The translations under genes were made by a program, and so were the position numbers. From the IMG/VR virus record IMGVR_UViG_3300020147_000065, positions 124,001 through 188,000 of that record: a DNA stretch of 64,000 bases; one strand, given 5' to 3'. A model generated the notes under the pieces. That model was given only the letters and a program-made list of their open reading frames with translations. It was not told the origin of the DNA and made no database searches. Numbering within the stretch: the stretch's first letter is position 1; every line of letters begins with the position of its first letter. This document shows, piece after piece, positions 1 through 64,000 of the stretch.

Positions 1-2442
1 ATAAATTAATCGTCTTTTACCTGAGTCAAATGTTGGCTCTACAGTAATATTGTAAGTATCCTGATCGAGCACATGAGGGGTAACAACTACAGGCGCATCA
101 GTTTCCTTGTCATAAGTAGGTGCGTCCCAGTTATCGGCTTCTGCTAAAATGTTAATGAAGCCGCGGAAAAGAATTGGTACCGCAGAAACAATTTTTGTTT
201 CCGGGTCTTTCCAGATGGGTGTAAGCATTATTCGGATGTGGTACATCGAATAACCTACTGTCATTTCTTTGATTTTGAATGGATCAGTTAGATTACCACT
301 GTTGAATTCATACCATGTGGTATAGTCGTCAATATCCTTCGGGTCCACCGCACCCGACAAAGCCGCAGGAACAATATCAGCGTAAATTGTTCCCCCCTTA
401 GATTGGATTTGTCCGTAATTCTTTACATGAGCTGTCAAATTAGGATAGCCAGGCAAGTTCGTAATTAAAGAAACGTGAGTTTCCTGTCCGATTACTGAAC
501 CCTCATCCACTTGCTCAAATTTTTCACAACTAAGAATTGACGGGTCTGGTTTGTTGGCTTTTTCTGGATCAACGGTTCCGGTTCCAGTAGCCGGAACCGT
601 TGGTAGGGTAGGTGGTAGAGAAGTACCTCCACCACCTATCTTAAATTTATTCTCAGTTAATACAGGAATATAAATTGTAGCACAGTTTGCACGACATTCA
701 TCGTAAGCAAACGTAAAGCTTCCTCCGGTACCATTTATCTTCACTTGATATGGTGCAGTAGGCGACTTTCCACCACGCAAGATGAATCCATAAGAATCCT
801 TGCTAAGAAGACGAACATTGGTATCCGTATTCATGTATTTGTTTACTTTAGTATTCTTCGAAAGAAACTCTGCGTCTTTGAATACATGAATATCCTTGGT
901 TGATCCTCCATCATTCGAAAACTCAAAGAGAACTACACCAATACCATAGTCAACTATTTTTATGTAGAGCGGCTTATCTACAGCCTGTGTGTTCATTAAA
1001 TAAACACTATCGGTCTGGCTATATATAACTCTCTCAAGTGCGGAAATTCTACGCTTTAAAATCTCATCAAGTCCACGACTAACCTTAATGCGGTGAATTT
1101 CCTTGTTTATCGCATCCAGTTCAGTCTTCATTGCGGCTTTTTCCGCCGGAGTATTCACAGGAGGCTTGCGACCCTTACGTAAATCACGATAGTGCTTACG
1201 TCGAGCATGTTTCTTATCCTGTTGAGTCTTCAATTTATCAATTTCTTCCTGAGCAGCCGCAGTAACTTCATTGATGGAATCCTGCGTGGTTAGCGGAGGG
1301 TTATTCAATGTAAGTTTAATCTTCATGGCTTCTAACGCCATTTCTGCATCCGTTACGTTAGCAAAGTTGTTATATTCTGCTTGCAGGGCCGCGTATATCT
1401 CAGGAGAAAGATACTTCTGTGCATATGTAGTCAGGTATTGCTGAACTTCCTGCGCAGACCTTTTTCTCTTGATTTCAATTTGTTGACCTTTATCCAGAGT
1501 TACGCGTAAAAATTCACCTACGTCGAAGTGAATACGTGAACGCTCCATGTTCTCTACACCGCTTTCCATGAATAACTTCAGGTAGATTGGTTGACCAGCA
1601 TCAAACTTCTTCAAGCAATCAATTTTAAAAGGTGTAAAGGGCTGTGACTCTGTGCGCTCAATAGCGGAAAGGCCAGGAAGTCCAAAAACTTCCTGGTCGC
1701 CTTCTTCAATATCAAGATTATTCTTTAATGAAGCCTTTTGATCACCAAGAGCACCATATGCGGTTAAGTCCGGTGAACCGTTATTCATACTTGCTTTAAC
1801 GGTTGGGTCGCTCATAACTGCCGCTAACTTGGTTTCAAGATCAAGCAACACGGTGTTACCTGGAGAAGTAGGCGGTGTAGTACGAGGAAAGATCGTCTGT
1901 AGTTGAATACCGTTCTTGAAACTTGTGTCTTCCTGAGTACGATGATCATTAATTAAAGTAAGCGCGTTAGATAAGTCCTGGGGACCACCGGCTTCAATAA
2001 GTTCTTCTACTTTAGAAACACCAGAAGATGATGACCAAGTAGAAGGATTTTTAATGATGTTAATCTGTCTTTCGGTGAGCTTTCTCCAATACTCATTCAA
2101 AACTTTGATAGTTATGTTTGTGATATAAGAGCGATATTCATCGAAAGAGTTACCCACCCTGGCTGGCTCAAGAGTAGGACCAAGTGCCGGAGAAATTGTT
2201 GATGTGCCTGAGATGGACTCAATCTGTTCAGCTTCAGCAGACAAGAAGATGTTATTCATTTCGAGCCAATACTTATAGATATTGTTCGACATGAAACCCT
2301 TATCCAACTTTGCCAAGTTGAACGAAGACTCTCCAAGGATACGAAATGTTTGTCCTGGATACTTAGGTTCAGGTATAGCACCTTTTACAATGACGCTATA
2401 ACACTCTTGTATACTTCGATGAGTGCGAATCTTTGAAGACAT
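1..2442 (-). CDS. Large virion/tail-associated protein, partial (runs off the left edge)
   Basis: ATG at 2442 overlaps the TAA of the upstream gene (TAATG coupling); begins MSSKIRTHRSIQECYSVIVKG; appears open to the window edge, which explains its absence from the ORF track; lies downstream of tape measure and tail genes. Confidence 0.7.
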   Translation of the reverse strand, partial: MSSKIRTHRSIQECYSVIVKGAIPEPKYPGQTFRILGESSFNLAKLDKGFMSNNIYKYWLEMNNIFLSAEAEQIESISGTSTISPALGPTLEPARVGNSFDEYRSYITNITIKVLNEYWRKLTERQINIIKNPSTWSSSSGVSKVEELIEAGGPQDLSNALTLINDHRTQEDTSFKNGIQLQTIFPRTTPPTSPGNTVLLDLETKLAAVMSDPTVKASMNNGSPDLTAYGALGDQKASLKNNLDIEEGDQEVFGLPGLSAIERTESQPFTPFKIDCLKKFDAGQPIYLKLFMESGVENMERSRIHFDVGEFLRVTLDKGQQIEIKRKRSAQEVQQYLTTYAQKYLSPEIYAALQAEYNNFANVTDAEMALEAMKIKLTLNNPPLTTQDSINEVTAAAQEEIDKLKTQQDKKHARRKHYRDLRKGRKPPVNTPAEKAAMKTELDAINKEIHRIKVSRGLDEILKRRISALERVIYSQTDSVYLMNTQAVDKPLYIKIVDYGIGVVLFEFSNDGGSTKDIHVFKDAEFLSKNTKVNKYMNTDTNVRLLSKDSYGFILRGGKSPTAPYQVKINGTGGSFTFAYDECRANCATIYIPVLTENKFKIGGGGTSLPPTLPTVPATGTGTVDPEKANKPDPSILSCEKFEQVDEGSVIGQETHVSLITNLPGYPNLTAHVKNYGQIQSKGGTIYADIVPAALSGAVDPKDIDDYTTWYEFNSGNLTDPFKIKEMTVGYSMYHIRIMLTPIWKDPETKIVSAVPILFRGFINILAEADNWDAPTYDKETDAPVVVTPHVLDQDTYNITVEPTFDSGKRRLIY

Positions 2443-4481
2443 TAACCAACCTCTTGTTCTCGCCAGTTCTTACCACCGTCGTATGAAATCAGACGATGGG
2501 CTGGGTTCTCCTGGCCTGTTTGTAAACCGTTTATGATAAGTGTAGCTGTGGCCGATTTCATTGTAACGAGGTCGAAACCATATGTGTTTTCTTTTCTTTT
2601 TTCGGCTACGTGCATTATTGGTCCCTCGTTTTTCTGGATAAACAGGTGCTTACCAGACTCACCGAGGTAGTATCTCGCTCCTTGGTACTTTACGCTATCA
2701 AGAATTTTGATTAACTTATTGCCGTCGAAAATTGATTCTCGGAATACTTCACCGTTAAGGAATTGTTCTTCCCAGTGTTTTCCACCATCATGTGATATGA
2801 ATCGGTGGTTCTGTGCGGCAATCGTCATGTAACCACGACCGGGTGTTTGGTCTTCTTCGATGCGATAGTCGTTATCCTTATCTTTTCTACCCACGGGGTA
2901 AATATAATCCCAGCTATCACGACTTGTCTGATAGAATAACCAGTCACCTTTCTCAGCTAATACCTGTATTTCACCGGTATTCTTACGCGTCACATCAAGC
3001 AGTGCGTAACCTTTTTCTTCATTAAACAAGCTTTTCTGAGCATTATCCTGTTTAATGTAGATATAAGGATCATAGTTTCCCATTCCATCCGAAATGTAAA
3101 CACTGATACCGTTGTTTTCTTGAGTCAACGCATAAATGGGTCCACCCCTTTTACGAACGAGTAGAGCGCCACTTGCACCTTTGATGACTTCCTGATGGCC
3201 GATTTCAGAGGTCATATTTCCGGTGTCGTCGGCTATCCTCTTACCGATTGTGATACTACCGTTTGCGTTAGGTTGCACGAGGTGATGTACACGATTGGGT
3301 GTGCGAACACTGCCAACCACGGTATTACCAAGTTCATAAGAAAACTGCCATTCGGCAGCACGTCCTCTTTGTGTGAAAGCAGTCGAGGAAAAGCCGTCCA
3401 TAATCAATTTAAGTTTAGAACCATTTGGAATTCTAAACTTATAGATTGGACTGTACCACCAGCTACTTACGATACCGCCGTTGTCCGTGAACTCGTTACC
3501 GTTGTTCGGGTCCAGTGACCCGAACTCGGCTCTGTTACCCCAAAGCATTGATTTATAGGTTGGATGATCGGGTGTTAGTTGTCCAGGATTCTTATAATTT
3601 AAAACCGTGTCAAGACCACCAATAGTCATTGTCTGTATTTCACTTCGACAATGGTTGTTATTGAAGATTTGAACGCTGATGGCATCACTATAAGTCACTT
3701 CGCTTCCAGAGACAGCTTTGATGCGATAGAAGTATTCCTGTCCAAATTGCGCGGAAGTGTCCGTAAACAAATAGCGTGTAGTAGAACCGGGCTGCAACTG
3801 CATTCCGCCGGGAGGACCAATATTTGGAGCATTCCAGTTAATCGTAATTTGCCCATCCTGGCTACCATTATCAACTCCTCGGTCAATAAATAATTTAACC
3901 GGAGCAGAAGGATCATTAATGTTCTTTGGTAAGCCATCATAAATAATGTTTACACCCTGTTCAGGGGCACCATAAACGTTACTCTTAGCTATCAGTAATG
4001 GTGGATTAGGAATTTCTACAACATAGTCATCAGGAATACGCTGCACACGCTTGGGTTTATATGCATCAGTTCGATCCTGTCCCTCTGTCCATAAGAAGTC
4101 GTTAAGGCTTGCACCGCCCAAACCACCAAAAATGAAGAACATGGCGTTGATACAAATATAAACGCGCTGCCAGAAGATTGTATTTCCACCTGGGTCTTCG
4201 ATACGATACTCGAATACACCCAATTTATTTTGTAATACGATATTGGGAACACTCATTATAGGCGCGACAGCACTCACGGGAGGTAGCATTCCGGCTCCCT
4301 CCCGTGGATAGGCTTCCCAAAAGATATTTTTCTTTAACTGAAATGCGGTGATGTCTCCACCACCGGTATCAAGCTGATAAACCCATATCTTTCGTGTAAC
4401 AAGAGGAGGACCGAGGTCTAAAACTTCCTCGGCCTCATCTGTTGACTTGAATGGTTTCCAGTTTCCAAAAGGTGCTTGCAT
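2442..4481 (-). CDS. Tail protein with FN3-like and Asp-box/BNR-like motifs
   Basis: 679 aa directly after the tape measure gene; FTDTSAQFGQEYFYRIKAV is FN3-like; two SxDGGxxW Asp-box motifs (SHDGGKHW, SYDGGKNW). Confidence 0.65.
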   Translation of the reverse strand: MQAPFGNWKPFKSTDEAEEVLDLGPPLVTRKIWVYQLDTGGGDITAFQLKKNIFWEAYPREGAGMLPPVSAVAPIMSVPNIVLQNKLGVFEYRIEDPGGNTIFWQRVYICINAMFFIFGGLGGASLNDFLWTEGQDRTDAYKPKRVQRIPDDYVVEIPNPPLLIAKSNVYGAPEQGVNIIYDGLPKNINDPSAPVKLFIDRGVDNGSQDGQITINWNAPNIGPPGGMQLQPGSTTRYLFTDTSAQFGQEYFYRIKAVSGSEVTYSDAISVQIFNNNHCRSEIQTMTIGGLDTVLNYKNPGQLTPDHPTYKSMLWGNRAEFGSLDPNNGNEFTDNGGIVSSWWYSPIYKFRIPNGSKLKLIMDGFSSTAFTQRGRAAEWQFSYELGNTVVGSVRTPNRVHHLVQPNANGSITIGKRIADDTGNMTSEIGHQEVIKGASGALLVRKRGGPIYALTQENNGISVYISDGMGNYDPYIYIKQDNAQKSLFNEEKGYALLDVTRKNTGEIQVLAEKGDWLFYQTSRDSWDYIYPVGRKDKDNDYRIEEDQTPGRGYMTIAAQNHRFISHDGGKHWEEQFLNGEVFRESIFDGNKLIKILDSVKYQGARYYLGESGKHLFIQKNEGPIMHVAEKRKENTYGFDLVTMKSATATLIINGLQTGQENPAHRLISYDGGKNWREQEVG

Positions 4482-7400
4482 TACGTAGCCTTATTTAATT
4501 GGAATCGGTCACGCTTAATGACCTGAACGTTTACAGTATAATCTGAGTCCTGCACGTAGTTGGTTTTAACAGCAGGGGTACCAGCGGCAACCGATGCACC
4601 CTGTATTCTTCCCAAACGCTGCATTGCCTCAGCATCGCCACCAGCTTTGTAGTTACCACGACCAAAGTCGTAAGTATCCGCATGATTCAACCTGTTCATC
4701 AAAGTGTTTGGTAACACATGTGAACCTTGAGGTAACATGACCGCTTCTGGACCACGTTCTCCTACGATAGTTAAACCACCGGCAGCACCGCCTCGTGCTC
4801 TCTTTGGAGTGGCCTCAGCAAGAATTTGTGCTTGTCGAGCTAACAAATCTTTACGACGTGCTCCGCTGAATTTACCAAGCTGTGTATCAGCTAACTCGTT
4901 CAAACGAGCTTCGCTTGAAGCCGAAGCGAGTTGCTTGAGAGCTTCAGGTCCCATTACCGCTGAGTACATGTTTACGAAGTTCTCGTCTTTCAAAGCTTGC
5001 ATACCGGAAGTGTTGATTTTCCAGCGAAGTTGTTCTTTATTCAACTTCTGCAAAGCTTCCATCTGCTCTGACTTCTTAACCTGACCCATAGCCAAGGCAC
5101 CTGTGATTCTATCCACATCTTTTGATGTGTAAGCATCTTCGATTTCTGCGTTGGCAAGAAATTCCTGGATTTTTTCTCCTCTTCTTTCATTTGTAATCAA
5201 ACGACTTTTACGGATTTTATCCATTGCTTCTGCGCGTTTTCTTGCTTTCTCTTCAGGAGTCATGTTGACCTTTGCTTTGAGATCATCTCTCAACGCAATT
5301 AGGTTTTCACGAGCTTCGTCGGTTCGCATTTCTGGAGCGGCAAACGCTCCAAAGCTACGAGTCTTAACTCCTTCTTTATAGTCACCTGTAGCCGCGGCAA
5401 TTTGCTCATCAACAACTGTACCGGCAATTTCTTTACGATAACCTGCGATACTCTTGTCAATGTTCTTGGCACTACCATAGGCATTTCTTGAGAAATAAGA
5501 ACCAAAATATGCACCGGGTAGCGAGAATAGGTTTCCGATGGCACCTACCGCTGTTTCAGCAGCCCACCACAATGGGTTCTTCCATGCTCCATTCTTGAAT
5601 GGATTCTTGGCCCATGTTCCTGCGCGACCATAAGAAGCAAAATTTTCCTGCTTCTGTTTCTCGGCCTGTAGTAATGCAATTGCTTGCATACTTTCTGATA
5701 TTCTACCAATAGGCTTACCGTCTGGTCCAACACCACCCATAGTAGCTTCCCATGCCATAGAATCTCGTTCTGTGACGTTAGCCGCAGAGATAAGACCAAA
5801 TGCAACAGGCGCAGCAACAAGTGATGCGGGTCCTGCTGCGGCAGCAATGCCACCCAAACCAAGCCCACCTAACGCTGCTCCTATCTGAGGTAATGCGGTT
5901 ACAGCAACAGCACCGAGCATTTTATTACCCGCACGTCCGCTTCCAACTCCATAACCAAAACCACTACCTTTGAAAAGGTTTAATGAATCCATACGATCAT
6001 CATACCATGAGTCGGTACCGTAGTTTCCTACTCGGCCCATGCGACGTTCGTGTTCTATTCCTGCTTGTTCAACGTCGAGAGTGTCTTTCATTGATAGACC
6101 GGCACCAAGTACCTGACCGGCAGGACCAAGAGCATTGAATATTTTTCCACCGGTACCGCCACCTGCTCGAAGCAGTGTCGCACCGACACCTTCAGTAGCA
6201 AGTCTGCCTGAAGCAAAGTTTCTACCCCACTGTGAACGTGATAATAGGGACGATACTGTACCACCATCCTTTAATGGTGGTACAGCCATTGTTATAGTAG
6301 CTGCTGTAGTAGCACCATCAACAAGTCTGGCTTGATTACGGTATCTTTCGATAATCTCTCTTTCAGCTTTAGCTCTCTGTTGATCGTTTAATCCGGCATC
6401 AAGAGCTTCCATCTCCCTGGCTTGCGCCTGTTGTAGGTAGATGTGAGCGGCCATTTGAAGAGTACCAACGTTACCATAGGCTGCCCATGCACGACTACGG
6501 AATGCACCAACACCACTTCTTGGAGTACCATCTGCTTTTAGACCCAACGCAAGGAAGTCGTTAGCTGTCATTTGTTGATCACCTAACGCGAAATCCCATG
6601 CTCTTTGTCCAAAGCCGCCGACACCTCTTGTGTTGAAACCACCTTGTAGTCCCGCAACACCGGCACCCTGTTGTGCGACGAAGTCCTGGATGGCAAGACG
6701 ATGGTCACGATAACCGCCATCTTCATAGAATCGCTTGTATGCAGCCGACTTTGATACATCACGAGCACCCGAAGAATCTTGTGTTATTCCTTCGAACATA
6801 CTTAGGAAGTCTGCGATAGAGCGACCACCAAAGATGGCTGTGGTGTTACCAACGAGTCCGCGAAGGCGTCGCATACGATATTCGCCGCGCTCGTTTGCTG
6901 ATGCTCCCTCTGATATGTCTAATCGTGTAGAAGCACCAGTCTTACCCTTTTCGTAGTTATCAGGATCAATTAAATTGTTTAATCTGTTACGTAAATTGGT
7001 TGCGTCACCACCACGGGTCTCGGTACGCACGATACGATCCATAAGATCGTTAATTAATTCTGCGTTTCCTCGTCCGGTGAATCGGTTAACGTCATTGCGA
7101 CCTACCTTGGTGGACTTACCTGTACCGAGTACAGCAGCTTCGTTGGCTTTGATAGCCGCAGCAGCTTCAGTAATAGCGTCAACACCGACACTAGCTGGAT
7201 CAGTGTCAATCCAGTTACCACGAGCGTCTACACCGTCAACAGGCATCCATTCACCCGTGGCCGGCAATCTGCGGAACGATTGTTCCATACCATTAGACAA
7301 ACGAGTACGAACAACATGGTTACCACGATAGCGGATGGCTTTTACACCACCTGCTTCGAGGCCAACCACGGATGGATCAAGAATACCTGATCCAGTATTG

Positions 7401-10400
7401 AACCACTCGTTACCAACAGTTGCGTTTCGGTTGATAGCCTGGCTTACACGGAATGACCTGTCTGCACCAACTAATTCTTCTGATACAAAAGAGAATAGAC
7501 GCTGTTGTTCACTTATTCCTGTTGTGGGATCAACAATACCGGCAAGATCACCGATAGCATCACTGAAGCCGAAACCGGCCAACATAGTTTTTCCGCCACC
7601 AACATCTGTACCGGCGAGAATATTAAAACCAGCGCCTCTATGATTAAAAGATGTGGGATTTCCTGTACCGTCAAGTGTAACACCAAATGACTTACGCATT
7701 GTTTCCATTACGTCGTCAAATGATAGGTATCTGTCAGCCGTAGGATGACTGTGCATAACTGTTTGGTTAGCATTGTAATCCCAACCGGTTAATGGATCAA
7801 TTGAAACACTGGATGCATTTCCTGTGTTTGACGATAGAACACCGCGCCCTGCTTGCCATAACACGGCTTGTTCGTTGCCTGTACCGAGCATGGAAGCCAT
7901 TACATCGGCTGTAGCGGTTGAGTGGAAATCGCCGCCTACGGCCCCAGTAGCCGTAGAAGCGGCCTGAGCAAAGGCGAGACGATTACCATATCTTCCGGTA
8001 AACGAACCAGTTGCGTGAGCACTACGAGCAGCAAGAACTACCTGCGCTCTTTCCATATCCTGATCAATTTGAGTATTACGCTGTAGTGCCTGATCGTGTG
8101 CTCTACGCGCGGCATTGTATTGTCTGGTTATCTCAGGATCATTTTCACCAGCATTTATACGGGCGAACAATTCGTTGCGTCGTTCTTGTAGGATGTCTAA
8201 TTGCGTCTTTCCATCGGGACCACGCAGACGAAGCAGATCGCGCTCAATACGAAGTTCATTGAGGTTATGAGCAGCTTCCTGGGCTTCCAGATGACGCAGT
8301 TGATTAGATTTATCCGCACCCAGTGGTCGGTTTAATACCTCAGATATATCACGTTCTTTACGTAAGCTACTTAGTAGATCAGTATCAGGTGCCTGAACAA
8401 CAGATGAACCCGAAAGGATACTTGCTATATCATGAGTACCAGTAGCATAAGTTCTCGATTGTCCACCAAAGGCATTGAACCCGAAGGTCATGCGTGAAAA
8501 CGCTTCCAATCCTCTCTGTGAGAAGCTGGATGCAAGTGCGGTTGTCTTACCGGTTTGAATATCAGGACTCCACTCACCAAAACGAGCGCGGTAGGGTTCA
8601 CCAAGTCGAGTAACAACCTCATTCCATGCGTTTGAACGACGCAGGAAGTTGCTGCTATACTGATCTTGCATCTGCGTATAAAACGCATCTTGTAATGCTG
8701 TATTTTTTCCAGCTTGACGTTGTGCTGCAATATATTCTGCAATACGTGGTTCACTTTGCCATGCAATTAAAGTATTAGGATCAACTGTGTGAGATACACT
8801 TCTCCCAGTCTCAGCTTGCTGTTGTAAAAACGAATCAAAGGTTATAAAAGAGTCTAACGTTGAGTTACGATTTGGCCCACCCACAAAAAGGTTATGGGCC
8901 TTAACTCTTTGTAATAAATCGGCTCTATCTGAATCAGATATACCTCTTTTTAATTCAGGTGGTAATCTTTCTTCAGGTACTTCAAGTAAAACATTTCCAT
9001 TATTATCAAGAAGCGTTTTACCTCTCTGTACCCTAAATCTAGTATCTCTTTCCGCAGAGTCTTCTCTACCAATAGTTGTGGTATAGTTTTCAGGAGAATC
9101 CCCGAAACCGCTTAGTGAACTACCTGTAACAGCCGAGAAAGGTAATCCATGACCAAAGTAGGTATCATTAACATTCTGGTGAATCATGAAGTTACCTGAC
9201 GCATCAGTGTACTTCAACATAGAGTCGGCCCAAACCTCAAATGATCTTTCACCAAGTACTGCTGGTACTCCACCACCACCACGACGGCGTTCAACTAAGT
9301 TTTCCTTGTTGGCTGCTTGTTGTTTCTTTAGATTTTCTAAAAGAGTTTCTCCACCTACGTCAGAAAGGTCTACCCAATCTTGATTGTAAGCTTTTTCACG
9401 GAAACTATTTAATCTTCTTATTGTTTCTTCATTGTCCGGTGATGCAAGAGCAGATTGTTGTAATTGCTGCGCTAATTCCCGCACGAAAATTAACGGGTTA
9501 GCACCACTTTCTCCGTAATTATAACGACCGGAAATTAACCCTTCAACTCTTGGGTCTATGGGGGCCAATTCAGCAGACAGTTGACTTGTTAAAGGACCAG
9601 CTCCTCCTTCACCTGCAATAGCCTCAGCTAATAACATGTAGTTGCGAACATCTGTTTTAGGTGCTTTTCCTTCAGCTTCAAATTGAGAGAATGCTTCAGT
9701 AAATATACCACCCCATTTACCGGCAATTGTTGATGGGGTTCGAGGAACTGTATTAATTTGTGATACAAGATGATTATAGGTTTTTTCAATATAAGAAGCT
9801 TTAGTTGCTTTATCAACCTTCATCCCTTTTGCTTTTAGGTTTTCGTCAACAAAAGTCTTAGCTTGAGCACGTAATTCCTGTGAACGAGTTAGGGCCTTGG
9901 AAGTTATCTCACGATTTGCTTCCATTTCTGTCTTTTGCGCTCGAATAGCGTTGAGTTGAAGTTCGTCTTTTACTACATTCCAGGCGTCATTACCGGTTAA
10001 TGTAGGATCAGCTTGTACCTTCTCCAACATTTTCTGTATAGGATAAGAATAAAATGCTCCTTGTGCATTCGTCTTTCTATCTAAAATACCGAAAACGTGG
10101 GGATCAACATCCATTCCTAATTCTGCCATTAGGAAGCTTGGAATTCCAGTTAAATCAGCAACAGCTCTTCTTTGCTGTTCTTCGTTGAAACTTTTAAGAT
10201 CAGTTCTAAAACCAACTGTACTCGGATGTTGAATCAAAGCCGTCTGCATTTTTTCATGCACAAGATGTTCAGCAGATAAAGAAGGAACACCTTCAAATCC
10301 ACCAATAAGACCACGCATTATTGCATGACCTTGATTATCAAATTCTGTATTTGCTTTTAATGATGCAATAACTCCGGTTTGTGCATTGGTTCTTGCGGCA

Positions 10401-12410
10401 ACACTATCCTTTTTCTTAGCAGCAGCAATAATACTGCGATGTTCATCAGTTCCAGCTAATTTTTTAGCCGTATCCAGGTCCACACTTGTACGATACATGG
10501 ATTGCATATATCGGTCTTGTAAAACCTTGATACCTTTGGCTGCGTTTTCACCCGTAGATTCTTTAATGTCGGACCACAGTTCACCAACAGGTTTATCAAA
10601 TAGTTCTCTTTCAGACGTAGCATCACCGATGGCTTTATGTGGAATACCGGAATTACCAAAGTTATAAGCATCATTGTCTCTAACACGACCTAAACGCTCA
10701 ACTTTATGCATACGGTGATTAGGAATAACATGAGAGCCTTCCGGTAGAACGACAGCCTCAGGTCCACGCTCACCAACAATGGTAAGACCACCTGATTTAC
10801 CACCCATAGCACGGTTTTCTACTTCGTAAAGAGGCTTTGAACGATCTCTCTGAATGTCCGGCTGACCAGGAGAACGTAATTCTCTAATTCTGATGGGAGG
10901 ACCACCAGTATCATCCGGTGCTTCGATTTGACCGGAAGCAATAGCACGAAGAATAGGACGGTTATCTTCGCCTGGGAATTGTAGACGCTCTTTTTGACGA
11001 CGCTCAATTTCAGCACGAGCAGCCTGACCGAACAAGTCCTTTGTGTCAAGTTCTTGACGAGAGGTGCCGAAACGCTCTTTCATCTCGTCGTTTTCTTTAC
11101 TGGACTGTCCTTTCAAGTATCTACCAAGCATGTAGGTACCAAGAGTAGCAGCACCAACAAGTGGCATAACACGCTTCATCATGAAGCCGCCAAAGCTACC
11201 CTGGAACTGTCCAGACATCAATGAAGCAGTATACATAGCTGTGCTGAAACGCATGATAGGTCCAGCAGCCGCACCGAACATGAGGGCCGTAAACTGGATT
11301 TCGGGGCCTAAGCCACCGAAAGCCTTAACCATCTTGTTGGCGATAGGGATAACGTCTCGGCCCATCTTGATGGCACCGAAGATAACGTCCTGCATAGCAA
11401 TACCAAAGTCAGCAAGTTCTTTGGTATAGGCTGCCATAACCAGACGCCCCTGGTTGGCCGCAGAAGTAGGATACGACTTTAAGAAGTCACCCTGAGCGTT
11501 CTGCGTCTGGTTCATGATTTCACCGAAGGCTGCAAGAACCTTCTGTTGCTTATTTAATTCAGAACCAACTTCAGCAATACCGTTTTTGTATGCGTAGTTC
11601 TTTAGTGTTGTCTGGTCAAGCGACACACCATAAGAGTACAAAGCACGGGTGTTACCGATCATACCTGACGCGAGGTTGGTCATAACCCTTTCTACAGGTA
11701 AGTCATAGTACGAGGACATGTCAATGCCCAACTGTACCATAGCCTTCGACATTTCCAGAGCTTCTCCGCGAGGAATCTTCAAAGCTGTGGCCAGGTTCAT
11801 GAAGATAGCAGCCTGACGACGAACCTCATATTCGTTCATCGAACTGGCTTTACCAAGACGTTCAGAGAAGTCCTGAATATCTTTGTACATGTTACCGAAT
11901 GTACGACCGGCAAGGTTTTCTGATTCTAATACGGCAGAACCGAACTTTACTCCGAAAGCGGCTGCCGCCATTTCCATCGAGGAGAATGCTTCACCGACAA
12001 ACTGTGCTCCAGTGGCAAAAGCCATACTGTTTGTTTGGGCAGTTGTGCCAAGGCGTCCGTACTGTTGACCAACGGTACGGAGCTGGTTCATCATCTGGTT
12101 ATCAGGTGTTATCGTGTGGGCTTTTTATCCCTCACTTCTTATAGTTTCCTATAAGTTCAGCATATATTTTCATCCTAATAGGATGTTCGGCACTCGTGGA
12201 GGGATTATATTCTTGAAAGTTTCACCCTCTATGCGTTACACTGATCTGAACTCTTTAATTTTCAGATTTAGCTCGGTATTCCCATGGTTACCTTTAGGGT
12301 TCACCGATTTTGCCGAATTTTCACCAATAAATTACTTTATTGGGGACCATAACCTTAGTGATTTAGCCACTTAACACAAATCTAGTTGCAAGGATGTCGG
12401 TGATTTGCAA
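4481..12410 (-). CDS. Tape measure protein, spliced (exon 1 12410-12365, exon 2 12102-4481)
   Basis: 2537-aa ORF with TMP-like N-region (MVQLGIDMSSYYDLP...LASGMIGNTRAL) and GG..VGERGPE motifs; removing the intron gives in-frame MQITDILATRFVLSG-Y-NQMMNQLRT from a TTG start preceded by AGAGGT. Confidence 0.88.
12103..12364 (-). ncRNA. Group I self-splicing intron (262 nt, no internal ORF) in the tape measure gene
   Basis: Minus strand shows P3 UUCGGCA/UGCCGAA, P4 UCGGU/ACCGA, R-like UGUAACGCAUAG, S-like AAAAUAUAUGCUG, terminal G, and IGS GGUUAUGGUC pairing both exon ends (GGCU and AUAACC) with a U-G pair at the 5' splice site. Confidence 0.88.
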
Positions 12411-12415
12411 TCTGT

Positions 12416-13213
12416 TTACCTCTGTAAAACTTTATTCCATTTTCTTTGTAGTAAAGGAAGTCTTGAGTCGACCTGTGCTACAAAATCTTTTGTTTGCTCT
12501 TTAGTAAATCTCAATCTAAAAATAGAATTGAAAGCACCAAATGAACAAGGATACTGTACCATTGTCCCAATCCAACTGACCACTTTTGATGTTCCCAAGA
12601 AACTCATAGTTTTATTAGTTTCTACGTATCCATCACCATCAAATAATCCACATACGAATGCTATACTACATTCATGATTCAAATTTGTTGGTGGCTCAAG
12701 TATTAAAGACTTAGCAGGGATAATTCCAAAGTTTTCCTTCAGATCTTTAATCCACTGTGCTGCTCCACAAACAGTTAATCTTGTCCAGGGTCGAGGATTT
12801 GTTTTAGAAAATCCTCTATCATTCATGCCCTCATACAATTTCCCGTTAAAACCTACCTGAGACGCAAAAAGTTCCAGATGAACTTTATCTTTGCTATCCA
12901 GTTGGACTGATACTTGTTTATTTCTTGGGGTATCAATTATCCAACCGTCTGCGGCTAAGAACCCTGCCCAATAACTATTCAAAGGTGTTGGGTAAGTAAA
13001 GAAAGAAGAATCATACTCTAATTTCTTGTTCTTTTTACCGATAGCTGATTTAGCACATCTGGAACATTTCCAGTTTTCTTTTACGTATTGACGCTTTGTT
13101 TCTTTCTCAAGATTACAATCAGGACATTTCACGCAGACTAGTTTGTTAGAGCCTGATGAAAGTTCTAAGGGATTGTAACCAAAAGTAGACAAAGTTTTCT
13201 CGAACATTATCAT
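12416..13213 (-). CDS. Free-standing LAGLIDADG homing endonuclease with N-terminal zinc ribbon
   Basis: Two motifs YWAGFLAADGW and FVCGLFDGDGY; N-terminal CPDC...CSRC. Confidence 0.9.
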   Translation of the reverse strand: MIMFEKTLSTFGYNPLELSSGSNKLVCVKCPDCNLEKETKRQYVKENWKCSRCAKSAIGKKNKKLEYDSSFFTYPTPLNSYWAGFLAADGWIIDTPRNKQVSVQLDSKDKVHLELFASQVGFNGKLYEGMNDRGFSKTNPRPWTRLTVCGAAQWIKDLKENFGIIPAKSLILEPPTNLNHECSIAFVCGLFDGDGYVETNKTMSFLGTSKVVSWIGTMVQYPCSFGAFNSIFRLRFTKEQTKDFVAQVDSRLPLLQRKWNKVLQR

Positions 13214-13227
13214 AGCAAACCAGACAC

Positions 13228-13740
13228 TTAATAGTTTTTCAGGTTGCTCTTTATCTTATCCAAGTTCTTACAGTATTCTTCTACACCCTTCATTGTAAAA
13301 GTAGTATGTACAGCGTCTTTTGTTGTGTAACCTAAATCTGCGATTGTTGCGTAGATGTTGTATAAACGCTCCAATCGGATTGCCCGTTTTTCGTTAAGTG
13401 GAGAACTGTAGCTTCTATCGAGCACAAGTAATCGGGCACCGACAATTTCTCGTATATTATCTGAAGTAGAAAGACCTTTTTCGTCAATAAGTCTTCGTAC
13501 TTCTTTTTCGTTCAGAAGAATACCTTCATTTCTCATCTCTGACGTTTGTCCAACAAGTAAGCTTCGTAAGATTAAATGAGCCACAATATCATGTGGTTTA
13601 TCAAATATTTTAGCTATCCACACAACGAGATGAACACCTGTGTGCGCGTTCTTACGAGCGTCGGCTTCCGTAAAGCCGACGGCTTTGAAGAGATGAAAAA
13701 ATCTGATAAAGTGTTTTTGAGCCAAGAATTCAAGTAACAT
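13228..13740 (-). CDS. Hypothetical protein in tail module
   Basis: 170-aa ORF packed in the operon between chaperone-like genes and the endonuclease. Confidence 0.6.
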   Translation of the reverse strand: MLLEFLAQKHFIRFFHLFKAVGFTEADARKNAHTGVHLVVWIAKIFDKPHDIVAHLILRSLLVGQTSEMRNEGILLNEKEVRRLIDEKGLSTSDNIREIVGARLLVLDRSYSSPLNEKRAIRLERLYNIYATIADLGYTTKDAVHTTFTMKGVEEYCKNLDKIKSNLKNY

Positions 13741-13742
13741 TA

Positions 13743-14435
13743 TTAAGTCCTGTCTACAATCTTTACCTGAGGTGCCAGAGGATCAGATTCTCGTGGGGGA
13801 TCAGGTAACGTAATCCACAGCTTTTCAGGTAATTCTAAAGCTTTCATAATAGGTTTAACTAATATGAGTAGAACCTGTTCTGTGCTTGTCTGCCAGTTCC
13901 TTGCTATACCTTCAATGGTACGCATTGCTTGTACAAGGTCGTAGCAATAATCATACGCTTCGAGGGCGTCTTCTGTTCCGGCTAAAGACTTCACGATGTC
14001 GGTAAAAAATCCACTTTTCCTGGCTTCATCCACAAACGCGAATTCGTATGGACTCATTGCCAATGTAATCAATAGATTATTTAATCGAGCATTACCGTGA
14101 GGATTTAAAGTTTTGATTTGATGAAGCATGGCCACGTTTGATGGACCATAATCTTCTCTTGACCAGAATTGACGTGCTATGTCTTTATTTTGATTGAATT
14201 CCTTGACACCATAACAAAAATAGAGAATGCTGATTTCCTCGGCAATCTCTTCATCTGTCTGGAAAGTGGTCCAGTCCGTCAAATCAAAATGGGTTTCCTG
14301 GATATTATCTATCAATGCCCTCCCCTTTGAGGGGAGGGTCACGATAGTAAATTCGAGACGTGAAGCTTTATGCAAGAATTTGAATTCTAATCGCTCCAAC
14401 GCCTTCTTTACGTGGACAAGTCCTGTGGAAGACAT
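13743..14435 (-). CDS. Tail assembly chaperone-like protein (paralog 2)
   Basis: Position between tube-like genes and TMP; shares FxHxASxxEFxxxxxPS, GVxE and IKxLNP with 14435-15166. Confidence 0.5.
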   Translation of the reverse strand: MSSTGLVHVKKALERLEFKFLHKASRLEFTIVTLPSKGRALIDNIQETHFDLTDWTTFQTDEEIAEEISILYFCYGVKEFNQNKDIARQFWSREDYGPSNVAMLHQIKTLNPHGNARLNNLLITLAMSPYEFAFVDEARKSGFFTDIVKSLAGTEDALEAYDYCYDLVQAMRTIEGIARNWQTSTEQVLLILVKPIMKALELPEKLWITLPDPPRESDPLAPQVKIVDRT

Positions 14436-15166
14436 TACTCCTCCTCAACGGCTTCTCCGTTAGCAACTTCTTCTGCGATCTTAGCGGCAGGATTTTCTTC
14501 CTCTTCAGGCATTACTATCCAGCTACGCTCCATGCGCAAGCCCCATGTTTCAGCAGCGGCTTCGGCACCAGTAACGGTGAACATCGAGTCAAGGAATTGA
14601 TTAATAACCAGCGCGGCTTTAGGATTGAGACGATACTTCTTAATGAGATCATCTACGGCACCTGCAACCGAAAGGATTTTTAATATAACAATGAGCCAAC
14701 GCCCGGCACCAGCAGTAATCTGTACATCGCTGACAGCTTGCTGGGGTGGTGGGTTAAGTAGCTTAATAGCATTAATCAATTCGATGTTACTGAATCCCCA
14801 ACCGGGCTTCGTTAACATCTTATTGGCTAAGTCTTTATCTAACTTGGGTTCTGATACACCGTTTACAAGATAGATGAGCTGTCTTTTATGCTCTTCTGTA
14901 ACATCGGTGCTTTTACGTTGTCCCGTCATTTCGTCGTATTCAACGACGTTTTCCAAGTTTGTATAGGCCGTGGATGGCATTCTTTGAACTTTAAATTCAA
15001 TACCGGAAGCCTCATGGACAAATGAACGGGTTTCTACTGCGGGGGCACTCAGGGCTTTAAGAATGTTTTCCTGAGTAGGGGCAAGGGCCTGACCCGCCCC
15101 CTCATGCTTTTGGTTAAACAAGAGGGGAGCGGGATCAAGCAAATCGGTCTTAATTTCTTCAGACAT
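14435..15166 (-). CDS. Tail assembly chaperone-like protein (paralog 1)
   Basis: Position after tube-like genes; FVHEASGIEFKVQRMPS and GVSEPKL motifs resemble tail chaperones. Confidence 0.55.
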   Translation of the reverse strand: MSEEIKTDLLDPAPLLFNQKHEGAGQALAPTQENILKALSAPAVETRSFVHEASGIEFKVQRMPSTAYTNLENVVEYDEMTGQRKSTDVTEEHKRQLIYLVNGVSEPKLDKDLANKMLTKPGWGFSNIELINAIKLLNPPPQQAVSDVQITAGAGRWLIVILKILSVAGAVDDLIKKYRLNPKAALVINQFLDSMFTVTGAEAAAETWGLRMERSWIVMPEEEENPAAKIAEEVANGEAVEEE

Positions 15167-15195
15167 AAAAAAGGTTTCTCCGAGTGAGTAATTCC

Positions 15196-15774
15196 TTAAA
15201 TGAAGTTGACACCCTCAGCTTCTTCGTATGTAAATACTCCGCCGCTTTCGGTAACAGTTGCTTCCTGACCGCTGTAAGGCGCACCAGGGTTGGCTGTGTT
15301 GGGGTGAGGTGCCGGAGCAAGATTCTCAGCAGCAGTGTAACCAAGCGCACGAATTGTGGCTCGAACAGTTGCTAACTGATCCTTGGACAAGTCAAGAGAG
15401 CTACGCTCAATAACCCACTTACCGAACTTACGAAGGTAATCGGTCTTGAAAAGACCTTGAACAGTGAAGTAGTCAATTACCTTTCCGGCAATCAAGAATT
15501 CAATGTCTTCCTTTGCTTCAGTAATATCGTAGGGTAGATATAACTCAGTTTCAAACTGGGGTGGCTCTTCTCGCATTACCTGGTATTGCTTCATGGTCGA
15601 ACCACCATTGGTGTTTTCGATCACGTCAACGCTACCTGAGTGCGAGCAACGACTCCAGCAGTAAAAGTTCCTGGTATCACCATCAATGCTGATAGTAAGA
15701 TAACTTACATGTTTACCGTGGTGCTTGTCAATACCGCGAACCGGGTAGGATTCATATCCAGTTACAGTTGCCAT
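15196..15774 (-). CDS. Tail tube-like protein (paralog 2)
   Basis: 192 aa beta-rich; aligns by eye with 15794-16324 (YxWxR, ENT...STxKQYQxxREEP, RxxIRxLGY); GGAG SD. Confidence 0.55.
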   Translation of the reverse strand: MATVTGYESYPVRGIDKHHGKHVSYLTISIDGDTRNFYCWSRCSHSGSVDVIENTNGGSTMKQYQVMREEPPQFETELYLPYDITEAKEDIEFLIAGKVIDYFTVQGLFKTDYLRKFGKWVIERSSLDLSKDQLATVRATIRALGYTAAENLAPAPHPNTANPGAPYSGQEATVTESGGVFTYEEAEGVNFI

Positions 15775-15793
15775 TTAAATGTTCTCCTTTTGA

Positions 15794-16324
15794 TTAGAAC
15801 GAGTTTACTACGCTCTCATCGAAACTTGCACCGTAATCATCGTAGTCATCAGCGCCTTCCTCGGCTTGTTCAATGGCAGTTGTGCCATAACCAAGTCCTC
15901 GGATACGCATACGCAATGAGGTGAAGTCATCACGGTTCACATCGGCGTTTGAGCTTTCAATAATGAGAGCACCGAAACGGCAATCATGATCGGCTCCACT
16001 GACACGCATAACGTTGTCAAGTAATTCGCAATAGAAACGTTCCAGAATTACACCCGGACGGAAGTCATAGATGAAATCTGAAGCATTTACTCCATTACCG
16101 GGAATTGCTGACTCAAGTTCAATTGTGCAGGGTTCCTCACGGATGATTTGATACTGCTTAATTGTCGAGCAAGCGTCTGTATTTTCTCTCAGGTCAATGG
16201 AGGTTGTGAAGGTGAGGCGGGTCCACCAGTACAGGTTGCGGTTTGCAGTGATGCTGCAAATACCCTTACCCCATAACTTATCGAAACCGACTTTACCGCC
16301 AACTTTGTTTGGCTGAACAGGCAT
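15794..16324 (-). CDS. Tail tube-like protein (paralog 1)
   Basis: 176 aa following the terminator-like gene; AGGAG SD; paralog of the next gene. Confidence 0.55.
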   Translation of the reverse strand: MPVQPNKVGGKVGFDKLWGKGICSITANRNLYWWTRLTFTTSIDLRENTDACSTIKQYQIIREEPCTIELESAIPGNGVNASDFIYDFRPGVILERFYCELLDNVMRVSGADHDCRFGALIIESSNADVNRDDFTSLRMRIRGLGYGTTAIEQAEEGADDYDDYGASFDESVVNSF

Positions 16325-16338
16325 GGTGTTTTCACTCC

Positions 16339-16878
16339 TTAGGATTCTTCATTCAGTACGTAAGTCTCAAATACCAGCCTCATTGGATTTTGATACTCTG
16401 CGCCCTGAAAATTAACGCGTTCGTCTTTTAGTTCTATATTGTGTACCCCTAACTCGGACAGTTCTCTTCGATATTTATCGAGGTTAAAAATCTGTTTTAT
16501 AGAGCTACACACCTTGGAGGCAATCTCACCATTGGTTCCTAAAGCAATCACCTTACGGGACTGATTAGTTATGCTAATCTGGGGCGTCTTTCTGTCTGGT
16601 GGTGCTGGTTTTTGTTCTGTTTCTTCTACTCGAATATCCAGAACAACAATCAACTGATGTTCATTGAACTGACCCATACAGTAAGAGTCTCTGTCGCTAC
16701 CCAACTTATGTATACGAATGAATACGACTCCGGTTGGTTCTTCTTCCCCAAATTTTATTACTTTTAAACCTTTTTGACCAATACCGTCCGCCCAGGGGCG
16801 TCTTTTAAAGGTTTCTTCTAAAAACCATTTAAGGTTTTCAGCGCAATGATCTTCGAAATCAGAACCAAGTTTCCACAT
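16339..16878 (-). CDS. Tail terminator/completion-like protein
   Basis: Size and position between neck genes and tube-like genes. Confidence 0.45.
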   Translation of the reverse strand: MWKLGSDFEDHCAENLKWFLEETFKRRPWADGIGQKGLKVIKFGEEEPTGVVFIRIHKLGSDRDSYCMGQFNEHQLIVVLDIRVEETEQKPAPPDRKTPQISITNQSRKVIALGTNGEIASKVCSSIKQIFNLDKYRRELSELGVHNIELKDERVNFQGAEYQNPMRLVFETYVLNEES

Positions 16879-16879
16879 A

Positions 16880-17241
16880 TTACATTCCCATTAACATATT
16901 ACGTTGAACTTGCATAGTCTTACGTCTATGTCCAATCAACGATTCCTGGAAAGCAGCAGATGCCCAGTTTTTCTTTTGAAGAAGAACATTAGCATATTCA
17001 GAGACATTGTAGACCATGTCTCCGGTTACCCTTTCCGCTGCTCTTAATTCTCCGGTAGGTGCTCTTGATGTACCAATATATCTGGATTCCTGATAAATCA
17101 TTTCATCCATTTTTTTAAGACGGATTCTCTTTGTTTCCATCGCCATAATGCGAGGTAAAGAAGCCGCGTTTCGGAGTGCATTAGCGCGTTTTTCATATAA
17201 ACGTGCTAACTCTCCCGCATTAGTACTAAGGCTCAAGCGCA
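16880..17241 (-). CDS. Neck/tail completion protein (HK97 gp10-like position)
   Basis: Basic ~120-aa protein with TGELRAA motif; likely start MRLSLSTN at 17241 rather than 17302. Confidence 0.45.
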
Positions 17242-17735
17242 TAGTCGTTTTCTCCAAACTTTCGGTCAGGAAGTTTAAGAACAAGAAGACCAAACTTACC
17301 ACCGGTTTCGCTGTCTGGAAGCCGGTCGAGCACCTTTGTTATATTGGCTTGAAGAGTAAGCATTGCTTTTTCTGCTAAAGTACAGAATCGCTCTCCTCTT
17401 TTAACCCATTCTTCTTTAGTAGTATCAATTAAAGAGAAAACACTACACAGTGCTTTATACTTAATTGCTTCCTGCCTCTGGGCTTCCCATCCATCCAGAA
17501 TCTTCTGGAGTGAATGAACAGCCATTGAAGGATAGGCTTTAGCCAATGCAGTAACGGCCAGTGGATAGCTATAGGGTAAACTAATCTGTTGCAGTTGCCC
17601 GTCTACGTAAGCCACAGCGCCGGGTAAAATTGTTTTTTCTATCCAGCGTACCGCGTCCTCTTCTGATGAATGTGAAACGGCATCAACATCTATTTGTGCA
17701 TCTCGCCAGATTAATTCAGCTTGTGTAAGAGGCAT
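17226..17735 (-). CDS. Head-tail adaptor-like protein
   Basis: Helical protein following the capsid region; likely start MPLTQAE after a GGGGAG SD. Confidence 0.45.
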   Translation of the reverse strand: MPLTQAELIWRDAQIDVDAVSHSSEEDAVRWIEKTILPGAVAYVDGQLQQISLPYSYPLAVTALAKAYPSMAVHSLQKILDGWEAQRQEAIKYKALCSVFSLIDTTKEEWVKRGERFCTLAEKAMLTLQANITKVLDRLPDSETGGKFGLLVLKLPDRKFGENDYALEP

Positions 17736-17792
17736 GGTACTCCCCAAAAAATAAACCCCGCAGGTTTTTCTACCCACGGGGTTTCATTGCGT

Positions 17793-18014
17793 TTATTCCC
17801 CAACGGGTTTTCCCCAGGAATTAACCAATGGACCGTCAGGACCAAGACGGAATACTGGTCGTTCTTTCTTGGGTGCAGCCTTCTTGGAGGCTTCCTTGGG
17901 GGCTACGTTCTTTTCTACTGCTTCGGCGGCTTTAGGAGCCTTTACACCGGTATCGCTCAGATCGGAACCGCCAACGCCCTCAGCGGTGTCAGCTTTCTTT
18001 GTTGCTTCTGCCAT
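17793..18014 (-). CDS. Small Lys/Ala-rich protein after the capsid gene
   Basis: 73 aa with GGGAG SD. Confidence 0.6.
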   Translation of the reverse strand: MAEATKKADTAEGVGGSDLSDTGVKAPKAAEAVEKNVAPKEASKKAAPKKERPVFRLGPDGPLVNSWGKPVGE

Positions 18015-18034
18015 TTTATTTATTCTCCCTTCTA

Positions 18035-18060
18035 AGGGGGAGGCCCGAAGACCTCCCCCG
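18035..18060 (-). terminator. Hairpin downstream of the major capsid gene
   Basis: GGGGGAGG...CCTCCCCC inverted repeat just after the MCP stop; no clear U-tract. Confidence 0.45.
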
Positions 18061-18065
18061 GTTAA

Positions 18066-19190
18066 TTAGAAGATGGTGTAGGAAGTGGGAGCTACATATT
18101 CTGTCGCAGCAGAATCAATGTAAAGAACCACAACCTTGTGACGCTGCCAAGGAGCAATTCCGTAGTAGCGGTCGAACACTTCCGCGTGTAGCGGATAGGT
18201 GCGATGCTCGTAACGAAGTCCGAGTTCAGCGTTGCGTCCACCGGGCATTACACGGTAAGCGAGAGGCTTGTCGCCAGGCTGACCGAGGTCGGCTACAACA
18301 AGATACTTCTGAGGTACCCAGCTACGAACGGTAACAAGAGCACCGTCGAAGTAACCGATGTTACGGTTGTACTGGTTCTCGAAGTCGAGAGTCTCGCCAA
18401 CAGCGTAAGCGCGGTTGGGGTCAACTACGTTGGCCTGAGGGAAAGCGTAGAAGCTACCGTCAGATGCGAAGTTGAAGAATGCCTGTACGAAGGCGTTCGA
18501 GATGAAGATACGGACACGTCCGCTTGTTCCATGCTCACGAAGGTTGGTTAGTGCAGAGCGTACAGCCGTGCGGTCCAACTCAGTCGCGTACATGTAGTGG
18601 TTGTGTGTATCAGGATCGAACAACGTGCCATCAATAGCAGCAGGAACGGGCTTGCCGTCGCCATTAAGGAAGGCGTAGATGGGGATAGAACGATAGTCTA
18701 CCATGTAGTCTTCGTAATCCTCATCGTTTGTGGGGTTGAAGATCGCGTTCATCAAAGTGGTGCGGAAGTCCGCAACGTCACCAAGAAGAATAGCGCGTAC
18801 TGTCAACTGGAACTTAGCCAGAGACATTTCTTCAAGCGCACGGGTTGTCCACTGGACAGCCGCTTCGGACTTCTCAAGAGGGAAGCCCATTGTGGTACCA
18901 GTACGAACCTTCGATACGAGCGGGTTCGAATACTCGTTACCACGGACCATGCGGATGCGGGGTACGCCACCGTACACGGCCTGATAGTCGGTTGTAACCT
19001 GGCAGAGTTCATCTACCATTTCTGCAACCAACGAGTTATGAATCTCAAGAACACGAGCTACTTCAGCGTAAGCCTCTTCTTCACCGAAATCGGCTACGGA
19101 GATTTCGCCGGTATTAACTCCACCGAAGTTAAGAACTGGGCTGGTGTCTCTAAGATCGTGTGTGCCTAATCCCATTAGTTCACTTGCCAT
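18066..19190 (-). CDS. Major capsid protein
   Basis: 374 aa after scaffold and decoration genes; strong AGGAGTG SD; distinctive high-expression-like codon usage; HTHY-like HNHY motif seen in related capsid proteins. Confidence 0.8.
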   Translation of the reverse strand: MASELMGLGTHDLRDTSPVLNFGGVNTGEISVADFGEEEAYAEVARVLEIHNSLVAEMVDELCQVTTDYQAVYGGVPRIRMVRGNEYSNPLVSKVRTGTTMGFPLEKSEAAVQWTTRALEEMSLAKFQLTVRAILLGDVADFRTTLMNAIFNPTNDEDYEDYMVDYRSIPIYAFLNGDGKPVPAAIDGTLFDPDTHNHYMYATELDRTAVRSALTNLREHGTSGRVRIFISNAFVQAFFNFASDGSFYAFPQANVVDPNRAYAVGETLDFENQYNRNIGYFDGALVTVRSWVPQKYLVVADLGQPGDKPLAYRVMPGGRNAELGLRYEHRTYPLHAEVFDRYYGIAPWQRHKVVVLYIDSAATEYVAPTSYTIF

Positions 19191-19232
19191 TTAAATATCA
19201 CTCCTATTGTGTTATTCTCAGCCAGAGACAAC

Positions 19233-19637
19233 TTATTTATCCCAGTTGGCCTCAAAGTGGATTTCTCCGCGAAGACCACCGTAAGCCACAGGCTTTCCGT
19301 TTGGTGTGTCGCTGAGAGCACCCGCTGTTACGGCGCTCAGGTAATACTTCTGTCCGGGTACAATGTCCTCGGAATAGGCGAACACAATGCTCTTATAAAG
19401 AGTTAAAGGTTTGCCAGGACGGTTGCGGTTAGCAGCAATACCATATACGGTTGTTGAGTTAGCTCCTCCACCGGCATAAAGTGCCTTGCGGAAGGTGCCA
19501 TCCGAATGCAGGTAGCAAAGGTCACCATAGTCAATTACTTCCGAGCCACCGATCACGCCATCAATCTGGTTCTCAGGCGTATTAGTCTGAGAAGCCAGGC
19601 TTGGAGAGAGGTCTGCTCGCTTTGTGATGTCAGCCAT
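19233..19637 (-). CDS. Capsid decoration/cement protein
   Basis: 134 aa, GDLCYL...G...PGQKYYLS..AGALSDT pattern, located between scaffold and MCP. Confidence 0.7.
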   Translation of the reverse strand: MADITKRADLSPSLASQTNTPENQIDGVIGGSEVIDYGDLCYLHSDGTFRKALYAGGGANSTTVYGIAANRNRPGKPLTLYKSIVFAYSEDIVPGQKYYLSAVTAGALSDTPNGKPVAYGGLRGEIHFEANWDK

Positions 19638-19653
19638 TTACGTTACTCCTTGT

Positions 19654-20334
19654 TTATCCGTACATACCAGACCTTACTAAAGAACGACGGATTTCGTCCT
19701 TACTTTTCGTATCTGGTGTGTTGCCCCCACCTTGTCTCGCATCTTGCGGATCAGGTGGTGAAGCAGGTGGTTTTGGATTAGTAGTACCACCAAGGTCTAC
19801 TAAACCTTTTGCCAATAAATAAGCAGACCATCGTTCCTGCGCAGACTTAGTCTCGCGCGTTCCGATGACTTGCTTGGCCTTTTCGGGCCAATTCTCAGTC
19901 AACGTATCAACGGTATCATTTTTCAGATCGTCGTTTGCTTTCTCGGCCTTTGTTCTGGCTTCCGTCTCGGCAGCCAGTTTGGTTTCGAGTGTTGCAGCAG
20001 TTGTCTGAGCTTTGGTGAGTTCTGTGAGTCGAGTTTCTGCAACCTTCTTCCAGTCACCTTTTGCGACCTCTGCTTCCTGCTTTGCAGCATCAGCAGCTTT
20101 CTCCGCATCAGTCTTCTCTTTAGCAAGAGTTCTTACTTCTTGACGAAGCTTCTTGTAAAGTACTGTTGGGTCTTTCTTCAGTTGCTCAAGGTCTTCAGGA
20201 GAAATTGCTTCCTCGTTCTCTTCAGTATTCTCACCTGCTGGATTTACAGGTTCCGATGCCTTGGCTCCTGGCTTCTCCGTCTCGGATGCAGGAGGCGTCT
20301 CGCCTCCGGTAGGAGTTACGTTCTCTTCAGCCAT
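19654..20334 (-). CDS. Capsid scaffolding protein
   Basis: Acidic flexible N-terminus, coiled-coil Ala/Glu/Lys core, Pro-rich linker and short basic C-terminal helix; likely start MAEENVT after AGGAG. Confidence 0.75.
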   Translation of the reverse strand: MAEENVTPTGGETPPASETEKPGAKASEPVNPAGENTEENEEAISPEDLEQLKKDPTVLYKKLRQEVRTLAKEKTDAEKAADAAKQEAEVAKGDWKKVAETRLTELTKAQTTAATLETKLAAETEARTKAEKANDDLKNDTVDTLTENWPEKAKQVIGTRETKSAQERWSAYLLAKGLVDLGGTTNPKPPASPPDPQDARQGGGNTPDTKSKDEIRRSLVRSGMYG

Positions 20335-20449
20335 GTTGTTATCAATGCTCCTTATGTTCTGAAATGAATTCAGTATCATCTATTTGCAAACGGCACGTAA
20401 AATACCCGCGTTCCCACGAAAATCAAAATATACCATAAAAAATTGTAAT

Positions 20450-22186
20450 TTAGGTATTATTTGACCCTCCAGCGACCGATTGGGACGCTACTGAGCGACT
20501 AATTGATGTTCCGGGGCTATTTCCACCGGATGCTGGAGCGGTGCCTGAAGCACCGCGAACAGCCTTAGCTGCTTGTGATGTTTGTGGGGTTGCCGAAGCT
20601 CCAGAAGGTACAATATACTTCTGGGCAACAGCGGATAACGTCTCCGCTTCCTCCTTCATTTCTGCAAGTTTTCGCTTGCGTTCTTCTTCACGCAACGTCT
20701 CAATTTCAGTTAAATCTTCTTCACTATATCCTTCTTTTATAAGAACATATTTTAGAGGAATATCTGCTCTCATTGCCGCTGCATATGAAATATATTTTTC
20801 ACGATTTGTAATAGCCTGGTCATATTCGGTTAGTTCGATAACCGGACGAGGATTAATCGTAAAGTCGAGATCACCTTTTGCGTAGGAATCCATATTGAAC
20901 GATAAGAATTTCTTCTGTTGTTCATTTAGGACAGCCCAGCCAGTGCCCTGCGCACGTTCGTTGGCTCTCATTCCACCAATTGCTACAAGCATTCTAAAAA
21001 GAGAAATAGTAGCATGGTCGTAATTCTTTGAAGCCTGTCTAACAGCGTGAACCAAGTCACCGAGAGACTTACCAACTGCCGGCCCCGTGGTTTGCGATAA
21101 TGTTTTTAGATAAGCATATACAGTAATCTCAGGGTGATCGTCAAGGATTTCCTGCCATGTATCTTTTAATACACCTACTGTTTGAGCAATATCAAGGTTA
21201 CCATCTAATTTATGAACTGAACCGTTTTCCGATGCTACTAAAAGAAACATGTCTTCGAGTAGGATAGGGCTGCCATCCAATTCAGAAGTAGGAGGGTTAA
21301 CGGTGCCCATGCCAGCAAGCAGGTTAGGAGATACGGATTGCTTGCGAAGATACATGCGCAAGCGAGTATAATCTGAGTTATATTCCTCGATTTTTCTCCA
21401 GTCTCTAATTGCAGGTTTTCCGGGAAGGAGATGAACACCAGGATCATTGTGTTTGCACCACACTAATGGACAAAAACCATAAGGGTTTTCATAGACAGGT
21501 GGAAGACCTTCATATCCGTAAGGATCGTCATTACGGAAAGTACGAATTTCTGTCTTAGTAACTTGCTTTTTCTTTGTGTAATATTCCTGTTTATCAGGGT
21601 CCCAAACTTCGATTACCTTCTCATACTCGATTACGTTTCCACGCGGGTCGAACTTAACGTCGGTAATTTGTTCCGGGCGAAGAACAGTCGGATATACCTG
21701 ACCACGGGTGAGGTCATCTGTGGCTTCTACGGGACCGTCTCCAAGAGAAGCACAATAGGTGATCCAGGTTGTTATATTACTTTCCCAGTTACCCCACTGC
21801 CAGATTTGACCAATAGCCCGACGTAGTTCGTCGGGCGTTTTGTCACTTAGAGGAATAGCAAGAGGAATATTATTGGCTACAGGATAGCCTGTGCTTGATA
21901 GATAGCCAGGATAGATATGAGATGCGTAAAACGAAACTACTCGTGAGAAAGGATTTTTAACACAGATAGTTTTTGGATGTAAGTCACGCTGCTTGAGATA
22001 AGGCCCCCACTTCTTGTTATCAACAAAAATGGTATTATCCAAAGCATTCTGCATCACATAATACTGAAACAGACGCTTTTCGTAAGTGCTGTTTGCAGGG
22101 TTGATATTTTCAAAGTTGTACCAGCGCGACTTGTATGAACCAAACAACTCGCTACCCATTCTGGCCACTCTACCTAATAGACTCAT
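20450..22186 (-). CDS. Portal protein
   Basis: 578 aa directly downstream of TerL; YENPYGFCPLVWCKH resembles the SPP1-type portal NPxGxxPxV motif. Confidence 0.85.
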   Translation of the reverse strand: MSLLGRVARMGSELFGSYKSRWYNFENINPANSTYEKRLFQYYVMQNALDNTIFVDNKKWGPYLKQRDLHPKTICVKNPFSRVVSFYASHIYPGYLSSTGYPVANNIPLAIPLSDKTPDELRRAIGQIWQWGNWESNITTWITYCASLGDGPVEATDDLTRGQVYPTVLRPEQITDVKFDPRGNVIEYEKVIEVWDPDKQEYYTKKKQVTKTEIRTFRNDDPYGYEGLPPVYENPYGFCPLVWCKHNDPGVHLLPGKPAIRDWRKIEEYNSDYTRLRMYLRKQSVSPNLLAGMGTVNPPTSELDGSPILLEDMFLLVASENGSVHKLDGNLDIAQTVGVLKDTWQEILDDHPEITVYAYLKTLSQTTGPAVGKSLGDLVHAVRQASKNYDHATISLFRMLVAIGGMRANERAQGTGWAVLNEQQKKFLSFNMDSYAKGDLDFTINPRPVIELTEYDQAITNREKYISYAAAMRADIPLKYVLIKEGYSEEDLTEIETLREEERKRKLAEMKEEAETLSAVAQKYIVPSGASATPQTSQAAKAVRGASGTAPASGGNSPGTSISRSVASQSVAGGSNNT

Positions 22187-24855
22187 CTTCTATAGCCTCC
22201 ACCGAAGTGTCGTTGCATATAATCTGCGGTTGCAGATGTGATTATAGTTTTACCGGACCTCACTTCGGCTTCTGCCATTGCCAGATTAAATGCGTCCGCA
22301 TCGTCAGGAGATTCTTTCAGACGCTTTTTCATGAGGTCTTTCTTCTCTACTTCCCGACGGGTTTCTTTGATACCAGGACGCAAAATATATTTGGCGGCTT
22401 TTAGCTGACGGCCTAAAATAGCCCAGGATTCTCCACCTTCGCATTCTTCTATGCGTGAAATGTCAATTCCGGCCTTTAAATCACGATCTGTAGAATCTAC
22501 ATTATTAGCTTTATCAGCCGAGATAAACCAAAGTTCACTACGACGATTAGGATAACGATCCTTATTGTAAGCCTGTGCAGAAGAGTCTACTCCGACGAAA
22601 TTAAAGTTTCCTTTGTGAGTATATACAGCGTTGTTACCTGTAATATCAATCATGATGGGAACTGTTTCAGCAGTCATTCCCGCATGATCTCTTCCCCACA
22701 CTCCGGCCAAAACCTTTAATCGGTCAGCCGTCATAATTTCATCCCAACCGTGATGTCGCTCATGCCAGAGAACAGTCTTCCCTCTGCGAACAACGATGGC
22801 CGTTTTGTCGGCACCACGTCCAGCAGGGTCACAACCGATTTGAACAGGTTCGTCAATGTCTTCCGGTTGCTGTTCTTTACAGGCTTCCCACATGGCCTCA
22901 GACCACAGGGTATTATCAGAGCCGGACGGCCAACGACCAAGAACACGAGGTTCGAAGTCACTGGCAGCCCGTGGTCGGTAATAATATCTTTCCCATGACT
23001 CAGGCAACTCATATTGTTTACCAAAGTAGGTAATAATACGAGGTGGCCATTCAAAGTCACCAAGTTTGGCTGCGTCAGAGGAAATTATTAAACAGTTTTC
23101 CACTATACGGTCATTCACCCATTGAAGGTTCATGTCAATTCCAGGAAAAGGAATTCTTGATGGATCACTGTCGAATAAAAGGTCGGCAAGCACGTTAGGA
23201 TGGTTTAAGGCAGAAAGCCTGATAACCGTCCATGTTTTATTGTTTTCCGATTCCCAGTAAGCTCTCGATGAGATGTCTACAGGGTTAAGAAGACAAAGCC
23301 ACTTCGCGTTGGGGCGAATTAACATACCACGGGCGTCTTCCCAGAAGTCAGCCATGATACCGTCCGCCTCATCGAAGATAAGCATCAGGTTTTCAGATTT
23401 ACGACCACGGAAACCAGCACCGGTAGCAGCCACTAAACCTTCGGCATAATGCGTAACGCTACTCTGCATACGAGAAGCCGAGGGTTTTAAATCCCACATG
23501 CTTTCAGGAAGACGATAACGATGGTTGCGAACTTCTTTCCAGATGATGTCATCAACTGACTTCTCTGTTGGAGCAGTGGTAATCGTAATAGATTCCGCGA
23601 AAGCATCGTAATGCCAGTTGGTCAGTGCCCCGGCGAGATAGCTATTATGCTCATATAAAGAAGTAAGATAGCTTTCAGGACCAGGAACACAGATAGCAAC
23701 TGTTCGCTGTTTTCCCTGCGGTACGATCTCGGATACTTTCTCCCAGTATGTTCCGGGAGGTGCGTCTTTTAATCGCCAGTCAAGACGATTATCGGGATTA
23801 CCTTCTGCAAGAAACTCATTATCTTCGAATACACGAACGTAGTCTTCGATATTGAGTACACGAGCAACCCAGAAATCCTCGCCGTCCTTTTTGTAGACCT
23901 TGCAGGAAATACCGAACTTTAGTAGAGCAAATGCGAGATCACGGATCAATTCTTCAGAACGATGATAGAATTTAACCTTAGCTTCAACATTGTTCTTAAC
24001 AACGAGGGTATTGCAACTAAGCAGGGTCTTGATGAATAGACGTAGCTGGTCTTTCTTTAAAGTGAAGATGGCTTCAGGAATACGACGCTGTTTAAATGAT
24101 TCTGTAATCAGATACTTATTGAAAAGATGCAGGATTGGCCCGGCACCGACAATCTTCATGCGGCTTTGTGTCTGATCATAGAAAAGATCACCAATTTTAC
24201 CATCAAGAAGACCGACAAGTTGTGCGAACTGTCTCTCGCCTTTTTTAATAAGAACGACTTCTTTATCACGAATGAAACAGGATGTAAGCAGATGTGCCAA
24301 AAGTTTGACCTCATCTTCCTCAATTTCATCCTGCCCAAAGGCGGGAAATTCACGAGTTACTGCAACCAGATCACCTGTGGATATGCAACCCACGGATGTC
24401 CATCCGTTCACTGTAGTCTTGAACTGTTTTCCTGTCTTTACATTCTTAGCGGTCCATAGCGGATGCTTATTGTTGACGATAACACGGCGACCGGACTCGG
24501 TGATTACTTCATAAACGTCTTCATATTCGTTCCATTCGGCTGTTGCTTCAACTTCACGAATTCCGTCAGGTGTAGAGGTTAACGTTTTAAATGTTTTCCC
24601 CACAACCTGTTTGGCCTTTACTTTACGGCCATCCGAAAGGTAAACCCAGTCGGATTCTGCTTTACATTTACCAGATGAGTGGCAAGAAAGCACCATGACT
24701 CGTTTATTCTCGATTAGAGCGCGAGTAATCGCCTCTTGGTCGGGAGTAATACGAGTTCTTAGTTGGTCATTAATATATGCAATTGGGTCATCCGCGTATT
24801 CAGGAAATCGAGCCGTCTTCGAGGGCTGAGTGAGAGTTCTCACTATGTCCCCCAT
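22183..24855 (-). CDS. terL: Terminase large subunit containing an intein
   Basis: Walker A SCHSSGK/S split by the intein, Walker B LIFDEADG, nuclease IGCDPAGRGAD and C-terminal SPDDADA; likely start MGDIVR at 24855 (ORF open from 24930). Confidence 0.92.
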   Translation of the reverse strand: MGDIVRTLTQPSKTARFPEYADDPIAYINDQLRTRITPDQEAITRALIENKRVMVLSCHSSGKCKAESDWVYLSDGRKVKAKQVVGKTFKTLTSTPDGIREVEATAEWNEYEDVYEVITESGRRVIVNNKHPLWTAKNVKTGKQFKTTVNGWTSVGCISTGDLVAVTREFPAFGQDEIEEDEVKLLAHLLTSCFIRDKEVVLIKKGERQFAQLVGLLDGKIGDLFYDQTQSRMKIVGAGPILHLFNKYLITESFKQRRIPEAIFTLKKDQLRLFIKTLLSCNTLVVKNNVEAKVKFYHRSEELIRDLAFALLKFGISCKVYKKDGEDFWVARVLNIEDYVRVFEDNEFLAEGNPDNRLDWRLKDAPPGTYWEKVSEIVPQGKQRTVAICVPGPESYLTSLYEHNSYLAGALTNWHYDAFAESITITTAPTEKSVDDIIWKEVRNHRYRLPESMWDLKPSASRMQSSVTHYAEGLVAATGAGFRGRKSENLMLIFDEADGIMADFWEDARGMLIRPNAKWLCLLNPVDISSRAYWESENNKTWTVIRLSALNHPNVLADLLFDSDPSRIPFPGIDMNLQWVNDRIVENCLIISSDAAKLGDFEWPPRIITYFGKQYELPESWERYYYRPRAASDFEPRVLGRWPSGSDNTLWSEAMWEACKEQQPEDIDEPVQIGCDPAGRGADKTAIVVRRGKTVLWHERHHGWDEIMTADRLKVLAGVWGRDHAGMTAETVPIMIDITGNNAVYTHKGNFNFVGVDSSAQAYNKDRYPNRRSELWFISADKANNVDSTDRDLKAGIDISRIEECEGGESWAILGRQLKAAKYILRPGIKETRREVEKKDLMKKRLKESPDDADAFNLAMAEAEVRSGKTIITSATADYMQRHFGGGYRR
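23644..24666 (-). mobile_element. Intein (341 aa) in TerL Walker A with degenerate LAGLIDADG domain
   Basis: Starts CKAESDWVYLSDG, block B VIVNNKHPLW, ends YEHN followed by Ser; removal restores SCHSSGKSYLAG. Confidence 0.9.
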
Positions 24856-25558
24856 CAAGGACTCTTGAAGCTTTCGTTGCGGTTTCCACGAGAATTCTTG
24901 TGGCAAGGTCTTTATCCTCCAAACGATCAAAAACTACTCCTCGCAACTCGCCCATTACGCGGTTGATGAGGATTTTCACATCAGCGGCTCGCATCATCTG
25001 ATCCAATTGGATATTACGTTTATGCTGAGCCTCTACAAGGTCTTTCTTAGTGCGGATCATACCTTTAATTTCGTCCATCAGGGCGAAATCACGTCCCGCA
25101 CTTTCGATGATGCCACCCATTTGGGCAAAAAGGGCGTTGAATTTGTTCCAGTCCTTTTGATTGGCAGCATCTACACATTTTTCATAATGCTTTAAAATTC
25201 TGGCAATGGCTCCGCCACCTTCGCCGTCACCATATTCGAATTTACTACATAACTCATCAATTAGAGCCTGTGTAAGAGCAATTTCAGGCATGAGTTCGAG
25301 AAGCAGAGGATCATTGGCGGCTTCCTGCATCTTCGGGCCTAATCTTGTTTTCTTTAATGATTCAATGTAACGTCCATCCACGTATGTACCACTCTCCGCT
25401 CCAGATTTACTTCTTCCACCGTGGAAATAGCAAACCTTTTTACCTTTCATAGCCACGGCACCACAGGGCACAAGTTCTTCAGCTTTATCCTTGCGTCTCT
25501 TGTGACCCTGACACCTGGGAATCCATTTGTTTATGTCCCTTCCCTTCGGGTTCGGCAT
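24800..25558 (-). CDS. Terminase small subunit-like protein (HGGxSTG zinc-finger domain)
   Basis: RC...PC...CYFHGGRS motif; immediately upstream of TerL. Confidence 0.7.
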   Translation of the reverse strand: MPNPKGRDINKWIPRCQGHKRRKDKAEELVPCGAVAMKGKKVCYFHGGRSKSGAESGTYVDGRYIESLKKTRLGPKMQEAANDPLLLELMPEIALTQALIDELCSKFEYGDGEGGGAIARILKHYEKCVDAANQKDWNKFNALFAQMGGIIESAGRDFALMDEIKGMIRTKKDLVEAQHKRNIQLDQMMRAADVKILINRVMGELRGVVFDRLEDKDLATRILVETATKASRVLDGGHSENSHSALEDGSIS

Positions 25559-25814
25559 TTTGCAACCTCCGAGTCATTTTAGCCTGGAAACTACCAAGAA
25601 TCTTTTTCTGTACATTCTTGTCAGGAACATGCTCATGCACAGAAGCCACAAGGTCTTGTGTGATGTTACGAACAAGTAGGTGTAATGGCAAAATGGCCCC
25701 GGTAGGAACCGGGGTCTTTTGCTCTGCAATCAGCTTGGGTTTCTTTGCTTCCTCAGCCGCGACTCTATCTGCTTCTGCCCTGACGTGGGCAGGTAAAACT
25801 AATCTTCCACTCAT
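25485..25814 (-). CDS. Hypothetical protein
   Basis: 109 aa, TAATG-coupled to the upstream gene. Confidence 0.55.
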   Translation of the reverse strand: MSGRLVLPAHVRAEADRVAAEEAKKPKLIAEQKTPVPTGAILPLHLLVRNITQDLVASVHEHVPDKNVQKKILGSFQAKMTRRLQNAEPEGKGHKQMDSQVSGSQETQG

Positions 25815-26470
25815 TATCTTCGTCCTTTTCCGTCGTACTTCATAACGTCATAACCTTCACCTTTAAGATATTCGAATAAACCTTCCTGGCTTTCCTTATC
25901 TTTTAGTTCGACTACGACATAGAAATTATTATCACTCTGATAATCTCCGCTACCAGTATCGCCGTCACCGGCTCCCTGTCCCTGATAACCGTCCCCGCCA
26001 TCATTCTCACGAGATTTGGCGAGTCCTTCAAGCATGGATTGACTAAAGATACCATCGAGACGAACACCCTTGTTTATCTCGATCTTCTGAATGCTCTCAG
26101 CATCGAAGACGGCACCTTTTGCAGCGGCATTATCGAAGGAAGCCATGCGGTACTGCTCGGCTTCCGTGAGGTCTTTTCTCTTGTGGACGATGATTACATC
26201 GCCCTCAGTTTCGATTTCGATCACATCTTTATAGCCAAGCTCTTTGGCTTGTTCTATAGTATTGTGACCAGCCACGAGGACATCTCTTCCCTTTTCGTCT
26301 TCAGCCGACAAAATGGGCCGACCGAACTTTAACTCATCGAGGGAGTCCTTGACTTTCTTTTTATTTTTCGCGCTATGTTTGACCGGGTTAATTTCCGCAG
26401 GAGCGTAATCTTCTACAGATTTCTTGCGAATCTTAACGTCGTCAATTTTAACGATTGCATTGTCAGCCAT
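25814..26470 (-). CDS. ParB/Srx-like N-terminal domain protein
   Basis: NPVKHS...SLDELKFGRPIL...VLVAGHN..AKELG...DN pattern of phage ParB-like proteins found near terminase genes. Confidence 0.7.
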   Translation of the reverse strand: MADNAIVKIDDVKIRKKSVEDYAPAEINPVKHSAKNKKKVKDSLDELKFGRPILSAEDEKGRDVLVAGHNTIEQAKELGYKDVIEIETEGDVIIVHKRKDLTEAEQYRMASFDNAAAKGAVFDAESIQKIEINKGVRLDGIFSQSMLEGLAKSRENDGGDGYQGQGAGDGDTGSGDYQSDNNFYVVVELKDKESQEGLFEYLKGEGYDVMKYDGKGRR

Positions 26471-26472
26471 AA

Positions 26473-26937
26473 TTAGAGATACATGTTGTCCATGAGTTCA
26501 TAACGCTTTGGTCTTCCGGTGGGAAATGGTGAAGCGTTGCTTGCTGAAGTCATGCGAACAGGTTCATGCTCCTTACCTTGCAACTTGCGTAGTGCTTTGG
26601 TGGTCTTAATTTCAATCTTGTCAGCAAAAGGTTTCCAAATGCCAACGTAGGCTCCTGCCGCAAATGTGCAAAGAGTTACACCGGTACCAACCCAGTTGGT
26701 AACATCAAGTTTCCCGGCAGCACCAAGAAAAATAGCGGCTGTCACGAAGTGGAAAGCCGCGAACATTCCAATACGTGCCTTGGTAGGCCAGTTTGGTTGT
26801 TGTATGAATGCAATGATGTTGGGGGAGAGAAACGTGAAGACGGTGACGGCAACCTGCCACGGGTTTAGGTCCGGCAGGGTTACTGCACCTGGTTGACCGA
26901 CGGCATTAACGAAGGCCAGAATAGTAAACAAATCCAT
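26473..26937 (-). CDS. Holin-like membrane protein
   Basis: Three hydrophobic segments with PxIIAFIQQPNW motif and basic C-terminus; AGGAG SD. Confidence 0.6.
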   Translation of the reverse strand: MDLFTILAFVNAVGQPGAVTLPDLNPWQVAVTVFTFLSPNIIAFIQQPNWPTKARIGMFAAFHFVTAAIFLGAAGKLDVTNWVGTGVTLCTFAAGAYVGIWKPFADKIEIKTTKALRKLQGKEHEPVRMTSASNASPFPTGRPKRYELMDNMYL

Positions 26938-27105
26938 AGTTCTCCTGGTGATGCCTGAGGACGTTTGGCTACAGAACTATGTTTTATTAACTGTTCCGGT
27001 CAAACGCAAAGGATTATGAAAGCTCAGACACGCACATTAACAGCTTATTTAATCTCTTGCTGCCATGAAGTAAGAACGCTGAGATCAACTCAGGTTTCTT
27101 TTTAC

Positions 27106-27134
27106 TTGACTTTTTAGTAAAATTTTGCTATAAT
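27106..27134 (+). promoter_or_regulatory. Sigma70-type promoter
   Basis: TTGACT-17 nt-TATAAT with extended TG, followed by CCCCGTGG at about +1. Confidence 0.75.
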
Positions 27135-27139
27135 TCCCC

Positions 27140-27880
27140 GTGGAGAGCCAAATAATGTCCATCACAGAACTACAAGAACGTTTTTATCTGGAGAATAAAT
27201 TTCATTTCTCCCCCATGATTCACTCATGGCGAAAGAGCGAGGAAAAAGAAGCCGAGATATTCTCTCATTCTCTTGAGGGTTTATCTATGGTAAAGAATTT
27301 CGATGCTATAGAAGCATTGTTTTACGCAGACCGGTTAGCTCTTGAAGAGAAGATAATCGAGACGGCATCAGATCATAGTCTCTACGTTATCAATGATTGG
27401 GATGATAACACAATAAAGGACAAGATACTCACCCAGGAAGTAGCCCGGATTTATGCCGGTAAATATCTGATGAGTCAGCTTCGTTATTCCTTTAAAGAAG
27501 ATTTTGAATTACTACAGTCGGGAGTTCTTGATCTCAAACGACCAATTGCAAGAATCTGGGCCAGGGATATATTTTATCTACCATTTAAAGATCATGGTGA
27601 AAGTTTGAACATCCTCTGTGGAGATTATGTTCCTTATTCATTTCATGGCGATGAATACCCCGTGGTCAGACAAAAAGAAATCAAGTATATACCCAAAGGT
27701 AGCACCGAGATAAAAATTGGCCACGAAGTAGTTCTGGAAAGATGCGGTAGACTCGAACAGACATGTGATATTGCCGTGTGGCTCTGGAACACGGAACTAC
27801 ACGATCCCTCGACTCGTAAGGGGAGCCAGAAAAGAGGTTCTCTATGGCAAACGATGTTACGGAGAAAGATCGCCGTATGA
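27140..27880 (+). CDS. Hypothetical protein
   Basis: 246-aa ORF behind the strong promoter (start may be ATG 27155). Confidence 0.7.
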   Translation: MESQIMSITELQERFYLENKFHFSPMIHSWRKSEEKEAEIFSHSLEGLSMVKNFDAIEALFYADRLALEEKIIETASDHSLYVINDWDDNTIKDKILTQEVARIYAGKYLMSQLRYSFKEDFELLQSGVLDLKRPIARIWARDIFYLPFKDHGESLNILCGDYVPYSFHGDEYPVVRQKEIKYIPKGSTEIKIGHEVVLERCGRLEQTCDIAVWLWNTELHDPSTRKGSQKRGSLWQTMLRRKIAV

Positions 27881-28015
27881 AGATGGCGATTAAGACCCTG
27901 AAGAAAATCGCTGCGGGTAAGTTCGACGAACAGTACGATAATGACAGCGATAGACTTCATGCCCAGCAGAAAATGGCCAAAGCCACTCTGGAAAATATGA
28001 GGAAGGTGCAGAACT

Positions 28016-28528
28016 GTGAGTTGTGAAGCAATCGAGTATTTGGAGAGAGGTAACCCTTACGAATCCGTCATTGATTTCGGTGGACGTAAGTTTACAGGAA
28101 GAGTGCGTCTAATTAATCCTTATCATCTGGATGAAGAAGAACCTCTTAAAATTGGCGACATGGTTTACGAGAACGTCCACGATGGGAATGACGAGATACT
28201 TGTTCCTGGATTCGTGTGTGCGATTGATGGTGAACGAGTTCAGGTAGATTATTCCTCTACAATTCGCCTTCAACCCAAAGAAAGATATAGTTTTTCTCAC
28301 TATGATCCCGAAGAAGGTCATTTTATTTCTCATATCGGTCGCAATGTAGCAAAGTTTATGATAACACAGGAAGGAAAGACCAAGACTTTCTACTGCTGGG
28401 CCAGAACTTCACGAACAACCGATTACGGGGTAGATAGGGATGACAAGAAGTGGTATCGCTCACACAGGCACGTATCAAAGAAATTCATACCACCTTATTC
28501 TGCCGGACGCTGCATGATACAGTATTGA
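28016..28528 (+). CDS. SH3/KOW-like protein with an insert resembling the tail tube N-terminus
   Basis: LKIGDMVYEN...VQVDYS; insert HIGRNVAKFMITQEGKTKTFYCWARTS. Confidence 0.55.
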   Translation: MSCEAIEYLERGNPYESVIDFGGRKFTGRVRLINPYHLDEEEPLKIGDMVYENVHDGNDEILVPGFVCAIDGERVQVDYSSTIRLQPKERYSFSHYDPEEGHFISHIGRNVAKFMITQEGKTKTFYCWARTSRTTDYGVDRDDKKWYRSHRHVSKKFIPPYSAGRCMIQY

Positions 28529-28536
28529 GGTAACCA

Positions 28537-28890
28537 ATGAAAGTAGGAGACTACGTATACGAGAACATTTCAGATTATCCTAAAGGTATCATCTGTATTC
28601 AGGGAGCGGCCATCGTTGCGGCTGTGACCAATGACGGGGAGGTACTTCTTGATTTCTCGCAGGTGTTTCTTCGTCGCAACAAGGTGGGCCGAATTAAACC
28701 CTCGATCATGCAACAAGTAATGACTGATATTCTTGGTGGGCGAGAGTCAGGGATTTATAGCTTACCACGGCCAGAAGATCGCATCAGTTTAAAGGATTAT
28801 GGGTTGAATACATTCTTTAAGAAATGGCGACCGCTCAAGTACTTAAAGAAAGCAGAAGGTCGGCAGGAGATGCCTGAATATTGGAAGTAA
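28537..28890 (+). CDS. SH3/KOW-like protein, paralog of 28016-28528
   Basis: MKVGDYVYEN...VLLDFS...DYG....KKW; GAGG SD. Confidence 0.6.
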   Translation: MKVGDYVYENISDYPKGIICIQGAAIVAAVTNDGEVLLDFSQVFLRRNKVGRIKPSIMQQVMTDILGGRESGIYSLPRPEDRISLKDYGLNTFFKKWRPLKYLKKAEGRQEMPEYWK

Positions 28891-28892
28891 CG

Positions 28893-28925
28893 AAAAGCCG
28901 GAGTCCCTGAAGACTCCGGCTTTTC
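28893..28925. terminator. Bidirectional intrinsic terminator
   Basis: AAAA-GCCGGAGTC-loop-GACTCCGGC-TTTT between convergent genes. Confidence 0.85.
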
Positions 28926-28994
28926 TTATACCCATTTATATCTAAATCTGAGTATAAACGGATATAAACAGGTATAAACTACCCCGTGGTTGGC

Positions 28995-29249
28995 TTATGT
29001 CTTAATTAATTCCGCCTGTAGATTCATCTTACCCACTAAGTAAGTCTTAACATCTCCATTAGGCTCATATATCATTACATTCACAAAGTCATCTGGAGTA
29101 ATCTCGAAGATGACTCTCTGTGAACCCAGAACTTCGTGAGTAATCAGGTCTTCGTTATCAAGATGGGCCTGGAGGCCGGTAGCCTTGTTATCGTGATCGC
29201 GGTTGTGCAGTTCGAAGAGGCGCACACTTCCTCGCTGTTCAGTACTCAT
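28995..29249 (-). CDS. Hypothetical protein with own promoter
   Basis: Minus-strand TTGTAA-17-TATAAT followed 7 nt later by ATG (MSTEQRG). Confidence 0.65.
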   Translation of the reverse strand: MSTEQRGSVRLFELHNRDHDNKATGLQAHLDNEDLITHEVLGSQRVIFEITPDDFVNVMIYEPNGDVKTYLVGKMNLQAELIKT

Positions 29250-29566
29250 GTTCTCCATTATACAAAAAATCACCCGTCTTTACAAGTAGTTAATAGTGTG
29301 TATAATTAAAAATCTCGAATTGGTATTTTTTGAGAATAGTAAAATTTTAAAGAATGGGTTTCTTCTCCCTGGGAATCGGGTTTTGGGAGAGGGGTGTTTT
29401 TAGTACACGTACCATTACTTCGTAATAATACACACTAATTATAGAGCTGATTTGGGTTTTTTGGGTGTAGCATTTACTCGGTACCGGGTCCCCTCTCCAG
29501 AGAGGGACCGAAAAATAAGTAGTGGGGGGTGTGTTTATATCACAAAACACACCCCGGCACCGCGCA

Positions 29567-29776
29567 TCAATCAATCGCGTAAGTCTCGCCATCATCCATA
29601 ACACAAAAGGCAACCTGTGTCAATCCATAGCCATCGCCTCGCCATGTGTCAATGATACGACAGAAGGCATGAGCTTCGACTAAGGCCCATGCCTCATTCC
29701 ATGAGTCAACCTCACGGATAAACGTAGGGCGTTCACCATTGCAGTGATAGACAGAGAAGCGGGAAGGGTCATTCAT
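29567..29776 (-). CDS. Small hypothetical protein
   Basis: GAGG SD and TTGTGA-17-TATACT promoter with CCCGTGG in the spacer. Confidence 0.65.
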   Translation of the reverse strand: MNDPSRFSVYHCNGERPTFIREVDSWNEAWALVEAHAFCRIIDTWRGDGYGLTQVAFCVMDDGETYAID

Positions 29777-29814
29777 TGTATTACCTCACTTAGTATAGCT
29801 AACCACGGGTGCGG

Positions 29815-30027
29815 TCACAATGGAGTAACCGCGCGAATGAAGTCAGACATGGTGCCAGCATAGTCACGGGCTACACCTCGAATAATATGCAGATTAGACA
29901 TCTCTTCGATTTCTTCGGCATCCTCGAAGTATGAGCCTTCACATTCAAGCGCATGGTTGCGCATCTCGGCTACGATGGCAGGGGACAGGAACACTACAGG
30001 GGCAGGGAGGTTGGCTGAATTACGCAT
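29815..30027 (-). CDS. Small hypothetical protein (leaderless)
   Basis: TATACT 6 nt before ATG (MRNSANL). Confidence 0.55.
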   Translation of the reverse strand: MRNSANLPAPVVFLSPAIVAEMRNHALECEGSYFEDAEEIEEMSNLHIIRGVARDYAGTMSDFIRAVTPL

Positions 30028-30238
30028 ACCCATAGTATAGCACATCGCAAGTGCTATGCAATACTCTATTTATTTAAATGTTCTCTACTGTACCAACCAC
30101 GGGGCACGATCTTGACATTTGTTTGCGGGTGGGGGGGCACCTATACATAACCTGGTTTATGTACTCTATATAACATATTAATTTATTTTTTCTTCTTTAC
30201 CCCTTGCATTGCACTACTCATGCTGTCATACTTTAGGT

Positions 30239-30478
30239 ATGTTAATTGAAGCCCTCGACCGTTTAACCAGCCTGTCCCTTGCCCTTGCTACTGCCTTTTG
30301 TGTCCTCGCCTGTCATGCGTATTACCTTAATATGCCTGAGTGTGCATGGGCTAACATCAAGTTGTTTATTGTGGCCTTTGTGTGTGAGCTTGTGTTTCTC
30401 AAGCTGCATAACATGGCAGTAGTAGCATGGTGCAAGCGTGAGAACGCTATCTATGACGCTGCCCGTGCTGCTGTATAA
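30239..30478 (+). CDS. Small two-TM membrane protein (leaderless)
   Basis: TTGCAT...CATACT then ATG; two hydrophobic segments. Confidence 0.6.
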   Translation: MLIEALDRLTSLSLALATAFCVLACHAYYLNMPECAWANIKLFIVAFVCELVFLKLHNMAVVAWCKRENAIYDAARAAV

Positions 30479-30617
30479 TAAGGCCCCTGCACCTACCTTG
30501 CGGGGTAGGTGCGGGGGGGGCACCTGCTATACGATCCAAAATAATTGTTCTTTACCCCTTGCACTATTCACTATTCCTGATATACTCTAAGCATCGCTTG
30601 ATTGATAAGGAACGACG

Positions 30618-30803
30618 ATGAACAAGAAAGCAACCATCTGGGGCGCACTCCACTATGTAGTAACCGGCCCAAAGGCCGAAGAGAACGCAATAGCGTTCTA
30701 CCGTGCGCAGGGCTACACCTGCACGGGCACGGGCGCTGGCCATGTGCGGGTGTTAGAGGATGGCAAGGGGCATCGTGCCTATATGTCCCTTGAGGCCATC
30801 TAA
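30618..30803 (+). CDS. Small hypothetical protein
   Basis: Own promoter TTGCAC-17-TATACT and AAGGA SD; hairpin after the stop. Confidence 0.65.
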   Translation: MNKKATIWGALHYVVTGPKAEENAIAFYRAQGYTCTGTGAGHVRVLEDGKGHRAYMSLEAI

Positions 30804-31005
30804 CCTATACCCTGCGCACACTTGACTTTTGTGTGCGCAGGGGGGGGGGGCATCGCCTATCCTTTGTCAAGGATCACCTATGCCCTATGTGCGCTACCAT
30901 ACAATAGCTGATTTATTCTCTAAAATTCTTTATTATTACCCCTTGTATAGTAGCCCCTACCCTGAGATACTATAGTCATCACGTTGGTTAAGGAGAGTGC
31001 CTAAC

Positions 31006-31314
31006 ATGGCAAGCAAATCAGTCGTTTTAGTAGAGCGTAGCGGACACATTAGCGGTGTGCAGGGTATGTTTAAGTTGTATAAGGACGGACGCATGACGTT
31101 CGCCAGCAACCTGGTTGAAGGTGCCGACGCTTGCCGTTTGGTTATCTATGTTAAGGAAACGCCCACGATTAAAGTGGGAGAGGGCTATATGGTGCGCGGC
31201 ACGAATAGCGGCCATGCTTTGGGCAAGGCTCCGAAAATCACGTTTCCTGAGAACATTCTCCGTTTGGCGATGGCTCTTAAAGTCCAAGCCGACAAACAAG
31301 CGGAGGCCGCATGA
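31006..31314 (+). CDS. Paralog family A protein, copy 1
   Basis: Shares GHI, EG, TPTIxxGxGY, GxxL..xxKxxFP with 32339 and 35292; AAGGAG SD. Confidence 0.7.
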   Translation: MASKSVVLVERSGHISGVQGMFKLYKDGRMTFASNLVEGADACRLVIYVKETPTIKVGEGYMVRGTNSGHALGKAPKITFPENILRLAMALKVQADKQAEAA

Positions 31315-31680
31315 TTTTTGTCCTCGCTTTTCTTTTACTAATTTGCTGCCCCGCTTTTGCGGGGCAGCCTGAAAAGTTCTGGGCAGCTATCGGCCTACTT
31401 AGTGTAGTCTGTTTTATAGTGACCTAACATAATCCGGCCTACTTGTCAAGTTAAAAGAAAAGACTTGACAAGTAGGCGCGGCGGGGGTGGGCAGATTACA
31501 ACTTTTGTCAACCCGGTGCCGGCCTTCTCAACGCTAACCCTTTAGTTTAACGCGCCCAAACAAAAAGTCAAGCAACCCTGTCAAGGGATCGCGCATAAAT
31601 TATTTTTCAGCCTGGCCCTTGCATCAATCCCCGTGGTTAGTTAAACTATTGTTATCACAATTCGGTTTTAGGAGATTTCA

Positions 31681-31881
31681 ATGCAAGACGATTCTGTAGT
31701 TTTACCCGCCGTTGTTACCCCGCCCGTCAATCCGCACCTGAAGGGCAAAGATTGGGTTTGGGCGTGGGTGCCCAGCGTGTGGGGCGCGGGTGGCTATACA
31801 CGCTCCATGTTGCGCACGGAGGCGCAAGCGCACGGCTTTGAGTTCACGGAGCCGCGTGAGGGGCAAGAGCCACGCTATTAG
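31681..31881 (+). CDS. Small hypothetical protein
   Basis: AGGAG SD; promoter with CCCCGTGG spacer. Confidence 0.65.
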   Translation: MQDDSVVLPAVVTPPVNPHLKGKDWVWAWVPSVWGAGGYTRSMLRTEAQAHGFEFTEPREGQEPRY

Positions 31882-32115
31882 CAGCTTAGCAATTCTCACA
31901 CTTGTTGTTATAGTGTGAGAACTGCCCCCCCCCCACCGCCAGCAGTTTGTAACAGCCACAAACTGATCGCGGTGGGGGAATTGTTCGCCGGCAAACATTT
32001 GCTCTGATCGCGCCTTGACATTCTGGGGTTGGTTTGGTAGGGGCCGGCATCGCGCAAAAATAATCCTTGTATGATCGTCGCGTTGTGATATACTAAGGGT
32101 AATCAGGAGGTTTCA

Positions 32116-32265
32116 ATGACTCAGAAGCACAACCCGCCGCGCGTCGTAAAGTGCGACCATTGCGGCAAACTCACGAAGCACAACCCCGTTGCATGGCAAC
32201 AACTGTGCGACAAATGCGAGGAGAAATTTGACCGCCGTCGTGCCTACAAAAACGGTTACGAGTAA
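32116..32265 (+). CDS. 49-aa zinc-finger peptide (not in ORF track)
   Basis: MTQKHNPPRVVKCDHCGK...LCDKCEE; AGGAGG SD and own promoter. Confidence 0.7.
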   Translation: MTQKHNPPRVVKCDHCGKLTKHNPVAWQQLCDKCEEKFDRRRAYKNGYE

Positions 32266-32338
32266 GGGAAAGGGGACTTGCGCCCCTTTCCTCACCCTGT
32301 TAAACTACTGTTGTTAGTTAATTTTTGGAGGTTATCCC

Positions 32339-32641
32339 ATGTCACTGTTTGAGAATCCAGTCACCGGACACATCAGCCACCCAACTGCCGGGCGCGTCGC
32401 CGTCGAGTTTGACCTACATAAAGAAAAAGACCGCGTTGTTTTGCGGTCTATTGAGGGTGAGGCTGGCGAGTGCTTTGGAGTTATTTATCTTCGCAAAACT
32501 CCAACCATCGAAATTGGACAGGGTTATTTGACTTTCAAGGGGCGCAGCGGTCATGATTTACAGGGCACCAAAAAAGTCACTTTTCCTACTCCAATAGTGG
32601 AACTGGCGAAAAAGGTGCAAGAGAGACAGGCCGCCGCGTGA
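32339..32641 (+). CDS. Paralog family A protein, copy 2
   Basis: MSLFENPVTGHI...RVAVEF...RSIEGEA; GGAGG SD. Confidence 0.75.
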   Translation: MSLFENPVTGHISHPTAGRVAVEFDLHKEKDRVVLRSIEGEAGECFGVIYLRKTPTIEIGQGYLTFKGRSGHDLQGTKKVTFPTPIVELAKKVQERQAAA

Positions 32642-32784
32642 TACTAATCGGCCTATTCCTTTTCATTGTGGCTCCCGCTTTTTATAAGCGGGAGCCAGTT
32701 TATATCGCAATTTGGGCGGTATATGTTGCACTGATAAATTGGCTCTGATATACTCAGAGAGTTGTTAAATTCTGGAGGTTTTCC

Positions 32785-33021
32785 ATGTTATTTCCACCCA
32801 TAGAACCGCAGGACGTTCCGAGCTTTGCCGAGATTTTTTCCGATGTATTGAACGCGCAGCCGGAGGGCGATGATTTGGAAGCGTGTGACGAATGGTTAAG
32901 CTGCAACGACGGCGAATGGCCGCGCAGTGTCGAAGAGTTGCGGGAATGGTGGACAGCCGAACCAGAGCCGGAATATCAGAGCGCGACCCTTGATCCTGAT
33001 TACGATGAAACTCTGAGCTGA
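32785..33021 (+). CDS. Highly acidic small protein
   Basis: 78 aa rich in D/E/W; GGAGG SD; canonical U-tailed terminator follows. Confidence 0.7.
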   Translation: MLFPPIEPQDVPSFAEIFSDVLNAQPEGDDLEACDEWLSCNDGEWPRSVEELREWWTAEPEPEYQSATLDPDYDETLS

Positions 33022-33277
33022 TATAACGGGCACTGCCAACGCGGTGCCCGTTTTTCTTTGCGCGACCATGCCGGCGAGTGTGCGCTATCTTACATAGTGG
33101 GCAGCTTGCACTTGACGTTGTGTGCAAGCTGCCCACCCCCACCACGCAGCAGAAAACAACCCTGCTGCGTGGTGATCTGTTCCCTGGCGAACATTTATTA
33201 TTTATACCCTTGCACTTGCTATTGTGGCCTGATATACTGCTATGCAGTTGTTAAATTAAGCCATCCACGGAGATATT

Positions 33278-33490
33278 ATGTTAGCCTACACAATGACCGA
33301 CGAGACGACCTACACAGTGACCCGCAACGGTTCACCCGTTGGCACAATTCGCCTTGACGGTGCCTTCTATAGCGCCTATGGTGTGCGCGATAATTTTCTT
33401 GGTTCCAGCAGCCGGAGCCTCGGAATTGAGAACGCGGTGCGTAATCAATTTGGCACCCGTCGCCCAAAGTGGGGCAGACGCGGACACTAA
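33278..33490 (+). CDS. Small hypothetical protein
   Basis: GGAG SD and TTGCAC...TATACT promoter. Confidence 0.6.
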   Translation: MLAYTMTDETTYTVTRNGSPVGTIRLDGAFYSAYGVRDNFLGSSSRSLGIENAVRNQFGTRRPKWGRRGH

Positions 33491-33567
33491 AAATATTTCG
33501 GGCGCGACCTTGCACAGAGGTTGCGCCCCTGTTATACTATTGGTATAACCAATCAGGGAGAACGAAA

Positions 33568-33690
33568 ATGTCCGACGGAAAAACGATCATCGAAGAAATT
33601 GACGAAATCGAAGAATTGGCAGCGATGGCCGACGAACACGACGCGCAAAACGAGTTCCACGATCAATTTGATGGACAGTGGAAAGTCTAA
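33568..33690 (+). CDS. 40-aa acidic peptide
   Basis: MSDGKTIIEEIDEIEELAAMADEHD...; GGGAG SD and own promoter. Confidence 0.65.
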   Translation: MSDGKTIIEEIDEIEELAAMADEHDAQNEFHDQFDGQWKV

Positions 33691-33826
33691 CAAAACGGGC
33701 CGGCCCCTACGGGGAGCCGGCCCTCACTTTATCTGCCCCCCCCCCACTCATAAAATTTTCCATAAATTACTTGTATTTATATTCTGTTATGTTATACTTT
33801 CAGTATCACAATTAGGAGGTAGCAAA

Positions 33827-34006
33827 ATGCTACTCGATTTATGGCCTTACTTAGTGGCCTCTTTTCCAATGACTGATATGCGGAATCGCATTGCACGTCA
33901 AATAATGAAAAGGGCGATGCAACCAAAGGGTCTGGATGGCACAGTGTGGGGAACACTGACAGACAAATATGTTGATAAGTCGTTCGATAGCAACGCCCGG
34001 TATTAA
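33827..34006 (+). CDS. Small hypothetical protein
   Basis: AGGAGG SD; TTGTAT-17-TATACT promoter. Confidence 0.6.
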   Translation: MLLDLWPYLVASFPMTDMRNRIARQIMKRAMQPKGLDGTVWGTLTDKYVDKSFDSNARY

Positions 34007-34212
34007 ACCGGGCGTTGTTGGTTTGTTTGCCCCCCCCACTCAAATTTAAGAAAATCTGCCCACCCCCGTGTTAATTTCTTCCCCTTTCGCTGCGCTATAA
34101 TGGAAGAAGGAAAGTCAGGGAACTGGGTCAAAAATAAAAATAAATTTGACTTTCATTTGTCCCCGTGGTCTGCTATACTAATGTTAATTCTTTTAGGAGT
34201 GAGTTTATCACC

Positions 34213-34713
34213 ATGAACACCACGTTAGTTAATCAGGCCGCCGCATTGAGCGCGAAACTCCGCAAAATCACCGGACGTTGCGGCGAAAACCATTCAGCCG
34301 ACTATTTGAATCGCGCAGAACGCGCATATTCCCGCGCGTATGACCGCGCTATGCGTCGCGCGATGGCTGCGATGCCTTCGGCTGTTCCCGGTGTTATTCC
34401 CGTTGAGGCTATCAAATTGATGTCAGCAGCGACCTATTCTGTGCCCGTCGAATCGGTTAAAATCCTCAAAATTGAGCAGATTGCAGCCGACCATCCCGAC
34501 CGCGTTATTGACCGCGCGTGGAGTGTGCGACTGTTGGGCGAACGCACGGTTCGGGCGCGTGAACTTGATGGCGAAGATTACAGCCATGTTATCACGCATA
34601 CCCACCTCGTAGAAACCCGTTATGGTCACGGTGTGCCAGAGTCCGGCAACGGTGCTTGGGGTTCGTTGTTCGGCATCACCGACAAAGGCGAATATCGCCT
34701 ATGGTGTGACTAA
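34213..34713 (+). CDS. Hypothetical protein
   Basis: Likely start MNTTLV after GGAG; promoter with CCCCGTGG spacer. Confidence 0.7.
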   Translation: MNTTLVNQAAALSAKLRKITGRCGENHSADYLNRAERAYSRAYDRAMRRAMAAMPSAVPGVIPVEAIKLMSAATYSVPVESVKILKIEQIAADHPDRVIDRAWSVRLLGERTVRARELDGEDYSHVITHTHLVETRYGHGVPESGNGAWGSLFGITDKGEYRLWCD

Positions 34714-34817
34714 CACCACGCCTCACACCGCAAGGTGTGAGGTGCCCCCCCCCCACGCTTGCCATTTTATTTTGTTTGTGTCATACTATAGTTATCTTGA
34801 TTGATGAGGTTAGTGAA

Positions 34818-35120
34818 ATGTATAAGACGGTCACTCTCGCAAAGTTACGCCGTTTGGTCGCAAACCACGGGGCAGACAGTGTTCACATTAAATTCGATGA
34901 ATATGATGGGCCGGCCCGTTTGTCCATCCGAATCGGCACGACGATTTATCACACGCAATGGGTGGACTTATCAGTTCTTTGCGGTTCATTGCTCCGGTGG
35001 CGTAATTTGCGGGGTGTTAGTTGTTTCGCTAACAAAGGTCGCAATGTGGGACTCATTGGGCCTAAGAACTGGAAACTTCAAAAGGGACAGAAAAAAGAGT
35101 TCCACCCGGCTTATTTCTAA
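34818..35120 (+). CDS. Hypothetical protein
   Basis: GAGG SD, MYKTVTL. Confidence 0.65.
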   Translation: MYKTVTLAKLRRLVANHGADSVHIKFDEYDGPARLSIRIGTTIYHTQWVDLSVLCGSLLRWRNLRGVSCFANKGRNVGLIGPKNWKLQKGQKKEFHPAYF

Positions 35121-35291
35121 GCCGGGTTTGCCCCCCCCACCACGATTCAAACGCCAAAAATCGTGGTGGGGCAAGTGATCGCAATGGAAGAAGGAAAGCC
35201 AGGAAATCAGGTCAAAAATAAATTCCAAAATCACTTGTGTTTACTAAACTTTTGAGTTACACTAACACTATCTTGTTTGGAGGTTTTGGTT

Positions 35292-35603
35292 ATGTCTCTA
35301 TTTGACCACTCGATTAAAGGGCACCTGAATTGGAAAGAACAGCGCGTTGCTGTGGAATGGGCTTATCAGCGCCGCAAACAGAAAGTTCTTTTCCGTTCTC
35401 TTGAAGGCGAAGCTATCGCGTTAACAGGCGTGATATGTTTCAAAGAAACCAAGTCAGTAACCGTTGGCGGTGGTTATATGACTTTGAAGGGTCGTGACGG
35501 CCTCGCATTACAAAATGCACCAAAGGTCGAACAATTTCCAGAGGCTCTCGTTGCGCTTGCTCGCAAAGTAATCGAACGATGGCCGGAAGAAGAAAGCGAG
35601 TGA
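35292..35603 (+). CDS. Paralog family A protein, copy 3
   Basis: MSLFDHSIKGHL...RVAVEW...RSLEGEA; GGAGG SD. Confidence 0.75.
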   Translation: MSLFDHSIKGHLNWKEQRVAVEWAYQRRKQKVLFRSLEGEAIALTGVICFKETKSVTVGGGYMTLKGRDGLALQNAPKVEQFPEALVALARKVIERWPEEESE

Positions 35604-35880
35604 TTTTACTTGCATTTGTTCTACTGGTAACAGCGCCCTTATTTATTGGCAAGCCTTATATTTTTTATGGTATCGTTATTCTGGTTGGTGTGCTTACCCT
35701 TTTAGGGTAGGCACATCGCCAGCGATGTGCCCCCCCCCTTGCATCACGATTGTAAAACTTCCTACTGGGGATCAAAATATGTGGAAGAAGGAAGGTCAGA
35801 AAATCAGGTCAAGAATAAAAAGATTTTTCACTTTGCCCCCCCCCCTTGTTGCCATCTTTATCATATGTAATAATTTAAGT

Positions 35881-36216
35881 ATGGAATTTAGCAACACGGA
35901 CATCACCAAAGTTTTTGAGAACGTAAACGCTCCGGCTGTAAAGGCTCAGATTTCAACTCTTGGCGGTGCCGGTCGCCATAGTCTAATGATTACTATGTCA
36001 TTGGACAAGCGCGAGGATTGGGTTGCTGGCATCCTTCACAATTCGCGCTATATGTTCTTTAGTTTATCACAGGGCGGTAAACTCGAACAATTCAACCGCG
36101 CCCACACAATCGAGCCAAAGTTTCGCACTCGCACCGTTGGCAGTGTAGACGATGCCATTGCAAAGATTAACACATACATCGAAAAAGTTAAGGACGCCCC
36201 CGCTGCTGTCAAGTAG
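35881..36216 (+). CDS. Cassette gene, hypothetical (leaderless)
   Basis: C-run, TTGTTG-17-TAATAA/TAATTT, ATG; ends in hairpin. Confidence 0.7.
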   Translation: MEFSNTDITKVFENVNAPAVKAQISTLGGAGRHSLMITMSLDKREDWVAGILHNSRYMFFSLSQGGKLEQFNRAHTIEPKFRTRTVGSVDDAIAKINTYIEKVKDAPAAVK

Positions 36217-36270
36217 CGGGGACGTGCCCCCCCCCCCTGCATCTTATTACAAATTTGATATACTCTGAAT

Positions 36271-36713
36271 ATGAAAATTCTTGTGGTGCATCATGTTGAA
36301 GAATCTTTTTGTGGTGACGAATGGCAACAAATGGATAATGCACAAAGTGTTGTCGCAAAATTTTACGTCATATCAACCGCACAAGTTATGATAAGATTAT
36401 TCTGACCACTATGGAGGCATCGAATAGTGGTTATCATGAACTCGATAAATATATCAGCGTGGTAGAAAATTGGTGGTTTGGTTATTCACCTGATGAAGTA
36501 TCTGAATATGATACCGAACCAATGGTTTATAATGAAGACCATGTTTATGAAGGTCACGAATGGCTGCGAGTTTATGACTGGATTAAAGAACTAAAAGGTC
36601 ATCAAATTTCCGTTTGCGGTGGTTTTCGTAATGAGTGTTTCTTAGGTCTTACCTCTACACTTGACCATTTAGGTATCAAATATAAAACAATTGAGCAGTG
36701 CGTTTATGGTTGA
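36271..36713 (+). pseudogene. Frameshifted cysteine-hydrolase/isochorismatase-like gene
   Basis: Leaderless MKILVVHHVEESF frame stops at ~36405 while the -1 frame (RKILRHINRTSYDKIILTTMEA...ISVCGGFRNEC) continues to 36713. Confidence 0.45.
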
Positions 36714-36771
36714 TAACCATAAACGTGCCCCCCCCCCTTGTCGTGTCCCCGTGGTTTGTTAAAATAGAAGT

Positions 36772-37065
36772 ATGAATTTCTTACGCAACCCTCATTTTGT
36801 GGATTTTATCATTGATTTCACACAATGCAAAGCAGACGAAAGCGAACGTTTTGCACTTGCTAAGGCTCAGGGTGTAGCCTTCGCAGACTGGCGAATGACC
36901 ACCGACGCAGCCGACTTCGTTGTTGATTATTTCAACGCTTTACCCAAACAGGAACAGTTTCGGACGTTGGTTCGTGCCCGTCTCGATATGCGTCAACAGG
37001 CCGACGCATTAAACGCAAGCGTTGCAGAGTTTACTCAGGTGATAAACGCAGCCCGGTCTATGTAG
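36772..37065 (+). CDS. Cassette gene, hypothetical (leaderless)
   Basis: TTGTCG-CCCCGTGG spacer-TAAAAT-ATG. Confidence 0.7.
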   Translation: MNFLRNPHFVDFIIDFTQCKADESERFALAKAQGVAFADWRMTTDAADFVVDYFNALPKQEQFRTLVRARLDMRQQADALNASVAEFTQVINAARSM

Positions 37066-37142
37066 ACCGGGCTTGCCCCCCCGCTTACAATCATTCTTTT
37101 TCGTGTTATACTTGAATCAATTCAAGAGTTACGGAGAAAGCA

Positions 37143-37361
37143 ATGCGACACGCAAACCACGTAGTTTTACCAACGATCATCACTGAGACAGGAGATTATT
37201 TGACGCGCGGCGGTGAGGTCGTTAACATCACCTCGATTGTCCCTTACTCGGCTTATGGTGCTACCGGCACCTATCATTGTAATATCATAGACCATTGGGA
37301 TGTTTCAGGTCGGCTTTATCCCAACATGATAAGTGATAATGATATTGTCGAACGGGTATAA
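37143..37361 (+). CDS. Cassette gene, hypothetical
   Basis: GGAG SD; GDYLTRGGEVVNI. Confidence 0.65.
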   Translation: MRHANHVVLPTIITETGDYLTRGGEVVNITSIVPYSAYGATGTYHCNIIDHWDVSGRLYPNMISDNDIVERV

Positions 37362-37468
37362 TGGACAGGGAACGAAAGTTCCCTGTCTGCCCCCCCCCCG
37401 CCGGCACCCCTTGCATTCTCCCCGTGGTTTGCTATACTCTCAGTATCTTTAGTTAGAGAGGTTACGAC

Positions 37469-37780
37469 ATGAACAACGATGTGAAGATTCGCGGAATCGA
37501 GACGCCCGAACTGTGCCTGTGCTGCGGCTGCCAGGCCGAAATCGAAATCACCACGCCTGATGGTGTGGAGAAAATGTGCTTTTCTGAGGCGTTGCGTCAG
37601 TATCCTGACCATATGGCCGACTATGGCGAATCCATGTTTCGTGCTATGCAGGATGAGGCCGAAGTATTGGATGCGCAGTTGCAAGAGTTCCGCGCTGAGG
37701 CGTGGCACGAAGAAAATACACCACCGGCATGGTTTATGGATGAGCCGAACCCTTATATGGGTATGGGCTGCGATTTTTAA
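37469..37780 (+). CDS. Acidic Cys-containing small protein
   Basis: GAGG SD; CLCCGC motif. Confidence 0.65.
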   Translation: MNNDVKIRGIETPELCLCCGCQAEIEITTPDGVEKMCFSEALRQYPDHMADYGESMFRAMQDEAEVLDAQLQEFRAEAWHEENTPPAWFMDEPNPYMGMGCDF

Positions 37781-37883
37781 AACCTGCGCACTTTCCTGTT
37801 GTTTGGGAAAGTGCTGCCCCCCCCCTTGCTCCCATCTTTCTTTTTGTTATACTTGTAGTATCTTAGTTAGAGAGGTTAGAGCA

Positions 37884-38102
37884 ATGACTGAAAGCTATAA
37901 GCAAGCCGCAGAATGGGCGCAACATGAGGCAGACGTAACCGGCGAACCGTTTGTCGTCGTTCGGATGCCCAACACAACCGCGTATGGTTGCGAAAGAATC
38001 AGCGATTACGCAATGAAGATTCGCGGACGTGTCGCAGCAACAATTTATCTCGAAACGATTGTTCCGCAAGAGTGGCGGAAAGCAAGGAACGGTGAAAACT
38101 AA
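37884..38102 (+). CDS. Cassette gene, hypothetical
   Basis: GAGG SD, MTESYKQ; TAATG-coupled to the next gene. Confidence 0.6.
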   Translation: MTESYKQAAEWAQHEADVTGEPFVVVRMPNTTAYGCERISDYAMKIRGRVAATIYLETIVPQEWRKARNGEN

Positions 38103-38476
38103 TGGCTATCTCACGCGGCGGTAAAATCCGCAATGGTTCCTATGACCATAAATCTTATGGCCGTCCTCAGTTCGGTGTTGGTGGTGGTAATCGTATTCTC
38201 ACCAACGATAACACGAAATGGGGAGAATGGAAACGGGGCCACAAATACTCCCTGCGTATTCAAGACGTATCGCAGCGCAAGAACGGGCAAGTTCATGTGC
38301 AAGTGAAACCACACAAGGGCAACGGCGGCAGAGTCATTGAGAAAAAAGGTTTTGTGGAATTTTTAGACGGTGAACCACACATCACTGTAAATTGGCAGGG
38401 TAAACGCCTGACTATCGCTGAAATTCTCGCAATCGGCACACACTACGGAAATAAAGCGGCTCACTCTTCGGAGTGA
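38102..38476 (+). CDS. Basic hypothetical protein
   Basis: 124 aa; ends in a UUCG hairpin before the C-run. Confidence 0.65.
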   Translation: MAISRGGKIRNGSYDHKSYGRPQFGVGGGNRILTNDNTKWGEWKRGHKYSLRIQDVSQRKNGQVHVQVKPHKGNGGRVIEKKGFVEFLDGEPHITVNWQGKRLTIAEILAIGTHYGNKAAHSSE

Positions 38477-38543
38477 GCCTTGCCCCCCCCTTGCGCGATT
38501 TAAAGTTCTGCGTTATCCTTTATGTATCTTACGGAGGTTTATC

Positions 38544-38741
38544 ATGTGTTCTGATTCTTTTGCGTCTGCTTGTGCTATTGCCGAAGAGAAATCAAAGGAA
38601 ACACCAAAGTGTTTGCAGTGTGGTAAACCGATGGGGCCGGTTGAGGCCGCCATCAGCTCGACGTGTGGTAAATGTTGCCGTCTTAATCATCGTAAAGCGA
38701 TGGGAAAAAATAATGCTCAGAAAAATTGCCTTTTGGCTTAA
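38544..38741 (+). CDS. Small zinc-finger protein
   Basis: CLQCGK...CGKC; GGAGG SD. Confidence 0.55.
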   Translation: MCSDSFASACAIAEEKSKETPKCLQCGKPMGPVEAAISSTCGKCCRLNHRKAMGKNNAQKNCLLA

Positions 38742-38889
38742 TTACAATGATAAACGCGTCCCGCAATGGTTGCACAATCGCGTTTGTCGTGATCGTTGGA
38801 CGTGTGACGGGTGCTATCGTAAAATGGTGCCCCGTGGTGGAATGTATTTCGATAATGGCCCTTATTGTGGTCATTGCAACGGGAACTAA
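38713..38889 (+). CDS. Small zinc-finger protein
   Basis: MLRKIAF...CDGC...CGHC. Confidence 0.5.
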   Translation: MLRKIAFWLNYNDKRVPQWLHNRVCRDRWTCDGCYRKMVPRGGMYFDNGPYCGHCNGN

Positions 38890-38948
38890 TTAGTTCCCGT
38901 TGTGCCCCCCCCCTTGTGCTACTATTAATAGTGTGTAATAATTTAAGT

Positions 38949-39215
38949 ATGGCTAACCACTACGAACGCAATCGGACGTTTGCTCGGTTTCAACATAACG
39001 GAAAACACTATACCATCCACGAGCGCAAACATAAACTCAGCGATGGAACATGGCACACAAGCCGTTTTATCTGTGATGCTGCCGGAGATTGGCAAGGATG
39101 GGCAAAAGGTGTAAAGGTTGCGCGTGAAGTGTTGGATGGCAAGCGCGATAAGCATACCGGCAAACTTCTTGACCCTGTCGCCGCAATTCACGAAGCTGTA
39201 GCAGCTCTCCCATAA
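38949..39215 (+). CDS. Cassette gene, hypothetical (leaderless)
   Basis: C-run promoter then MANHYER. Confidence 0.65.
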   Translation: MANHYERNRTFARFQHNGKHYTIHERKHKLSDGTWHTSRFICDAAGDWQGWAKGVKVAREVLDGKRDKHTGKLLDPVAAIHEAVAALP

Positions 39216-39295
39216 GGAGAGCTGCCCCCCCCCTTGCAGCTAACTACATTCTGAGGGATAATAGATATATCACCTTTAGTTACGGAGAGTTTATC

Positions 39296-39694
39296 ATGTC
39301 AGAAGTAATCGCAAACGCCGACCTCGTGGGCCGCATCATGGAGATGGTGCAATGGGCCGTTGATAAAGATATGGGCATCCAAAAAGGTGCTTTTGGTCTT
39401 GTCATTCGCAATGGTCACTATGCCGTTGGCTCCTATGGCCACGTTTGCGCGTTGGGCGCGTGTATGCATGGTAAAGCTGTCACCGGCGGCAGTGTGCCCG
39501 ATTCATTCGCAAAAGAATATGGTGTCACCGACACTTGGGCGTGGGAGTTTGCCTATGGGTTCGATAACCCGACTAATCCCTATGGCTACACGGTCACTGA
39601 GGCCGTATTAACGGGCGCGGAAGTTCGCCGCCTATGCGATGAGCGCGGCATCGAAATAAAAGGCAGTCGAGACGTAAAAGACAAAGAGGATTAG
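39296..39694 (+). CDS. Cassette gene, hypothetical
   Basis: GGAG SD; VCALGAC motif. Confidence 0.7.
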   Translation: MSEVIANADLVGRIMEMVQWAVDKDMGIQKGAFGLVIRNGHYAVGSYGHVCALGACMHGKAVTGGSVPDSFAKEYGVTDTWAWEFAYGFDNPTNPYGYTVTEAVLTGAEVRRLCDERGIEIKGSRDVKDKED

Positions 39695-39808
39695 CAACCC
39701 TCTGCCCCCCCCCTTGCTCTATTTACCATATTTGTTAGAATAGATATGTAAGTCCTGTAATCCGCAGTCCTGGGACATTAGGCAACCAACTTACCACGGG
39801 AGAATTAA

Positions 39809-40003
39809 ATGTCACTCAGAGAACGACCAATCCATCGCTATTCCTGCCTTGTTCGAATTCCCGGTTCTGCAATTGCTCATCGCTATTACTATGAGGATTA
39901 CAATTCTCAAGGTGCGCGAGAAGCAATCAGACAGCAGGTAATCAATGCGTTTTCCCAAATTGATTCCCGTAAAATTAAAGTCAGCAAAGCTACAAGAGTC
40001 TAA
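39809..40003 (+). CDS. Small hypothetical protein behind a structured leader
   Basis: GGGAG SD. Confidence 0.55.
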   Translation: MSLRERPIHRYSCLVRIPGSAIAHRYYYEDYNSQGAREAIRQQVINAFSQIDSRKIKVSKATRV

Positions 40004-40013
40004 GGATAAAATC

Positions 40014-40154
40014 ATGCACAGATTTCGATTATTCAAAGACGGGGACATGTGGTGCGCGTTGACCGGGAGCAACATTCAAGAAGGGCGCGTTGGATTCGGA
40101 AAAACTCCATCCGAAGCGGTTAAAAATTGGGAGAAGGACAAGCCCCTTCCATAG
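40014..40154 (+). CDS. Small protein (GDxWCA...GFGKTPxEA motif)
   Basis: AGGA SD; MHRFRLFKDGDMWCA. Confidence 0.6.
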   Translation: MHRFRLFKDGDMWCALTGSNIQEGRVGFGKTPSEAVKNWEKDKPLP

Positions 40155-40227
40155 GGGCTTGTCGTTTTTAACCCCCCCTTGCGCTGATTCTCTACTTTGT
40201 TAAAATATAAAGCGAGGAGAGAATTTC

Positions 40228-40467
40228 ATGCGTTATCCACTAATTTGTTTGCTGACTGCGTTTCTCGGATGGTTCCCAATGGCCGCGTTTGGTGTAGGGC
40301 TTTTCGTCCATGCGGTTATTCGTTCGGTTCAATTCTGGATGTATCCCACCGTGGGCGGTTTTCTGGTGACAGTCGTTTCGACTCTACTGATTGTCGCTTA
40401 TATGAAAGTAACCGACCCCATCGCGGCATCGCTTTATAATCTGGAAACAGTAGCGAGTCTCTCTTGA
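40228..40467 (+). CDS. Small membrane protein
   Basis: Two hydrophobic segments; GAGGAG SD. Confidence 0.65.
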   Translation: MRYPLICLLTAFLGWFPMAAFGVGLFVHAVIRSVQFWMYPTVGGFLVTVVSTLLIVAYMKVTDPIAASLYNLETVASLS

Positions 40468-40521
40468 GAGACTCGCCCCCCCCCCTTGCAGTTATTGAGC
40501 ATCTGATATAAAATATGTTAT

Positions 40522-40710
40522 ATGAAAAGTTTTTATGTTAAGCAGACAACAAGAAACTCCCGTCACGGAAGTTCAAGTTGGGGAACAGGTCACGTCTGCT
40601 CAACTTATAGTGAACCAGTAGACTCCCTGTTTTTTGCAATTGTCCTTTATTTCGTCTATTTAATTACATTCGATACCGCGATCTGGAATTTGAGCATTAG
40701 ATATGAATGA
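40522..40710 (+). CDS. Small hypothetical protein (leaderless)
   Basis: C-run promoter directly before ATG. Confidence 0.55.
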   Translation: MKSFYVKQTTRNSRHGSSSWGTGHVCSTYSEPVDSLFFAIVLYFVYLITFDTAIWNLSIRYE

Positions 40711-40801
40711 CGCCCCCCCCCCTTGGCAGTATTTAATTTCCGCAGTATAATCTAATTGTCGCTGAGAAATACGGCGAACAAAAAACAAGGTGAGGTTTAC
40801 A

Positions 40802-40912
40802 ATGGGTGATTTTCTTCTCGAAATGTTGGGCGAAGTGGACGAAGCGACGGTAGCGGCACAAGAGACACAATTAGCTGAAGTTGCGGAAACCAAAGACGCC
40901 GACGACGACTAA
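40802..40912 (+). CDS. 36-aa acidic peptide (paralog of 41289-41420; not in ORF track)
   Basis: MGDFLLEMLGEVDEATVAAQETQLAEVAETKDADDD; GAGG SD. Confidence 0.7.
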   Translation: MGDFLLEMLGEVDEATVAAQETQLAEVAETKDADDD

Positions 40913-41046
40913 TTATAGTCACAAAGGGTAAAAACGATTCGCAATTATCGCGCGGGGGAATCCGAAAATTCTCCCGCTCCTTTGTGCCCCCCCCTTGCGT
41001 CAAGTGGTATATTTGTTAAAATAAATGGTGAAAGTGAGGAAAACAA

Positions 41047-41187
41047 ATGGCTGCTTTGACTGATGAACAGAAGAAATTGGGTTGGGTCGAAGGCACTTCC
41101 GCAGAGTTTCTCGGACTCACACCCGAAGAAGAAGCTCAGGTGCTCGAAGAAATGGAAGGTAAACCAGAAGCAGAGGACTCGGAGTAA
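41047..41187 (+). CDS. 46-aa peptide resembling the N-terminus of XRE/HTH antitoxins (not in ORF track)
   Basis: MAALTDEQKKLGWVEGTSAEFLGLTPEEEAQV...; GAGG SD. Confidence 0.65.
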   Translation: MAALTDEQKKLGWVEGTSAEFLGLTPEEEAQVLEEMEGKPEAEDSE

Positions 41188-41288
41188 TCCGGGGACTCTG
41201 CCCCCCCCCTTGCGCAATATCTCAAAGAAGTTAAAATATATTATGTCAGTCAGCAATGACGACAAATCAAATCTTTGGAGAAGAAACC

Positions 41289-41420
41289 ATGTCCATGCTC
41301 GATTTTTTGGCCGATATGCTCGGCGGGGAAGCCACGATGAACGATGTCCAGGCCCAGGAAGCCGCTGTCCTTGCGGCTGCGCGAGAAAAAGACGCCGAAG
41401 ATTACGACGACGAGGATTAG
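41289..41420 (+). CDS. 43-aa acidic peptide (paralog of 40802-40912; not in ORF track)
   Basis: MSMLDFLADMLGGEATMNDVQAQEAAVLAAAREKDAEDYDDED; GGAG SD. Confidence 0.7.
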   Translation: MSMLDFLADMLGGEATMNDVQAQEAAVLAAAREKDAEDYDDED

Positions 41421-41790
41421 TTTATCACTAATCAGGGAAAGGGAAAGTCCGAAAGACTTTCCCTTTTCTTTTTTGTCTGCCCCCCCCCCTACCATCCCAC
41501 TGATAAAATCTCCCCGTGGGTGGCGATCATATGGAAGATGGAAGGCCAGTGAACCATGTCAAAAATAAAATCGAGAATCACTTTCACCTCCCCCTTGCAG
41601 CCATTGTCACACCTTGTTAAAATTTAAGGTATGAAATGGCCCAAGATAATTATCACCACGCGGAAGTATATCTACGGTATCCAATCACAAACCCATTGTC
41701 AATGGTTGGTGATGTGCATAAACAGCATCTAAGGGAGTAGATGCTGCCCCCCCCCTTGCAGCACTTTCATAAATTGCGTATAATTTAATT

Positions 41791-42058
41791 GTGAGCGGCG
41801 GAGTGAGTAAGCAATAGGGCAGTGAGGTTGAGAGAGTAACGTATACGGCGCGGTGATGAGTGCGGAGCCAATCGGACATCGAGATGAGCAACTCCAAACA
41901 ATACTCTAAGGCTATGGAACGAGGAAATCAAGATACATATACCTGCTGAGGCCCAAAGCTCCAACGTGAGCGTTTTCATAACAAGCAAAGATGCTGCGTA
42001 AGAAATTCCGCCCCGTGCGGTGAGATTCAAAGGCCACGAATCCTATATGCGTGGTATC
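41791..42058 (+). ncRNA. Candidate non-coding RNA cassette 1
   Basis: Perfect TTGCAG-17-TATAAT promoter with no ORF filling the cassette; 5' GGCGGAGT can pair with ATTCCGCC near the 3' end. Confidence 0.5.
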
Positions 42059-42107
42059 TTTGCCCCCCCCCCTTGCTCTATAATCCTTATCTGTTAAAAT
42101 AGATTAT

Positions 42108-42341
42108 ATGAATTGCACAATCTGTGGAAAACCTGTCGTATTGGTGCCATCGGCTGAACATAGAGCCGCTAAAGATTGCACAGGTAAAACCGCTGCTTAT
42201 TATCGTAGTTTGTTCACTACCCACGCGGATTGTGAACTCAAAAAGCGGCGCGAGGAATCATTGCCGCGTCCTCTCACAGATTTAGAACGTGTGCAGTATG
42301 CCGGTCGTGGTATCAATTTACCAAATAAAATAATCATATGA
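42108..42341 (+). CDS. Small zinc-binding protein (leaderless)
   Basis: MNCTICGKPV...HADC. Confidence 0.7.
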   Translation: MNCTICGKPVVLVPSAEHRAAKDCTGKTAAYYRSLFTTHADCELKKRREESLPRPLTDLERVQYAGRGINLPNKIII

Positions 42342-42700
42342 CAAGAGTTTGGCGAGTAGAGAACTATCAAGGCTCCAGCCCGTTTGTGGAGCCTTATTTC
42401 GCTAATAAGCCACCCACGGGGTTACAGGTTGACCGACGTGATGATTTTGCTCATGTTAAAGAGTCCCTACCGTGGCGACGTGTTCGCTTCGGTATGACGA
42501 CGCGTGAAAATCTCATCGAATGGTTTGGTTTCTCATTAGTGAAAGAGTTCTACAAAGAGGGTTATCGAATAGTTACCTATATTGTAGACGATAGATACGT
42601 GATGCACTCTAAGAGTCGTTATCAGTTAATGTTTGATTTAGACCACGCGAGATTAGATTATGAGGTAGAAGAAAATCAACTAATGTCAGTATGGCCTTAA
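42338..42700 (+). CDS. Hypothetical protein, possibly ADP-ribosyltransferase-like fold
   Basis: VWRVE...FGMTT...WF...Q pattern loosely resembles ART strand motifs; ATGA overlap with the upstream gene. Confidence 0.4.
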   Translation: MTRVWRVENYQGSSPFVEPYFANKPPTGLQVDRRDDFAHVKESLPWRRVRFGMTTRENLIEWFGFSLVKEFYKEGYRIVTYIVDDRYVMHSKSRYQLMFDLDHARLDYEVEENQLMSVWP

Positions 42701-42748
42701 TGCCCCCCCCCCTTGACGTTCATCCCCGTGGATTGTAAAATAATTAAC

Positions 42749-43087
42749 ATGATTCAACCAGTAGCGGACGCATTACCCGGATTTATTAAAGCGGTCAACG
42801 AAAAAATGACTGACTATTGGGCGCGGCATTATCCTAACTTAACTGCACGTCAAGTCAAAGTCGGTGGTGGTGAGAAGTATATCAAAATCGTTGAAGTCGA
42901 GCATGGCGAAGTGCGTAGCATCTACTGTTTTATTGATGCTTCCAATGGTGATGTGCTTATGCCAGCAAGTTTCAAAAAACCCGCAAAACACGCGCGGGGT
43001 AACATCCTGACCGGCGACCCTGTAAATGACGGGTGTTGTGGGCCTCATGGTGTGCGATACATGGGAACTACCTTCTCTTGGGAGTAG
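42749..43087 (+). CDS. Conserved phage protein (KYIKIV...IYCFID...GDVLMPASFKKPAKHARGNI)
   Basis: Motif recognised from many phage genomes; leaderless behind TTGACG-CCCCGTGG-TAAAAT. Confidence 0.75.
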   Translation: MIQPVADALPGFIKAVNEKMTDYWARHYPNLTARQVKVGGGEKYIKIVEVEHGEVRSIYCFIDASNGDVLMPASFKKPAKHARGNILTGDPVNDGCCGPHGVRYMGTTFSWE

Positions 43088-43139
43088 GTAGTTGCCCCCC
43101 CCCCTTGTCAACAGAAATTATATGGATTAAAATATAAGC

Positions 43140-43823
43140 ATGGACAAAAAGATTGATGACGTTTTAAAGTTCGACCCGATTGACACCGCAGAAAAAATGA
43201 TGGGCGGCGATAGAAGTGATGCTTCTATGTTTCTGGGCCTCGCTCTGGCAATGGAGAACAACGAACAAAAAGAGCGCGTTTTAAATGCGTCAGGCGATAC
43301 GCATTTCAGCACCACGCTTGACCAATATATTTCTATTGTTCAGGGCATCGGTTTCGAGCAGGTTTTGTGCATCCCATTTGTCGGTGAAAAGTGGGGAAAA
43401 GAAACTGCCCCACAAGAGAAATTTTTCGTTTTCTTCGATAAGTCGCGCAGCATTTTGCTTACTTTCGACACCTATAACAGCGGCAAAGTCAACGGTGGCA
43501 AGTTTCTCTATAACATCAAGCCGAACAACGAAAAAAGTTTCTATAATGTTATTTCTTCCGGTGGCTACACGAAAGACAGTGACGGCAATTATGTTTGGGT
43601 TGGTGACCATGACTGCCGCGAAGCCATCAAACACAAGATTGCACGTTTAGAAGAAAACGGGCAATTCTTAACCAAATGGTTAGAGCGCCCTTTTCTCTGG
43701 TTGCTTCATTATATGGACACCAAAGACAAGAATTATGATTATCGCGCTATCAACGCGGAACGAATTGCAATGCTGCCGGATTACGTGCAAGAAGCAATCA
43801 CACCGGCTCAGTCTTCGGACTGA
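43140..43823 (+). CDS. Cassette gene, hypothetical (227 aa, leaderless)
   Basis: TTGTCA-17-TAAAAT-6-ATG; ends in a UUCG hairpin. Confidence 0.8.
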   Translation: MDKKIDDVLKFDPIDTAEKMMGGDRSDASMFLGLALAMENNEQKERVLNASGDTHFSTTLDQYISIVQGIGFEQVLCIPFVGEKWGKETAPQEKFFVFFDKSRSILLTFDTYNSGKVNGGKFLYNIKPNNEKSFYNVISSGGYTKDSDGNYVWVGDHDCREAIKHKIARLEENGQFLTKWLERPFLWLLHYMDTKDKNYDYRAINAERIAMLPDYVQEAITPAQSSD

Positions 43824-43873
43824 GCCTTGCCCCCCCCCTTGCTCTATGAAGTATTTATGGTAGAATATATTAC

Positions 43874-44263
43874 ATGACGACAGCCAAAGTTAATCTAATC
43901 GGACTCATAACCTTTTCCGTTCGTATATCGTGGCAAGGCGACACACCAATAGAAACTTCACGTTTTCTTGATGAAGTAGAGAGTGCTATTCGGCGCTTCA
44001 TCATCACAAAAAGGTTATATTTAACCGATGATTTAGCCTTGCGTGTCTCAAGCCGTCCGTTTGAAGGATGCACGGCTCTGCGTCGGATACATGATGTGGC
44101 TGATATTTATGATGCTTTTGGTTATGTAGCTTATGAAGTAAATATGGACAATATAAGCAAACCTATTCCACTATGCAAACCATCATTGCGTAAAATATTT
44201 GGTCGCTTACCAAATAACATCTATTTCGATATTTATAAGCGTTCGGCTGTCACCTCAGAGTGA
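43874..44263 (+). CDS. Paralog family B protein, copy 1
   Basis: C-terminal CxxxLxxxFGxLPxNIY motif. Confidence 0.7.
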   Translation: MTTAKVNLIGLITFSVRISWQGDTPIETSRFLDEVESAIRRFIITKRLYLTDDLALRVSSRPFEGCTALRRIHDVADIYDAFGYVAYEVNMDNISKPIPLCKPSLRKIFGRLPNNIYFDIYKRSAVTSE

Positions 44264-44314
44264 CAGCCTTGCCCCCCCCCTTGTGAACCTGCCCCGTGGT
44301 TGGTAAAATATAAA

Positions 44315-44558
44315 GCGTTCGGTAGATAGCTTAGGAAAAAGGGAGTGACGACCCGAATAAACTTTGCGCTACTCACAATCTGACGGACTGTAAGAATAAC
44401 TGCATACGTCGTGCAGGGTGTTCAAATGTCAGAGGGCCAGCAACGTGGCACAGTCCAACACAAAACAAGAGAGCCGGTGAGGAACCGGTGAGGTCGAAAT
44501 TGAAATAAGTCGGGCCTCTAAAACCTGACAAAGATTCGGTGTAATGAGCCGAACGCCT
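44315..44558 (+). ncRNA. Candidate structured non-coding RNA cassette 2 with possible pseudoknot
   Basis: Closing stem GCGTTCGG/CCGAACGC; crossed pairings TCTGAC/GTCAGA and GGACTGT/ACAGTCC; several hairpins; no sense ORF. Confidence 0.65.
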
Positions 44559-44640
44559 CTTACAAAAGTATCTGACTACAAAATCTCTTGAGTTGTGCCC
44601 CCCCCTTGTCTGATTCATAAATCTACGATAGAATTAAAGT

Positions 44641-44868
44641 ATGATTAAAACAGAAGAAATGGGCGAGTTTGAAATAGGTCAAACCCATCGTGGGTTTTAT
44701 CTGTATGGAATACGGCAATCCACGGGGAAGAGTTTGTATTGGCAGGGTCGCAAACGTGGTTGGTGTAATGGAGCAATTCCTGACGGCTACTTTAAAAGTA
44801 AAGATCATATCTTTAACAGCGTCGGTGCAGTCCTTCAGCTTGTTGCTGACAAAACCTATCGAGTATAG
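44641..44868 (+). CDS. Cassette gene, hypothetical (leaderless)
   Basis: TAGAAT-6-ATG. Confidence 0.65.
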   Translation: MIKTEEMGEFEIGQTHRGFYLYGIRQSTGKSLYWQGRKRGWCNGAIPDGYFKSKDHIFNSVGAVLQLVADKTYRV

Positions 44869-44920
44869 GTTTTGCCCCCCCCCCTTGCACCCTTTAAAAC
44901 TTAGAGTTAGAATATATTAC

Positions 44921-45136
44921 ATGGAAACACAAGCGCCTGATTCGATTATCGTTTACCGTTCGCCAAGTGACAAGCTGATTGCCGAAACTCAATATGATAT
45001 TATGATGGCAGTCGGCAACTTTTTCTGGGACAACTGGCTCGTGATTTTGGGTGGCCTCGGATTCGGAATCTTCCTTTTCGCTGTGCTGATTCCGTGGTTT
45101 CAAGACAGCGTAATTAAAGGTCGGGTTCGCCGCTAA
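44921..45136 (+). CDS. Single-TM membrane protein (leaderless)
   Basis: METQAPDSIIVYRS... with hydrophobic C-half. Confidence 0.65.
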   Translation: METQAPDSIIVYRSPSDKLIAETQYDIMMAVGNFFWDNWLVILGGLGFGIFLFAVLIPWFQDSVIKGRVRR

Positions 45137-45207
45137 GCGGTGGGCCTTGCCCCCCCCCCTTGTGCAGCATAGTAAATTTGTTAAAATAAATAGTGAGGTT
45201 AATCATT

Positions 45208-45432
45208 ATGAAAATTGCTTCTGCTGCTCCGACAAACACTGGTGTAAATGTTCAGTTGTCCTCTCAGGTCGCCTACATTGGCCGCAATGCCAACATCGGG
45301 CGTCAGGCTAACATTGGCTGCAATGCCAACATCGGGCGTCAGGCTAACATTGGCCGCCCATTCAATGCTACCATGCAACAGGCCGCCGCGCATCGTCGCC
45401 GGATGATGCCCGTGCTGCGGCGCACGAAGTAA
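45208..45432 (+). CDS. Small protein with hexapeptide repeats (ANIGRQ/ANIGCN)
   Basis: 18-nt unit repeated about five times, forming a duplicated 36-nt block at 45275-45356. Confidence 0.65.
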   Translation: MKIASAAPTNTGVNVQLSSQVAYIGRNANIGRQANIGCNANIGRQANIGRPFNATMQQAAAHRRRMMPVLRRTK

Positions 45433-45507
45433 GGAACGGGGAGCATAAAAGCTCCCCGTTCTGCCCCCCCCCTTGTCATAAATAACATATTTGATAAAAT
45501 ATATTAC

Positions 45508-45927
45508 ATGACAATCACAAGATTTCATCGCCCACCAAACGACAAGCCACTGCTCGCAATGTTAATTGTGGTATGCTTGATTCTCGGCATTGCCATCGCC
45601 CAAGCCTCAGAGCCACAAGTAACTCAACCTCAATTCAAACAAGAGTTTCGGTTCATGCCGTGGCAAGATCAGGGCGAACGAAATGTTCAGACGCAAATAC
45701 CTCTCGCTAAATTCTTATGGGGAGAAGGCCCGACAGATCAAAACCTCGAAGATTTTGAAGATATGTGCCGACGCTTTGAGGAACCGGGCGGGTTTCAAAG
45801 TGAAGCTGAAATGGAAGCTGCCCGACGTGTTCTCGGTGTGCCGGAAGAACTTATGGATTTATACGTTGATGAAGGGTATGGAAAAGGGCACATTCCGATC
45901 AAATTACCAGCGACTCTCGATGTTTGA
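45508..45927 (+). CDS. Secreted or membrane-anchored protein
   Basis: N-terminal hydrophobic helix ending AIAQA. Confidence 0.65.
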   Translation: MTITRFHRPPNDKPLLAMLIVVCLILGIAIAQASEPQVTQPQFKQEFRFMPWQDQGERNVQTQIPLAKFLWGEGPTDQNLEDFEDMCRRFEEPGGFQSEAEMEAARRVLGVPEELMDLYVDEGYGKGHIPIKLPATLDV

Positions 45928-45978
45928 GAGTTTGCCCCCCCCTTGTTCAATAGTTTATTACGAGTTAAAATATATTAC

Positions 45979-46281
45979 ATGAAGAACGGTCATGTATATC
46001 CCGACGGTCATATTCTCATTGATGGACGGCAACACCAACTAATGCCACGCGCGGCATCTGTAGCAACCCGACTTGTGCGTGGTTTGGATAATCACACACT
46101 TGAAATTACCACCGAAGAACCATCCTCATTTGATGTGTCACTACATAAGGTTGGTGGCCAAAATTGGATTAACTATCGTAGCCCGGTTTACGGTGATATG
46201 ATGTTCTGTGACACAGGATTAATCAAGGTGTTCGGCACAATCCCTGAGAATATCTATGTGGCGGTAGTTCCTCAGCAATGA
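45979..46281 (+). CDS. Paralog family B protein, copy 2
   Basis: FCDTGLIKVFGTIPENIYV. Confidence 0.7.
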   Translation: MKNGHVYPDGHILIDGRQHQLMPRAASVATRLVRGLDNHTLEITTEEPSSFDVSLHKVGGQNWINYRSPVYGDMMFCDTGLIKVFGTIPENIYVAVVPQQ

Positions 46282-46332
46282 GGAATTGCCCCCCCCCTTG
46301 CAGCATCTATTATCTAATGTTATCCTTTAATC

Positions 46333-46887
46333 ATGGAAAAGAACGACATCCTCGATATTTACCACAAAGGCGCTGCTGTTGGTATTGCTACTCCGTTTTC
46401 TGAACTGCCATTAGGCCGATATTTTTATGATGGTGGACAGGAATATAAAAAGGTCAGCGATGACACCGCATTCGGTAATCATTCGCGTCGTTTCAATCCT
46501 TCTTATTTGGTTGTAATTACGTTGGTTACACCGCTATTTAACTTTCATGATGTGGATAAAGTTTATCTGGCGATGTGTGACCATTTCGGCGTGTTTTTCC
46601 ACAGACAGAACACCCGCGCAGACGTTGCCCGTGCCTTAATGAATTTGCCCGTGTTGGTGGTTACTGAGGTTGTAGCATGGGCAAAGATGAAATGGGCGCA
46701 AAAGATGTTCGAGGTCGAAACTCAGCGCGGCATCGGCAACCCCGAAAAGTTGGCCGAATTACAGCAGACGTGGAGTGCGCTTTATAATGCGATTGCAGCA
46801 AAGCATTATCCGGCGGGGCGTTTCTACTGGGTGGAGTGTCGCGGCGATATTCGCCGCATTGACCCTTCGCGTTACCGTTCGCGGTAA
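46333..46887 (+). CDS. Cassette gene, hypothetical (leaderless)
   Basis: TTGCAG-17-TATCCT-ATG. Confidence 0.75.
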   Translation: MEKNDILDIYHKGAAVGIATPFSELPLGRYFYDGGQEYKKVSDDTAFGNHSRRFNPSYLVVITLVTPLFNFHDVDKVYLAMCDHFGVFFHRQNTRADVARALMNLPVLVVTEVVAWAKMKWAQKMFEVETQRGIGNPEKLAELQQTWSALYNAIAAKHYPAGRFYWVECRGDIRRIDPSRYRSR

Positions 46888-46938
46888 CGCTTGCCCCCCC
46901 CCTTGTCAAAATCTATAAATGAGCGTATAATAATTATC

Positions 46939-47262
46939 ATGTTATTCTCGAAGCCAATCATTCTAACCGGACACTATAATGTGGGAGCAAAGTTCATTCG
47001 TTTAAACGGTAGAGCTTATGATTTGTTTGCTACTGCTGATTATGCAATTACAAATTTACTCCCCGCATATAAAGATGAAGCGGAAATTGCTCTTGTTCTA
47101 TCGAATAGACATATACAGGGCGGTTTAACCTTCAAACGAACCGTTGATGAGAACGGTGATATTTATTATGTCGGTTATGGTTATGAGGGGAGAGTTTGTA
47201 GACCCGCATTAAAAGAGTTATTCGGCTATCTTCCACGCCGGTTATACCTAAAGTTCATTTAG
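46939..47262 (+). CDS. Paralog family B protein, copy 3
   Basis: VCRPALKELFGYLPRRLYLKF. Confidence 0.7.
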   Translation: MLFSKPIILTGHYNVGAKFIRLNGRAYDLFATADYAITNLLPAYKDEAEIALVLSNRHIQGGLTFKRTVDENGDIYYVGYGYEGRVCRPALKELFGYLPRRLYLKFI

Positions 47263-47309
47263 GTATTGCCCCCCCCTTGTTCCCCCGTGGTTTGCTTGAT
47301 ATAATTTAA

Positions 47310-47502
47310 TTGTCAGTGAGAGAGCGCATATAGTTTGATAAAGCGTAACGTGGCTCATGGTAGGACATAGGCCCCCTGCCAGTAAGGGTTCTTCGGAATC
47401 GTATAATGAGTTCCCCCGCCTAAATGGTGTCTATTCATTTCACTGGATAGGCCCAACATGAAAGCGCAGTGGTGAGTGAAAGCATCCTTCTCTCACTGAC
47501 AA
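47310..47502 (+). ncRNA. Candidate structured non-coding RNA cassette 3
   Basis: Perfect 14-bp terminal stem TTGTCAGTGAGAGA/TCTCTCACTGACAA starting near +1 of a TTGTTC-17-TATAAT promoter; internal UUCG hairpin; no ORF. Confidence 0.7.
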
Positions 47503-47598
47503 GGTTTGGGCGTATGACCCAGTAATGAGGCGCACAGAGGCGTCTGCCCGTTGCCCCCCCCCCTTGCATTAACTAAAGAAAAGTAGGATAATAATAGT

Positions 47599-47919
47599 AT
47601 GGATAAAGTTAATGATGAACAACAACCCGCTGTTTCTATGGATTTGCAACTCGTTGCCTTCTCAAAAGACAATCAGGACGGCTCTGGCAGCGTTCACGTT
47701 TTCAACGACACCGACGAACTTCGCAAACATTTTGATGAAGTTTACGACGCCGACATTGACGAAGAGTGCGCGAAAGAAGCAGAAGAAAAGTTCAACGTTG
47801 CCATCGCAGGTTCTCAACCCTACGAAGTTGGCACGGTTGAAACGAAAACCATCAAAGTGGTAGTCGAAAACGGCAAAGTGCGACTCGCTGAGTCCCTACA
47901 CTTTAGCACCGGACAATAG
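47599..47919 (+). CDS. Acidic hypothetical protein (leaderless)
   Basis: TTGCAT-17-TATAAT then ATG. Confidence 0.7.
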   Translation: MDKVNDEQQPAVSMDLQLVAFSKDNQDGSGSVHVFNDTDELRKHFDEVYDADIDEECAKEAEEKFNVAIAGSQPYEVGTVETKTIKVVVENGKVRLAESLHFSTGQ

Positions 47920-48183
47920 TCCGGGGCTTGCCCCCCCCCTACCTTGACACCGGCTCCCTCATATGGTAGAATTTATATTAGGAGTCTCATATGTCTTTAT
48001 TTATCGTGTTATTTGGGATAGCACTACTTTTTACGATGCCGGTTTTTGTGAATCTTAAACCACTTTATTACTTCTTATGGATGGTTGAAGCGATATTGAT
48101 ATTCACAAACTAACTCGTAAGAGTTAGTGCCCCCCCCCTTGCGGCAAATATCGCAAACATATAAAATTTAATGTGGAAGTGCT

Positions 48184-48708
48184 ATGAGAAACATTGTTTT
48201 CAGAAACAGCCTCATAAGCGAGCATCGTGCAGGACAGTTGCTTCGCAGTTGGAAAAATCAGTTACGCGGCAAGTTAAGCCCTAAAAGACGTAAAGAAGTT
48301 AACGGTTTGCTTAACGATATGCGTAAAGCATTAAAGACCGTTGGCCCCTATGAGCGCGATGGTGTGTTTACTGTCGAAGAAGTTATGGCTTTAGTGGGAA
48401 CAGGCCACGGACACGTTAATCGTCGCCCTATTTCGTATGACACTAAACGTCTAAAAGTGTTCAAGCGAACGGGCACAGTATGTGTCGCGTGTGGTTTACC
48501 TGCCTCACACTTTGCTTTAGAGCGTTGCTGGGAACAAGATGGTGATTTGTGGCACTTCAATTTGTATGGTTTGAGAGACGGTAAAGAAATTCTCTTTACT
48601 CGTGACCACATTAAACCACTTGCCAGGGGTGGAACCGATTGTCTCGATAATCAGGAAACAATGTGCTGCACTTGCAATTTCAAAAAGGGCGACAAGTGGG
48701 AAGAGTGA
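48184..48708 (+). CDS. HNH endonuclease
   Basis: CVACG...TRDHIKPLARGGTDCLDNQETMCCTCNFKKG. Confidence 0.9.
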   Translation: MRNIVFRNSLISEHRAGQLLRSWKNQLRGKLSPKRRKEVNGLLNDMRKALKTVGPYERDGVFTVEEVMALVGTGHGHVNRRPISYDTKRLKVFKRTGTVCVACGLPASHFALERCWEQDGDLWHFNLYGLRDGKEILFTRDHIKPLARGGTDCLDNQETMCCTCNFKKGDKWEE

Positions 48709-48766
48709 TCTTCCCCGTCTGCCCCCCCCCTTTGCACACATAGACAATTTTAAGTATCCTTTAAGT

Positions 48767-49102
48767 ATGGAAAGAACATTTAACGTAGAACTTCAGGGAA
48801 CACTGTGGTATGTTGGTCATAATATGCTGATTCTCGAATCAGCACCGGCTCTGGATGAAATTCTGGGCGTAGAAGGAAAACGTAAACGCGTAACTGTCAG
48901 CGATAAGCATTTCAAGGGTGCGACAAACACCCTGACAACCGTGCCAAAAGCAAAGCGCAATGACACCGTGCCGGAATTCCTCGCCTATTCGTTTCGCAAG
49001 GGCACCGACAAATTCGTTTACATCTGTCCTAATGGCTTGATGTGTTACTTCCATGTGAACGAAAAGCCACCGCGCAGACTCTACATTAAAGTAGAAGATT
49101 AA
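48767..49102 (+). CDS. Paralog family B protein, copy 4 (divergent)
   Basis: ICPNGLMCYF...PPRRLYIK. Confidence 0.6.
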   Translation: MERTFNVELQGTLWYVGHNMLILESAPALDEILGVEGKRKRVTVSDKHFKGATNTLTTVPKAKRNDTVPEFLAYSFRKGTDKFVYICPNGLMCYFHVNEKPPRRLYIKVED

Positions 49103-49166
49103 CCCGAAAGGGTTAATCTTGCCCCCCCCCTTGTCAACATTTAACTTTCGCAGTAAAATCTTAACC

Positions 49167-49598
49167 ATGAACAACATGAACGACGCTCTTTGCACGGCTG
49201 CCCGAATCAATCGCACGTATGGTTTGCAAATGGTTATCTGTCCCGCCATCGGTGGACGTTTCGACGTGACACAAGGCGTCAATCCTGAAACCGGAAACCC
49301 GCTGCGTATGCTGGAAAGCGCAACACCGGCACAACTCGTTACGTGGCTTGACGGCTACGAAATGGCCCTGATTGGTGCCGAACTTCGCGCGGAAGATGCT
49401 AAGTCTTACGACTTTCCCGGCGACAAAGGAGGGTTCGACTTTTCTTTCGATGAAATTTTCGGCTCACTAATGGAGCCGCAACCCGTCGCACAAATCGAAA
49501 GTATTAGTATTGATTCCCGCATGGTTGCAGGGCCACAGGGTATCGAACGATTCACGATTATTGAGCGTGTTATTAACACGCTCTACACGATTCTCTAA
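49167..49598 (+). CDS. Cassette gene, hypothetical (leaderless)
   Basis: TTGTCA-17-TAAAAT then ATG. Confidence 0.7.
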   Translation: MNNMNDALCTAARINRTYGLQMVICPAIGGRFDVTQGVNPETGNPLRMLESATPAQLVTWLDGYEMALIGAELRAEDAKSYDFPGDKGGFDFSFDEIFGSLMEPQPVAQIESISIDSRMVAGPQGIERFTIIERVINTLYTIL

Positions 49599-49669
49599 GC
49601 GGCGGGGAGTTTCAAACTCCCCGCCTTGCCCCCCCTTGCGAGAATTAAGGAAATCGCTATACTATAACC

Positions 49670-49939
49670 ATGTCTAATCAAGAATGGCCGAAGTTTTGGC
49701 TTGAAACGAATCAGCGTTGGGGATGGGTAAGGTCGCGTGAAGAGTGGGAGGAAATGGTAAACGACACCATTCAGCCCAATTTGTGGGGATTTCGCACACG
49801 CGAAGAAATTCTCGAATACTTCCTGACCTCACGACAGCACCGGGACGGAATCGCAAACTTCGGCCAATACACCTATGCCGAGCACACCGGGGAAAAGACC
49901 TTGCGAGAGTTCTTAGCGGAGCACGGTATCGAGCCGTGA
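49670..49939 (+). CDS. Cassette gene, hypothetical (leaderless)
   Basis: TTGCGA-17-TATACT-6-ATG. Confidence 0.7.
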   Translation: MSNQEWPKFWLETNQRWGWVRSREEWEEMVNDTIQPNLWGFRTREEILEYFLTSRQHRDGIANFGQYTYAEHTGEKTLREFLAEHGIEP

Positions 49940-50220
49940 TCTGCCCCCCCCCTTGCGTCTCCTAATAGAACTTGTTAGAATGTAATTCGTTAGTTCAATC
50001 GGGAGGGCGTTATGGATTCTGCGCTTGATTATGCGATTTACTTTGCTAACCGCTATCACATGATTATGATTATCGTGTTGATTGCTGCCAACGATTATCG
50101 GGCAATACCTGAAGAGTGTAACGACTTAGGTTATCCCGTCATAGATAAGATTCTACCAAAGGATTAACAATGGCTAAAACCTTTGATTTCTTGTAGTTAC
50201 CTTAAAGGAGGTTAACTACA

Positions 50221-50436
50221 ATGAAACACAATCACAGAACTGGTGATGTAAAGCGTCAGTGCCACAGCGGATGCTATTATGGAATGAAAGATTCTCTAAA
50301 ACAGGACGAGAATTACCACCGTCGTGCAACCGAACGCCGTTTGATTTCCGACATTATGAAGGGTAAACTCGACCCTGATGAAGCCATCTTTCCTGTAAAG
50401 GGCATCCATAGTTCCGATTGGTGGGATTGGGACTAA
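50221..50436 (+). CDS. Small hypothetical protein
   Basis: AAGGAGG SD; ends SDWWDWD. Confidence 0.65.
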   Translation: MKHNHRTGDVKRQCHSGCYYGMKDSLKQDENYHRRATERRLISDIMKGKLDPDEAIFPVKGIHSSDWWDWD

Positions 50437-50525
50437 TAGATGCCCCCCCCCCTTGCTAATCAAATGACAAAAGCCTCTTCCTATGATATAATTCATCTGG
50501 AAGAGGCTTTAGTCCCGGAATTGGG

Positions 50526-51122
50526 TCATAAACTCAAGTCAAGTTTATCGTTAGCAGCCACACAATAGAATTGTGTGCCGTCAATGTTAGCAGTTCGATT
50601 AAAATGCCAATGACCAAATACCCATATTGCCGGACGGTGTATCTGTAACATGGTCATTAAAGCCAACGTGGTTTGCGTAGGCTTTACCGGCCCGTTTATC
50701 AGGCGAGGCATATTCATATGCTCGATTATACCAAACGGGGCATCGTGACTGATTACAATATCCGGCTTGGTGGCCTCATAGAGAGTAACAGCATTGGTTA
50801 AATCTTCCATGCTTAATTGCTCATCTTTCCACCAACTTATACCCTCTCTACGACGGTATTGATCTATTGACCATGCACCGGATAGAAAGAATACGCCGTG
50901 CTTGTAACCATAATCACCCAGATAAAGAGGATGGGCGCGGCACTCTTCGGGAGAATCATGATTACCACGTATGAAACCATCTATACCAGTAAAGACGGTT
51001 TCTCGATTGAAGTTACGAAAACCTAATCCCAAATCTCCCAAATGTAATGTCAAGTCTGCTTTTTCGGGATACCAAAAGCCAACCCGTTCTGCGTGAGAAT
51101 CACCAAGAAATCTATAAATCAT
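50526..51122 (-). CDS. Calcineurin-like metallophosphoesterase (inverted cassette)
   Basis: GDSH, HLGD, RGNHD, SHDAP and FGHWH motifs. Confidence 0.9.
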   Translation of the reverse strand: MIYRFLGDSHAERVGFWYPEKADLTLHLGDLGLGFRNFNRETVFTGIDGFIRGNHDSPEECRAHPLYLGDYGYKHGVFFLSGAWSIDQYRRREGISWWKDEQLSMEDLTNAVTLYEATKPDIVISHDAPFGIIEHMNMPRLINGPVKPTQTTLALMTMLQIHRPAIWVFGHWHFNRTANIDGTQFYCVAANDKLDLSL

Positions 51123-51307
51123 AAATCTACTCCTAATGTGGCTTTAACCACCATTTTGTAAATATCCATTGAGTCTAACACACCTGCCAACCAATCTACA
51201 ACCCTTTGAATGTGCTGAAACACACAAAAAGCGACATAAACCCCAACGAGTTTGTTCCTTATCCTACGTCTTAACCAACGGTAGTAAACATGGACTTTGC
51301 GACTCAT
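51119..51307 (-). CDS. Small hypothetical protein, first gene of the inverted cassette
   Basis: Minus-strand TTGCCC-17-TATACT-6-ATG. Confidence 0.65.
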   Translation of the reverse strand: MSRKVHVYYRWLRRRIRNKLVGVYVAFCVFQHIQRVVDWLAGVLDSMDIYKMVVKATLGVDL

Positions 51308-51391
51308 GCTCTAAGTATACCAAAAAGCTATCCACGGGGCAAGGTCTGCCCCCCCCTTGCATTTAGATACGATTTAGAGTATCCTTTAATC

Positions 51392-51634
51392 ATGGACGAA
51401 CTAATCAGAGATAACGGGAAGCTGCGCCCGTGTAAAGGGAATTTCCAAAAGATGACAATTCCACAAATTATCTGGGAATTTCAAATCAAGCAGGGTCAGT
51501 TCTGGGACGGTTTTACTTATGTTGATTACTGGGATATTCGTAACATTCTCTTAGTCGTCATCTTTGTTGCGCTGTTGCCCGTTTCTCTACCATTCTGCCT
51601 CTACATGAGAGCAAGGAGCCAAAAGAATTACTAA
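51392..51634 (+). CDS. Small membrane protein (leaderless)
   Basis: MDELIRDNG... with C-terminal TM segment. Confidence 0.6.
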   Translation: MDELIRDNGKLRPCKGNFQKMTIPQIIWEFQIKQGQFWDGFTYVDYWDIRNILLVVIFVALLPVSLPFCLYMRARSQKNY

Positions 51635-51816
51635 TGACACCTGAAGAACAAGACCGTTTCGCTAAGGAATGGGCTGAATACATTAAAGCTGATACTGAGT
51701 ATCAAGACCGGAAATTTAAAGCATCAATCGCCCCGCAGTGGGCGGGGCTTATCGGTTCTGTTATACTCTGTGGTGTGTTTATTTGGTTGTTTTGGTTGAC
51801 AACACCGAAAGGATAA
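51634..51816 (+). CDS. Small membrane protein
   Basis: TAATG coupling; C-terminal TM segment. Confidence 0.6.
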   Translation: MTPEEQDRFAKEWAEYIKADTEYQDRKFKASIAPQWAGLIGSVILCGVFIWLFWLTTPKG

Positions 51817-52158
51817 TATGAGCTTCCAACAAGATTTATACAACGACCAGCAGGAAATGTATCGCAGGATACATCGTGCGCGAATACACGGTTTCATTAT
51901 CGGTATAATTATAGCCGGACTAATTGTGGTTATCGTGGGTGCCCTCGTTGGCACCCACTAATGCCCCCCCCCCCTGACAAAGTAAATAATTATTTGTATA
52001 ATAAAGATATGACAAAGAGAAGATTAGGGTTAATTATCACACTTTTGATATTGTGGATTATTGTCGGAATAAGCATTTTCTTATATCGGCAAAGTATGGG
52101 TATCCCTGTTTAATGCCCCCCCTTGTAGCAAAGTAAGAACTTTGTTACAATTTATTAT

Positions 52159-52314
52159 ATGAAAAGAAAAGGTTTTACCGTCATCGAACTGCTTGTCGTA
52201 ATTGCTATCTGCGCGATTCTCATTTCTGTCATCGTTACCGGCGTTCAACGTGCGCGTGGTGGAGCAACCCAAAGCCAGGAGCGCGTAGTCCCCCGTTTTC
52301 AGCCTCAACGCTGA
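52159..52314 (+). CDS. 51-aa type IV prepilin-like peptide (not in ORF track)
   Basis: MKRKG^[28 protein letters not shown]: basic leader, G(-1) F(+1) E(+5), hydrophobic helix. Confidence 0.85.
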
Positions 52315-52373
52315 GCGGCGGGGCTTGCCCCCCCCCCTTGCTCCCTTACTAACTAATTCGTTATAATCTTAGT

Positions 52374-52757
52374 ATGTCACGATACAAGAAGTCAATGGGA
52401 ACATGGAAAGAGATTTGTATTTGTATTAGAGGCGCATTTATCAATTTTGACGTTGTGCAAGCCACGGGACAAGTCTTTGATTTGTATTGTGATATTCATA
52501 CTCACGTTGACGCTTACAGTGAAAAAATCGAGGGTGAAAAAGAACTGAACTGGAAAGTGGGTAAGAACTCATTATTCAAACACTGTCCAAAGAAGAAAAT
52601 AGCGAAACACATCAAACGACTCTTTGAGTCCGATGATATTATGCTGTTTCCTTATCTCGATACAGATGATAAAGAAGCAGTTAAAGATGCAGCAGAAGAT
52701 AGACAATTTCTCGAAAAGATGGCTCAGTTCTACGGGATTACACTCCCGGAGGACTGA
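52374..52757 (+). CDS. Cassette gene, hypothetical (leaderless)
   Basis: TATAAT-6-ATG. Confidence 0.7.
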   Translation: MSRYKKSMGTWKEICICIRGAFINFDVVQATGQVFDLYCDIHTHVDAYSEKIEGEKELNWKVGKNSLFKHCPKKKIAKHIKRLFESDDIMLFPYLDTDDKEAVKDAAEDRQFLEKMAQFYGITLPED

Positions 52758-52805
52758 TATGCCCCCCCCTTGCCCGTGGTTTGCTTTTTAGTTAGAATGT
52801 ATTAC

Positions 52806-53123
52806 ATGAAATTAGATATTAACAAAGCGTTTATTTTGGTAACAGTCATTACCGAAAAGGGTAATTCTATTACCCTGCCGTGTCGCAAATATAGTTTCAG
52901 CAAACGAAACGGCGAATCTGAACTGAATTTGAATAGTGCGATGGATGACGGTGTGACGCCATGTGAAGGCGTTAAAGAATATTACCGCAAAAATCCCACT
53001 GCTCCAGTCGGCACCGAAGTTCTTTTGAATATGTTGCTCGCGGAAGGTATTGCGTTGGTTTACAATACCGCGACGCTCATGTATAACGAACAAGGCGAGT
53101 TGTTCATTCCTGAGGAGGAATGA
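52806..53123 (+). CDS. Cassette gene, hypothetical (leaderless)
   Basis: TTGCCC-17-TAGAAT then ATG. Confidence 0.7.
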   Translation: MKLDINKAFILVTVITEKGNSITLPCRKYSFSKRNGESELNLNSAMDDGVTPCEGVKEYYRKNPTAPVGTEVLLNMLLAEGIALVYNTATLMYNEQGELFIPEEE

Positions 53124-53172
53124 GCCTTGCCCCCCCCTTGACTAATCCCCGTGGTGAGTTAAAATGTATTAC

Positions 53173-53331
53173 ATGAAAAAGAGCAAATCCAAACCTGAAC
53201 ACATGACGGTTGCCAACGCAGTTAAGGTCACAATGCCGCGTCAACACTGCCCAACGCGCACAATCGAACCTAAGCGTAACAAGTTGCGCGACAAGGTTTC
53301 CAAACGCGAATTTAAACGGGGTGATTATTGA
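53173..53331 (+). CDS. 52-aa very basic peptide (not in ORF track)
   Basis: MKKSKSKPEH...PTRTIEPKRNKLRDKVSKREFKRGDY, leaderless. Confidence 0.6.
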   Translation: MKKSKSKPEHMTVANAVKVTMPRQHCPTRTIEPKRNKLRDKVSKREFKRGDY

Positions 53332-53525
53332 TGTTTGAAAAACTCATCGCCTTCGTTCTCGGTCTGGTGTGCTTAACATGCGCTTTTACAGTTATGACTA
53401 TGTTTGTTAGCATAATCTGTAATCTCGGTTGGGATTGGCAACACGTTATGCGAACTTGGTTCTGGATTTTTATCGTTCTCGAAGTTCTGTTTTGGATTGG
53501 TGGCGGCCTTAGTCAATTCGACTAA
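53328..53525 (+). CDS. Two-TM membrane protein
   Basis: Two hydrophobic helices; overlaps the upstream stop. Confidence 0.6.
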   Translation: MMFEKLIAFVLGLVCLTCAFTVMTMFVSIICNLGWDWQHVMRTWFWIFIVLEVLFWIGGGLSQFD

Positions 53526-53541
53526 GGTTTGCCCCCCCACC

Positions 53542-53781
53542 TCAGGGATAGGCCAGTGCCGGCGCTCCCTGAGTAAAGTAACGGAGTTTCTCTATTCCTT
53601 CAAACCTTACTTCCAATACTTCTGCACCACTTTTACCGTCTTTACCGTATCGCTTGACAGAAACAATCTCGCCTGGTGTGTTTTCAGGGACTTCTACCGT
53701 CTTCATATCGAGTCCCAATAACTCCATGCGAGCAACGATCTTATCACCCTGTTTGAAATTAACGTCCTCTGTAAATTGCAT
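53542..53781 (-). CDS. SH3-like small protein in an inverted cassette
   Basis: Minus-strand TTGACT-CCCCGTGG spacer-TATACT-6-ATG (MQFTEDVNFKQGDKIV). Confidence 0.7.
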   Translation of the reverse strand: MQFTEDVNFKQGDKIVARMELLGLDMKTVEVPENTPGEIVSVKRYGKDGKSGAEVLEVRFEGIEKLRYFTQGAPALAYP

Positions 53782-53867
53782 GATATTAGTATATAGCCAA
53801 CCACGGGGGTTAGTCAATGCCCCCCCCCCCATTGCACACTCTAAACAATAGCGGTAAAATATATTCC

Positions 53868-54290
53868 ATGAGCAAAACAAAAGTAACCCCGAACAGCGTA
53901 GCATTCAGCGCGTTGCAGGAAGTTGTCAAAGTTGGTAACACGAAACTGAAAGTTCTTTTCGTTGCCGAACGCGGCGTCCACGGTGCCGAAACCTACTGGA
54001 ACGACGAAATGCGCGGCAATGTCGGCAAAGAACTGACCGTGAGAGATTCCGACGCGAGCAGCAACGAATTTCAGCTTTCCGACGATTTCTGGTATCCTGC
54101 AATCTCCTTGTTTGCTGAACCCAAACAGCCGGTAGAAGTGTCGCTGCCTGATTACACGGCGACGGTGTATCCTACCCATCTCCAAGTTGGTTATCAGGAA
54201 ATCACCAAAGAAATGGTTCTGGCAATCGTCAAGGGTGGACTGGATACGGGCTTCCTCTCCACATCAGATTTGGAGGGTCTGAATAAATAA
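53868..54290 (+). CDS. Paralog family C protein, copy 1
   Basis: GxHG...W...M...G...WYPAxxL and LPDYTA...VGxQxxTKEMxLxIV...GF motifs. Confidence 0.85.
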   Translation: MSKTKVTPNSVAFSALQEVVKVGNTKLKVLFVAERGVHGAETYWNDEMRGNVGKELTVRDSDASSNEFQLSDDFWYPAISLFAEPKQPVEVSLPDYTATVYPTHLQVGYQEITKEMVLAIVKGGLDTGFLSTSDLEGLNK

Positions 54291-54375
54291 GCCCCGGCTC
54301 CCTTCGGGGAGCTTTGCCCCCCCTTGCGCACAGCTCTAATCTTCTGTATAATTATTAGTAATAAGGAGGCCAACG

Positions 54376-54645
54376 ATGCCTAAATCAATGTTTCGTCCAT
54401 CGGATGTAATGGACAACGCGCATTTCAATGACCACACTAAGGTCTTGACTGTGACGTTTCAGAGTGGTTCGGTTTACGAGTATGAGAATGTGCCTGAGCG
54501 CGTTTTCAATCGTTTAAACGCCGCTCCTTCTAAGGGACAGTTCTTTAATCAGAACATCCGTAATAAATACGCATTTAAGTGTGTGTTTAAACCCGCTAAG
54601 ACAACTACAGCGCCGCAGGTTCAGCCCGTGGCTGTCACTGTCTAA
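54376..54645 (+). CDS. KTSC domain protein
   Basis: LTVTFQSGSVYEYENVPERVFNRLNAAPSKGQFFNQNIRNKY; AAGGAGG SD. Confidence 0.9.
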   Translation: MPKSMFRPSDVMDNAHFNDHTKVLTVTFQSGSVYEYENVPERVFNRLNAAPSKGQFFNQNIRNKYAFKCVFKPAKTTTAPQVQPVAVTV

Positions 54646-54742
54646 TGTTCCTCCTTACCGGGAAACGGAGGCTTCCGGGCCTCCGTTTCTTCGGTCTGCC
54701 CCCCCCTTGTCACAAGTAAATTAAAACGATATAATCTATTAC

Positions 54743-55159
54743 ATGAGTGAAACAAACAACGTGAACATTGCTGAACTGAGCCTGAACCAAATTGCATTCT
54801 TAAAGCTCGGCCTCAAAGAAGGCGACACCGTAAAGGTTGTTGCTAAAGTGCCAGAAGGCACACACGGTTCTGATATTTACTGGGAAACGAGTATGACCCG
54901 TAAAATCGGTAAAACCCAACGAGTAGTAGGTGCGCGGAACCATAGCCGAATCGAACTCGAAGATGGGTATTACTACCCTGCCCTCGCGCTGGAAAAAGTG
55001 AAAGTTGTCAAGGAAATTCGGCTCCCTGACTACACCGCTTTAGTCAGCGAAGATGGTGTATCCGTGGGTTGCCAAAACCTCACCAAAGAAATGGTGTTGG
55101 GTATCGTAAAAGCCGCAGTGGAAACGAACTTCATTTCACAGGAGGACTTGGAGTTCTAA
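54743..55159 (+). CDS. Paralog family C protein, copy 2
   Basis: Family C motifs. Confidence 0.85.
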   Translation: MSETNNVNIAELSLNQIAFLKLGLKEGDTVKVVAKVPEGTHGSDIYWETSMTRKIGKTQRVVGARNHSRIELEDGYYYPALALEKVKVVKEIRLPDYTALVSEDGVSVGCQNLTKEMVLGIVKAAVETNFISQEDLEF

Positions 55160-55233
55160 GCCGGGAGCCGTCGAAAGACGGCGACCTGCCCCCCCCCTTG
55201 TCACTACTCAAGAATAACAGTAAAATATATTCC

Positions 55234-55653
55234 ATGAGTGATAAAGTAAAGACAATGAATGATGTGGCTTTCGAGTTTCTCAATGAGAAATTCAAAGTTG
55301 GCGACAAAGTGCGAGTCACCATGCGGGTTGACTCTGGTGTGCAGGGTAATCGAATTGACTGGCTTGAGGGAATGGAAGAGGCTCTCAATTCGGGACTTCA
55401 CACTATTCTGGATACCAACGAGTCGTATGGTGCGTTCCGACTGAGTTGTGGTTACTGGTTCCCGGCGTTGGCAATCAGCTCTGATGTTGGTAAAGTCACT
55501 GTCAAACTGCCCGACTACACAGCCGAAATCACCAAAGAAAAAGTCAACGTAGGTTGTCAAGTTCTGACAAAAGAGATGATTCTCAGTATCGTAAAGGCCG
55601 CAGTGGACACCGGCTTTTTAAATGAGGAGGATATTGCCTCACTTAAAGGTTAA
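55234..55653 (+). CDS. Paralog family C protein, copy 3
   Basis: Family C motifs; leaderless MSDKVK. Confidence 0.85.
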   Translation: MSDKVKTMNDVAFEFLNEKFKVGDKVRVTMRVDSGVQGNRIDWLEGMEEALNSGLHTILDTNESYGAFRLSCGYWFPALAISSDVGKVTVKLPDYTAEITKEKVNVGCQVLTKEMILSIVKAAVDTGFLNEEDIASLKG

Positions 55654-55732
55654 GCGGCGGGGAGCTGCCTTCAGGCAGCGACCTCTTGCCCCCCCCTTGC
55701 ACTAACCAACTAAAAACGATAGAATATATTCC

Positions 55733-56158
55733 ATGAGTGATACAACAGCAAAGACGGTTAATGATGCAGCGTTTGAGATTCTCAGCGCAACGGTCAAAGA
55801 AGGCAGCAAGGTTCGCGTAATTCTTCGTATCCCAAAAGGTATGCATGGAAGCCGCATCTCATGGGTTGACTCGATGGACGGAAACGTGGGCGTCGGTATC
55901 CACACTGTAACCGATGTAAGCCCTCGCTACGGTGCTTTCGAGTTGGACAACGAAAAGTGGTATCCTGCGGTTGCTCTTTCGGCGGACGCGGAAACCGTTC
56001 GCGTCGCGCTCCCTGACTACGAAGCAGAAATTACCAAAGATGGTATCGTAGTCGCGGGGCAGAACCTCACCAAAGAGATGGTTCTCGGCATCGTGCAGGG
56101 TGCGCTCGACACCGGATTCCTTGATAAAGGAGATGTAGCCACTATTAAGACTTCCTAA
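55733..56158 (+). CDS. Paralog family C protein, copy 4
   Basis: Family C motifs. Confidence 0.85.
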   Translation: MSDTTAKTVNDAAFEILSATVKEGSKVRVILRIPKGMHGSRISWVDSMDGNVGVGIHTVTDVSPRYGAFELDNEKWYPAVALSADAETVRVALPDYEAEITKDGIVVAGQNLTKEMVLGIVQGALDTGFLDKGDVATIKTS

Positions 56159-56238
56159 GCAACGGGGAGCCATCCACGGGTGGCGACCTTTTGCCCCCCC
56201 CCTTGCACCAAAATAAGATAAGCGGTATAATTTATTAC

Positions 56239-56676
56239 ATGAGCGATACACAAACAACCCCCGAACTGACCGTGAACCAAGCCGCATTTAATGTTTTAAA
56301 TGCGAAAGTGACCGAAGGCGACAAGATTCGCGTCGTCCTCAAAGTGCCTATTACCGTGCATGGTAGTGATGTGAACTGGGTCGAAGAGATGGACAACACC
56401 ATCAACAAAACGCTTCGCGTTCGCCGCGTTGACGCAAGCAATGGTTCTTTCTATCTCAGCAACGGCTACTGGTATCCTGCCGTGGCACTCTCCACCGAAG
56501 TAGCAAAAATCACCGTGCCGCTGCCGGATTACACGGCGGAAATCACCAAAGAACAGGTCAACGTCGGCTGCCAGATTTTGACCAAAGAAATGATTCTCGG
56601 CATCGTGCAAGGCGCGTTGGATGTAGGGTTTCTGAGCGAAGAGGATGTGAACCGCCTCGACACCAGAGAAGTATAA
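56239..56676 (+). CDS. Paralog family C protein, copy 5
   Basis: Family C motifs; leaderless MSDTQT. Confidence 0.85.
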   Translation: MSDTQTTPELTVNQAAFNVLNAKVTEGDKIRVVLKVPITVHGSDVNWVEEMDNTINKTLRVRRVDASNGSFYLSNGYWYPAVALSTEVAKITVPLPDYTAEITKEQVNVGCQILTKEMILGIVQGALDVGFLSEEDVNRLDTREV

Positions 56677-56750
56677 CCGGGTGGACTCTTCGGAGTCCAC
56701 CCTGCCCCCCCCCCTTGCGCTGATAGAATTTAAACAGTATAATTTATTCC

Positions 56751-57167
56751 ATGAGTGAAACAAGAAAGACGGTTAATGACGCGGCGTTTGAAATCCTCAA
56801 CGCACAGTTGAACATTGGTGATAGAGTTCGTATTGTCGCCAAAATTGATGAGGGTGTCCACGGCAGCAAGACTGTTTGGACATCTCGCATGAATGATAGT
56901 GTGGGTCAGTTTATGACTATTCGCGGTGTTGAACCTGAGTATGGTGCTTTTCAGTTGGATAACTATTACTGGTATCCTGCCGTGGCACTCGATACTCAGG
57001 TGCATAAAGTGACGGTTAATCTGCCGGATTATTGCGCTGAAATCACCAAAGAAGGGGTGAACGTGGGTTGTCAGAACCTCACCAAAGAAATGATTCTGCA
57101 AATCGTGCAGGGCGCGTTAGACGTGGGTTTTCTCGATGCCGAGGACATCGAAAGTCTGAAAGTATAA
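56751..57167 (+). CDS. Paralog family C protein, copy 6
   Basis: Family C motifs. Confidence 0.85.
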   Translation: MSETRKTVNDAAFEILNAQLNIGDRVRIVAKIDEGVHGSKTVWTSRMNDSVGQFMTIRGVEPEYGAFQLDNYYWYPAVALDTQVHKVTVNLPDYCAEITKEGVNVGCQNLTKEMILQIVQGALDVGFLDAEDIESLKV

Positions 57168-57244
57168 GCGGCGGGGAGCTATCGAAAGATAGCGACCTTG
57201 CCCCCCCCTTGGCAACACTCAATATAAACAGTAAAATATAAGAC

Positions 57245-57643
57245 ATGAACATGAACCAAGCAGCATTCGAGACGTTGAAGGAAACGCGCGGCATCGGTGA
57301 CAAAGTGAAGGTTGTCCTGCAAGTGGACAAAGGTGTGCATGGAAACCTCTTCCGTTGGGATTCCGGTATGACCGAACAAATCGGAAAAGTCTTGACAATC
57401 AAAGAGTTCGATTCTTCGGACAACACCATCCTGCTGTCAGATAGCCGTTATTATCCCGCACTCGCTTTGATGAGCGACAACGGCCCCATTATCGTGGAAT
57501 TGCCCGATTACAAGGCAGAAATCCACGCTGACCGTGTGCAAGTTGGTTGTCAGTGCCTCACCAAACAGATGGTGTTGGACATCGTGAAGGGTGCAGTATC
57601 TGTCGGGTTTATGAGCGAATCAGATTTGGAGGGTCTGCGATAA
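57245..57643 (+). CDS. Paralog family C protein, copy 7
   Basis: Family C motifs. Confidence 0.85.
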   Translation: MNMNQAAFETLKETRGIGDKVKVVLQVDKGVHGNLFRWDSGMTEQIGKVLTIKEFDSSDNTILLSDSRYYPALALMSDNGPIIVELPDYKAEIHADRVQVGCQCLTKQMVLDIVKGAVSVGFMSESDLEGLR

Positions 57644-57720
57644 GCCCCCGCGGACTCTTCGGAGTCCGCCTTGCCCCCCCCCCTTGCACAAGGTTCAAAT
57701 TAAGGGGTATAATTTATTCC

Positions 57721-58137
57721 ATGAGCAAACAAAAGACGTTACACGACATTGCATTTGAAGAACTGGGCATCGAAGAGGGCGACTTCGCTAAAGTCGTCCT
57801 TAAAGTGGACGAAGACGTTCACGGTAACCCGCTCCGTTGGTCGCATGGTATGGAAGAAATGTTAGGTAAGACATTTCGCGTCACCAACATTGATACCAGC
57901 GACAACACAATCGAACTGAACAACGGCGAATGGTTCTCGGCTATTTCGCTCGAAAAGGCAACCGGCGAAATCAAGGTGCAATTACCGGATTACACCGCAG
58001 TCGTAACCAAAGAAGGCATGGAAGTTGGTTGCCAGAAACTCGACAAAGACAAGGTTTTGGAAATCGTTCAGGCTGCAATCACCACCGGTATGATTGACCG
58101 CGATGATGTCGAAGACCTCGACTATCACGACGACTAA
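57721..58137 (+). CDS. Paralog family C protein, copy 8
   Basis: Family C motifs; leaderless MSKQKT. Confidence 0.85.
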   Translation: MSKQKTLHDIAFEELGIEEGDFAKVVLKVDEDVHGNPLRWSHGMEEMLGKTFRVTNIDTSDNTIELNNGEWFSAISLEKATGEIKVQLPDYTAVVTKEGMEVGCQKLDKDKVLEIVQAAITTGMIDRDDVEDLDYHDD

Positions 58138-58212
58138 GCGGGGTGCTGCCTTCGGGCAGCACTCTTGCCCCCCCCCCTTGCCTTGTCCCCGTGGTTGGGT
58201 TATCCTTTACAT

Positions 58213-58506
58213 ATGTCCGACGAATATCCTTTAACAGTTAAACAAGTAAACAAACTCATGGATGATGTTTTCAATACTGAGCCGCCAGAGCTTGTTCTTG
58301 CTCGTAAACTTAAAGAAGCCGGTTTTACTGAGCATCAAGTATGGAGAATGTTTATTGCTCGTAATGATGAGCCGAAACCTTATGCCCCACACTTTGCAAG
58401 CTATATAAGTTCAAATGAAGCAATTCGTTTGAGAGTTTATAATTTTTTTCGTGACTTCGAACGTGGTGGAGTGTGTCGGCGGATAGATACCGGATTAATC
58501 AGTTAA
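58213..58506 (+). CDS. Cassette gene, hypothetical (leaderless)
   Basis: TTGCCT-CCCCGTGG spacer-TATCCT then ATG. Confidence 0.65.
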   Translation: MSDEYPLTVKQVNKLMDDVFNTEPPELVLARKLKEAGFTEHQVWRMFIARNDEPKPYAPHFASYISSNEAIRLRVYNFFRDFERGGVCRRIDTGLIS

Positions 58507-58559
58507 TCCGGTTGCCCCCCCCCCTTGCATCGGTTAAATCTCTGAGTTATCCTTTATAT

Positions 58560-59069
58560 ATGATAACCGAACGCATCAACCATTCAGATATTGATTCTCG
58601 CCATGCTAACGACTTCATTAACGCATGGTATAATGAAGTTGCCAAACGCGGCGAAATTTACGCCACAAACGCTGAAATTTTAGCGAAAGAAACCGCACTC
58701 GATTTGTTGTCAAAGGGTGCCGGTGAAATTGTTTACGGGCGCAAAAAGGACGATTTGTTGCGCGTTAACGATAAGGGTTTAATTCCCGAAAACAAAAAGT
58801 TGTTTTTTAAAGCCGTTGTCGGCTATGCTTATTTGTGGGGTATTGCTCTTAGTGTTGAAATATCGGAGCAGCTACCCACGGGCGCTAAAATCGAATATAT
58901 TGCCGATGACCTATGCCCCCATAAAGACCGGCAAGTGACGCAAGAATTTCAATGGAAATATCGCAAGCGTAGCGACGATGAAGAAATCGAAAAAGAGGCC
59001 GAAGCCGACACACAAGACGAAGAAACGGCAGAAGTCGAACCCTGCCCCGCTGGGGAGGTGATCGAATAG
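58560..59069 (+). CDS. Cassette gene, hypothetical with acidic tail
   Basis: Leaderless MITERIN. Confidence 0.7.
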   Translation: MITERINHSDIDSRHANDFINAWYNEVAKRGEIYATNAEILAKETALDLLSKGAGEIVYGRKKDDLLRVNDKGLIPENKKLFFKAVVGYAYLWGIALSVEISEQLPTGAKIEYIADDLCPHKDRQVTQEFQWKYRKRSDDEEIEKEAEADTQDEETAEVEPCPAGEVIE

Positions 59070-59122
59070 GGCGATTGCCCCCCCCCTTGGCAACTCATGA
59101 AAAAGGGAGTAAAATATTTAAC

Positions 59123-59401
59123 ATGAATCAAGAACATCAACAAATCGTTGTTTCTGCCGCTGAAAAACTCAATAAAATGGCGGGTATTGTTGGTGCAAGC
59201 ACCATCCCATTTCATCCTGCACTCAATGAAGATGAAGTGAACGACATTCTCAATGAGGCTCAAGCGTTCGGCTTGACTGCCGAACGCACTGATTTTCTGA
59301 ATGACCACGAGGGTCAGGACTTCACCAACATCACCTTTGAACTCGCCAACCGGCAGGGTGCCCATATGCTGGATGCTCTGCGTGGAGCCTCTCCTGTATA
59401 A
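59123..59401 (+). CDS. Cassette gene, hypothetical
   Basis: Leaderless MNQEHQQ. Confidence 0.7.
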   Translation: MNQEHQQIVVSAAEKLNKMAGIVGASTIPFHPALNEDEVNDILNEAQAFGLTAERTDFLNDHEGQDFTNITFELANRQGAHMLDALRGASPV

Positions 59402-59455
59402 GGAGAGTTTGCCCCCCCCTTGTAATACTCATAGAAATTGCGTATAATTTATTAC

Positions 59456-59638
59456 ATGACAAGCAACGGAATCATGAATCAGTTGGGCAAGTGCTACCGC
59501 GCCGTTTTCAATGGCAACGACAATTCTGCAACGTGGGCGAAAATTCATCGCCTCACCCGCCGTCACGAACGGGCGCTCGAAAAAGAGGCCGAGTCTGCGG
59601 AGCCTCAAATCGAGGGAGCAGCCGAAGTAGACAATTAG
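59456..59638 (+). CDS. Small cassette gene
   Basis: TATAAT then leaderless MTSNGI. Confidence 0.6.
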   Translation: MTSNGIMNQLGKCYRAVFNGNDNSATWAKIHRLTRRHERALEKEAESAEPQIEGAAEVDN

Positions 59639-59742
59639 TTGCTCTCTTGCTCATGCACCTCCGGCCACTACCTCAGTTTCGACTGGGGTAGTGTGCTGCC
59701 CCCCCCTTGTTCTATATTTGTTTGCTTGATATAATTATTATC

Positions 59743-60543
59743 ATGCTCTTAGAAAAAGAACAACCAAAACCAAAACCAAAGAAAAAGGTGCCGTCAAACT
59801 GTTATGAAGTTGTCATAACGGCCAACCACGGGGACGCAGACCATAGCGAAGAGAGAACAATTCGTATCCCTGACAGCCGCGAAGACCTCCTGAAGATGCT
59901 CTTGCATGACATTGATGTAACAGAGCGTTATTATTCACATGACAATTTTGAAGAATCACCGTTTATGCGGAAATGGTGTGAAGACGGCGACGACGAATCT
60001 ATCGTCAATGAATGTCGAGAAATCAGCTTTACAGATTGGCCGCGCGACATCACTGCCGACCGGCAATTCCCCTGCACATTCTATTTTGGCCCTGATGTTT
60101 ATTATTATGATGAACAGGGTGAGCGTTTACACGTTACTGTAACTTATTCTGACGAAGAAAAAGCGACAGAAGAAGAGCGGTTAAAAGGGACGTGGGAAAA
60201 AACAAAGGCCGCAGTTATCGCAGAAGAAAAGGCCGAACGTGCCAATAAATCAGAGCAGAGATGCGCGGTTTGTGGGCAAACTCAGTGGTCGTATGGTGGG
60301 CCGCGCAAAACCTGTTCGAGTTGCGGTAGTGAACTGCTTTACACTCAGCGTCTTTTTGATGCTGACGGCGAAACGATTACTGATAATGACAATCCTTATC
60401 AGTCAATCGAAGACCTCCGCACTAAAATTCTGCCGGAATTGGATAAGTTGCGCGAAAACGACAATTCTCGCTATTTTCAGCGGTGGTGGTTCATAAACCG
60501 AAAAGTTGAGAACCACGACAAAGGTTTACCGGAAGACGCTTAG
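59743..60543 (+). CDS. Hypothetical protein with zinc ribbon
   Basis: CAVCG...CSSCG; leaderless MLLEKEQ. Confidence 0.75.
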   Translation: MLLEKEQPKPKPKKKVPSNCYEVVITANHGDADHSEERTIRIPDSREDLLKMLLHDIDVTERYYSHDNFEESPFMRKWCEDGDDESIVNECREISFTDWPRDITADRQFPCTFYFGPDVYYYDEQGERLHVTVTYSDEEKATEEERLKGTWEKTKAAVIAEEKAERANKSEQRCAVCGQTQWSYGGPRKTCSSCGSELLYTQRLFDADGETITDNDNPYQSIEDLRTKILPELDKLRENDNSRYFQRWWFINRKVENHDKGLPEDA

Positions 60544-60601
60544 GCGTCTTCCTTGCCCCCCCCCTTGCGAACTTTCCCCGTGGTTGGTTAAAATCTATAA
60601 C

Positions 60602-61258
60602 ATGAATCGAGATTACCCACCGGCACCATATCGTTGCGAAATTGTTTGTTCTGATGATTTGCGCGTATCTGCTGAACTTGATAAAACTACAATCAATATC
60701 AGCTATCGTTTACATCACATCGCAACATATGAAAATGGGAGCCGTGATTTTTCTTTTATTCGCCGTGTGCCTACAATCGGTGAATTTATTGATATTATCC
60801 ACGAATACCCTTGCGAGTTACGAGATGATATTAACGACGGAAAACTCGCATCTCATGTGTTAGGTGGAATCTTTATATTTGAGAATCCACAAACTAAAGA
60901 TTCTTTTGTATCATTCGCTCCCCTCAATGCCGAGACACTATATGAGCAAACAGCTAATGCTGTTCATTATGCTTCATTTGGTAGTGTAATTGAAGGTGAA
61001 GCTAATCGCGCATGGCGAGATAAGTTTGTGCAAGTAGCTGTCCTCGATCATAACGGCAACGGTTATAGCGTGTTAAGTAATAATCCTTTAGTTCCCGATG
61101 TTTGGTTTAATTCGGTTCGCCGCCGAACATTAAATCGCGCTGAGGCCGAAGAGCGTGTTCGCCGCATCTGTGCTGATAATCGTGATGTAGTTGTGCGCTG
61201 GTGCCCAACTAATAACCTGCCACCGGACTGGTGTAATGAGCGCACGAAGATTATATAA
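60602..61258 (+). CDS. Cassette gene, hypothetical
   Basis: TTGCGA-CCCCGTGG spacer-TAAAAT then MNRDYPP. Confidence 0.75.
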   Translation: MNRDYPPAPYRCEIVCSDDLRVSAELDKTTINISYRLHHIATYENGSRDFSFIRRVPTIGEFIDIIHEYPCELRDDINDGKLASHVLGGIFIFENPQTKDSFVSFAPLNAETLYEQTANAVHYASFGSVIEGEANRAWRDKFVQVAVLDHNGNGYSVLSNNPLVPDVWFNSVRRRTLNRAEAEERVRRICADNRDVVVRWCPTNNLPPDWCNERTKII

Positions 61259-61327
61259 TCTTCGTGTTGCCCCCCCCCTTGCACCACCTAAACAACGGAG
61301 TTAAAATCTTTAGTGAAAGGAACAGAC

Positions 61328-61528
61328 ATGGCATCTGACATCACCAAAGAACAAAAACGGGCATATCGGCAAATGGGGCGCGAAGATGGACGCGCAGGGC
61401 GTTCCGCCTCAGAGTTCCACAACACACCACACGAATTGGTTCAAGCGTATAACTCCGGTCATAAATCCGGTAAACGCACACTGGAAAACGAAAAGGCACA
61501 GCGCGACTATGAATTAAGCAAGTGGTAA
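61328..61528 (+). CDS. Small hypothetical protein
   Basis: AAGGA SD; AYxxGxxDG/AYxxG motifs. Confidence 0.6.
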   Translation: MASDITKEQKRAYRQMGREDGRAGRSASEFHNTPHELVQAYNSGHKSGKRTLENEKAQRDYELSKW

Positions 61529-61749
61529 CGCCTTGACAGCACCTCTTAAACCTGTTATAATAAGAGTATGATATTCTTATGGGTAGGGGTGCTTTTCTTG
61601 GCTCCATTGTTTTGCATGGGGAATAAGACTGCCCTCGGTGTAATTTACGGTGCATTTGCCTTGTGGTTATTGTATAATGGAGTATGCTAACCACGGGGCA
61701 GGTGCCCCCCCCCCTTGATTAATGTAAAACAATTGATTAAAATAAAAGT

Positions 61750-62187
61750 ATGATTTCAGAAAAAGCGCGAGTGCTGAATTTACTTTTAGAACGTAATGAG
61801 GTATCAAAAATTGACTTTGAATTAGGTGGAGAAATCATTATAACTCTTTCCCCTAAGCTTACAAAGTTACAAGAACACAAAAAGATGCGAGAAAAGAAAT
61901 ATTCTGAATCAGAAATTGGTGCATCGGTGGACGAGCGTGTTCGAGAAGTTTTATTGAAAGATAAACCAATGACTATACCTGAGATAACAGCAGCAGTAGG
62001 CTGCTGTTATCAGAGGGCAAAAACCGCAATAGATGCGGCAACAATACACGGTGTTATTAATATCGTTGAATGTCGCACTGGTGAATTAAGAGGAAAACTC
62101 CCTCATCTTCATCAAATTACCGAAGACGGAAAGAAAAAATTAAACGAGGAAAGGTGGTGGATTTACCTCAAGAAACCTAAAAATTAG
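61750..62187 (+). CDS. Winged-HTH-like DNA-binding protein
   Basis: VREVLLKDKPMTIPEITAAVG...HQITEDGKKKL pattern. Confidence 0.55.
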   Translation: MISEKARVLNLLLERNEVSKIDFELGGEIIITLSPKLTKLQEHKKMREKKYSESEIGASVDERVREVLLKDKPMTIPEITAAVGCCYQRAKTAIDAATIHGVINIVECRTGELRGKLPHLHQITEDGKKKLNEERWWIYLKKPKN

Positions 62188-62240
62188 GTTTCTTGCCCCC
62201 CCCCTTGCACGACCATAATAAAAGAGGTAGAATAATTACT

Positions 62241-62504
62241 ATGAATCCATTCAACACACGACTGTTCAGCGCAACCCGCGAGAAAATCAACGAATTTCTC
62301 TATGCTCGGCTATCGAATCCCGAAAATCCGAATAACGGCGAAGAAACACATCGTTACCACGGAAGCACCTTAAAACAGCGCAAGCGTCGCCTGTCTCACA
62401 CAAATCCGGCATCGCATCACTATGCGAACTACACGAAGCGCAAGCGTCGCCAGAAACACGCGCGTAAGATGTTGGCAAAGCAACGCGCGGCGGCTGTTGC
62501 ATAA
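62241..62504 (+). CDS. Basic small protein
   Basis: Leaderless MNPFNT; RKRR clusters. Confidence 0.6.
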   Translation: MNPFNTRLFSATREKINEFLYARLSNPENPNNGEETHRYHGSTLKQRKRRLSHTNPASHHYANYTKRKRRQKHARKMLAKQRAAAVA

Positions 62505-62576
62505 GTTCGCTCTCCGCTCCGGCGGAGAGCTTGCCCCCCCCTTGCATCCTTATAACTTCTGAGTTATATTTTAAGT

Positions 62577-63383
62577 ATGCAATTCAGAATCCTTGACCCT
62601 CAAACGGACGGCGGCGGAGTCCTTCACATAACAGCGACCGGCACAGAAGAAATAAAGGCCGTGTTTGGTGTTTTTCATTGGCGGGACGAATCAACGGAAA
62701 CCCTTAAAGCGCGTGTCACCGCTTTAGAATCCGGCCAATATAGCCTGATTTGCAACGATAAACGGAAATGGTATCGCAATGAAGTCGAATTGTCTGCCGA
62801 TTGGGTTAGCCCATATATCGAAGAGTTGCAAAAACGAACGGGCTACAGTGGCGAACTTCCCGAACTCGATTTAATTGATTGTGTAAAGCGTATAACGCAC
62901 ACACATTTAATCGAATCTGTAAAACTCACAGACGGTAAATTGTCTGCGGTGATTTATGTAAAATCAGAAGATTACGCCGGTAAACCGGCTGTTGACCGTT
63001 CGCGCTGGTATTCGCGGGAATGTCTCGGAAACGACTTCGGGGCAACGCCTGTGCATAGTGAATATATCGAAACGAGCGCCGGAAACTACCGTAAAAATCC
63101 AGCGTGGGGACACTACCACAAACCGCGCCCCGCTTTAGCTAACGCGGCATTTTTCAACAAATTGTTTAAGTGGTGGCGGGATAACCACGCAACCGACTTA
63201 CAAAAAGACTTATTAGAACGCGGCCTAAAATATGGCCTCTATTCTAATAACTGGTTAATGACACAGGGGCACCAACAATGCGTGGATTTAGGGCACGGCG
63301 GTTTCCGAATCACACCGAACGGCAACGGGCCTGACAGCTATAAATTTATGAGTTGGGAACAGTTCCGCGCGGTGGCTACGTAG
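62577..63383 (+). CDS. Cassette gene, hypothetical (268 aa)
   Basis: Leaderless behind TTGCAT-17-TATATT. Confidence 0.75.
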   Translation: MQFRILDPQTDGGGVLHITATGTEEIKAVFGVFHWRDESTETLKARVTALESGQYSLICNDKRKWYRNEVELSADWVSPYIEELQKRTGYSGELPELDLIDCVKRITHTHLIESVKLTDGKLSAVIYVKSEDYAGKPAVDRSRWYSRECLGNDFGATPVHSEYIETSAGNYRKNPAWGHYHKPRPALANAAFFNKLFKWWRDNHATDLQKDLLERGLKYGLYSNNWLMTQGHQQCVDLGHGGFRITPNGNGPDSYKFMSWEQFRAVAT

Positions 63384-63437
63384 CCACCGCTTGCCCCCCC
63401 CTTGCAGAGATTAAACTAATTTGCGATAATATATTAC

Positions 63438-64000
63438 ATGAAATGGATTAAAGAGAAGTGGAAAGCCTTCCTCGCCCTGCTTAACGGTCAAGTTCACCGT
63501 TACCCCAATGCCGACGCTCCCGCCAACATGGAAAAGAGCGACACCTGCCCTGCCGCAACTCTTGGTTGTAATTCGCGCGACTATGTAAGCGGCAAATCTT
63601 ATCCGCCGCGTGGTAGTGTGGCCCGTTCTGCTGCCGAAAAGAAACCTCTACCACCTGAGCGCAAATTAAGTCAGACACCATACAGCGGTTATGTGGTTGA
63701 TTCCGCGCCTCTCTCAATACCTTTCGTGCCTGAACCGACCTTTCAGCCATATCTTGACCCCATTGGCACCGAAAAGCTGTTGGAGGAAATTGATAAGATA
63801 ATCTATCAGCCGACTGATTCAACTGCTGATGAAATGCGGGATAGTTATTCGCCACCCACGGTGGAAATACCGACTTATTCGGCTCCCGAACCTGTTTCGA
63901 CACCAACTTTTGAATCCAGAAGCAGCGATTTTGGAGGCGGCGAATCCGGTGGAGGCGGAGCATCTGCTACATGGGACAGTTCACCTTCGGATAGTGGATC
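63438..64000 (+). CDS. Pro/Ser-rich protein with FGGGESGGGGASATW motif, partial
   Basis: Leaderless MKWIKEKWKAF; open to the right edge. Confidence 0.65.
   Translation, partial: MKWIKEKWKAFLALLNGQVHRYPNADAPANMEKSDTCPAATLGCNSRDYVSGKSYPPRGSVARSAAEKKPLPPERKLSQTPYSGYVVDSAPLSIPFVPEPTFQPYLDPIGTEKLLEEIDKIIYQPTDSTADEMRDSYSPPTVEIPTYSAPEPVSTPTFESRSSDFGGGESGGGGASATWDSSPSDSG

What the first reader, a model, noticed from the sequence alone, without database searches (positions are those of the whole stretch)
31924..64000. About 70 self-contained expression cassettes joined by a G-C(7-10) delimiter: a candidate gene-cassette shuffling array in a phage
Seen: roughly every 200-900 bp the same junction recurs: unique hairpin, (TT)G-C7-10, TTGnnn, ~17 nt, TAnnnT, ~6 nt, ATG. 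Payloads are mostly unrelated single genes, short operons or RNAs. The motif is absent from the 29-kb structural half. Known: promoter-repeat-delimited early gene regions exist in some large phages (e.g. PeSL elements of T4-like phages, the SPO1 host-takeover region) and integrons use hairpin attC sites. I know no case using a homopolymer C-run on this scale. Inference: the junction is a recombination or insertion site that lets complete promoter-gene-hairpin units be gained, lost, duplicated or reordered.
Basis: partly seen in the sequence, partly recalled or inferred. Interest (0 to 1): 0.93.

Follow-up and report, generated by a model that had tools for sequence, protein, structure and literature searches.

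The report
C-tract-delimited leaderless gene cassettes, jumbo phage
An uncultivated 221-kb phage separates about 100 small early transcription units with the same compact junction (RNA hairpin, a run of 7-11 C, a sigma-70-type promoter whose start site is the ATG itself); this is a real and unusual piece of gene-expression punctuation, but its proposed role as a gene-shuffling site is unproven.

Summary
G-C7+ occurs 73 times in the window against about 1.3 expected, with 71 runs on the + strand from 31925 to 64000. The window is bases 124001-188000 of a 221,108-bp metagenomic phage contig. The junction continues to the contig end and restarts at its beginning (98 runs in the 106 kb I could read).

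Typical anatomy is a unique G+C-rich hairpin rich in UUCG/GNRA loops, then TG, C7-11, TTGC/Tnn, 16-18 nt, TAnAAT, 6-7 nt and ATG. All 54 such starts have a pyrimidine at -1. They are therefore predicted leaderless mRNAs.

A relative with 65% capsid identity keeps hairpin plus C9-16, but often with 20-150 nt between the run and the promoter. I therefore read the run as a boundary element between transcription units.

The recombination reading could not be tested, because no close relative exists in any collection searched. The indirect signs are:
- eight tandem paralogs, each with its own junction;
- two inverted modules lying between C-runs;
- almost complete turnover of gene content between the two lineages.

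The closest known system is the PeSL promoter-terminator cassettes of T4-like phages. I rate this a new variant of that kind.

The parts
31925..64000 (+). Dense array of 71 C7-11 runs delimiting about 70 co-oriented transcription units. It continues beyond the window.
56679..56753 (+). Exemplar junction: hairpin 56679-56702 (UUCG loop), TG 56703-56704, C10 56705-56714, -35 TTGCGC 56715-56720, 17-nt spacer, -10 TATAAT 56738-56743, 7 nt, ATG 56751 (predicted +1).
   Evidence: read directly from the sequence
30131..30137 (-). Minus-strand C7 run at the head of the leftward (- strand) small-gene series, next to the divergence point at about 30140-30200.
30513..30520 (-). Run in reverse orientation (G8 on the + strand) directly after the hairpin of the + strand gene 30239-30478.
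30840..30850 (-). Run in reverse orientation (G11 on the + strand) directly after the hairpin of the + strand gene 30618-30803.
32020..33700 (+). Five early units with TTGnnn-N17-TATACT promoters, Shine-Dalgarno leaders and no long C-run. This is a different promoter flavour at the left edge of the early region.
31925..31978 (+). Run without an adjacent promoter: the last Cs of C10 pair with a downstream G5 in a second hairpin. The same design occurs at 35131-35172.
53868..58137 (+). Eight tandem paralogous cassettes (132-145 aa, 41-57% identical to the first), each with its own hairpin, C-run and leaderless promoter. The family is found nowhere else.
53543..53822 (-). Inverted leaderless cassette filling the space between + strand runs 53532 and 53820. 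Its promoter (TTGACT-N18-TATACT) abuts the complement of run 53820.
50473..51347 (-). Inverted two-gene unit (a leaderless small ORF plus a 198-aa metallophosphatase-like gene, 43% identical to a relative's early gene). It lies between run 50443, which keeps TTGCTA but has no -10, and run 51349.
48130..48708 (+). Cassette carrying an HNH endonuclease.
43095..43823 (+). Cassette with a 227-aa protein of phrog_36907, the only widely distributed payload found. Its homologs in 29 other viral contigs sit in regions without C-run arrays.

Best explanation
The junction is transcriptional punctuation. Each unit of this phage's early region consists of a C-tract, a sigma-70-type promoter, one or a few ORFs, and an RNA hairpin.

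Shown from sequence:
- In just over half of the junctions the promoter places the predicted transcription start on the A of the ATG. The mRNA is then leaderless and can be translated only from its own promoter's transcript.
- The hairpin works at the RNA level (UUCG/GNRA loops, compensatory changes) and is not a canonical U-tract terminator.
- The C-tract is an independent module that marks the boundary. It sits just after the 3' end of the upstream unit and ahead of everything belonging to the next unit.

Inferred: the C-tract acts in cis on RNA polymerase or RNA arriving from upstream, as an insulator or terminator. The most concrete candidate is loading of a poly(C)-preferring factor such as Rho, with the hairpin protecting the mature 3' end. 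This would keep about 100 units autonomous. In this phage the tract is also fused to a degenerate -35 (TTGC/T), so it forms the upstream edge of the promoter as well.

Inferred, not shown: because about 100 co-oriented junctions share 13-20-nt identical stretches, they will also favour cassette loss, duplication and exchange by recombination. That is a by-product of the kind demonstrated for PeSLs.
For: Promoter and leaderless geometry: in 106 kb of the genome there are 98 runs. 95 are preceded by TG, 77 are followed at once by TTG, 69 have a full -35/-10, and 54 have an ATG 5-8 nt after the -10. All 54 have C or T at -1 and A at +1, and 53 of 54 sit 6-7 nt from the -10.

Hairpins: mean dG is -15.8 against -6.8. 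36 of 71 have tetraloops, including 8 UUCG and 8 GNRA. Among the 8 paralogs all cells pair, and 4 of 6 stem pairs carry changes on both sides. Canonical terminators are not enriched (29 against 22 expected), and none of the + strand junction hairpins is called as one.

Coupling to transcription: the complete junction lies on the - strand ahead of - strand genes at contig 197142, 197880 and 200060.

Boundary position: in the 65%-capsid relative, 14 distinct junctions have the C9-16 run 0-4 nt after a hairpin or just after the stop codon. The promoter follows at 0 to about 100 nt, with operator-like boxes or other elements in between. In the window phage, 21 of 98 runs have no adjacent TTG, and those examined mostly follow a hairpin.

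Selection on each copy: run lengths are bimodal and there are no decayed copies.

Leaderless promoters without a run carry a TTGAC-type -35 (TTGACA in 10 of 16) and lack an upstream hairpin. TTGAC occurs in 2 of 52 run promoters against 12 of 16 others (p = 2e-8), and upstream dG is -15.9 against -7.0. This fits internal promoters where read-through is tolerated.
Against: No expression data exist, and every functional step is inferred.

From established knowledge, an rC:dG hybrid stabilises elongation complexes, and known Rho loading sites are far longer than 7-16 nt.

Two runs (30513, 30840) are inverted relative to the genes they follow. Two inverted cassettes (53543-53822, 50473-51347) sit between + oriented runs. 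An RNA-level poly(C) signal cannot work in those cases.

The zero spacing to -35 in 77 of 98 junctions, together with the mutual exclusion with TTGACA, fits a promoter-recognition role equally well. Seven runs in the window have a promoter but no hairpin.
Confidence: 0.55

Rival explanations
1. The C-tract is mainly a promoter-recognition element. Together with TTGC/T it replaces the consensus -35. It would be read by the host holoenzyme's sigma region 4 or alpha subunit, or by a phage activator or sigma-appropriation factor (as the MotA box is in T4 middle promoters). It would define a temporal class distinct from the TTGACA promoters.
For: Spacing to TTG is zero in 77 of 98 runs. There is strong mutual exclusion with a TTGAC-type -35 (2 of 52 against 12 of 16, p = 2e-8). 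Seven runs have a promoter but no hairpin. A run heads the first - strand unit, where there is no upstream gene (30131). In the relative, the two junctions with a directly abutting run also have TTGCGC or TTGCAC.
Against: In the relative most runs lie 7 to about 100 nt from the -35, at distances that do not keep helical phase (7, 19, 28, 37, 58, 82, 99 and 103 nt). In the window phage 21 of 98 runs have no adjacent TTG. The exclusion with TTGACA is confounded with the presence of a hairpin.
Confidence: 0.2
2. One reading: the C-run (with or without the hairpin) is a dedicated recombination or insertion site, integron-like or an actively processed PeSL-like linker, and this is what it is selected for.
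For: Eight tandem paralogs each carry their own junction. Two inverted modules lie between consecutive runs, one of them exactly so. One orphan run is followed by TTGCTA and no -10 beside an inserted module. Only 3-4 weak matches link 36 early proteins of the relative to the window phage, and their order and strand differ, while the junction grammar is kept. The flanks are uniform within a genome but differ between genomes (TG in the window phage, GCA in the relative), as in concerted evolution. PeSLs set a precedent (PMC2839356, PMC4122927).
Against: No breakpoint could be mapped. No integrase, annealase or HUH enzyme was seen in the 106 kb read, but 115 kb remains unread. The hairpins are unique, perfect and RNA-type, with no conserved core sites. 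Every cassette has its own promoter. Sister-sample contigs of the relative show the same cassette order at 99.8% identity. There are no recent duplicates: the junction-repeat families are 60-94% identical and paralog genes give no DNA-level match. Keeping about 100 perfect runs intact implies selection on each copy, which a benefit to evolvability alone explains poorly.
Confidence: 0.12
3. The runs are hypermutable contingency tracts whose length changes switch or tune the expression of individual cassettes (phase variation).
For: Run length varies from 7 to 11 here and 9 to 16 in the relative. Lengths at the same locus differ by 1-3 between sister-sample assemblies.
Against: The run lies outside the -35/-10 spacer, so length changes do not alter promoter geometry. 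The differences between samples lie within the homopolymer error of short-read sequencing, and contigs break there with poly-G junk.
Confidence: 0.05
4. The runs are a DNA-level signal unrelated to transcription (strand-specific nicking, priming, packaging or modification site), or an assembly artefact.
For: There is a strong strand bias (92 of 98 runs on one strand).
Against: The full junction flips with gene direction. The runs lie between called genes, at promoters or gene ends. The same contig is present in two collections, and the motif recurs in an independent relative from other samples, so it is not an artefact.
Confidence: 0.03

Closest known systems
PeSLs (promoter-early stem-loops) of T4-like phages (Arbiol et al. 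2010, PMC2839356; Comeau et al. 2014, PMC4122927)
   Same: Small composite motifs combine a sigma-70-like early promoter with a stem-loop. They are repeated between ORFan genes in a hyperplastic region, and each cassette is transcriptionally autonomous. G/C tracts are associated with the stem-loop (PeSL stems often contain GGGG...CCCC).
   Different: Here a single-stranded-type homopolymer C7-11 (C9-16 in the relative) stands between the hairpin and the -35, where PeSLs have an A/T-rich region. The hairpins are all different. About half the units are leaderless. The scale is about 100 junctions, 70 of them contiguous. The phage is not T4-like (capsid match is phrog_3990, at most 25% identity to actinophage capsids). 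Recombination at the motif and mini-circles were shown for PeSLs but are untested here.
Morons of lambdoid phages and host-takeover early modules such as that of SPO1 (own knowledge)
   Same: These are single genes carrying their own promoter and terminator, or clusters of strong host-sigma early promoters driving small ORFan genes.
   Different: Those have no shared delimiter sequence. They use ordinary Shine-Dalgarno leaders and U-tract terminators, and they number in the handfuls rather than about 100.
Integron cassette arrays (own knowledge)
   Same: Both are tandem arrays of unrelated small genes separated by hairpin-forming sites.
   Different: Integron cassettes are mostly promoterless. 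Their attC sites have conserved core sites and extrahelical bases and are read as folded single-stranded DNA by an adjacent IntI integrase. None of these features is seen here.
Rho-dependent terminators whose mature 3' ends are trimmed back to a U-tract-less hairpin, and poly(C) as the preferred Rho ligand (own knowledge)
   Same: A stable hairpin without a U-tract is followed by C-rich, G-free RNA, and the downstream RNA is untranslated in read-through transcripts.
   Different: Known loading sites are about 60-80 nt of mixed C-rich sequence, not a 7-16-nt homopolymer.
T4 middle promoters (MotA box plus sigma appropriation) and phase-variable poly-C promoter tracts of Bordetella and Neisseria (own knowledge)
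   Same: In T4 middle promoters a good -10 is combined with a non-consensus -35 replaced by a class-specific upstream box. In the Bordetella and Neisseria cases a homopolymer sits at a promoter.
   Different: The box here is a homopolymer of variable length. In the phase-variable cases the tract lies within the promoter, so its length sets the spacing, which is not so here.

Membership tests
PeSL-type regulatory cassette | Strong sigma-70-like early promoter within the repeated motif | tested here: met
   69 of 98 junctions have TTGnnn-N16-18-TAnnnT, with -10 mostly TATAAT, TAAAAT or TAGAAT. This is a sequence match only; activity is untested.
PeSL-type regulatory cassette | Adjacent stable stem-loop | tested here: met
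   About 60 of 71 runs have a hairpin ending 0-4 nt upstream. Mean dG is -15.8 against -6.8, and the stems covary among paralogs.
PeSL-type regulatory cassette | The stem-loop is an effective transcription terminator | not testable with these tools
   The junction hairpins lack U-tracts and are not called by the terminator scan.
PeSL-type regulatory cassette | Motifs flank ORFans in a hyperplastic region | tested here: met
   Of 57 cassette proteins, Pfam hits only HNH, KTSC and two DUFs, and the PHROGs matches other than HNH have no known function. Only 3-4 weak matches link 36 early proteins of the relative to the window phage.
PeSL-type regulatory cassette | Indel or replacement breakpoints between close relatives fall in the motif; mini-circles form | not testable with these tools
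   No relative closer than 65% capsid identity exists in any collection, and no reads are available.
Integron | attC sites with conserved core sequences | tested here: not met
   The hairpins are unique, perfect, and rich in tetraloops. Nothing is conserved except TG plus the C-run.
Integron | Promoterless cassettes expressed from a common Pc promoter | tested here: not met
   Nearly every cassette has its own promoter.
Integron | Adjacent tyrosine recombinase IntI | tested here: inconclusive
   None was found in the 106 kb read. 115 kb of the contig could not be read.
Leaderless mRNA genes | Start codon at the transcription start, with no room for a Shine-Dalgarno sequence | tested here: met
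   54 junctions have an ATG 5-8 nt (53 of 54 at 6-7 nt) after the -10. All 54 have a pyrimidine at -1 and A at +1. 52 open ORFs of 40 aa or more. The start sites are predicted, not mapped.
Canonical intrinsic (Rho-independent) terminator | G+C-rich hairpin followed directly by a U-tract | tested here: not met
   Terminator-like sites number 29 against 22 expected, and none is a + strand junction hairpin in 44-64 kb. A minority of junctions, for example 41480, 34030 and several in the sparse region, do have T-tracts.

The most novel reading that the evidence does not exclude
The homopolymer C-tract is the recognition or crossover site of an active cassette-exchange system in a virulent jumbo phage. 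This would be an integron-like 'expression-cassette library' in which complete promoter-gene-hairpin units are excised, inverted and inserted at C-runs by a phage enzyme. It would explain the modules inverted between runs, the tandem family expansion, and the turnover of payloads around a conserved delimiter.
Probability: 0.1. Interest if true: 0.9.

Novelty: new variant of a known kind. Interest (0 to 1): 0.66.

Why it matters
If the reading is right, this phage lineage runs about 100 early genes as separate one-gene transcription units. Its punctuation uses two features not described for phages, as far as I could find in the literature searches: a homopolymer C-tract at every unit boundary, and leaderless mRNAs on a large scale.

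This would provide a compact natural promoter/insulator part that can be tested directly in reporter assays. It would raise the question of which host or phage factor reads a C-tract. It would also offer a clean system for asking whether regulatory linkers drive ORFan turnover outside the T4-like phages.

The leaderless design means that read-through RNA cannot express the next gene. That is a neat way to make each cassette's output depend only on its own promoter.

Tried and rejected
- Close relatives for breakpoint mapping. I searched GenBank phages with DNA and protein, IMG/VR with DNA patterns and proteins, the JGI metagenome contigs with a protein profile and a junction pattern, and GTDB genomes with the junction pattern. 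Only the source contig itself and one lineage at 65% capsid identity turned up.
- The 61 metagenome and 44 genome single hits to the junction pattern are unrelated single promoters, near the number expected by chance. They give no clue to the host.
- The relative's array is fragmented, because its assemblies break at C13-16 runs and end in poly-G junk. Walking along it recovered about 8 kb. The sister-sample contigs are 99.8% identical with the same gene order, so they yield no polymorphism.
- DNA-level boundaries of dispersed paralogs (31006/32339/35292 and 43874/46939): there is no nucleotide similarity left.
- Rfam found nothing at gathering or E<=1 thresholds. There are no tRNAs. ORF-poor cassettes fold no better than shuffles (z = +1.5, -1.4, -1.9).
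- The eight-paralog family has no homolog outside this contig. Its AlphaFold model (pLDDT 82.6) has a small beta-barrel core with only weak SH3-like matches and no functional call.
- Rejected: assembly artefact (the same motif appears in an independent relative), replication-strand signal (the junction flips with gene direction), and integron membership.

Full report
WHAT IS THERE. The motif G-C7+ occurs 73 times in the window against 1.3 expected. Seventy-one runs of C7-11 lie on the + strand from 31925 to 63401, with a median spacing of 401 nt. Three more lie on the - strand at 30131, 30513 and 30840. There is none in the structural half: 1-29000 has no C or G run above 6. That half encodes a major head protein (18066-19190), a terminase large subunit (22183-24930), a ParB-like protein and an endonuclease. 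The C-run lengths are bimodal. The background stops at 5, no run has 6, and 71 runs have 7-11. There are practically no interrupted copies.

SOURCE. The window is bases 124001-188000 of IMGVR_UViG_3300020147_000065, also held as Ga0196976_1000013, a contig of 221,108 bp. Pieces outside the window show the dense array running to about 193 kb. After that the same junction heads longer operons up to the contig end, and again at contig positions 3083 and 3817. In the 106 kb I could read there are 98 runs. Of these, 95 are preceded by TG, 77 are followed at once by TTG, 69 have a full -35/-10, and 54 have an ATG 5-8 nt after the -10.

JUNCTION ANATOMY. The consensus is tTG-C(7-11)-TTGC-N17-TAaAAT-N6/7-ATG. 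In all 54 leaderless-type junctions the base before the ATG is a pyrimidine (C in 37, T in 17), and 53 of 54 have the A 6-7 nt after the -10. This is the geometry and the Y(-1)R(+1) rule expected if the A of the ATG is the transcription start. These genes are therefore predicted to be leaderless. The other units have 20-30-nt leaders with GGAG-type Shine-Dalgarno sequences.

Upstream, about 60 of 71 runs have a strong hairpin ending 0-4 nt before the run (mean dG -15.8 against -6.8 kcal/mol). Thirty-six of the 71 loops are tetraloops, including 8 UUCG and 8 GNRA. Across the eight paralogous cassettes the 6-bp stem is paired in all cells, and 4 of the 6 pairs changed on both sides. I chose those hairpins by eye, which flatters that count. 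The hairpins lack U-tracts: a canonical terminator scan finds 29 sites against 22 expected, and none of them is a + strand junction hairpin. I conclude that the hairpins act in RNA, but not as textbook intrinsic terminators.

WHICH NEIGHBOUR THE C-RUN BELONGS TO. Within this phage the run is coupled to both neighbours. Leaderless promoters preceded by a run have TTGC/Tnn. Leaderless promoters without a run have TTGACA or a near variant (TTGAC in 2 of 52 against 12 of 16, Fisher p = 2e-8), and they also lack an upstream hairpin (dG -15.9 against -7.0). The two associations are therefore confounded.

Both kinds of natural exception exist. Seven runs have a promoter but no hairpin, with the upstream stop codon abutting the run. 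Twenty-one runs have no adjacent TTG, and those I examined mostly follow a hairpin. Some of these follow a canonical hairpin plus T-tract, as at 41480 and contig 195770. In others the run pairs into a second hairpin, as at 31925 and 35131.

The complete junction flips to the - strand ahead of - strand genes at contig 197-200 kb. This rules out a replication-strand signal. However, two runs (30513, 30840) are inverted behind + strand genes. Two inverted cassettes (53543-53822 and 50473-51347) also sit between + oriented runs.

THE RELATIVE. The closest capsid in 5.8 billion proteins is 65% identical (P0003). It lies on a 150-kb JGI contig with 38% G+C. Its early region also has C-runs, here of C9-16. 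Assemblies from six sister samples break at these runs and end in poly-G junk. Walking recovered 14 distinct junctions.

In each of these junctions the run follows a hairpin by 0-4 nt or follows the stop codon directly, and it is preceded by (G/C/T)CA rather than TG. The next promoter (TTGACA or TTGCAC, N17, TATACT or TAAACT, then a Shine-Dalgarno leader) lies 0 to about 100 nt further on. The gap is filled by a conserved 25-nt operator-like box, by a TTGTCAA...TATTTACT motif, or by a purine-rich element. Only two junctions have the run abutting the -35, and those two have TTGCGC and TTGCAC.

Across the family, then, the constant feature is a C-run at the 3' boundary of the preceding unit, ahead of all regulatory DNA of the next unit. 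That is why I favour a boundary or insulator role over a pure promoter element, while treating the promoter reading as a serious rival. Both are inferences.

PAYLOADS AND TURNOVER. Of 57 cassette proteins, Pfam recognises only HNH, KTSC and two DUFs. The PHROGs hits other than HNH have no known function. The sparser part of the region encodes a PARP-like protein, a macro domain protein, an ATP-dependent DNA ligase, two GP88-family proteins and a DUF2828/DUF7788 protein.

Eight tandem paralogs (53868-58137) are found nowhere else. A two-gene module occurs three times (31006, 32339, 35292), and the pair 43874/46939 is dispersed. No nucleotide similarity survives among these dispersed copies. The junction-repeat families are 60-94% identical over 30-55 nt, with exact stretches of only about 13-20 nt.

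Only 3-4 weak matches link 36 early proteins of the relative to the window phage, and they differ in order and strand. The 227-aa phrog_36907 protein is widespread, but its other hosts have no C-run arrays.

THE SHUFFLING HYPOTHESIS. PeSLs are the established precedent. They are composite sigma-70 promoter plus stem-loop motifs flanking ORFans. Recombination between them explains the indels between RB49 and phi1 and produces mini-circles (PMC2839356; PMC4122927).

The present array has the sequence-level features of that kind, but the decisive features (breakpoints at the motif, circles) cannot be tested with the data available. Several things are consistent with cassette-wise change. One is the family expansion, in which each paralog carries its own junction. 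Another is an inverted leaderless gene lying between runs 53532 and 53820, and a third is an orphan 'C10-TTGCTA' beside an inserted, inverted two-gene unit. The payloads have also turned over around a conserved grammar, and the flanks are uniform within a genome but differ between lineages.

Several observations count against a dedicated recombination function. The hairpins are RNA-type and unique. Every cassette has its own promoter. There are no recent duplicates. The relative's sister samples show identical order. About 100 undecayed homopolymers imply selection on each copy. No recombinase appeared in the 106 kb read, but 115 kb is unread.

VERDICT. The best reading is a lineage-specific transcription-unit delimiter, which is a new variant of the PeSL/moron type of autonomous early cassette. 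Its two unusual features are the C-tract and leaderless expression on a large scale. The gene-shuffling role is plausible as a by-product and unproven as a function.

Noticed in passing
window, 40 sites, e.g. 36748, 37421, 42725, 44293, 47284, 52773, 53148, 58188, 60577; reverse copies at 51332, 53801, 61691: The motif CCCCGTGG(T/A)T(T/G)G occurs 40 times (core CCCGTGG) against 5.5 expected. In about 16 promoters, of both the C-run and the non-C-run class, it fills the spacer just upstream of the -10, the classical operator position. Twelve copies lie in the structural half.
   Followed up: partly
window 34099-34138, 35183-35222, 35780-35819, 41530-41569; relative L333 about 2180-2260 and 2990-3060: A conserved purine-rich element of about 40-55 nt (TGGAAGAAGGAAAG...CAGGTCAAAAATAAA) sits between a C-run and the next promoter. 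It is not in a consistent reading frame. A related GTGGAAGAG...AAAAATAA element occupies the same position in the relative. It could be a small RNA or a protein-binding site.
   Followed up: partly
window 37817-37880; L100, L333, L365: The 5' leader TATACT-N5-GTATCTTAGTTAG(A/G)GAGG-N-ATG is conserved between the window phage and the relative with 65% capsid identity, although the genes behind it are unrelated.
   Followed up: partly
window 53868-58137: Eight tandem paralogs (132-145 aa) have no homolog outside this contig. The AlphaFold model (pLDDT 82.6) shows an SH3-like small beta-barrel flanked by helices, with only weak fold matches.
   Followed up: yes
L240 518-1831 and 6816-7391; L288 8579-9748; L240 3653-5134; L250 2050-2778 and 5934-6623: The sparser continuation of the early region encodes a WGR-PARP_reg-PARP protein, a macro domain protein, an ATP-dependent DNA ligase, a DUF2828/DUF7788 protein and two GP88-family proteins. 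Several are expressed from C-run or TTGACA leaderless promoters.
   Followed up: partly
L100 end, L102, L103, L333 end: Assemblies of the relative from six sister samples all break at its C13-16 runs and end in poly-G or mixed G/C junk. Run lengths at one locus differ by 1-3 between samples. The array of that lineage is therefore systematically under-assembled in public data.
   Followed up: partly
L091 3207-6992: The relative's terminase gene is 1261 aa with weak intein and LAGLIDADG hits, against 915 aa in the window phage (22183-24930). It is probably an intein-containing terminase.
   Followed up: no
window 4481-12094 (-): A 2537-aa ORF in the structural module, followed by an endonuclease-like gene (12416-13213, phrog_4645). 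It was not characterised.
   Followed up: no
window 45275-45346: An 18-nt (six-codon) period repeat, seen as three overlapping 36-nt copies at 18-nt spacing, lies inside the small gene 45208-45432 (repeat family D20).
   Followed up: no
window 47311-47553: This ORF-poor cassette has a predicted 19-bp stem, extending a 15-nt complementary segment (UGUCAGUGAGAGAG...), that closes roughly its first 190 nt. The overall z-score is only -1.4 and there is no Rfam match. It may be a non-coding RNA.
   Followed up: partly
L251 295-400 (Ga0180007_10006875); L284: Unrelated metagenome contigs carry single copies of the same design (hairpin, T-rich stretch, CTG, C8-14, TTGnnn-N17-TATAAT, leaderless ATG). 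Many single hits have perfect TTGACA/TATAAT promoters. Whether a C-tract upstream of leaderless promoters is a wider phenomenon was not resolved.
   Followed up: partly

What the first reader, a model, noticed from the sequence alone, without database searches (positions are those of the whole stretch)
37041..63392. Cassette-end hairpins are unrelated in sequence, often built from the gene's own last codons, and lack U-tracts
Seen: GCCCGGTCTA-TG-TAGACCGGGC (37041), GGCTGTCAC...GTGACAGCC (~44245), GGAAGACGC...GCGTCTTCC (60531), GCGGTGGCTACGTAGCCACCGC (~63369) and many UUCG/GAAA-loop stems. The stop codon often lies in the loop or right arm, and the stem is followed at once by (TT)GCCCC rather than a T-run. 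Canonical U-tailed terminators exist elsewhere (28893, 33026). Inference: structure, not sequence, is conserved, as in attC sites; alternatively hairpin plus C-run is a non-canonical terminator or processing signal.
Basis: partly seen in the sequence, partly recalled or inferred. Interest (0 to 1): 0.7.

Follow-up and report, generated by a model that had tools for sequence, protein, structure and literature searches.

The report
Phage cassette junctions: hairpin, poly-C, promoter
In a 221-kb uncultivated soil phage, about 80 small genes in a row are each separated by the same three-part joint (an RNA hairpin, a run of 7-11 C's, and a promoter that starts the next message at its ATG), which is a streamlined and partly new version of the promoter/terminator cassettes of T4-like phages, not an integron.

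Summary
In 37041-63400 there are 61 junctions with G+C(7-11). Of these, 53 have a stable upstream hairpin, usually ending 0-3 nt before the G, and none has a U-tail. The hairpins differ in sequence. They are selected as sense-strand RNA structures: UUCG/GNRA loops are enriched (p=2e-15), G.U pairs outnumber A.C appositions 12:3, and 8 of 10 pairs covary among paralogous junctions. The stop codon lies inside the hairpin in 33 of 53 assignable cases.

It is flush with a sigma-70-type promoter (TTGCnn, 17 nt, TAtAAT), and the next ATG sits 6-7 nt after the -10, so the mRNAs are probably leaderless.

The attC reading fails. There is no tyrosine recombinase, no R'/R'' consensus, the hairpins are only 16-42 nt, and every cassette has its own promoter.

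A related phage (capsid protein 65% identical) also has hairpin + C(9-16) at gene ends, usually with the promoter 35-150 nt further on. Hairpin and C-run are therefore the conserved pair.

Best reading: PeSL-like terminator/promoter junctions whose U-less hairpin marks and protects the mRNA 3' end. The role of the C-run is unresolved; Rho entry is the leading guess. No transcript data were available.

The parts
31924..63401 (+). In-window part of an array of about 80 small-gene cassettes. The array spans genome 155.9-193.1 kb and runs past the window end. Junctions consist of hairpin, G+C(7-11), promoter and ATG.
37050..37073 (+). Gene-end RNA hairpin (-18.7 kcal/mol). The stop codon TAG of ORF 36772-37065 lies at the loop/right-arm boundary.
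37075..37082 (+). G+C7 run. Here it is followed after 2 nt by TTACAa, then about 16 nt, then TATACT (37107-37112), then a leader with a Shine-Dalgarno sequence and ATG at 37143. This is the leadered variant.
44245..44268 (+). Gene-end hairpin (-15.4) with the stop codon in the right arm. It is followed by the run at 44271-44280, a -35 at 44281-44286 and a -10 at 44304-44309. A CCCGTGG motif lies in the spacer.
60531..60552 (+). Gene-end hairpin (-15.6) with the stop codon in the loop.
60555..60604 (+). G+C9 run (60555-60564), flush -35 TTGCGA (60565-60570), -10 TAAAAT (60589-60594), and ATG at 60602, 7 nt after the -10 (leaderless start).
63369..63390 (+). Gene-end hairpin (-16.9) with the stop codon at the loop/right-arm boundary.
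63393..63440 (+). G+C8 run (63393-63401), -35 TTGCAG (63402-63407), -10 GATAAT (63425-63430), and leaderless ATG at 63438.
53817..58137 (+). Eight tandem paralogous cassettes (132-157 aa, 35-56% identical). Their junction hairpins are at 55163-55186, 55659-55684, 56164-56189, 56679-56702, 57173-57198, 57650-57669 and 58140-58165, and they covary.
31924..35138 (+). C-runs not flush with a promoter; they are followed by AC... (31924, 33735, 34029, 34744, 35130; also 41479 and 53531 further on). Most still have a hairpin upstream.
28893..28928 (+). Canonical hairpin + T-tail terminator, included for contrast. It reads as a terminator in both directions.
33025..33059 (+). Canonical hairpin + T-tail terminator, included for contrast.

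Best explanation
The window comes from a ~221-kb uncultivated soil phage. No phage RNA polymerase was detected. Positions ~31.9-64 kb (continuing to genome 193 kb) form a hyperplastic array of about 80 mostly orphan small genes.

Each junction is a composite transcription-unit boundary with three parts:
1. A sense-strand RNA stem-loop, 8-11 bp and often with a UUCG or GNRA loop. It sits at the end of the upstream ORF and often overlaps it.
2. G + C(7-11), starting 0-3 nt after the stem.
3. Directly flush with the run, a sigma-70-type promoter (TTG[C/T]nn, 17 nt, TAtAAT). The predicted +1 is the A of the next ATG, giving a leaderless mRNA.

Shown: the anatomy, its statistics, the covariation, and the conservation of the hairpin + C-run pair in a relative.

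Inferred: the hairpin defines and protects the 3' end of each cassette mRNA and attenuates read-through. It is not a classical intrinsic terminator, because an rC:dG hybrid is the opposite of a U-tract. Read-through RNA cannot translate the next ORF, which has no Shine-Dalgarno sequence, so it is a natural Rho substrate. The C-run directly after the hairpin would then be the Rho entry (or pause) element, with the hairpin acting as the exonuclease stop. This mirrors E. coli Rho-dependent 3' ends. The repeated junctions also offer homology for cassette gain and loss, as with PeSLs.
For: Anatomy.

Hairpins exceed chance.

The hairpins act as RNA on the sense strand. UUCG/GNRA loops are found in 18 of 31 junction tetraloop hairpins against 81 of 1634 elsewhere, p=2e-15. 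G.U pairs number 12 against 3 A.C appositions. Covariation is seen in 8 of 10 pairs, with 87.5% of cells paired against 35-56% in the slid controls.

Hairpins go with unit boundaries: 95% of junctions with a C-run have a hairpin of -10 or lower, against 37% of junctions without one, and tight operon junctions have none.

There is no T-tail at the junctions, while T-tailed terminators are used elsewhere in the same genome.

Host-type promoters are likely used: no T7-like or multisubunit RNAP was found, and one sigma-like gene is present.

A relative (capsid protein 65% identical) has hairpin + C(9-16), with 13 of 16 runs having a stable hairpin ending <=2 nt before the run. Its promoter is usually 35-150 nt downstream and is flush in 2 cases. 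Gene content of the two arrays is almost unshared.

Literature: PeSL composite promoter/terminator cassettes (PMC2839356, PMC4122927). Rho-dependent 3' ends are stable hairpins without U-tracts, with rut sites just downstream (PMC6061677).
Against: No transcript data: no RNA run was listed. The 3' ends, the start sites and the leaderless status are all predictions.

Beyond the run there is no extended C>G region in this phage, so a rut site would be only 8-11 nt long, which is short for Rho.

The run is flush with the -35 in 76 of 99 sites, and roughly 6-10 promoters have a run but no hairpin. This fits a promoter role for the run equally well.

The host is unknown, so whether it has Rho or translates leaderless mRNA well is also unknown.
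Confidence: 0.6

Rival explanations
1. The C-run is an upstream element of the promoter, or an activator site, or a slippage-prone phase-variable tract that sets promoter strength. The hairpin is an independent gene-end structure that abuts the run only because the genome is compact.
For: The run is flush with TTG in 76 of 99 sites.

Run length is bimodal: 0-3 or 7-10, never 4-6. Promoters with a run have TTG[C/T], while promoters without one have TTGAC (Fisher p=3e-8).

Roughly 6-10 promoters have a run but no hairpin.

Run length differs by 1 between assemblies, between the copies of the terminal repeat, and between samples.

There is precedent for 7-11-nt G/C tracts in sigma-70 promoters that modulate transcription (PMC7864442). 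A spirochaete genome carries many copies of G-C(7-9)-TTGCC-17-TATAcAAT.
Against: In the relative, the run stays within 0-2 nt of the hairpin while the promoter is 35-150 nt away. Its TTGCAC promoters have only CC upstream. The TTGC-type -35 is therefore a trait of the promoter class, not a consequence of the run.

Seven runs in the window have no flush promoter but mostly do have a hairpin.

One-nucleotide differences in homopolymer length can be sequencing error.
Confidence: 0.25
2. The repeated junction (hairpin + homopolymer + promoter) is mainly a DNA-level recombination joint. It would shuffle cassettes without an integrase, by PeSL-like homologous or microhomology exchange.
For: The arrays of two phages with 65% identical capsid proteins share almost no genes yet have the same junction type.

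The array contains an 8-fold tandem paralogue family and one cassette in inverted orientation (window 50526-51122).

Homing-type HNH and GIY-YIG genes sit in the arrays.

PeSLs were shown to recombine and form mini-circles (PMC2839356).
Against: No recombinant or mini-circle form was seen; only assembled contigs were available.

The RNA-specific features of the hairpins (tetraloops, G.U pairs, strand bias) are not explained by a DNA role.

This reading is compatible with the best explanation rather than exclusive of it.
Confidence: 0.2
3. The hairpins are ordinary intrinsic terminators that work without a U-tract in this phage's host.
For: The stems are GC-rich, have terminator-like size and loops, and sit at gene ends.
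Against: The same genome uses classical T-tailed terminators about 44 times.

A C-run gives the most stable possible RNA:DNA hybrid, which should disfavour release. This rests on established termination mechanics and is an inference here.
Confidence: 0.1
4. The hairpins are attC-like or other structure-specific recombination sites of an integron-like system.
For: An array of promoter-proximal small cassettes whose ends form hairpins of unrelated sequence.
Against: No tyrosine recombinase in the genome.

No R'/R'' consensus: 0 of 61 sites.

The elements are 16-42 nt with mostly perfect stems.

Every cassette has its own promoter.

The loops are RNA-type tetraloops on the sense strand.
Confidence: 0.03

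Closest known systems
PeSLs (promoter-early stem-loops) of T4-type phages (PMC2839356, PMC4122927)
   Same: Both are composite stem-loop + strong sigma-70-like promoter units. Both flank orphan genes in hyperplastic regions. The stem-loop can sit upstream of the -35 or overlap it; elsewhere in this genome some hairpins carry TTGACA in their loop.
   Different: [quoted passage not shown] Most cassettes lack a Shine-Dalgarno sequence and look leaderless. The phage is not T4-like: its capsid protein matches phrog_3990 and its DNA polymerase is at most 37% identical to that of any cultured phage. Recombination and mini-circles have not been shown.
[quoted passage not shown]
   Same: A stable hairpin without a U-tract, with C-rich sequence immediately downstream.
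   Different: The C-rich part here is a pure homopolymer of 8-11 nt (9-16 in the relative), with no longer C>G region in this phage. Rho dependence has not been tested.
Integron attC sites
   Same: Cassette boundaries where structure, not sequence, is conserved.
   Different: No integrase, no R/L boxes, a much shorter element, function at the RNA level, and cassettes that carry their own promoters.
Homopolymeric G/C tracts in sigma-70 promoters of Treponema pallidum tpr genes and Neisseria opc/porA (PMC7864442)
   Same: A tract of 7-11 nt at a promoter, with small length differences between copies or samples.
   Different: About 100 tracts in one phage genome, always on the sense strand and next to a hairpin. 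Length variation within a population has not been shown.
Leaderless mRNAs such as lambda cI from PRM (my own knowledge, not tested here)
   Same: The ATG lies at the predicted +1, 6-7 nt after the -10, with pyrimidine at -1 and A at +1.
   Different: Used here for about 60-70 genes of a single phage rather than one regulator.

Membership tests
PeSL (T4-type composite promoter/terminator cassette) | Strong sigma-70-like promoter in the intergenic repeat | tested here: met
   TTG is invariant, the spacer is 17 nt in 60 of 76 sites, and the -10 is TAtAAT.
PeSL (T4-type composite promoter/terminator cassette) | Stable stem-loop adjacent to or overlapping the promoter | tested here: met
PeSL (T4-type composite promoter/terminator cassette) | [quoted passage not shown] | tested here: not met
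   A C(7-11) run lies upstream of the -35. The ATG is 6-7 nt after the -10 and has no Shine-Dalgarno sequence in 38 of 53 flush junctions.
PeSL (T4-type composite promoter/terminator cassette) | Located in hyperplastic regions rich in orphan genes | tested here: met
   9 of 10 tested cassette proteins have no Pfam hit. One has no homologue among 5.8 billion proteins. Array content is unshared with the relative.
PeSL (T4-type composite promoter/terminator cassette) | Host genome is a T4-type myovirus | tested here: not met
   Only RIIA is T4-like. The capsid protein, terminase and DNA polymerase are distant from T4 types.
PeSL (T4-type composite promoter/terminator cassette) | Recombination between units (indels, mini-circles) | not testable with these tools
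   Only assembled contigs of the source sample were available.
Integron / attC | Integron integrase (tyrosine recombinase) present | tested here: not met
   PF00589 has no match in the 221-kb genome; the controls were positive.
Integron / attC | R''/R' core sites (RYYYAAC / GTTRRRY) and a length of 57-141 nt | tested here: not met
   GTTRRRY is found at 0 of 61 sites. Element length has a median of 25 nt and a range of 16-42.
Integron / attC | Mostly promoterless cassettes expressed from a common Pc promoter | tested here: not met
   52 of 61 junctions carry their own -35/-10.
Canonical intrinsic terminator | GC-rich hairpin | tested here: met
Canonical intrinsic terminator | U-tract directly after the stem | tested here: not met
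   0-3 T, then G + C-run.
Rho-dependent terminator with protective 3' hairpin | Stable hairpin without a U-tract at the 3' end | tested here: met
   This applies to the sequence only; the 3' ends have not been mapped.
Rho-dependent terminator with protective 3' hairpin | C-rich, G-poor rut region downstream | tested here: inconclusive
   The C-run is present, but there is no C>G bias beyond it in this phage. In the relative the intergenic region looks G-poor by eye.
Rho-dependent terminator with protective 3' hairpin | Termination depends on Rho | not testable with these tools
   No RNA data and the host is unknown.
Phase-variable homopolymer promoter tract | Tract length varies within a population and changes expression | tested here: inconclusive
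   +/-1 C between two assemblies (57673, 58167), between the terminal-repeat copies (11 vs 10), and between samples of the relative. Sequencing error cannot be excluded.

The most novel reading that the evidence does not exclude
Hairpin + homopolymeric C-run is a previously undescribed, lineage-wide transcription-boundary signal. It would be a factor-dependent terminator or insulator read by Rho or by an unknown poly(C)-binding factor. It may also serve as a register-free recombination joint that lets these phages swap single-gene, self-promoted, leaderless cassettes without an integrase.
Probability: 0.25. Interest if true: 0.8.

Novelty: new variant of a known kind. Interest (0 to 1): 0.6.

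Why it matters
Two things would follow if the transcript predictions hold. First, this phage would be an extreme natural example of modular gene expression: about 80 consecutive one-gene units, each with its own promoter, a leaderless start and a structured 3' end. Second, the hairpin + poly-C pair, conserved across two divergent phages, points to a way of ending or insulating transcription that does not use a U-tract. That makes it directly testable how Rho or another factor is recruited in phage early regions. It would also supply compact, portable promoter/boundary parts.

Tried and rejected
- attC/integron reading: rejected.
- N4-type hairpin promoters for a virion RNA polymerase: considered and rejected. 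The hairpins have no conserved loop or stem bases, they lie about 47 nt upstream of the predicted start, and no phage RNA polymerase was found (the PF00940 control was uninformative).
- Rfam: no family matches in the window.
- Searching for the junction motif in IMG/VR and JGI metagenomes returned only the window's own contig as a multi-copy hit.
- DNA-polymerase relatives (53-60% identity) have neither C-runs nor leaderless promoters, so they were uninformative.
- The capsid-protein search in IMG/VR found nothing. The protein-database route found the relative.
- RNA-seq runs: none was listed.
- The read-laying output showed 'joints' between junctions, but these are repeat cross-alignments with short sides, not variants.
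- No phage-encoded cold-shock-domain or Rho RNA-binding domain was found.
- One cassette paralogue has no homologues outside this genome.
- The idea that C-run pairing with upstream G's systematically extends the hairpin was checked (40 of 80 sites). I judged this unspecific.


Full report
**What the sequence is.** The window is positions 124001-188000 of a 221,108-bp virus contig from a soil metagenome. The first ~186 nt of the contig recur at its end, apart from one C in a homopolymer, so the genome is closed or terminally repeated. It encodes RIIA, a DnaB-type helicase, ribonucleotide reductase, a DNA polymerase, a major head protein and a terminase. The best DNA-polymerase match among cultured phages is 37% identical. 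I found no tyrosine recombinase, no T7-like RNA polymerase and no multisubunit RNA polymerase, and one sigma-like gene. The T7-like search had no positive control. The window runs from late structural genes on the minus strand (1-29 kb) into a long array of small plus-strand genes (about 31.9 kb to the window end and on to genome 193 kb).

**Checking the observation.** GCCCCC occurs 83 times in the window against 22.8 +/- 4.5 expected, and 74 of these are on the + strand from 31924 on. Genome-wide there are 99 runs of C>=7 (lengths 7-11), 92 of them on the + strand and 80 within 155.9-193 kb. A or T runs of that length total only 7.

The 40 nt upstream of each run fold at a mean of -14.5 kcal/mol, against -5.5 for random windows and -6.8 for shuffles. 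84% reach -8 or lower, against 20% and 34%. Stems are mostly 8-11 bp, 43 of 71 loops are tetraloops, and the stem ends 0-3 nt before the G in 61 of 71.

In the stated range (37041-63400) there are 61 junctions. 53 have a hairpin of -8 or lower, and in 46 it lies within 3 nt of the G. The stop codon of the upstream ORF lies inside the hairpin in 33 of 53 assignable cases, most often in the right arm. None of the junction hairpins has a T-tail.

Aligning all junctions on the C-run shows that 76 of the 99 runs are followed at once by TTG. Position 4 of that hexamer is C or T in 68 of 76. A TAtAAT hexamer follows after a 17-nt spacer in 60 of 76. An ATG lies 6-7 nt after that hexamer, usually as pyrimidine-ATG, and opens the ORF that runs to the next junction.

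In the stated range, 53 of 61 runs are flush with TTG, 52 have a -10, and 38 have the ATG 5-9 nt after it. This is the geometry of a sigma-70-type promoter whose +1 is the A of the start codon, that is, a leaderless mRNA. A minority of junctions (for example 37075, 37389, 37816) instead carry a conserved leader with a Shine-Dalgarno sequence.

Each cassette is therefore its own predicted transcription unit. Hairpins go with these boundaries: 95% of junctions with a run have a hairpin of -10 or lower, against 37% of junctions without one, and tightly coupled gene pairs have none.

**The hairpins are RNA structures on the sense strand and are selected for structure.**
- UUCG or GNRA loops close 18 of 31 junction tetraloop hairpins, against 81 of 1634 tetraloop hairpins elsewhere on either strand (p=2e-15).
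- Their complements are nearly absent.
- Internal G.U pairs outnumber A.C appositions 12 to 3.
- Eight tandem paralogous cassettes (53817-58137, 35-56% protein identity) keep the junction hairpin through compensatory changes in 8 of 10 pairs. 87.5% of cells are paired, against 64.6% in shuffles and 35-56% when the partner is slid.

**Not attC.** There is no integrase. No GTTRRRY is found at any of the 61 hairpin ends, and the elements are 16-42 nt long. Cassettes carry their own promoters, and the features are RNA-type. Rfam has no matching family.

**Where the C-run belongs.** Within this genome the run looks like part of the promoter.
- It is flush with the -35.
- Its length is bimodal (0-3 or 7-10).
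- Promoters with a run have TTG[C/T], whereas leaderless promoters without a run have TTGAC (p=3e-8).
- Roughly 6-10 promoters have a run but no hairpin.

A relative changes the picture. The capsid protein has a 65%-identical homologue on a 150-kb JGI contig. I walked out from it and found a divergently transcribed array of small genes (loci L297, L300, L304). In that array, 13 of 16 C-runs (9-16 nt) sit 0-2 nt after a stable hairpin. The next promoter is usually 35-150 nt further on. It is CC-TTGCAC, 17 nt, TATACT with the same conserved leader, or TTGACA. It is flush with the run only twice.

Runs without a flush promoter in the window (31924, 33735, 34029, 34744, 35130, 41479, 53531) mostly also keep their hairpin and are followed by AC..., as in the relative. 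So the hairpin + C-run pair is the conserved unit. The TTGC-type -35 is a trait of the promoter class. The flush, leaderless arrangement is a streamlined state of the window's phage.

The two arrays share almost no genes, which fits rapid cassette turnover. Run lengths differ by one C in three comparisons: between two assemblies of the source sample, between the two copies of the terminal repeat, and between samples of the relative. This may be real slippage or sequencing error.

**Mechanism.** The closest described system is the PeSL of T4-type phages. PeSLs are composite stem-loop + early-promoter units that flank orphan genes in hyperplastic regions. They have been shown to terminate, to promote and to recombine (PMC2839356, PMC4122927). 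Elsewhere in this genome, hairpins even enclose the -35 TTGACA in their loop and use the promoter spacer as their T-tail. This matches the PeSL subclasses.

The differences from PeSLs are the C-run in place of an AT-rich upstream region, the missing Shine-Dalgarno sequence, and the unrelated phage lineage.

A hairpin followed by a C-run cannot work as a classical intrinsic terminator, because the rC:dG hybrid is maximally stable. This is an inference from established termination mechanics. The best-fitting known model is the Rho-dependent 3' end: a stable hairpin without a U-tract that stops 3' exonucleases, with the rut site just downstream (PMC6061677). Leaderless design would leave read-through RNA untranslated over the next ORF, which is the condition Rho needs. 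Against this, the C-rich stretch is only the run itself in this phage. No RNA data exist. I found no phage-encoded Rho-like or cold-shock-domain protein.

Three readings therefore remain open, and they do not exclude one another:
- boundary element (my preferred reading);
- promoter or phase-variable tract, with precedent in T. pallidum and Neisseria (PMC7864442);
- recombination joint.

**Verdict.** The feature is real and highly non-random. The element is a new variant of the PeSL kind, with two unusual traits (the poly-C partner of the hairpin, and mass use of leaderless starts) whose function needs transcript mapping.

Noticed in passing
whole genome; in the window e.g. 28983, 36748, 37421, 42725, 44293, 47284, 52773, 53148, 58188, 60577 (+) and 51332, 53801, 56174, 61691 (-): The motif CCCGTGG-N3-G (roughly cCCCGTGGwTrGc) occurs 138 times in the 221-kb genome, against about 14 in shuffles. 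It is found on both strands, about every 1.6 kb, mostly inside genes, with no frame or strand preference. In the array it also sits in the -35/-10 spacer of about 10 promoters. It is not palindromic and its role is unknown; a protein-binding, nicking or modification site are possibilities.
   Followed up: partly
L016 7374-19781 and L017 71-12555 (genome 195.3-216.5 kb): A cluster of about 36 tRNA genes. It includes two suppressor-type tRNAs, with anticodon CTA (reads UAG) and TCA (reads UGA). This hints at stop-codon recoding somewhere in the phage's program. All three stop codons are used at cassette ends in the array.
   Followed up: no
genome 1-186 and 220923-221108 (L009 1-186; L017 end): The contig ends repeat each other except for a C-run of 11 versus 10. 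The genome is therefore probably complete (circular assembly or terminal repeat) even though it is catalogued as linear and 89% complete.
   Followed up: partly
genome 6654 (L009), 43589 minus strand (L011), 67802 (L012), 205724 (L017): A second promoter class, (C)C-TTGACA, 17 nt, TGnTATAAT, without a long C-run. In several copies a terminator hairpin carries the -35 hexamer in its loop and its T-tail lies in the promoter spacer.
   Followed up: partly
window 34100-34152, 35184-35236, 35781-35833, 41531-41583: A 53-nt direct repeat beginning ATGGAAGAAGGAAAG..., in four copies (75-100% identical). Each lies downstream of a promoter-less C-run and a second hairpin. It may be a small RNA, a leader peptide or a regulatory element.
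   Followed up: no
window 37107-37145, 37430-37470, 37848-37885; L297, L300, L304: A conserved leader, TATACT-N3-AGTATCTTAGTTAGAGAGG-N7-ATG, is shared between this phage and its relative although the genes downstream differ.
   Followed up: no
window 48184-48708 (+); 50526-51122 (-): There is an HNH endonuclease gene inside the array. There is also one cassette in inverted orientation. That cassette is one of only three weak protein matches between the relative's array and this genome, and the only clear one within the array (43% identity to L297 minus strand 3994-4605).
   Followed up: partly
L174, L188, L196, L201, L213, L215, L220, L224, L232, L253 (Candidatus Haliotispira prima chromosome): A spirochaete genome carries more than 30 dispersed copies of G-C(7-9)-TTGCC-17-TATAcAAT. 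The motif is part of a longer repeat that is followed by a short conserved ORF-like stretch with ATATCCA-type repeats. It is an independent case of a C-run flush with a -35.
   Followed up: partly
L300 671-685 and 3372-3410; L297 and L304 contig ends: In the relative's contigs some hairpins are followed by G-runs instead of C-runs, and contigs break at homopolymers. These are probably assembly or sequencing artefacts at the runs. One hairpin (L300 ~2905-2930 versus L304 ~1310-1335) differs at 9 positions between strains that are otherwise 98% identical.
   Followed up: partly

What the first reader, a model, noticed from the sequence alone, without database searches (positions are those of the whole stretch)
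44281..44596. RNA candidate 2: ~240-nt multi-stem RNA with a crossed (pseudoknot) pairing
Seen: terminal stem GCGTTCGG/CCGAACGC beginning at about +1; order TCTGAC, GGACTGT, GTCAGA, ACAGTCC gives an a-b-a'-b' pseudoknot; further stems TGCA/TGCA, GCCA/TGGC, CCGGT/ACCGG and GAGG/CCTC. I cannot assign it to a known class. Inference: a new structured RNA such as a ribozyme or protein decoy.
Basis: partly seen in the sequence, partly recalled or inferred. Interest (0 to 1): 0.7.

Follow-up and report, generated by a model that had tools for sequence, protein, structure and literature searches.

The report
ORF-free promoter unit in soil jumbo phage
This is a roughly 280-base stretch with its own strong promoter but no gene, in an uncultivated soil giant phage; it probably makes a non-coding RNA, but the proposed pseudoknot fold is no better than chance and no relatives exist to test it.

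Summary
The window is part of a 221-kb soil-metagenome jumbo phage. It carries 74 near-identical "hairpin, poly-C, -35 TTG, -10 TAnAAT" cassettes, and in most of them the ATG follows the -10 by about 7 nt (leaderless mRNA). The finding fills exactly one slot between two cassettes (promoter 44281-44309, predicted +1 about 44316, next poly-C at 44598).

The slot is non-coding: each + frame has 5-7 stops, codon-usage scores are negative in all six frames, and tblastn finds no paralogue remnant.

The fold is not supported:
- The MFE z-score (-1.8 to -2.4) equals the median of neighbouring coding slots.
- The count of perfect stems is near chance.
- The terminal stem disappears from the MFE once the 3' tail is included.
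- The pseudoknot has a zero-nucleotide first loop.

Rfam, ARAGORN, nhmmer, a covariance model and a reverse-transcriptase search all found nothing. No homologue could be fetched, so covariation is untestable. No RNA-seq run was listed.

Verdict: a real, promoter-driven, ORF-free unit. It is most likely an orphan phage ncRNA, with a decayed gene slot as the main rival. Ribozyme and decoy roles are speculation. Two or three similar ORF-free slots lie nearby, and the one at 47277 has a much stronger terminal helix.

The parts
44237..44246 (+). Upstream copy of the direct repeat AAGCGTTCGG, inside the 3' end of the 129-aa gene. Bases 44239-48 pair 10/10 with AGCCGAACGC at 44547-56.
   Evidence: the only 10-nt flanking repeat among 74 cassettes; permutation null 2 of 1458
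44245..44268 (+). Cassette hairpin GGCTGTCAC/GTGACAGCC that ends the upstream gene slot
   Evidence: (I4)
44272..44280 (+). Poly-C tract (9 C) of the promoter cassette
44281..44309 (+). Sigma-70-type promoter: -35 TTGTGA, 17-nt spacer holding the CCCCGTGG box (44292-99) and a TG, then -10 TAAAAT 44304-09
44316..44597 (+). Predicted ORF-free transcript body. The +1 is inferred at 44316 plus or minus 1, by analogy with the leaderless cassettes. The 3' end is unknown.
44315..44322 (+).
   Evidence: (I6, D5)
44379..44456 (+). Central domain. Stem b, GGACUGU/ACAGUCC (44385-91 / 44450-56), encloses hairpins 44400-16 and 44436-49 and is present in every MFE and centroid. The crossing stem a, UCUGAC/GUCAGA (44379-84 / 44428-33), would make the pseudoknot.
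   Evidence: (I8)
44459..44472 (+). A-rich 5' arm of a long-range helix (12 of 14 paired) with 44584-97
   Evidence: I1; p 0.06
44474..44518 (+). Two hairpins: CCGGU-GAGGA-ACCGG (44474-88) and GAGGUC...GGCCUC (44490-95 / 44513-18)
44549..44556 (+). In the whole-slot fold it instead pairs locally with AUUCGG at 44534-39.
44584..44597 (+). 3' arm of the long-range helix. It abuts the next poly-C, where 64 of 74 cassettes have a local hairpin; this slot has none.
44598..44640 (+). Next cassette (poly-C, -35 TTGTCT, -10 TAGAAT), followed by the leaderless ATG of a 75-aa gene at 44641
44411..44491 (+). Longest + strand ORF in the slot (26 aa from GTG; 21 aa from the ATG at 44426). It has a weak SD-like AGGG and negative codon score, and is judged spurious.
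44373..44618 (-). 81-aa antisense ORF. It runs through the variable poly-C tract, has no promoter and no coding signal, and is judged spurious.

Best explanation
The stretch is one unit of the phage's cassette-driven early-gene array that carries no gene.

Inferred from sequence grammar: the host sigma-70 RNA polymerase starts at about 44316, from a consensus promoter that also holds the phage-wide CCCCGTGG box. It transcribes roughly 240-280 nt of purine-rich, non-coding RNA.

The product is most likely a stand-alone phage non-coding RNA made early in infection. Its 5' end may be tucked into a short helix (44315-22 with 44549-56). Its centre forms the one robust element, the 7-bp stem 44385-91/44450-56 with two small hairpins. 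Its 3' part is closed either by a long-range helix that abuts the next poly-C or runs on into the next gene.

Shown: promoter grammar, absence of coding capacity, absence of any known RNA family.

Inferred: that it is transcribed as a discrete RNA, that the RNA is stable, and that it acts in trans, for example by binding a host or phage protein. The specific pseudoknot and any catalytic activity are not supported.
For: - Cassette grammar: 74 copies, with the ATG 35-36 nt after the TTG in most. This slot has an intact -35, TG and -10.
- No + ORF above 26 aa. Codon-usage log-odds are negative in all six frames, against +0.10 to +0.40 for 12 neighbouring genes.
- No paralogue remnant by tblastn of the three frames.
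- Two more slots in the same 7 kb (41756-42062, 47277-47553) are equally non-coding. Slot 47277 has a 13-14-bp helix starting at its predicted +1 (0 of 500 shuffles). So structured ORF-free transcripts are plausible in this array.
- The 5'-anchored helix of this slot has p 0.012.
- Jumbo phage PA5oct has four transcribed ORF-free orphan loci of 236-619 nt annotated as ncRNAs (PMC7318152).
Against: - No transcript evidence: no RNA run was listed.
- No homologue, so no conservation or covariation data.
- Folding energy is not distinguishable from mRNAs of the same array.
- The MFE is poorly defined: ensemble frequency is 0.0005-0.0024, and the fold changes with the 3' boundary.
- There is no terminator-like hairpin at the 3' end, so a discrete RNA is not assured.
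- The three other ORF-poor slots share a TAATTGT start context that this one lacks, and none resembles it in sequence. The covariance model of its core (which searched the whole window) did not match them either.
Confidence: 0.42

Rival explanations
1. Non-functional filler: a dead or never-functional slot. Promoter-terminator cassettes of this kind promote modular shuffling, as PeSLs do in T4-like phages. A cassette could therefore come to drive a decayed gene or captured junk sequence. The stems would then be chance inverted repeats.
For: - Stem counts and folding energy are at the level of shuffles and coding neighbours.
- A neighbouring ORF-poor slot (40723-40986) still shows a coding-like frame (+0.19) with 3 stops, so gene decay may occur in this array.
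- The flanking genes are ORFans with high turnover.
- PeSL cassettes mediate indels and swaps in hyperplastic regions (PMC4122927).
- The 10-nt direct repeat around the cassette could be a recombination scar.
Against: - No residual coding signal in any frame and no paralogue remnant.
- The promoter is fully intact.
- Slots in this array are otherwise 85-97% coding, so 280 nt of junk is unusual.
- The 5'-anchored helix has p 0.012.
Confidence: 0.33
2. Cis-acting leader: with no hairpin before the next poly-C, transcription from 44316 continues into the 75-aa gene (44641-44868). The 280 nt would then be a long regulatory 5' UTR giving a second, non-leaderless mRNA form of that gene.
For: - This slot is one of only 6 of 74 cassette junctions without a stable local hairpin.
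- No intrinsic terminator on the + strand within the slot.
Against: - The downstream gene has its own consensus promoter and leaderless ATG, and no Shine-Dalgarno sequence for translation from a longer transcript.
- No riboswitch or leader family matched.
- A long-range helix abutting the poly-C could stand in for the missing hairpin.
Confidence: 0.1
3. A self-cleaving ribozyme or other catalytic pseudoknotted RNA. The a-b-a'-b' order with one hairpin in each loop copies the P1/P2/P3/P4 topology of HDV-like ribozymes.
For: - The topology is present in the sequence.
- Both strands of stem a are unpaired in the nested MFE, so the pseudoknot is compatible with it.
Against: - There is no nucleotide between the P4-like hairpin and the 3' strand of stem b, which is where HDV-like ribozymes carry the catalytic C.
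- 11 nt separate the P3-like hairpin from the 3' strand of stem a, against 0-1 in that family.
- The first loop has zero nucleotides, and the first P1 base is U rather than G (plus established knowledge of the family).
- No Rfam ribozyme family matched even at E<=10.
- The crossing arrangement has p 0.09.
Confidence: 0.03
4. A very small protein: the 21-26-aa ORF at 44411/44426-44491 (basic and hydrophilic) is the product, and the rest of the slot is UTR.
For: The ORF exists, with a weak AGGG 7 nt upstream of the ATG.
Against: - Negative codon score in that frame.
- Leadered genes of this phage have strong GGAGG/GAGG sites.
- About 110 nt of leader and 105 nt of trailer would be unexplained.
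Confidence: 0.06

Closest known systems
Orphan ncRNAs of jumbo phages defined as transcribed ORF-free loci (e.g. ncRNA001-004 of Pseudomonas phage PA5oct, PMC7318152)
   Same: A 200-600-nt ORF-free stretch in a jumbo phage, with no similarity to any database sequence and unknown function.
   Different: The PA5oct loci were defined by RNA-seq and lacked recognised promoters. Here the promoter is clear, but there is no transcript evidence.
PeSL (promoter-early stem-loop) composite terminator/promoter cassettes of T4-like phages (PMC2839356, PMC4122927)
   Same: This concerns the context, not the RNA. A small stem-loop plus early promoter is repeated before many small variable genes. That gives a modular array in which units can be swapped or lost.
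   Different: - The sequence is unrelated.
- This phage's cassette has a poly-C tract between hairpin and -35, and no U-run.
- It drives leaderless mRNAs.
- Recombination activity is not shown here.
HDV-like self-cleaving ribozymes
   Same: Nested double-crossing order: P1 5', P2 5', hairpin, P1 3', hairpin, P2 3'.
   Different: There is no J4/2 nucleotide for a catalytic C, the junction before P1 3' is long, J1/2 has zero nucleotides, and Rfam gives no match.
Stable bacterial ncRNAs closed by pairing of their 5' and 3' ends (6S RNA, Y RNA/YrlA, RNase P RNA, tmRNA)
   Same: A possible terminal helix formed by the 5' end and a 3'-proximal segment.
   Different: No covariance-model or ARAGORN match to any of them. 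The helix is only 8 bp and is not kept in the whole-slot fold.

Membership tests
Any Rfam 15 family (4227 models, including RNase P, tmRNA, 6S, Y RNA, riboswitches, ribozymes, GOLLD/ROOL/HEARO) | Covariance-model score at or above the family's gathering threshold | tested here: not met
   No hits over the whole window at gathering thresholds. Only two sub-threshold junk hits outside the RNA body at E<=10. No hits at E<=1 over 40500-47700.
tRNA / tmRNA | Cloverleaf or tRNA-like domain with a tag reading frame | tested here: not met
   ARAGORN found no genes in the window.
HDV-like ribozyme | P1/P2 nested double pseudoknot topology | tested here: inconclusive
   The order a-b-a'-b' with two inner hairpins is present. 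Statistical support is weak (p 0.09).
HDV-like ribozyme | Catalytic cytosine in J4/2, and a P3 strand adjoining the 3' strand of P1 | tested here: not met
   J4/2 has 0 nt (44449 is followed directly by 44450). 11 nt (44417-27) separate the P3-like hairpin from the 3' strand of stem a.
Retron msr/msd ncRNA | Adjacent or co-resident reverse transcriptase gene | tested here: not met
   PF00078 was searched in six frames over the whole 221-kb record and gave no match.
Paralogous RNA family within the phage | Sequence or structure similarity to other loci of the genome | tested here: not met
   blastn found only itself plus 10-12-nt chance words. Pairwise local alignments of the four ORF-poor slots are at shuffle level. 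Covariance model R1 of the core hits only itself in the genome.
Conserved RNA in related jumbo phages | Homologous sequence or structure near the conserved 227-aa neighbour gene | tested here: not met
   nhmmer and blastn over about 650 kb of related loci plus six genome-contig loci gave nothing. The covariance-model search of 37 related loci (689 kb including the window) gave a best E-value of 2.4. The nearest relative (P0002, 63% identity) could not be fetched.
Phage orphan ncRNA (operational class) | Discrete transcript from an ORF-free locus | not testable with these tools
   No RNA run was listed for this sequence. ORF-free status and the promoter are shown.
PeSL-like promoter/terminator cassette (context of the finding) | Repeated composite stem-loop plus early promoter before many small genes | tested here: met
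   74 copies, of which 64 have a stable hairpin ending 0-5 nt before the poly-C. This is resemblance of kind only; the sequence is unrelated to T4-like PeSLs.

The most novel reading that the evidence does not exclude
An orphan soil jumbo phage encodes a small set of early, cassette-driven, structured non-coding RNAs: this one, slot 47277-47553 and slot 41756-42062. They would belong to no described class. This one would fold into a pseudoknotted core (stems a and b) clamped by a 5'/3' helix and act on a host or phage protein.
Probability: 0.15. Interest if true: 0.6.

Novelty: new member of a known kind. Interest (0 to 1): 0.3.

Why it matters
If real, it would add to the few non-coding RNAs known from jumbo phages. 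It comes with an unusually clean transcription grammar: a predictable +1 and an early promoter class. That would make it easy to synthesise and probe. As it stands it is one unverified orphan candidate. The surrounding regulatory architecture is the more solid and more unusual observation: 74 poly-C cassettes driving leaderless genes, and 138 copies of a CCCGTGG box.

Tried and rejected
1. Rfam at gathering and permissive thresholds, and ARAGORN: nothing.
2. Homologue hunt:
- blastn against GenBank phages found nothing.
- Both flanking proteins in IMG/VR gave nothing useful.
- The poly-C motif in IMG/VR, in two forms, gave only single chance hits.
- The metagenome scan found only the source contig.
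- The 129-aa neighbour has no relative among 5.8 billion proteins.
- The major capsid protein has no close relative in IMG/VR.
- The 227-aa gene family gave 34 IMG/VR, 4 ENA, 1 JGI and 6 genome-contig loci. None has the cassette or any match to the RNA.
- The one apparent close relative (P0002 contig, JGI sample 3300045391) is listed without DNA.
3. Sequencing runs: two soil DNA runs hold the identical sequence. No variation and no RNA run.
4. Paralogy among the four ORF-poor slots: the MAFFT alignment looked suggestive, but local-alignment scores are at shuffle level.
5. Pseudogene test by tblastn of the three frames (X at stops) against the genome: nothing.
6. Antisense-target search in the genome: only chance 10-12-mers.
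7. Retron: no reverse transcriptase.
8. CsrA/Rsm-type sponge: only 3 GGA motifs in 283 nt, about the chance number (read).
9. Target-site-duplication idea for the cassette: the 10-nt flanking repeat is unique to this cassette and not general.
10. The antisense 81-aa ORF and the small + ORFs were rejected on codon score and context.

Full report
**Context.** The window is bases 124001-188000 of a 221,108-bp virus record from a soil metagenome (CheckV 89%). Its major capsid protein and terminase are only remotely like those of known phages. No close relative exists in GenBank phages or IMG/VR.

From window position 35.7 kb onward, the + strand carries a dense array of small genes. Each is preceded by the same cassette: a stem-loop, then (Y)TG, 7-10 C, then TTG as -35, a 16-18-nt spacer, TAnAAT, and about 7 nt later the ATG. 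There are 57 copies in the window and 74 in the genome, against 0.1 expected. In most cassettes the ATG lies 35-36 nt after the TTG, so most of these mRNAs must be leaderless. In 64 of 74 cassettes a stable hairpin ends 0-5 nt before the poly-C. In kind, though not in sequence, this resembles the PeSL terminator/promoter cassettes of T4-like phages (PMC4122927).

**The observation.**
- The -35 TTGTGA is at 44281 and the -10 TAAAAT, with an upstream TG, is at 44304-09.
- The predicted +1 is about 44316, and the next poly-C starts at 44598.
- All listed stems are present.

The slot has no + strand ORF longer than 26 aa. It has 5-7 stops per + frame and negative codon-usage log-odds in all six frames. 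Twelve neighbouring genes score +0.10 to +0.40 in their reading frame. The three-frame translations find no paralogue remnant in the genome. The antisense 81-aa ORF runs through the poly-C tract, has no promoter and no coding signal. So the locus is a promoter-bearing, non-coding unit. That part of the finding is sound.

**Is it a structured RNA?** The evidence is weak.
- MFE z-scores are -1.78 (44315-44560), -1.94 (44316-44597) and -2.41 (my own shuffles).
- Eighteen other slots of 180-340 nt, nearly all coding, range from +1.3 to -6.9 with a median near -2.4.
- Perfect stems of 6 bp or more number 8 against 5.8 expected (p 0.2).
- Stems of 7 bp or more number 4 against 1.4 (p 0.03-0.04). This is the lowest of 19 slots, but that is what the minimum of 19 tests would give.
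- A crossing pair with adjacent 5' arms occurs in 9% of shuffles.
- The terminal stem anchored at +1 has a duplex energy reached by 1.2% of shuffles. However, 3 of 67 slots have a perfect 5'-end stem of 8 bp or more.

When the slot is folded up to the poly-C, the terminal stem vanishes from both MFE and centroid. CCGAAC then pairs locally with AUUCGG (44534-39). A long-range helix, 44459-72 with 44584-97 (12 of 14 paired), closes the 3' domain right against the poly-C. That is the position where other cassettes have their hairpin (p 0.06).

Only the 7-bp stem 44385-91/44450-56, with its two inner hairpins, and the CCGGU hairpin are stable across folds. The proposed pseudoknot has zero nucleotides between the 5' strands of stems a and b, which is sterically awkward for an H-type knot. 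It copies the strand order of HDV-like ribozymes but lacks a J4/2 nucleotide, where the catalytic C sits, and it has an 11-nt junction where that family has 0-1.

**Known classes.** None matched.
- Rfam gave nothing at gathering thresholds over the window and nothing relevant at E<=10.
- ARAGORN gave nothing.
- The genome has no reverse transcriptase.
- There is no paralogue by blastn.
- A covariance model of the core (R1) hits only itself in the genome. It found nothing in 689 kb searched (the window plus 37 related jumbo-phage loci), with a best E-value of 2.4.
- nhmmer and blastn also found nothing there.

**Homologues.**
- The 129-aa upstream gene is an ORFan among 5.8 billion proteins.
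- The 75-aa downstream gene has no relative in IMG/VR.
- The 227-aa gene two slots upstream belongs to a widespread jumbo-phage family (phrog_36907; 108 hits). All fetched relatives at 61% identity or less have ordinary terminators and promoters and nothing like this RNA.
- The nearest hit (63%, a 4.2-kb JGI contig) shows about 52-nt gene spacing and one 269-nt gap, which suggests the same architecture.
- Two soil DNA runs carry the identical sequence, and no RNA run was listed.

Covariation and transcript tests were therefore impossible.

**Neighbouring evidence.** Three other single slots are ORF-poor.
- 41756-42062 and 47277-47553 are non-coding in every frame.
- 40723-40986 keeps one coding-like frame with three stops, so it may be a broken gene.
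- Slot 47277 has a perfect 13-14-bp helix that starts at its predicted +1 and closes a roughly 180-nt core (0 of 500 shuffles). This is much better evidence for a structured RNA than anything in the slot under review.
- These three slots share TAATTGT at the start site, which the present slot lacks. None resembles it in sequence.
- Both slots 44281 and 47277 carry the CCCCGTGG box in their promoter spacer.

**Interpretation.**
- Most likely (about 0.4): the slot yields a stand-alone early non-coding RNA of unknown role. This is comparable to the transcribed ORF-free orphan loci of jumbo phage PA5oct (PMC7318152). In its favour are the intact consensus promoter, the complete lack of residual coding signal in an otherwise 85-97% coding array, the modest 5' helix, and the precedent of slot 47277.
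- Main rival (about 0.33): a dead or junk slot left by cassette-mediated shuffling. This fits the chance-level structure statistics and the 10-nt direct repeat AAGCGTTCGG that flanks only this cassette.
- Leader for the next gene: about 0.1.
- Micro-protein: about 0.06.
- Ribozyme: about 0.03.

**Verdict.** The locus is real and non-coding. The fold, the pseudoknot and the proposed functions are unsupported. Interest is low to moderate.

Noticed in passing
window 35730-63404 (and genome-wide, 74 copies): A repeated regulatory cassette: stem-loop, (Y)TG, 7-10 C, TTG (-35), 16-18 nt, TAnAAT, then about 7 nt to the ATG. Most early genes therefore appear to be leaderless and individually promoted. 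The hairpin is followed by a C-run, not a U-run. No other record in IMG/VR shows multiple copies.
   Followed up: partly
whole genome; e.g. window 44292, 36747, 42724, 47283, 53147, 58187, 60576, 70365, 78030(-), 81072, 85869: The motif (C)CCCGTGG-NNRG(C) occurs 138 times on both strands (CCCCGTGG 34+35 against 1.5 expected per strand). About 20 copies sit in promoter spacers just upstream of the -10; most are inside genes. Its role is unknown: it could be an operator, a second promoter class, or a nick or modification site.
   Followed up: partly
window 47277-47553: An ORF-free slot whose predicted 5' end forms a perfect 13-14-bp helix (UUGUCAGUGAGAGA with its complement about 180 nt downstream; 0 of 500 shuffles). 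It also has a terminal hairpin before the poly-C. This is a stronger ncRNA candidate than the one assigned. Rfam gives no match.
   Followed up: partly
window 41756-42062 and 40723-40986: Two more ORF-poor slots. The first is non-coding in all frames. The second keeps one coding-like frame with 3 stops and may be a broken gene. Both, together with slot 47277, share TAATTGT at the predicted start site.
   Followed up: partly
window 44237-44246 and 44313-44322: An exact 10-nt direct repeat, AAGCGTTCGG, flanks the promoter cassette of the finding. It is the only such case among 74 cassettes. The upstream copy pairs 10/10 with 44547-56, better than the copy at +1 does.
   Followed up: yes
window 54707-58167: Eight tandem paralogous genes of about 132-145 aa, each with its own cassette.
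   Followed up: no
window 44875 (poly-C before the 71-aa gene): The poly-C tract is 2 C shorter in the second soil run (X2). Tract length is polymorphic or error-prone.
   Followed up: no
genome 1-186 and 220923-221108 (outside the window): The first 70 nt of the record recur 186 nt from its end, and the match resumes after a poly-C tract of 11 against 10 C. The 'linear' record therefore overlaps itself and is probably a complete or terminally redundant genome of about 220.9 kb.
   Followed up: partly
JGI metagenome 3300045391, 4193-bp contig encoding P0002 (no DNA served): The nearest relative of the 227-aa gene (63% identity). It shows about 52-nt spacing between small genes and one 269-nt gene-free gap. 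This suggests the same cassette architecture and perhaps an ORF-free slot.
   Followed up: no

What the first reader, a model, noticed from the sequence alone, without database searches (positions are those of the whole stretch)
47277..47552. RNA candidate 3: ~190-nt RNA closed by a perfect 14-bp stem
Seen: TTGTCAGTGAGAGA...TCTCTCACTGACAA encloses several small stems (GGTTC-TTCG-GAATC, TCTATTCA/TGGATAGG). Size and closed ends recall 6S RNA, but the interior looks branched. Inference: an exonuclease-resistant regulatory or decoy RNA.
Basis: partly seen in the sequence, partly recalled or inferred. Interest (0 to 1): 0.64.

Follow-up and report, generated by a model that had tools for sequence, protein, structure and literature searches.

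The report
Orphan early non-coding RNA candidate
A soil jumbo phage has a strong early promoter that drives about 240 bases with no gene in them, and the transcript's first bases can pair perfectly with a stretch 165 bases downstream; it is probably a small stable RNA, but it has no relatives or expression data and its function is a guess.

Summary
A perfect 14-bp inverted repeat (47310-47323 / 47489-47502) is the only long-range perfect repeat of that size in the window.

- **Chance:** one such repeat somewhere in 64 kb occurs in about 10% of shuffles. What makes this one notable is its position.
- **Position:** the 5' arm starts at the predicted start site of a consensus early promoter (C-run, TTG, 17 nt, TATAAT; 47269-47305). 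The unit is one of three ORF-less units among about 72, and 53 of the others are leaderless genes.
- **Coding:** the only ORF (34 aa) has no Shine-Dalgarno and scores at the 5th percentile of real coding segments.
- **Folding:** the + strand folds to -63.9 kcal/mol (z -2.8), the lowest energy of all units. The interior alone is no more stable than shuffles, and it does not form a 6S-like rod.
- **Relatives:** Rfam gives nothing. There is no paralog and no homolog in any collection searched. The neighbouring genes are ORFans, and no RNA data exist.

Verdict: a plausible orphan early small RNA whose two ends are locked in a helix. The 6S reading is not supported, and a decoy function is inference only. 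A Y-RNA-like role is conceivable, because the phage has a DUF2828 protein beside tRNA mimics 45 kb away, but the defining features tested were not met.

The parts
47268..47305 (+). Early promoter of the unit: G + C8 run (47268-47276), -35 TTGTTC (47277-47282), 17-nt spacer holding the CCCCGTGGTTTG motif, -10 TATAAT (47300-47305)
   Evidence: One of about 85 copies of the same motif on the + strand of the genome. The consensus scan does not list it because its -35 hexamer matches only 3 of 6.
47311..47313 (+). Predicted transcription start (most likely G47312, the 7th nt after the -10)
   Evidence: Inferred: in 53 sister units the ATG of an ORF that fills the unit begins 7-8 nt after the -10 hexamer. 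No RNA data.
47310..47323 (+). 5' arm of the closing helix (TTGTCAGTGAGAGA)
   Evidence: pair probability 0.96
47489..47502 (+). 3' arm of the closing helix (TCTCTCACTGACAA)
47324..47467 (+). GCGC/GCGC extension of the closing helix (47324-47327 with 47464-47467), which encloses the multiloop
   Evidence: probability 0.74; predicted only
47359..47380 (+). Hairpin GGUAGG / CCUGCC
   Evidence: probability 0.75; predicted only
47387..47414 (+). Two mutually exclusive hairpins: GGUUC-UUCG-GAAUC (cUUCGg tetraloop, 47387-47400) or GGAAUCGU..AUGAGUUCC (47395-47414)
   Evidence: ambiguous
47425..47455 (+). Best-supported inner hairpin (3 + 9 bp, loop UUUCAC). It has two U-G pairs, so it forms only on the + strand
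   Evidence: probability 0.97 and 0.83; + strand -63.9 against - strand -52.7 kcal/mol
47468..47488 (+). Small 3'-side hairpin next to the closing helix
   Evidence: probability 0.5-0.7
47503..47553 (+). 3' tail up to the next promoter's C-run, with two small hairpins (47507-47521, 47528-47545) and no U-tract terminator
47357..47461 (+). 34-aa ORF, judged non-coding
   Evidence: No Shine-Dalgarno upstream. Codon log-odds 0.54, against 11.2 +/- 5.5 for real 34-codon segments.

Best explanation
The stretch 47268-47553 is a separate early transcription unit of an uncultured 221-kb soil phage, and it makes a small non-coding RNA instead of a protein. RNA polymerase starts at about G47312, from the same C-run/TTG/TATAAT promoter that drives some 70 neighbouring units. 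The first 12 transcribed bases pair with 47489-47500, which encloses a roughly 190-nt body and leaves a tail of about 50 nt. The tail is either trimmed back to the helix or kept. With the 5' triphosphate end and the 3' end both buried in one helix, the RNA should be long-lived. It most likely acts in trans by binding a protein, either a host factor or a phage RNA-binding protein, rather than by long antisense pairing. Shown here: the promoter motif, the absence of a credible ORF, the helix, and the strand asymmetry. Inferred: the start site, the existence and stability of the RNA, and everything about its function.
For: The promoter belongs to a family of about 85 copies. In 53 units an ATG sits 6-7 nt after the -10 and opens an ORF that fills the unit, which fixes the expected start site, and the 5' arm begins there. 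Only three of about 72 array units lack a plausible ORF, and this is one. Its 34-aa ORF has no Shine-Dalgarno and scores 0.54, while a genuine 36-aa ORF in unit 40713 scores 25.7. All three stop codons end early genes, so recoding does not open the frame. There is no protein remnant. Among 72 units this one has the lowest folding energy and a 12-nt closure of its 5' end, against 8 nt or fewer in every other unit. The + strand has z -2.8 and the - strand z -1.05. The closing helix is present in all near-optimal folds. The phage invests heavily in RNA: 36 tRNAs, a tmRNA, tRNA mimics and a DUF2828 protein annotated as RNA-binding.
Against: There are no homologs, so no covariation test was possible. 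There are no expression data. The interior is no more structured than shuffled sequence. A 14-bp inverted repeat somewhere in the window has about 10% chance. There is no terminator, so the 3' end is undefined. The start-site argument was made after the helix was seen.
Confidence: 0.45

Rival explanations
1. Functionless filler. The unit is a promoter whose gene was lost or never existed, and the inverted repeat is a chance or recent duplication artefact. A transcript may be made but does nothing.
For: The interior has z 0.02. The window-wide chance of such a repeat is 0.10. The unit is a singleton with no homolog anywhere. Two other ORF-less units show no special fold.
Against: Intergenic space in this array is otherwise only 6-35 nt, so 240 nt of filler would be unusual. 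The 5' arm coincides with the predicted start. There is no trace of a decayed ORF.
Confidence: 0.25
2. A Y-RNA-like partner of the phage's DUF2828/vWA protein. The end-to-end helix would be the protein's docking site and the interior loop would tether a host nuclease. This is a special case of the best explanation.
For: Y RNAs are defined by a long stem formed by their 5' and 3' ends around a large loop (PMC4201824). Phage Ro60 proteins bind phage-encoded Y-like RNAs (PMC12135203). This genome encodes a 493-aa DUF2828+DUF7788 protein (phrog_850 'RNA-binding protein', E 1.9e-134). Some structurally similar Atlas clusters carry TROVE or vWA domains.
Against: The gene lies 45 kb away, and its own upstream region already holds tRNA-like RNAs. 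The candidate has no tRNA-like domain, no CGAA motif and no Rfam Y_RNA match. At 190 nt it is longer than the 80-130 nt given for Y RNAs. The protein shows no sequence match to solved Ro60 structures, and the single-sequence model was too poor to compare (pLDDT 44).
Confidence: 0.1
3. A small-protein gene. The 34-aa ORF at 47357-47461 is translated, and the surrounding structure is its leader and trailer.
For: The ORF is open and starts with ATG. Unit 40713, which has a similar 5' start (TTGTCnnTGAGA), does encode a leadered 36-aa protein.
Against: There is no Shine-Dalgarno, whereas the leadered genes of the array have clear ones. Its coding score is at the 5th percentile of real segments. 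The start codon lies inside a predicted helix.
Confidence: 0.08
4. A DNA-level element: a miniature inverted-repeat mobile element, or a pair of inverted protein-binding sites that loop the DNA between two promoters.
For: A 14-bp terminal inverted repeat around about 165 bp is the anatomy of a MITE.
Against: It is a single copy in the genome, and none was found in the viral or metagenome collections (L006 is a chance hit). No target-site duplication flanks the arms. The arm sequence occurs nowhere else in the genome. The U-G pairs in the inner hairpin favour an RNA reading on the + strand.
Confidence: 0.07

Closest known systems
6S RNA (Rfam RF00013 and relatives)
   Same: Size near 190 nt; the ends are paired in a closing stem; it would be abundant if the promoter is as strong as it looks.
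   Different: No covariance-model match even at E<=10. There is no rod with a central bubble, because the interior halves pair no better than shuffles. The predicted shape is a multiloop with 4-5 short hairpins.
Y RNAs / YrlA and phage Yrl RNAs (PMC4201824, PMC12135203)
   Same: The stem is made by the 5' and 3' ends around a large, loosely structured interior. The genome encodes a possibly Ro-like RNA-binding protein.
   Different: It is not next to that gene. It has no tRNA-like module, no CGAA motif and no Rfam match, and it is longer than typical Y RNAs.
phi29 packaging RNA (pRNA, Rfam RF00044)
   Same: A roughly 170-nt phage RNA made from an early promoter, with the 5' and 3' ends paired in one helix and a branched interior.
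   Different: No Rfam match. This phage has a large terminase of the usual kind rather than a phi29-type packaging system.
T4 stable RNAs C and D and other orphan phage small RNAs
   Same: Small, stable, phage-encoded RNAs of unknown function in a genome rich in tRNAs (from my own knowledge).
   Different: Those lie within the tRNA cluster and are processed from its transcript. This unit has its own early promoter 24 kb from the tRNA cluster.

Membership tests
6S RNA | Match to a 6S covariance model | tested here: not met
   Rfam 15, gathering threshold and E<=10: no hit of any family
6S RNA | Extended rod: 5' half pairs with 3' half around a central bubble | tested here: not met
   Interior duplex energy -29.5 against -34.1 +/- 4.7 kcal/mol for shuffles. 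The minimum-energy fold is branched. This rests on prediction only.
6S RNA | Binds RNA polymerase holoenzyme | not testable with these tools
   Needs a pull-down or gel shift
Y RNA / YrlA | Stem formed by the 5' and 3' ends enclosing a large loop | tested here: met
   Closing helix of 12-14 bp, probability 0.96
Y RNA / YrlA | Encoded next to a Ro60 (TROVE) gene | tested here: not met
   The only candidate gene (DUF2828, genome 216817-218298) is 45 kb away. Whether it is a true Ro60 is itself unresolved.
Y RNA / YrlA | tRNA-like domain or conserved CGAA motif in the loop | tested here: not met
   ARAGORN and the Rfam tRNA model find nothing here; no CGAA in 47310-47502
Retron msr-msd RNA | Flanking inverted repeats a1/a2 | tested here: met
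Retron msr-msd RNA | Reverse transcriptase gene directly downstream | tested here: not met
   The neighbours are 106- and 107-aa ORFans with no family match. No + strand ORF longer than 184 aa lies in window 44000-51000.
MITE | Several copies and a target-site duplication | tested here: not met
   Single copy; flanks TTAA and GGTT differ
Intrinsic-terminator small RNA (Hfq type) | 3' GC-rich hairpin followed by a U-tract | tested here: not met
   No terminator-like site between 47310 and 47560

The most novel reading that the evidence does not exclude
The RNA founds a new class of phage early RNAs with locked ends, made within minutes of infection. It would sequester a host protein (RNA polymerase, a nuclease or a defence sensor) or load the phage's own DUF2828 protein, as part of an unusually RNA-centred takeover programme.
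Probability: 0.12. Interest if true: 0.6.

Novelty: new member of a known kind. Interest (0 to 1): 0.35.

Why it matters
If real, this would be an early non-coding RNA from a phage lineage with no cultured relatives; the closest major capsid protein in GenBank phages is 25% identical. Few phage small RNAs have known functions, and one driven by a consensus early promoter would be an easy target for synthesis and binding assays. The setting may be more valuable than the RNA itself. About 70 one-gene units each have a C-run promoter and a start codon at the transcription start, which would make this an unusually clean natural case of leaderless phage gene expression.

Tried and rejected
- **Rfam:** the whole window at gathering threshold and the locus at E<=10 gave nothing.
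- **tRNA/tmRNA scan of the window:** nothing.
- **GenBank phages, blastn:** nothing.
- **Two-arm pattern searches:** IMG/VR gave nothing. JGI metagenomes returned only the source contig and one unrelated, eukaryote-like chance hit, L006.
- **Paralogs in the genome:** blastn and nhmmer found none. The similarity to units 40713 and 41747 is limited to the promoter and the first bases.
- **Neighbouring proteins as synteny anchors:** all are ORFans.
- **Relatives through the major capsid protein:** the best is 65% identical, on a 150-kb JGI contig. That contig ends just where its own C-run promoter array begins, so its early region could not be reached. The genome search does not hold these records.
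- **Capsid alignment in IMG/VR:** nothing.
- **Promoter-architecture patterns:** IMG/VR and GTDB genomes gave only single chance matches.
- **Sequencing runs:** only the source soil sample and a second soil run with identical low-depth fragments. No variants and no RNA.
- **Recoding:** rejected, because all three stop codons end early genes.
- **Decayed-gene idea:** there is no protein similarity to any ORF of the genome.
- **Ro-like protein:** no PDB sequence hit, and the single-sequence AlphaFold model was too poor for a fold search.

Full report
**What the window is.** The window is bases 124001-188000 of a 221,108-bp virus record from a soil metagenome. It encodes a major head protein, a large terminase, rIIA, a DnaB-type helicase, a DNA polymerase and a ribonucleotide reductase. 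It also carries 36 tRNAs and a tmRNA. Its capsid protein is only about 25% identical to any GenBank phage. The nearest metagenomic relatives are 61-66% identical.

**The setting.** From window position about 35.7 kb onward, and on to genome position about 193 kb, the + strand carries a dense array of one motif: TG, a run of 8-11 C, TTG(C/T)A, about 17 nt, TAtAAT. There are 70 loose matches in the window against 3.3 expected, and 95 C-runs on the + strand of the genome against 8 on the - strand. In 53 units an ATG lies 6-7 nt after the -10 hexamer and opens an ORF of at least 60 aa. In most of these the ORF ends 2-35 nt before the next C-run. These genes therefore look leaderless, with the transcription start at or next to the A of the ATG. 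TAA, TGA and TAG all serve as stops here (27, 18 and 11 times). So the suppressor-like tRNAs (CUA, UCA) do not indicate recoding of the early region. Most of the remaining units carry a short leader with a clear Shine-Dalgarno sequence.

**The observation.** The arms TTGTCAGTGAGAGA (47310-47323) and TCTCTCACTGACAA (47489-47502) are perfectly complementary. No other perfect inverted repeat of 14 bp or more with a 20-400 nt gap exists in the window. Shuffles give 0.115 such repeats per window, so the repeat alone has p of about 0.1.

Its position is what makes it unusual. The -10 TATAAT is at 47300-47305, so by the rule set by the 53 leaderless units the start falls at 47311-47313. From G47312 the first 12 transcribed bases pair with 47489-47500. 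In none of the other 71 units does the transcript's 5' end find more than 8 complementary bases downstream, and this unit has the lowest folding energy of all. This argument was made after the helix was seen, so it should be weighed accordingly.

**Coding or not.** There is no ATG at the start site. All three + frames have stops, including TAA. The longest + strand ORF (34 aa, 47357-47461) has no Shine-Dalgarno. Its codon log-odds is 0.54, against 11.2 +/- 5.5 for real 34-codon segments, which puts it at the 5th percentile. The 36-aa ORF of unit 40713 scores 25.7. No ORF of the genome resembles any frame of the unit. Together with units 41747 and 44272, this is one of three ORF-less units in the array.

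**Structure.**
- The + strand (47311-47504) folds to -63.9 kcal/mol (z -2.8; 2 of 200 shuffles do as well). The - strand folds to -52.7 kcal/mol (z -1.05).
- The difference comes from U-G pairs, for example in the 47429-47452 hairpin. This fits the strand that the promoter predicts.
- The well-supported elements are the closing helix (probability 0.96), its GCGC extension (0.74), the 47425-47455 hairpin (0.83-0.97) and GGUAGG/CCUGCC (0.75).
- Without the arms, the interior is no more stable than shuffles (z 0.02), and its two halves pair no better than shuffled halves. The thermodynamic signal is therefore essentially the closing helix, and a 6S-like rod is not supported.
- No terminator follows. 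The 3' end would have to come from processing, from trimming back to the helix, or from read-through.

**Homology.** Nothing was found at any level. Rfam gave no hit, and neither did GenBank phages or IMG/VR. JGI metagenomes returned only the source contig and one chance hit. GTDB genomes gave only chance matches to the promoter architecture. The genome itself holds no paralog. The flanking proteins are ORFans.

The closest relative's 150-kb contig stops at the first C-runs of its own array, so its early region is not assembled. Public runs hold only identical copies and no RNA. No covariation test and no expression test was therefore possible.

**Interpretation.** The most economical reading is a stand-alone early unit that makes a small non-coding RNA of about 190 nt (up to about 240 nt with the tail). 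Both of its ends sit in one helix. It is established knowledge that 5'-terminal helices block 5'-end-dependent RNase E/J attack and that 3' helices block 3' exonucleases, so such an RNA should be stable. A loosely structured interior held by a clamp suits a protein-binding platform better than a long antisense regulator, and no significant complementarity to other phage sequence was found. I put this reading at 0.45.

A Y-RNA-like role is a specific version of it. The genome encodes a 493-aa DUF2828+DUF7788 protein (phrog_850 'RNA-binding protein'). Some structurally similar Atlas clusters carry TROVE or vWA domains. However, that gene has its own tRNA-like RNAs directly upstream. The candidate is 45 kb away and lacks a tRNA-like module, the CGAA motif and any Rfam match. 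The protein's kinship to Ro60 could not be shown.

The rivals are functionless filler (0.25), a 34-aa protein gene (0.08) and a DNA-level element such as a MITE (0.07).

**Novelty and score.** This would be a new, orphan member of the broad and well-known kind 'phage-encoded small RNA'. It belongs to none of the families considered. Because nothing beyond the sequence supports it, interest is moderate (0.35). The array of C-run promoters with leaderless genes, and the tRNA mimics beside the DUF2828 gene, are arguably the more remarkable features of this genome.

Noticed in passing
window 35730-64000, continuing to genome about 193 kb, with scattered copies at genome 3-4 kb and 206-221 kb: About 85 copies of a promoter motif (TG, C8-11, TTGCA, about 17 nt, TAtAAT), all on the + strand. 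In 53 of them an ATG sits 6-7 nt after the -10 and opens an ORF that fills the unit, so the early genes appear to be leaderless one-gene units with almost no spacers. The architecture was not found in IMG/VR or GTDB genomes.
   Followed up: partly
window 36728, 37390, 42703, 44272, 47269, 52762, 53130, 58168, 60556 (promoter spacers): About ten promoters, including the candidate's, carry CCCCGTGG(T/G)T(T/G)G in the spacer just before the -10. This may be an operator or a promoter subclass.
   Followed up: no
window 41747-42062 and 44272-44597: Two further promoter units without a plausible ORF (longest 29 and 26 aa). They have no sequence similarity to the candidate and no striking fold: z +1.5 and -1.9.
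   Followed up: partly
window 40713-40986: This unit starts like the candidate (TTGTCGCTGAGA) but encodes a leadered, acidic 36-aa protein (40802-40912) with a Shine-Dalgarno and a strong coding score of 25.7. A terminator-like hairpin follows.
   Followed up: yes
window about 34100, 35185, 35790, 41535: A conserved element of about 50 nt (TGGAAGAAGGAArGyCAG..GTCAAAAATAAA..TCACTTT) occurs four times, each after a C-run that lacks the usual promoter. It may be a repeated small RNA or a regulatory site.
   Followed up: partly
genome 216200-218298 (L019 8200-10298), outside the window: A 493-aa DUF2828+DUF7788 protein (phrog_850 'RNA-binding protein'; Ro60-like helical plus alpha/beta layout, unproven) is preceded by a cluster of tRNA mimics. 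These include two cloverleaf-like RNAs with an encoded CCA end whose anticodon arm is capped by a 4-nt loop, and a tRNA(UCA) with a mismatched acceptor top.
   Followed up: partly
genome 195-216 kb (L018, L019), outside the window: 36 tRNA genes, including CUA and UCA anticodons, plus a tmRNA (L018 10130-10525, - strand). The early genes nevertheless use all three stop codons.
   Followed up: partly
window 53868-58134: Eight tandem paralogous genes of about 138 aa (36-45% identical), each with its own promoter and a leaderless start.
   Followed up: yes
window 47991-48113: The unit two places downstream of the candidate encodes a 40-aa strongly hydrophobic peptide with a Shine-Dalgarno, possibly a small membrane protein.
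   Followed up: no
L010 1-2700 (- strand) and L007/L010 terminase gene: The related phage (MCP 65% identical, GC 39%) has C-runs of 13-15 before TTGTCAA and shares the leader GTATCTTAGTTAGrGAGG with window units 37390-39225. Its assemblies break at the C-runs. Its terminase is 1261 aa with weak or faint intein and LAGLIDADG Pfam hits, against 915 aa here.
   Followed up: partly
genome positions 61 and 220983: The same promoter-like sequence of about 75 nt stands at both ends of the record. This suggests the assembly closes on itself or has a short terminal repeat, although the record is classed as linear.
   Followed up: no
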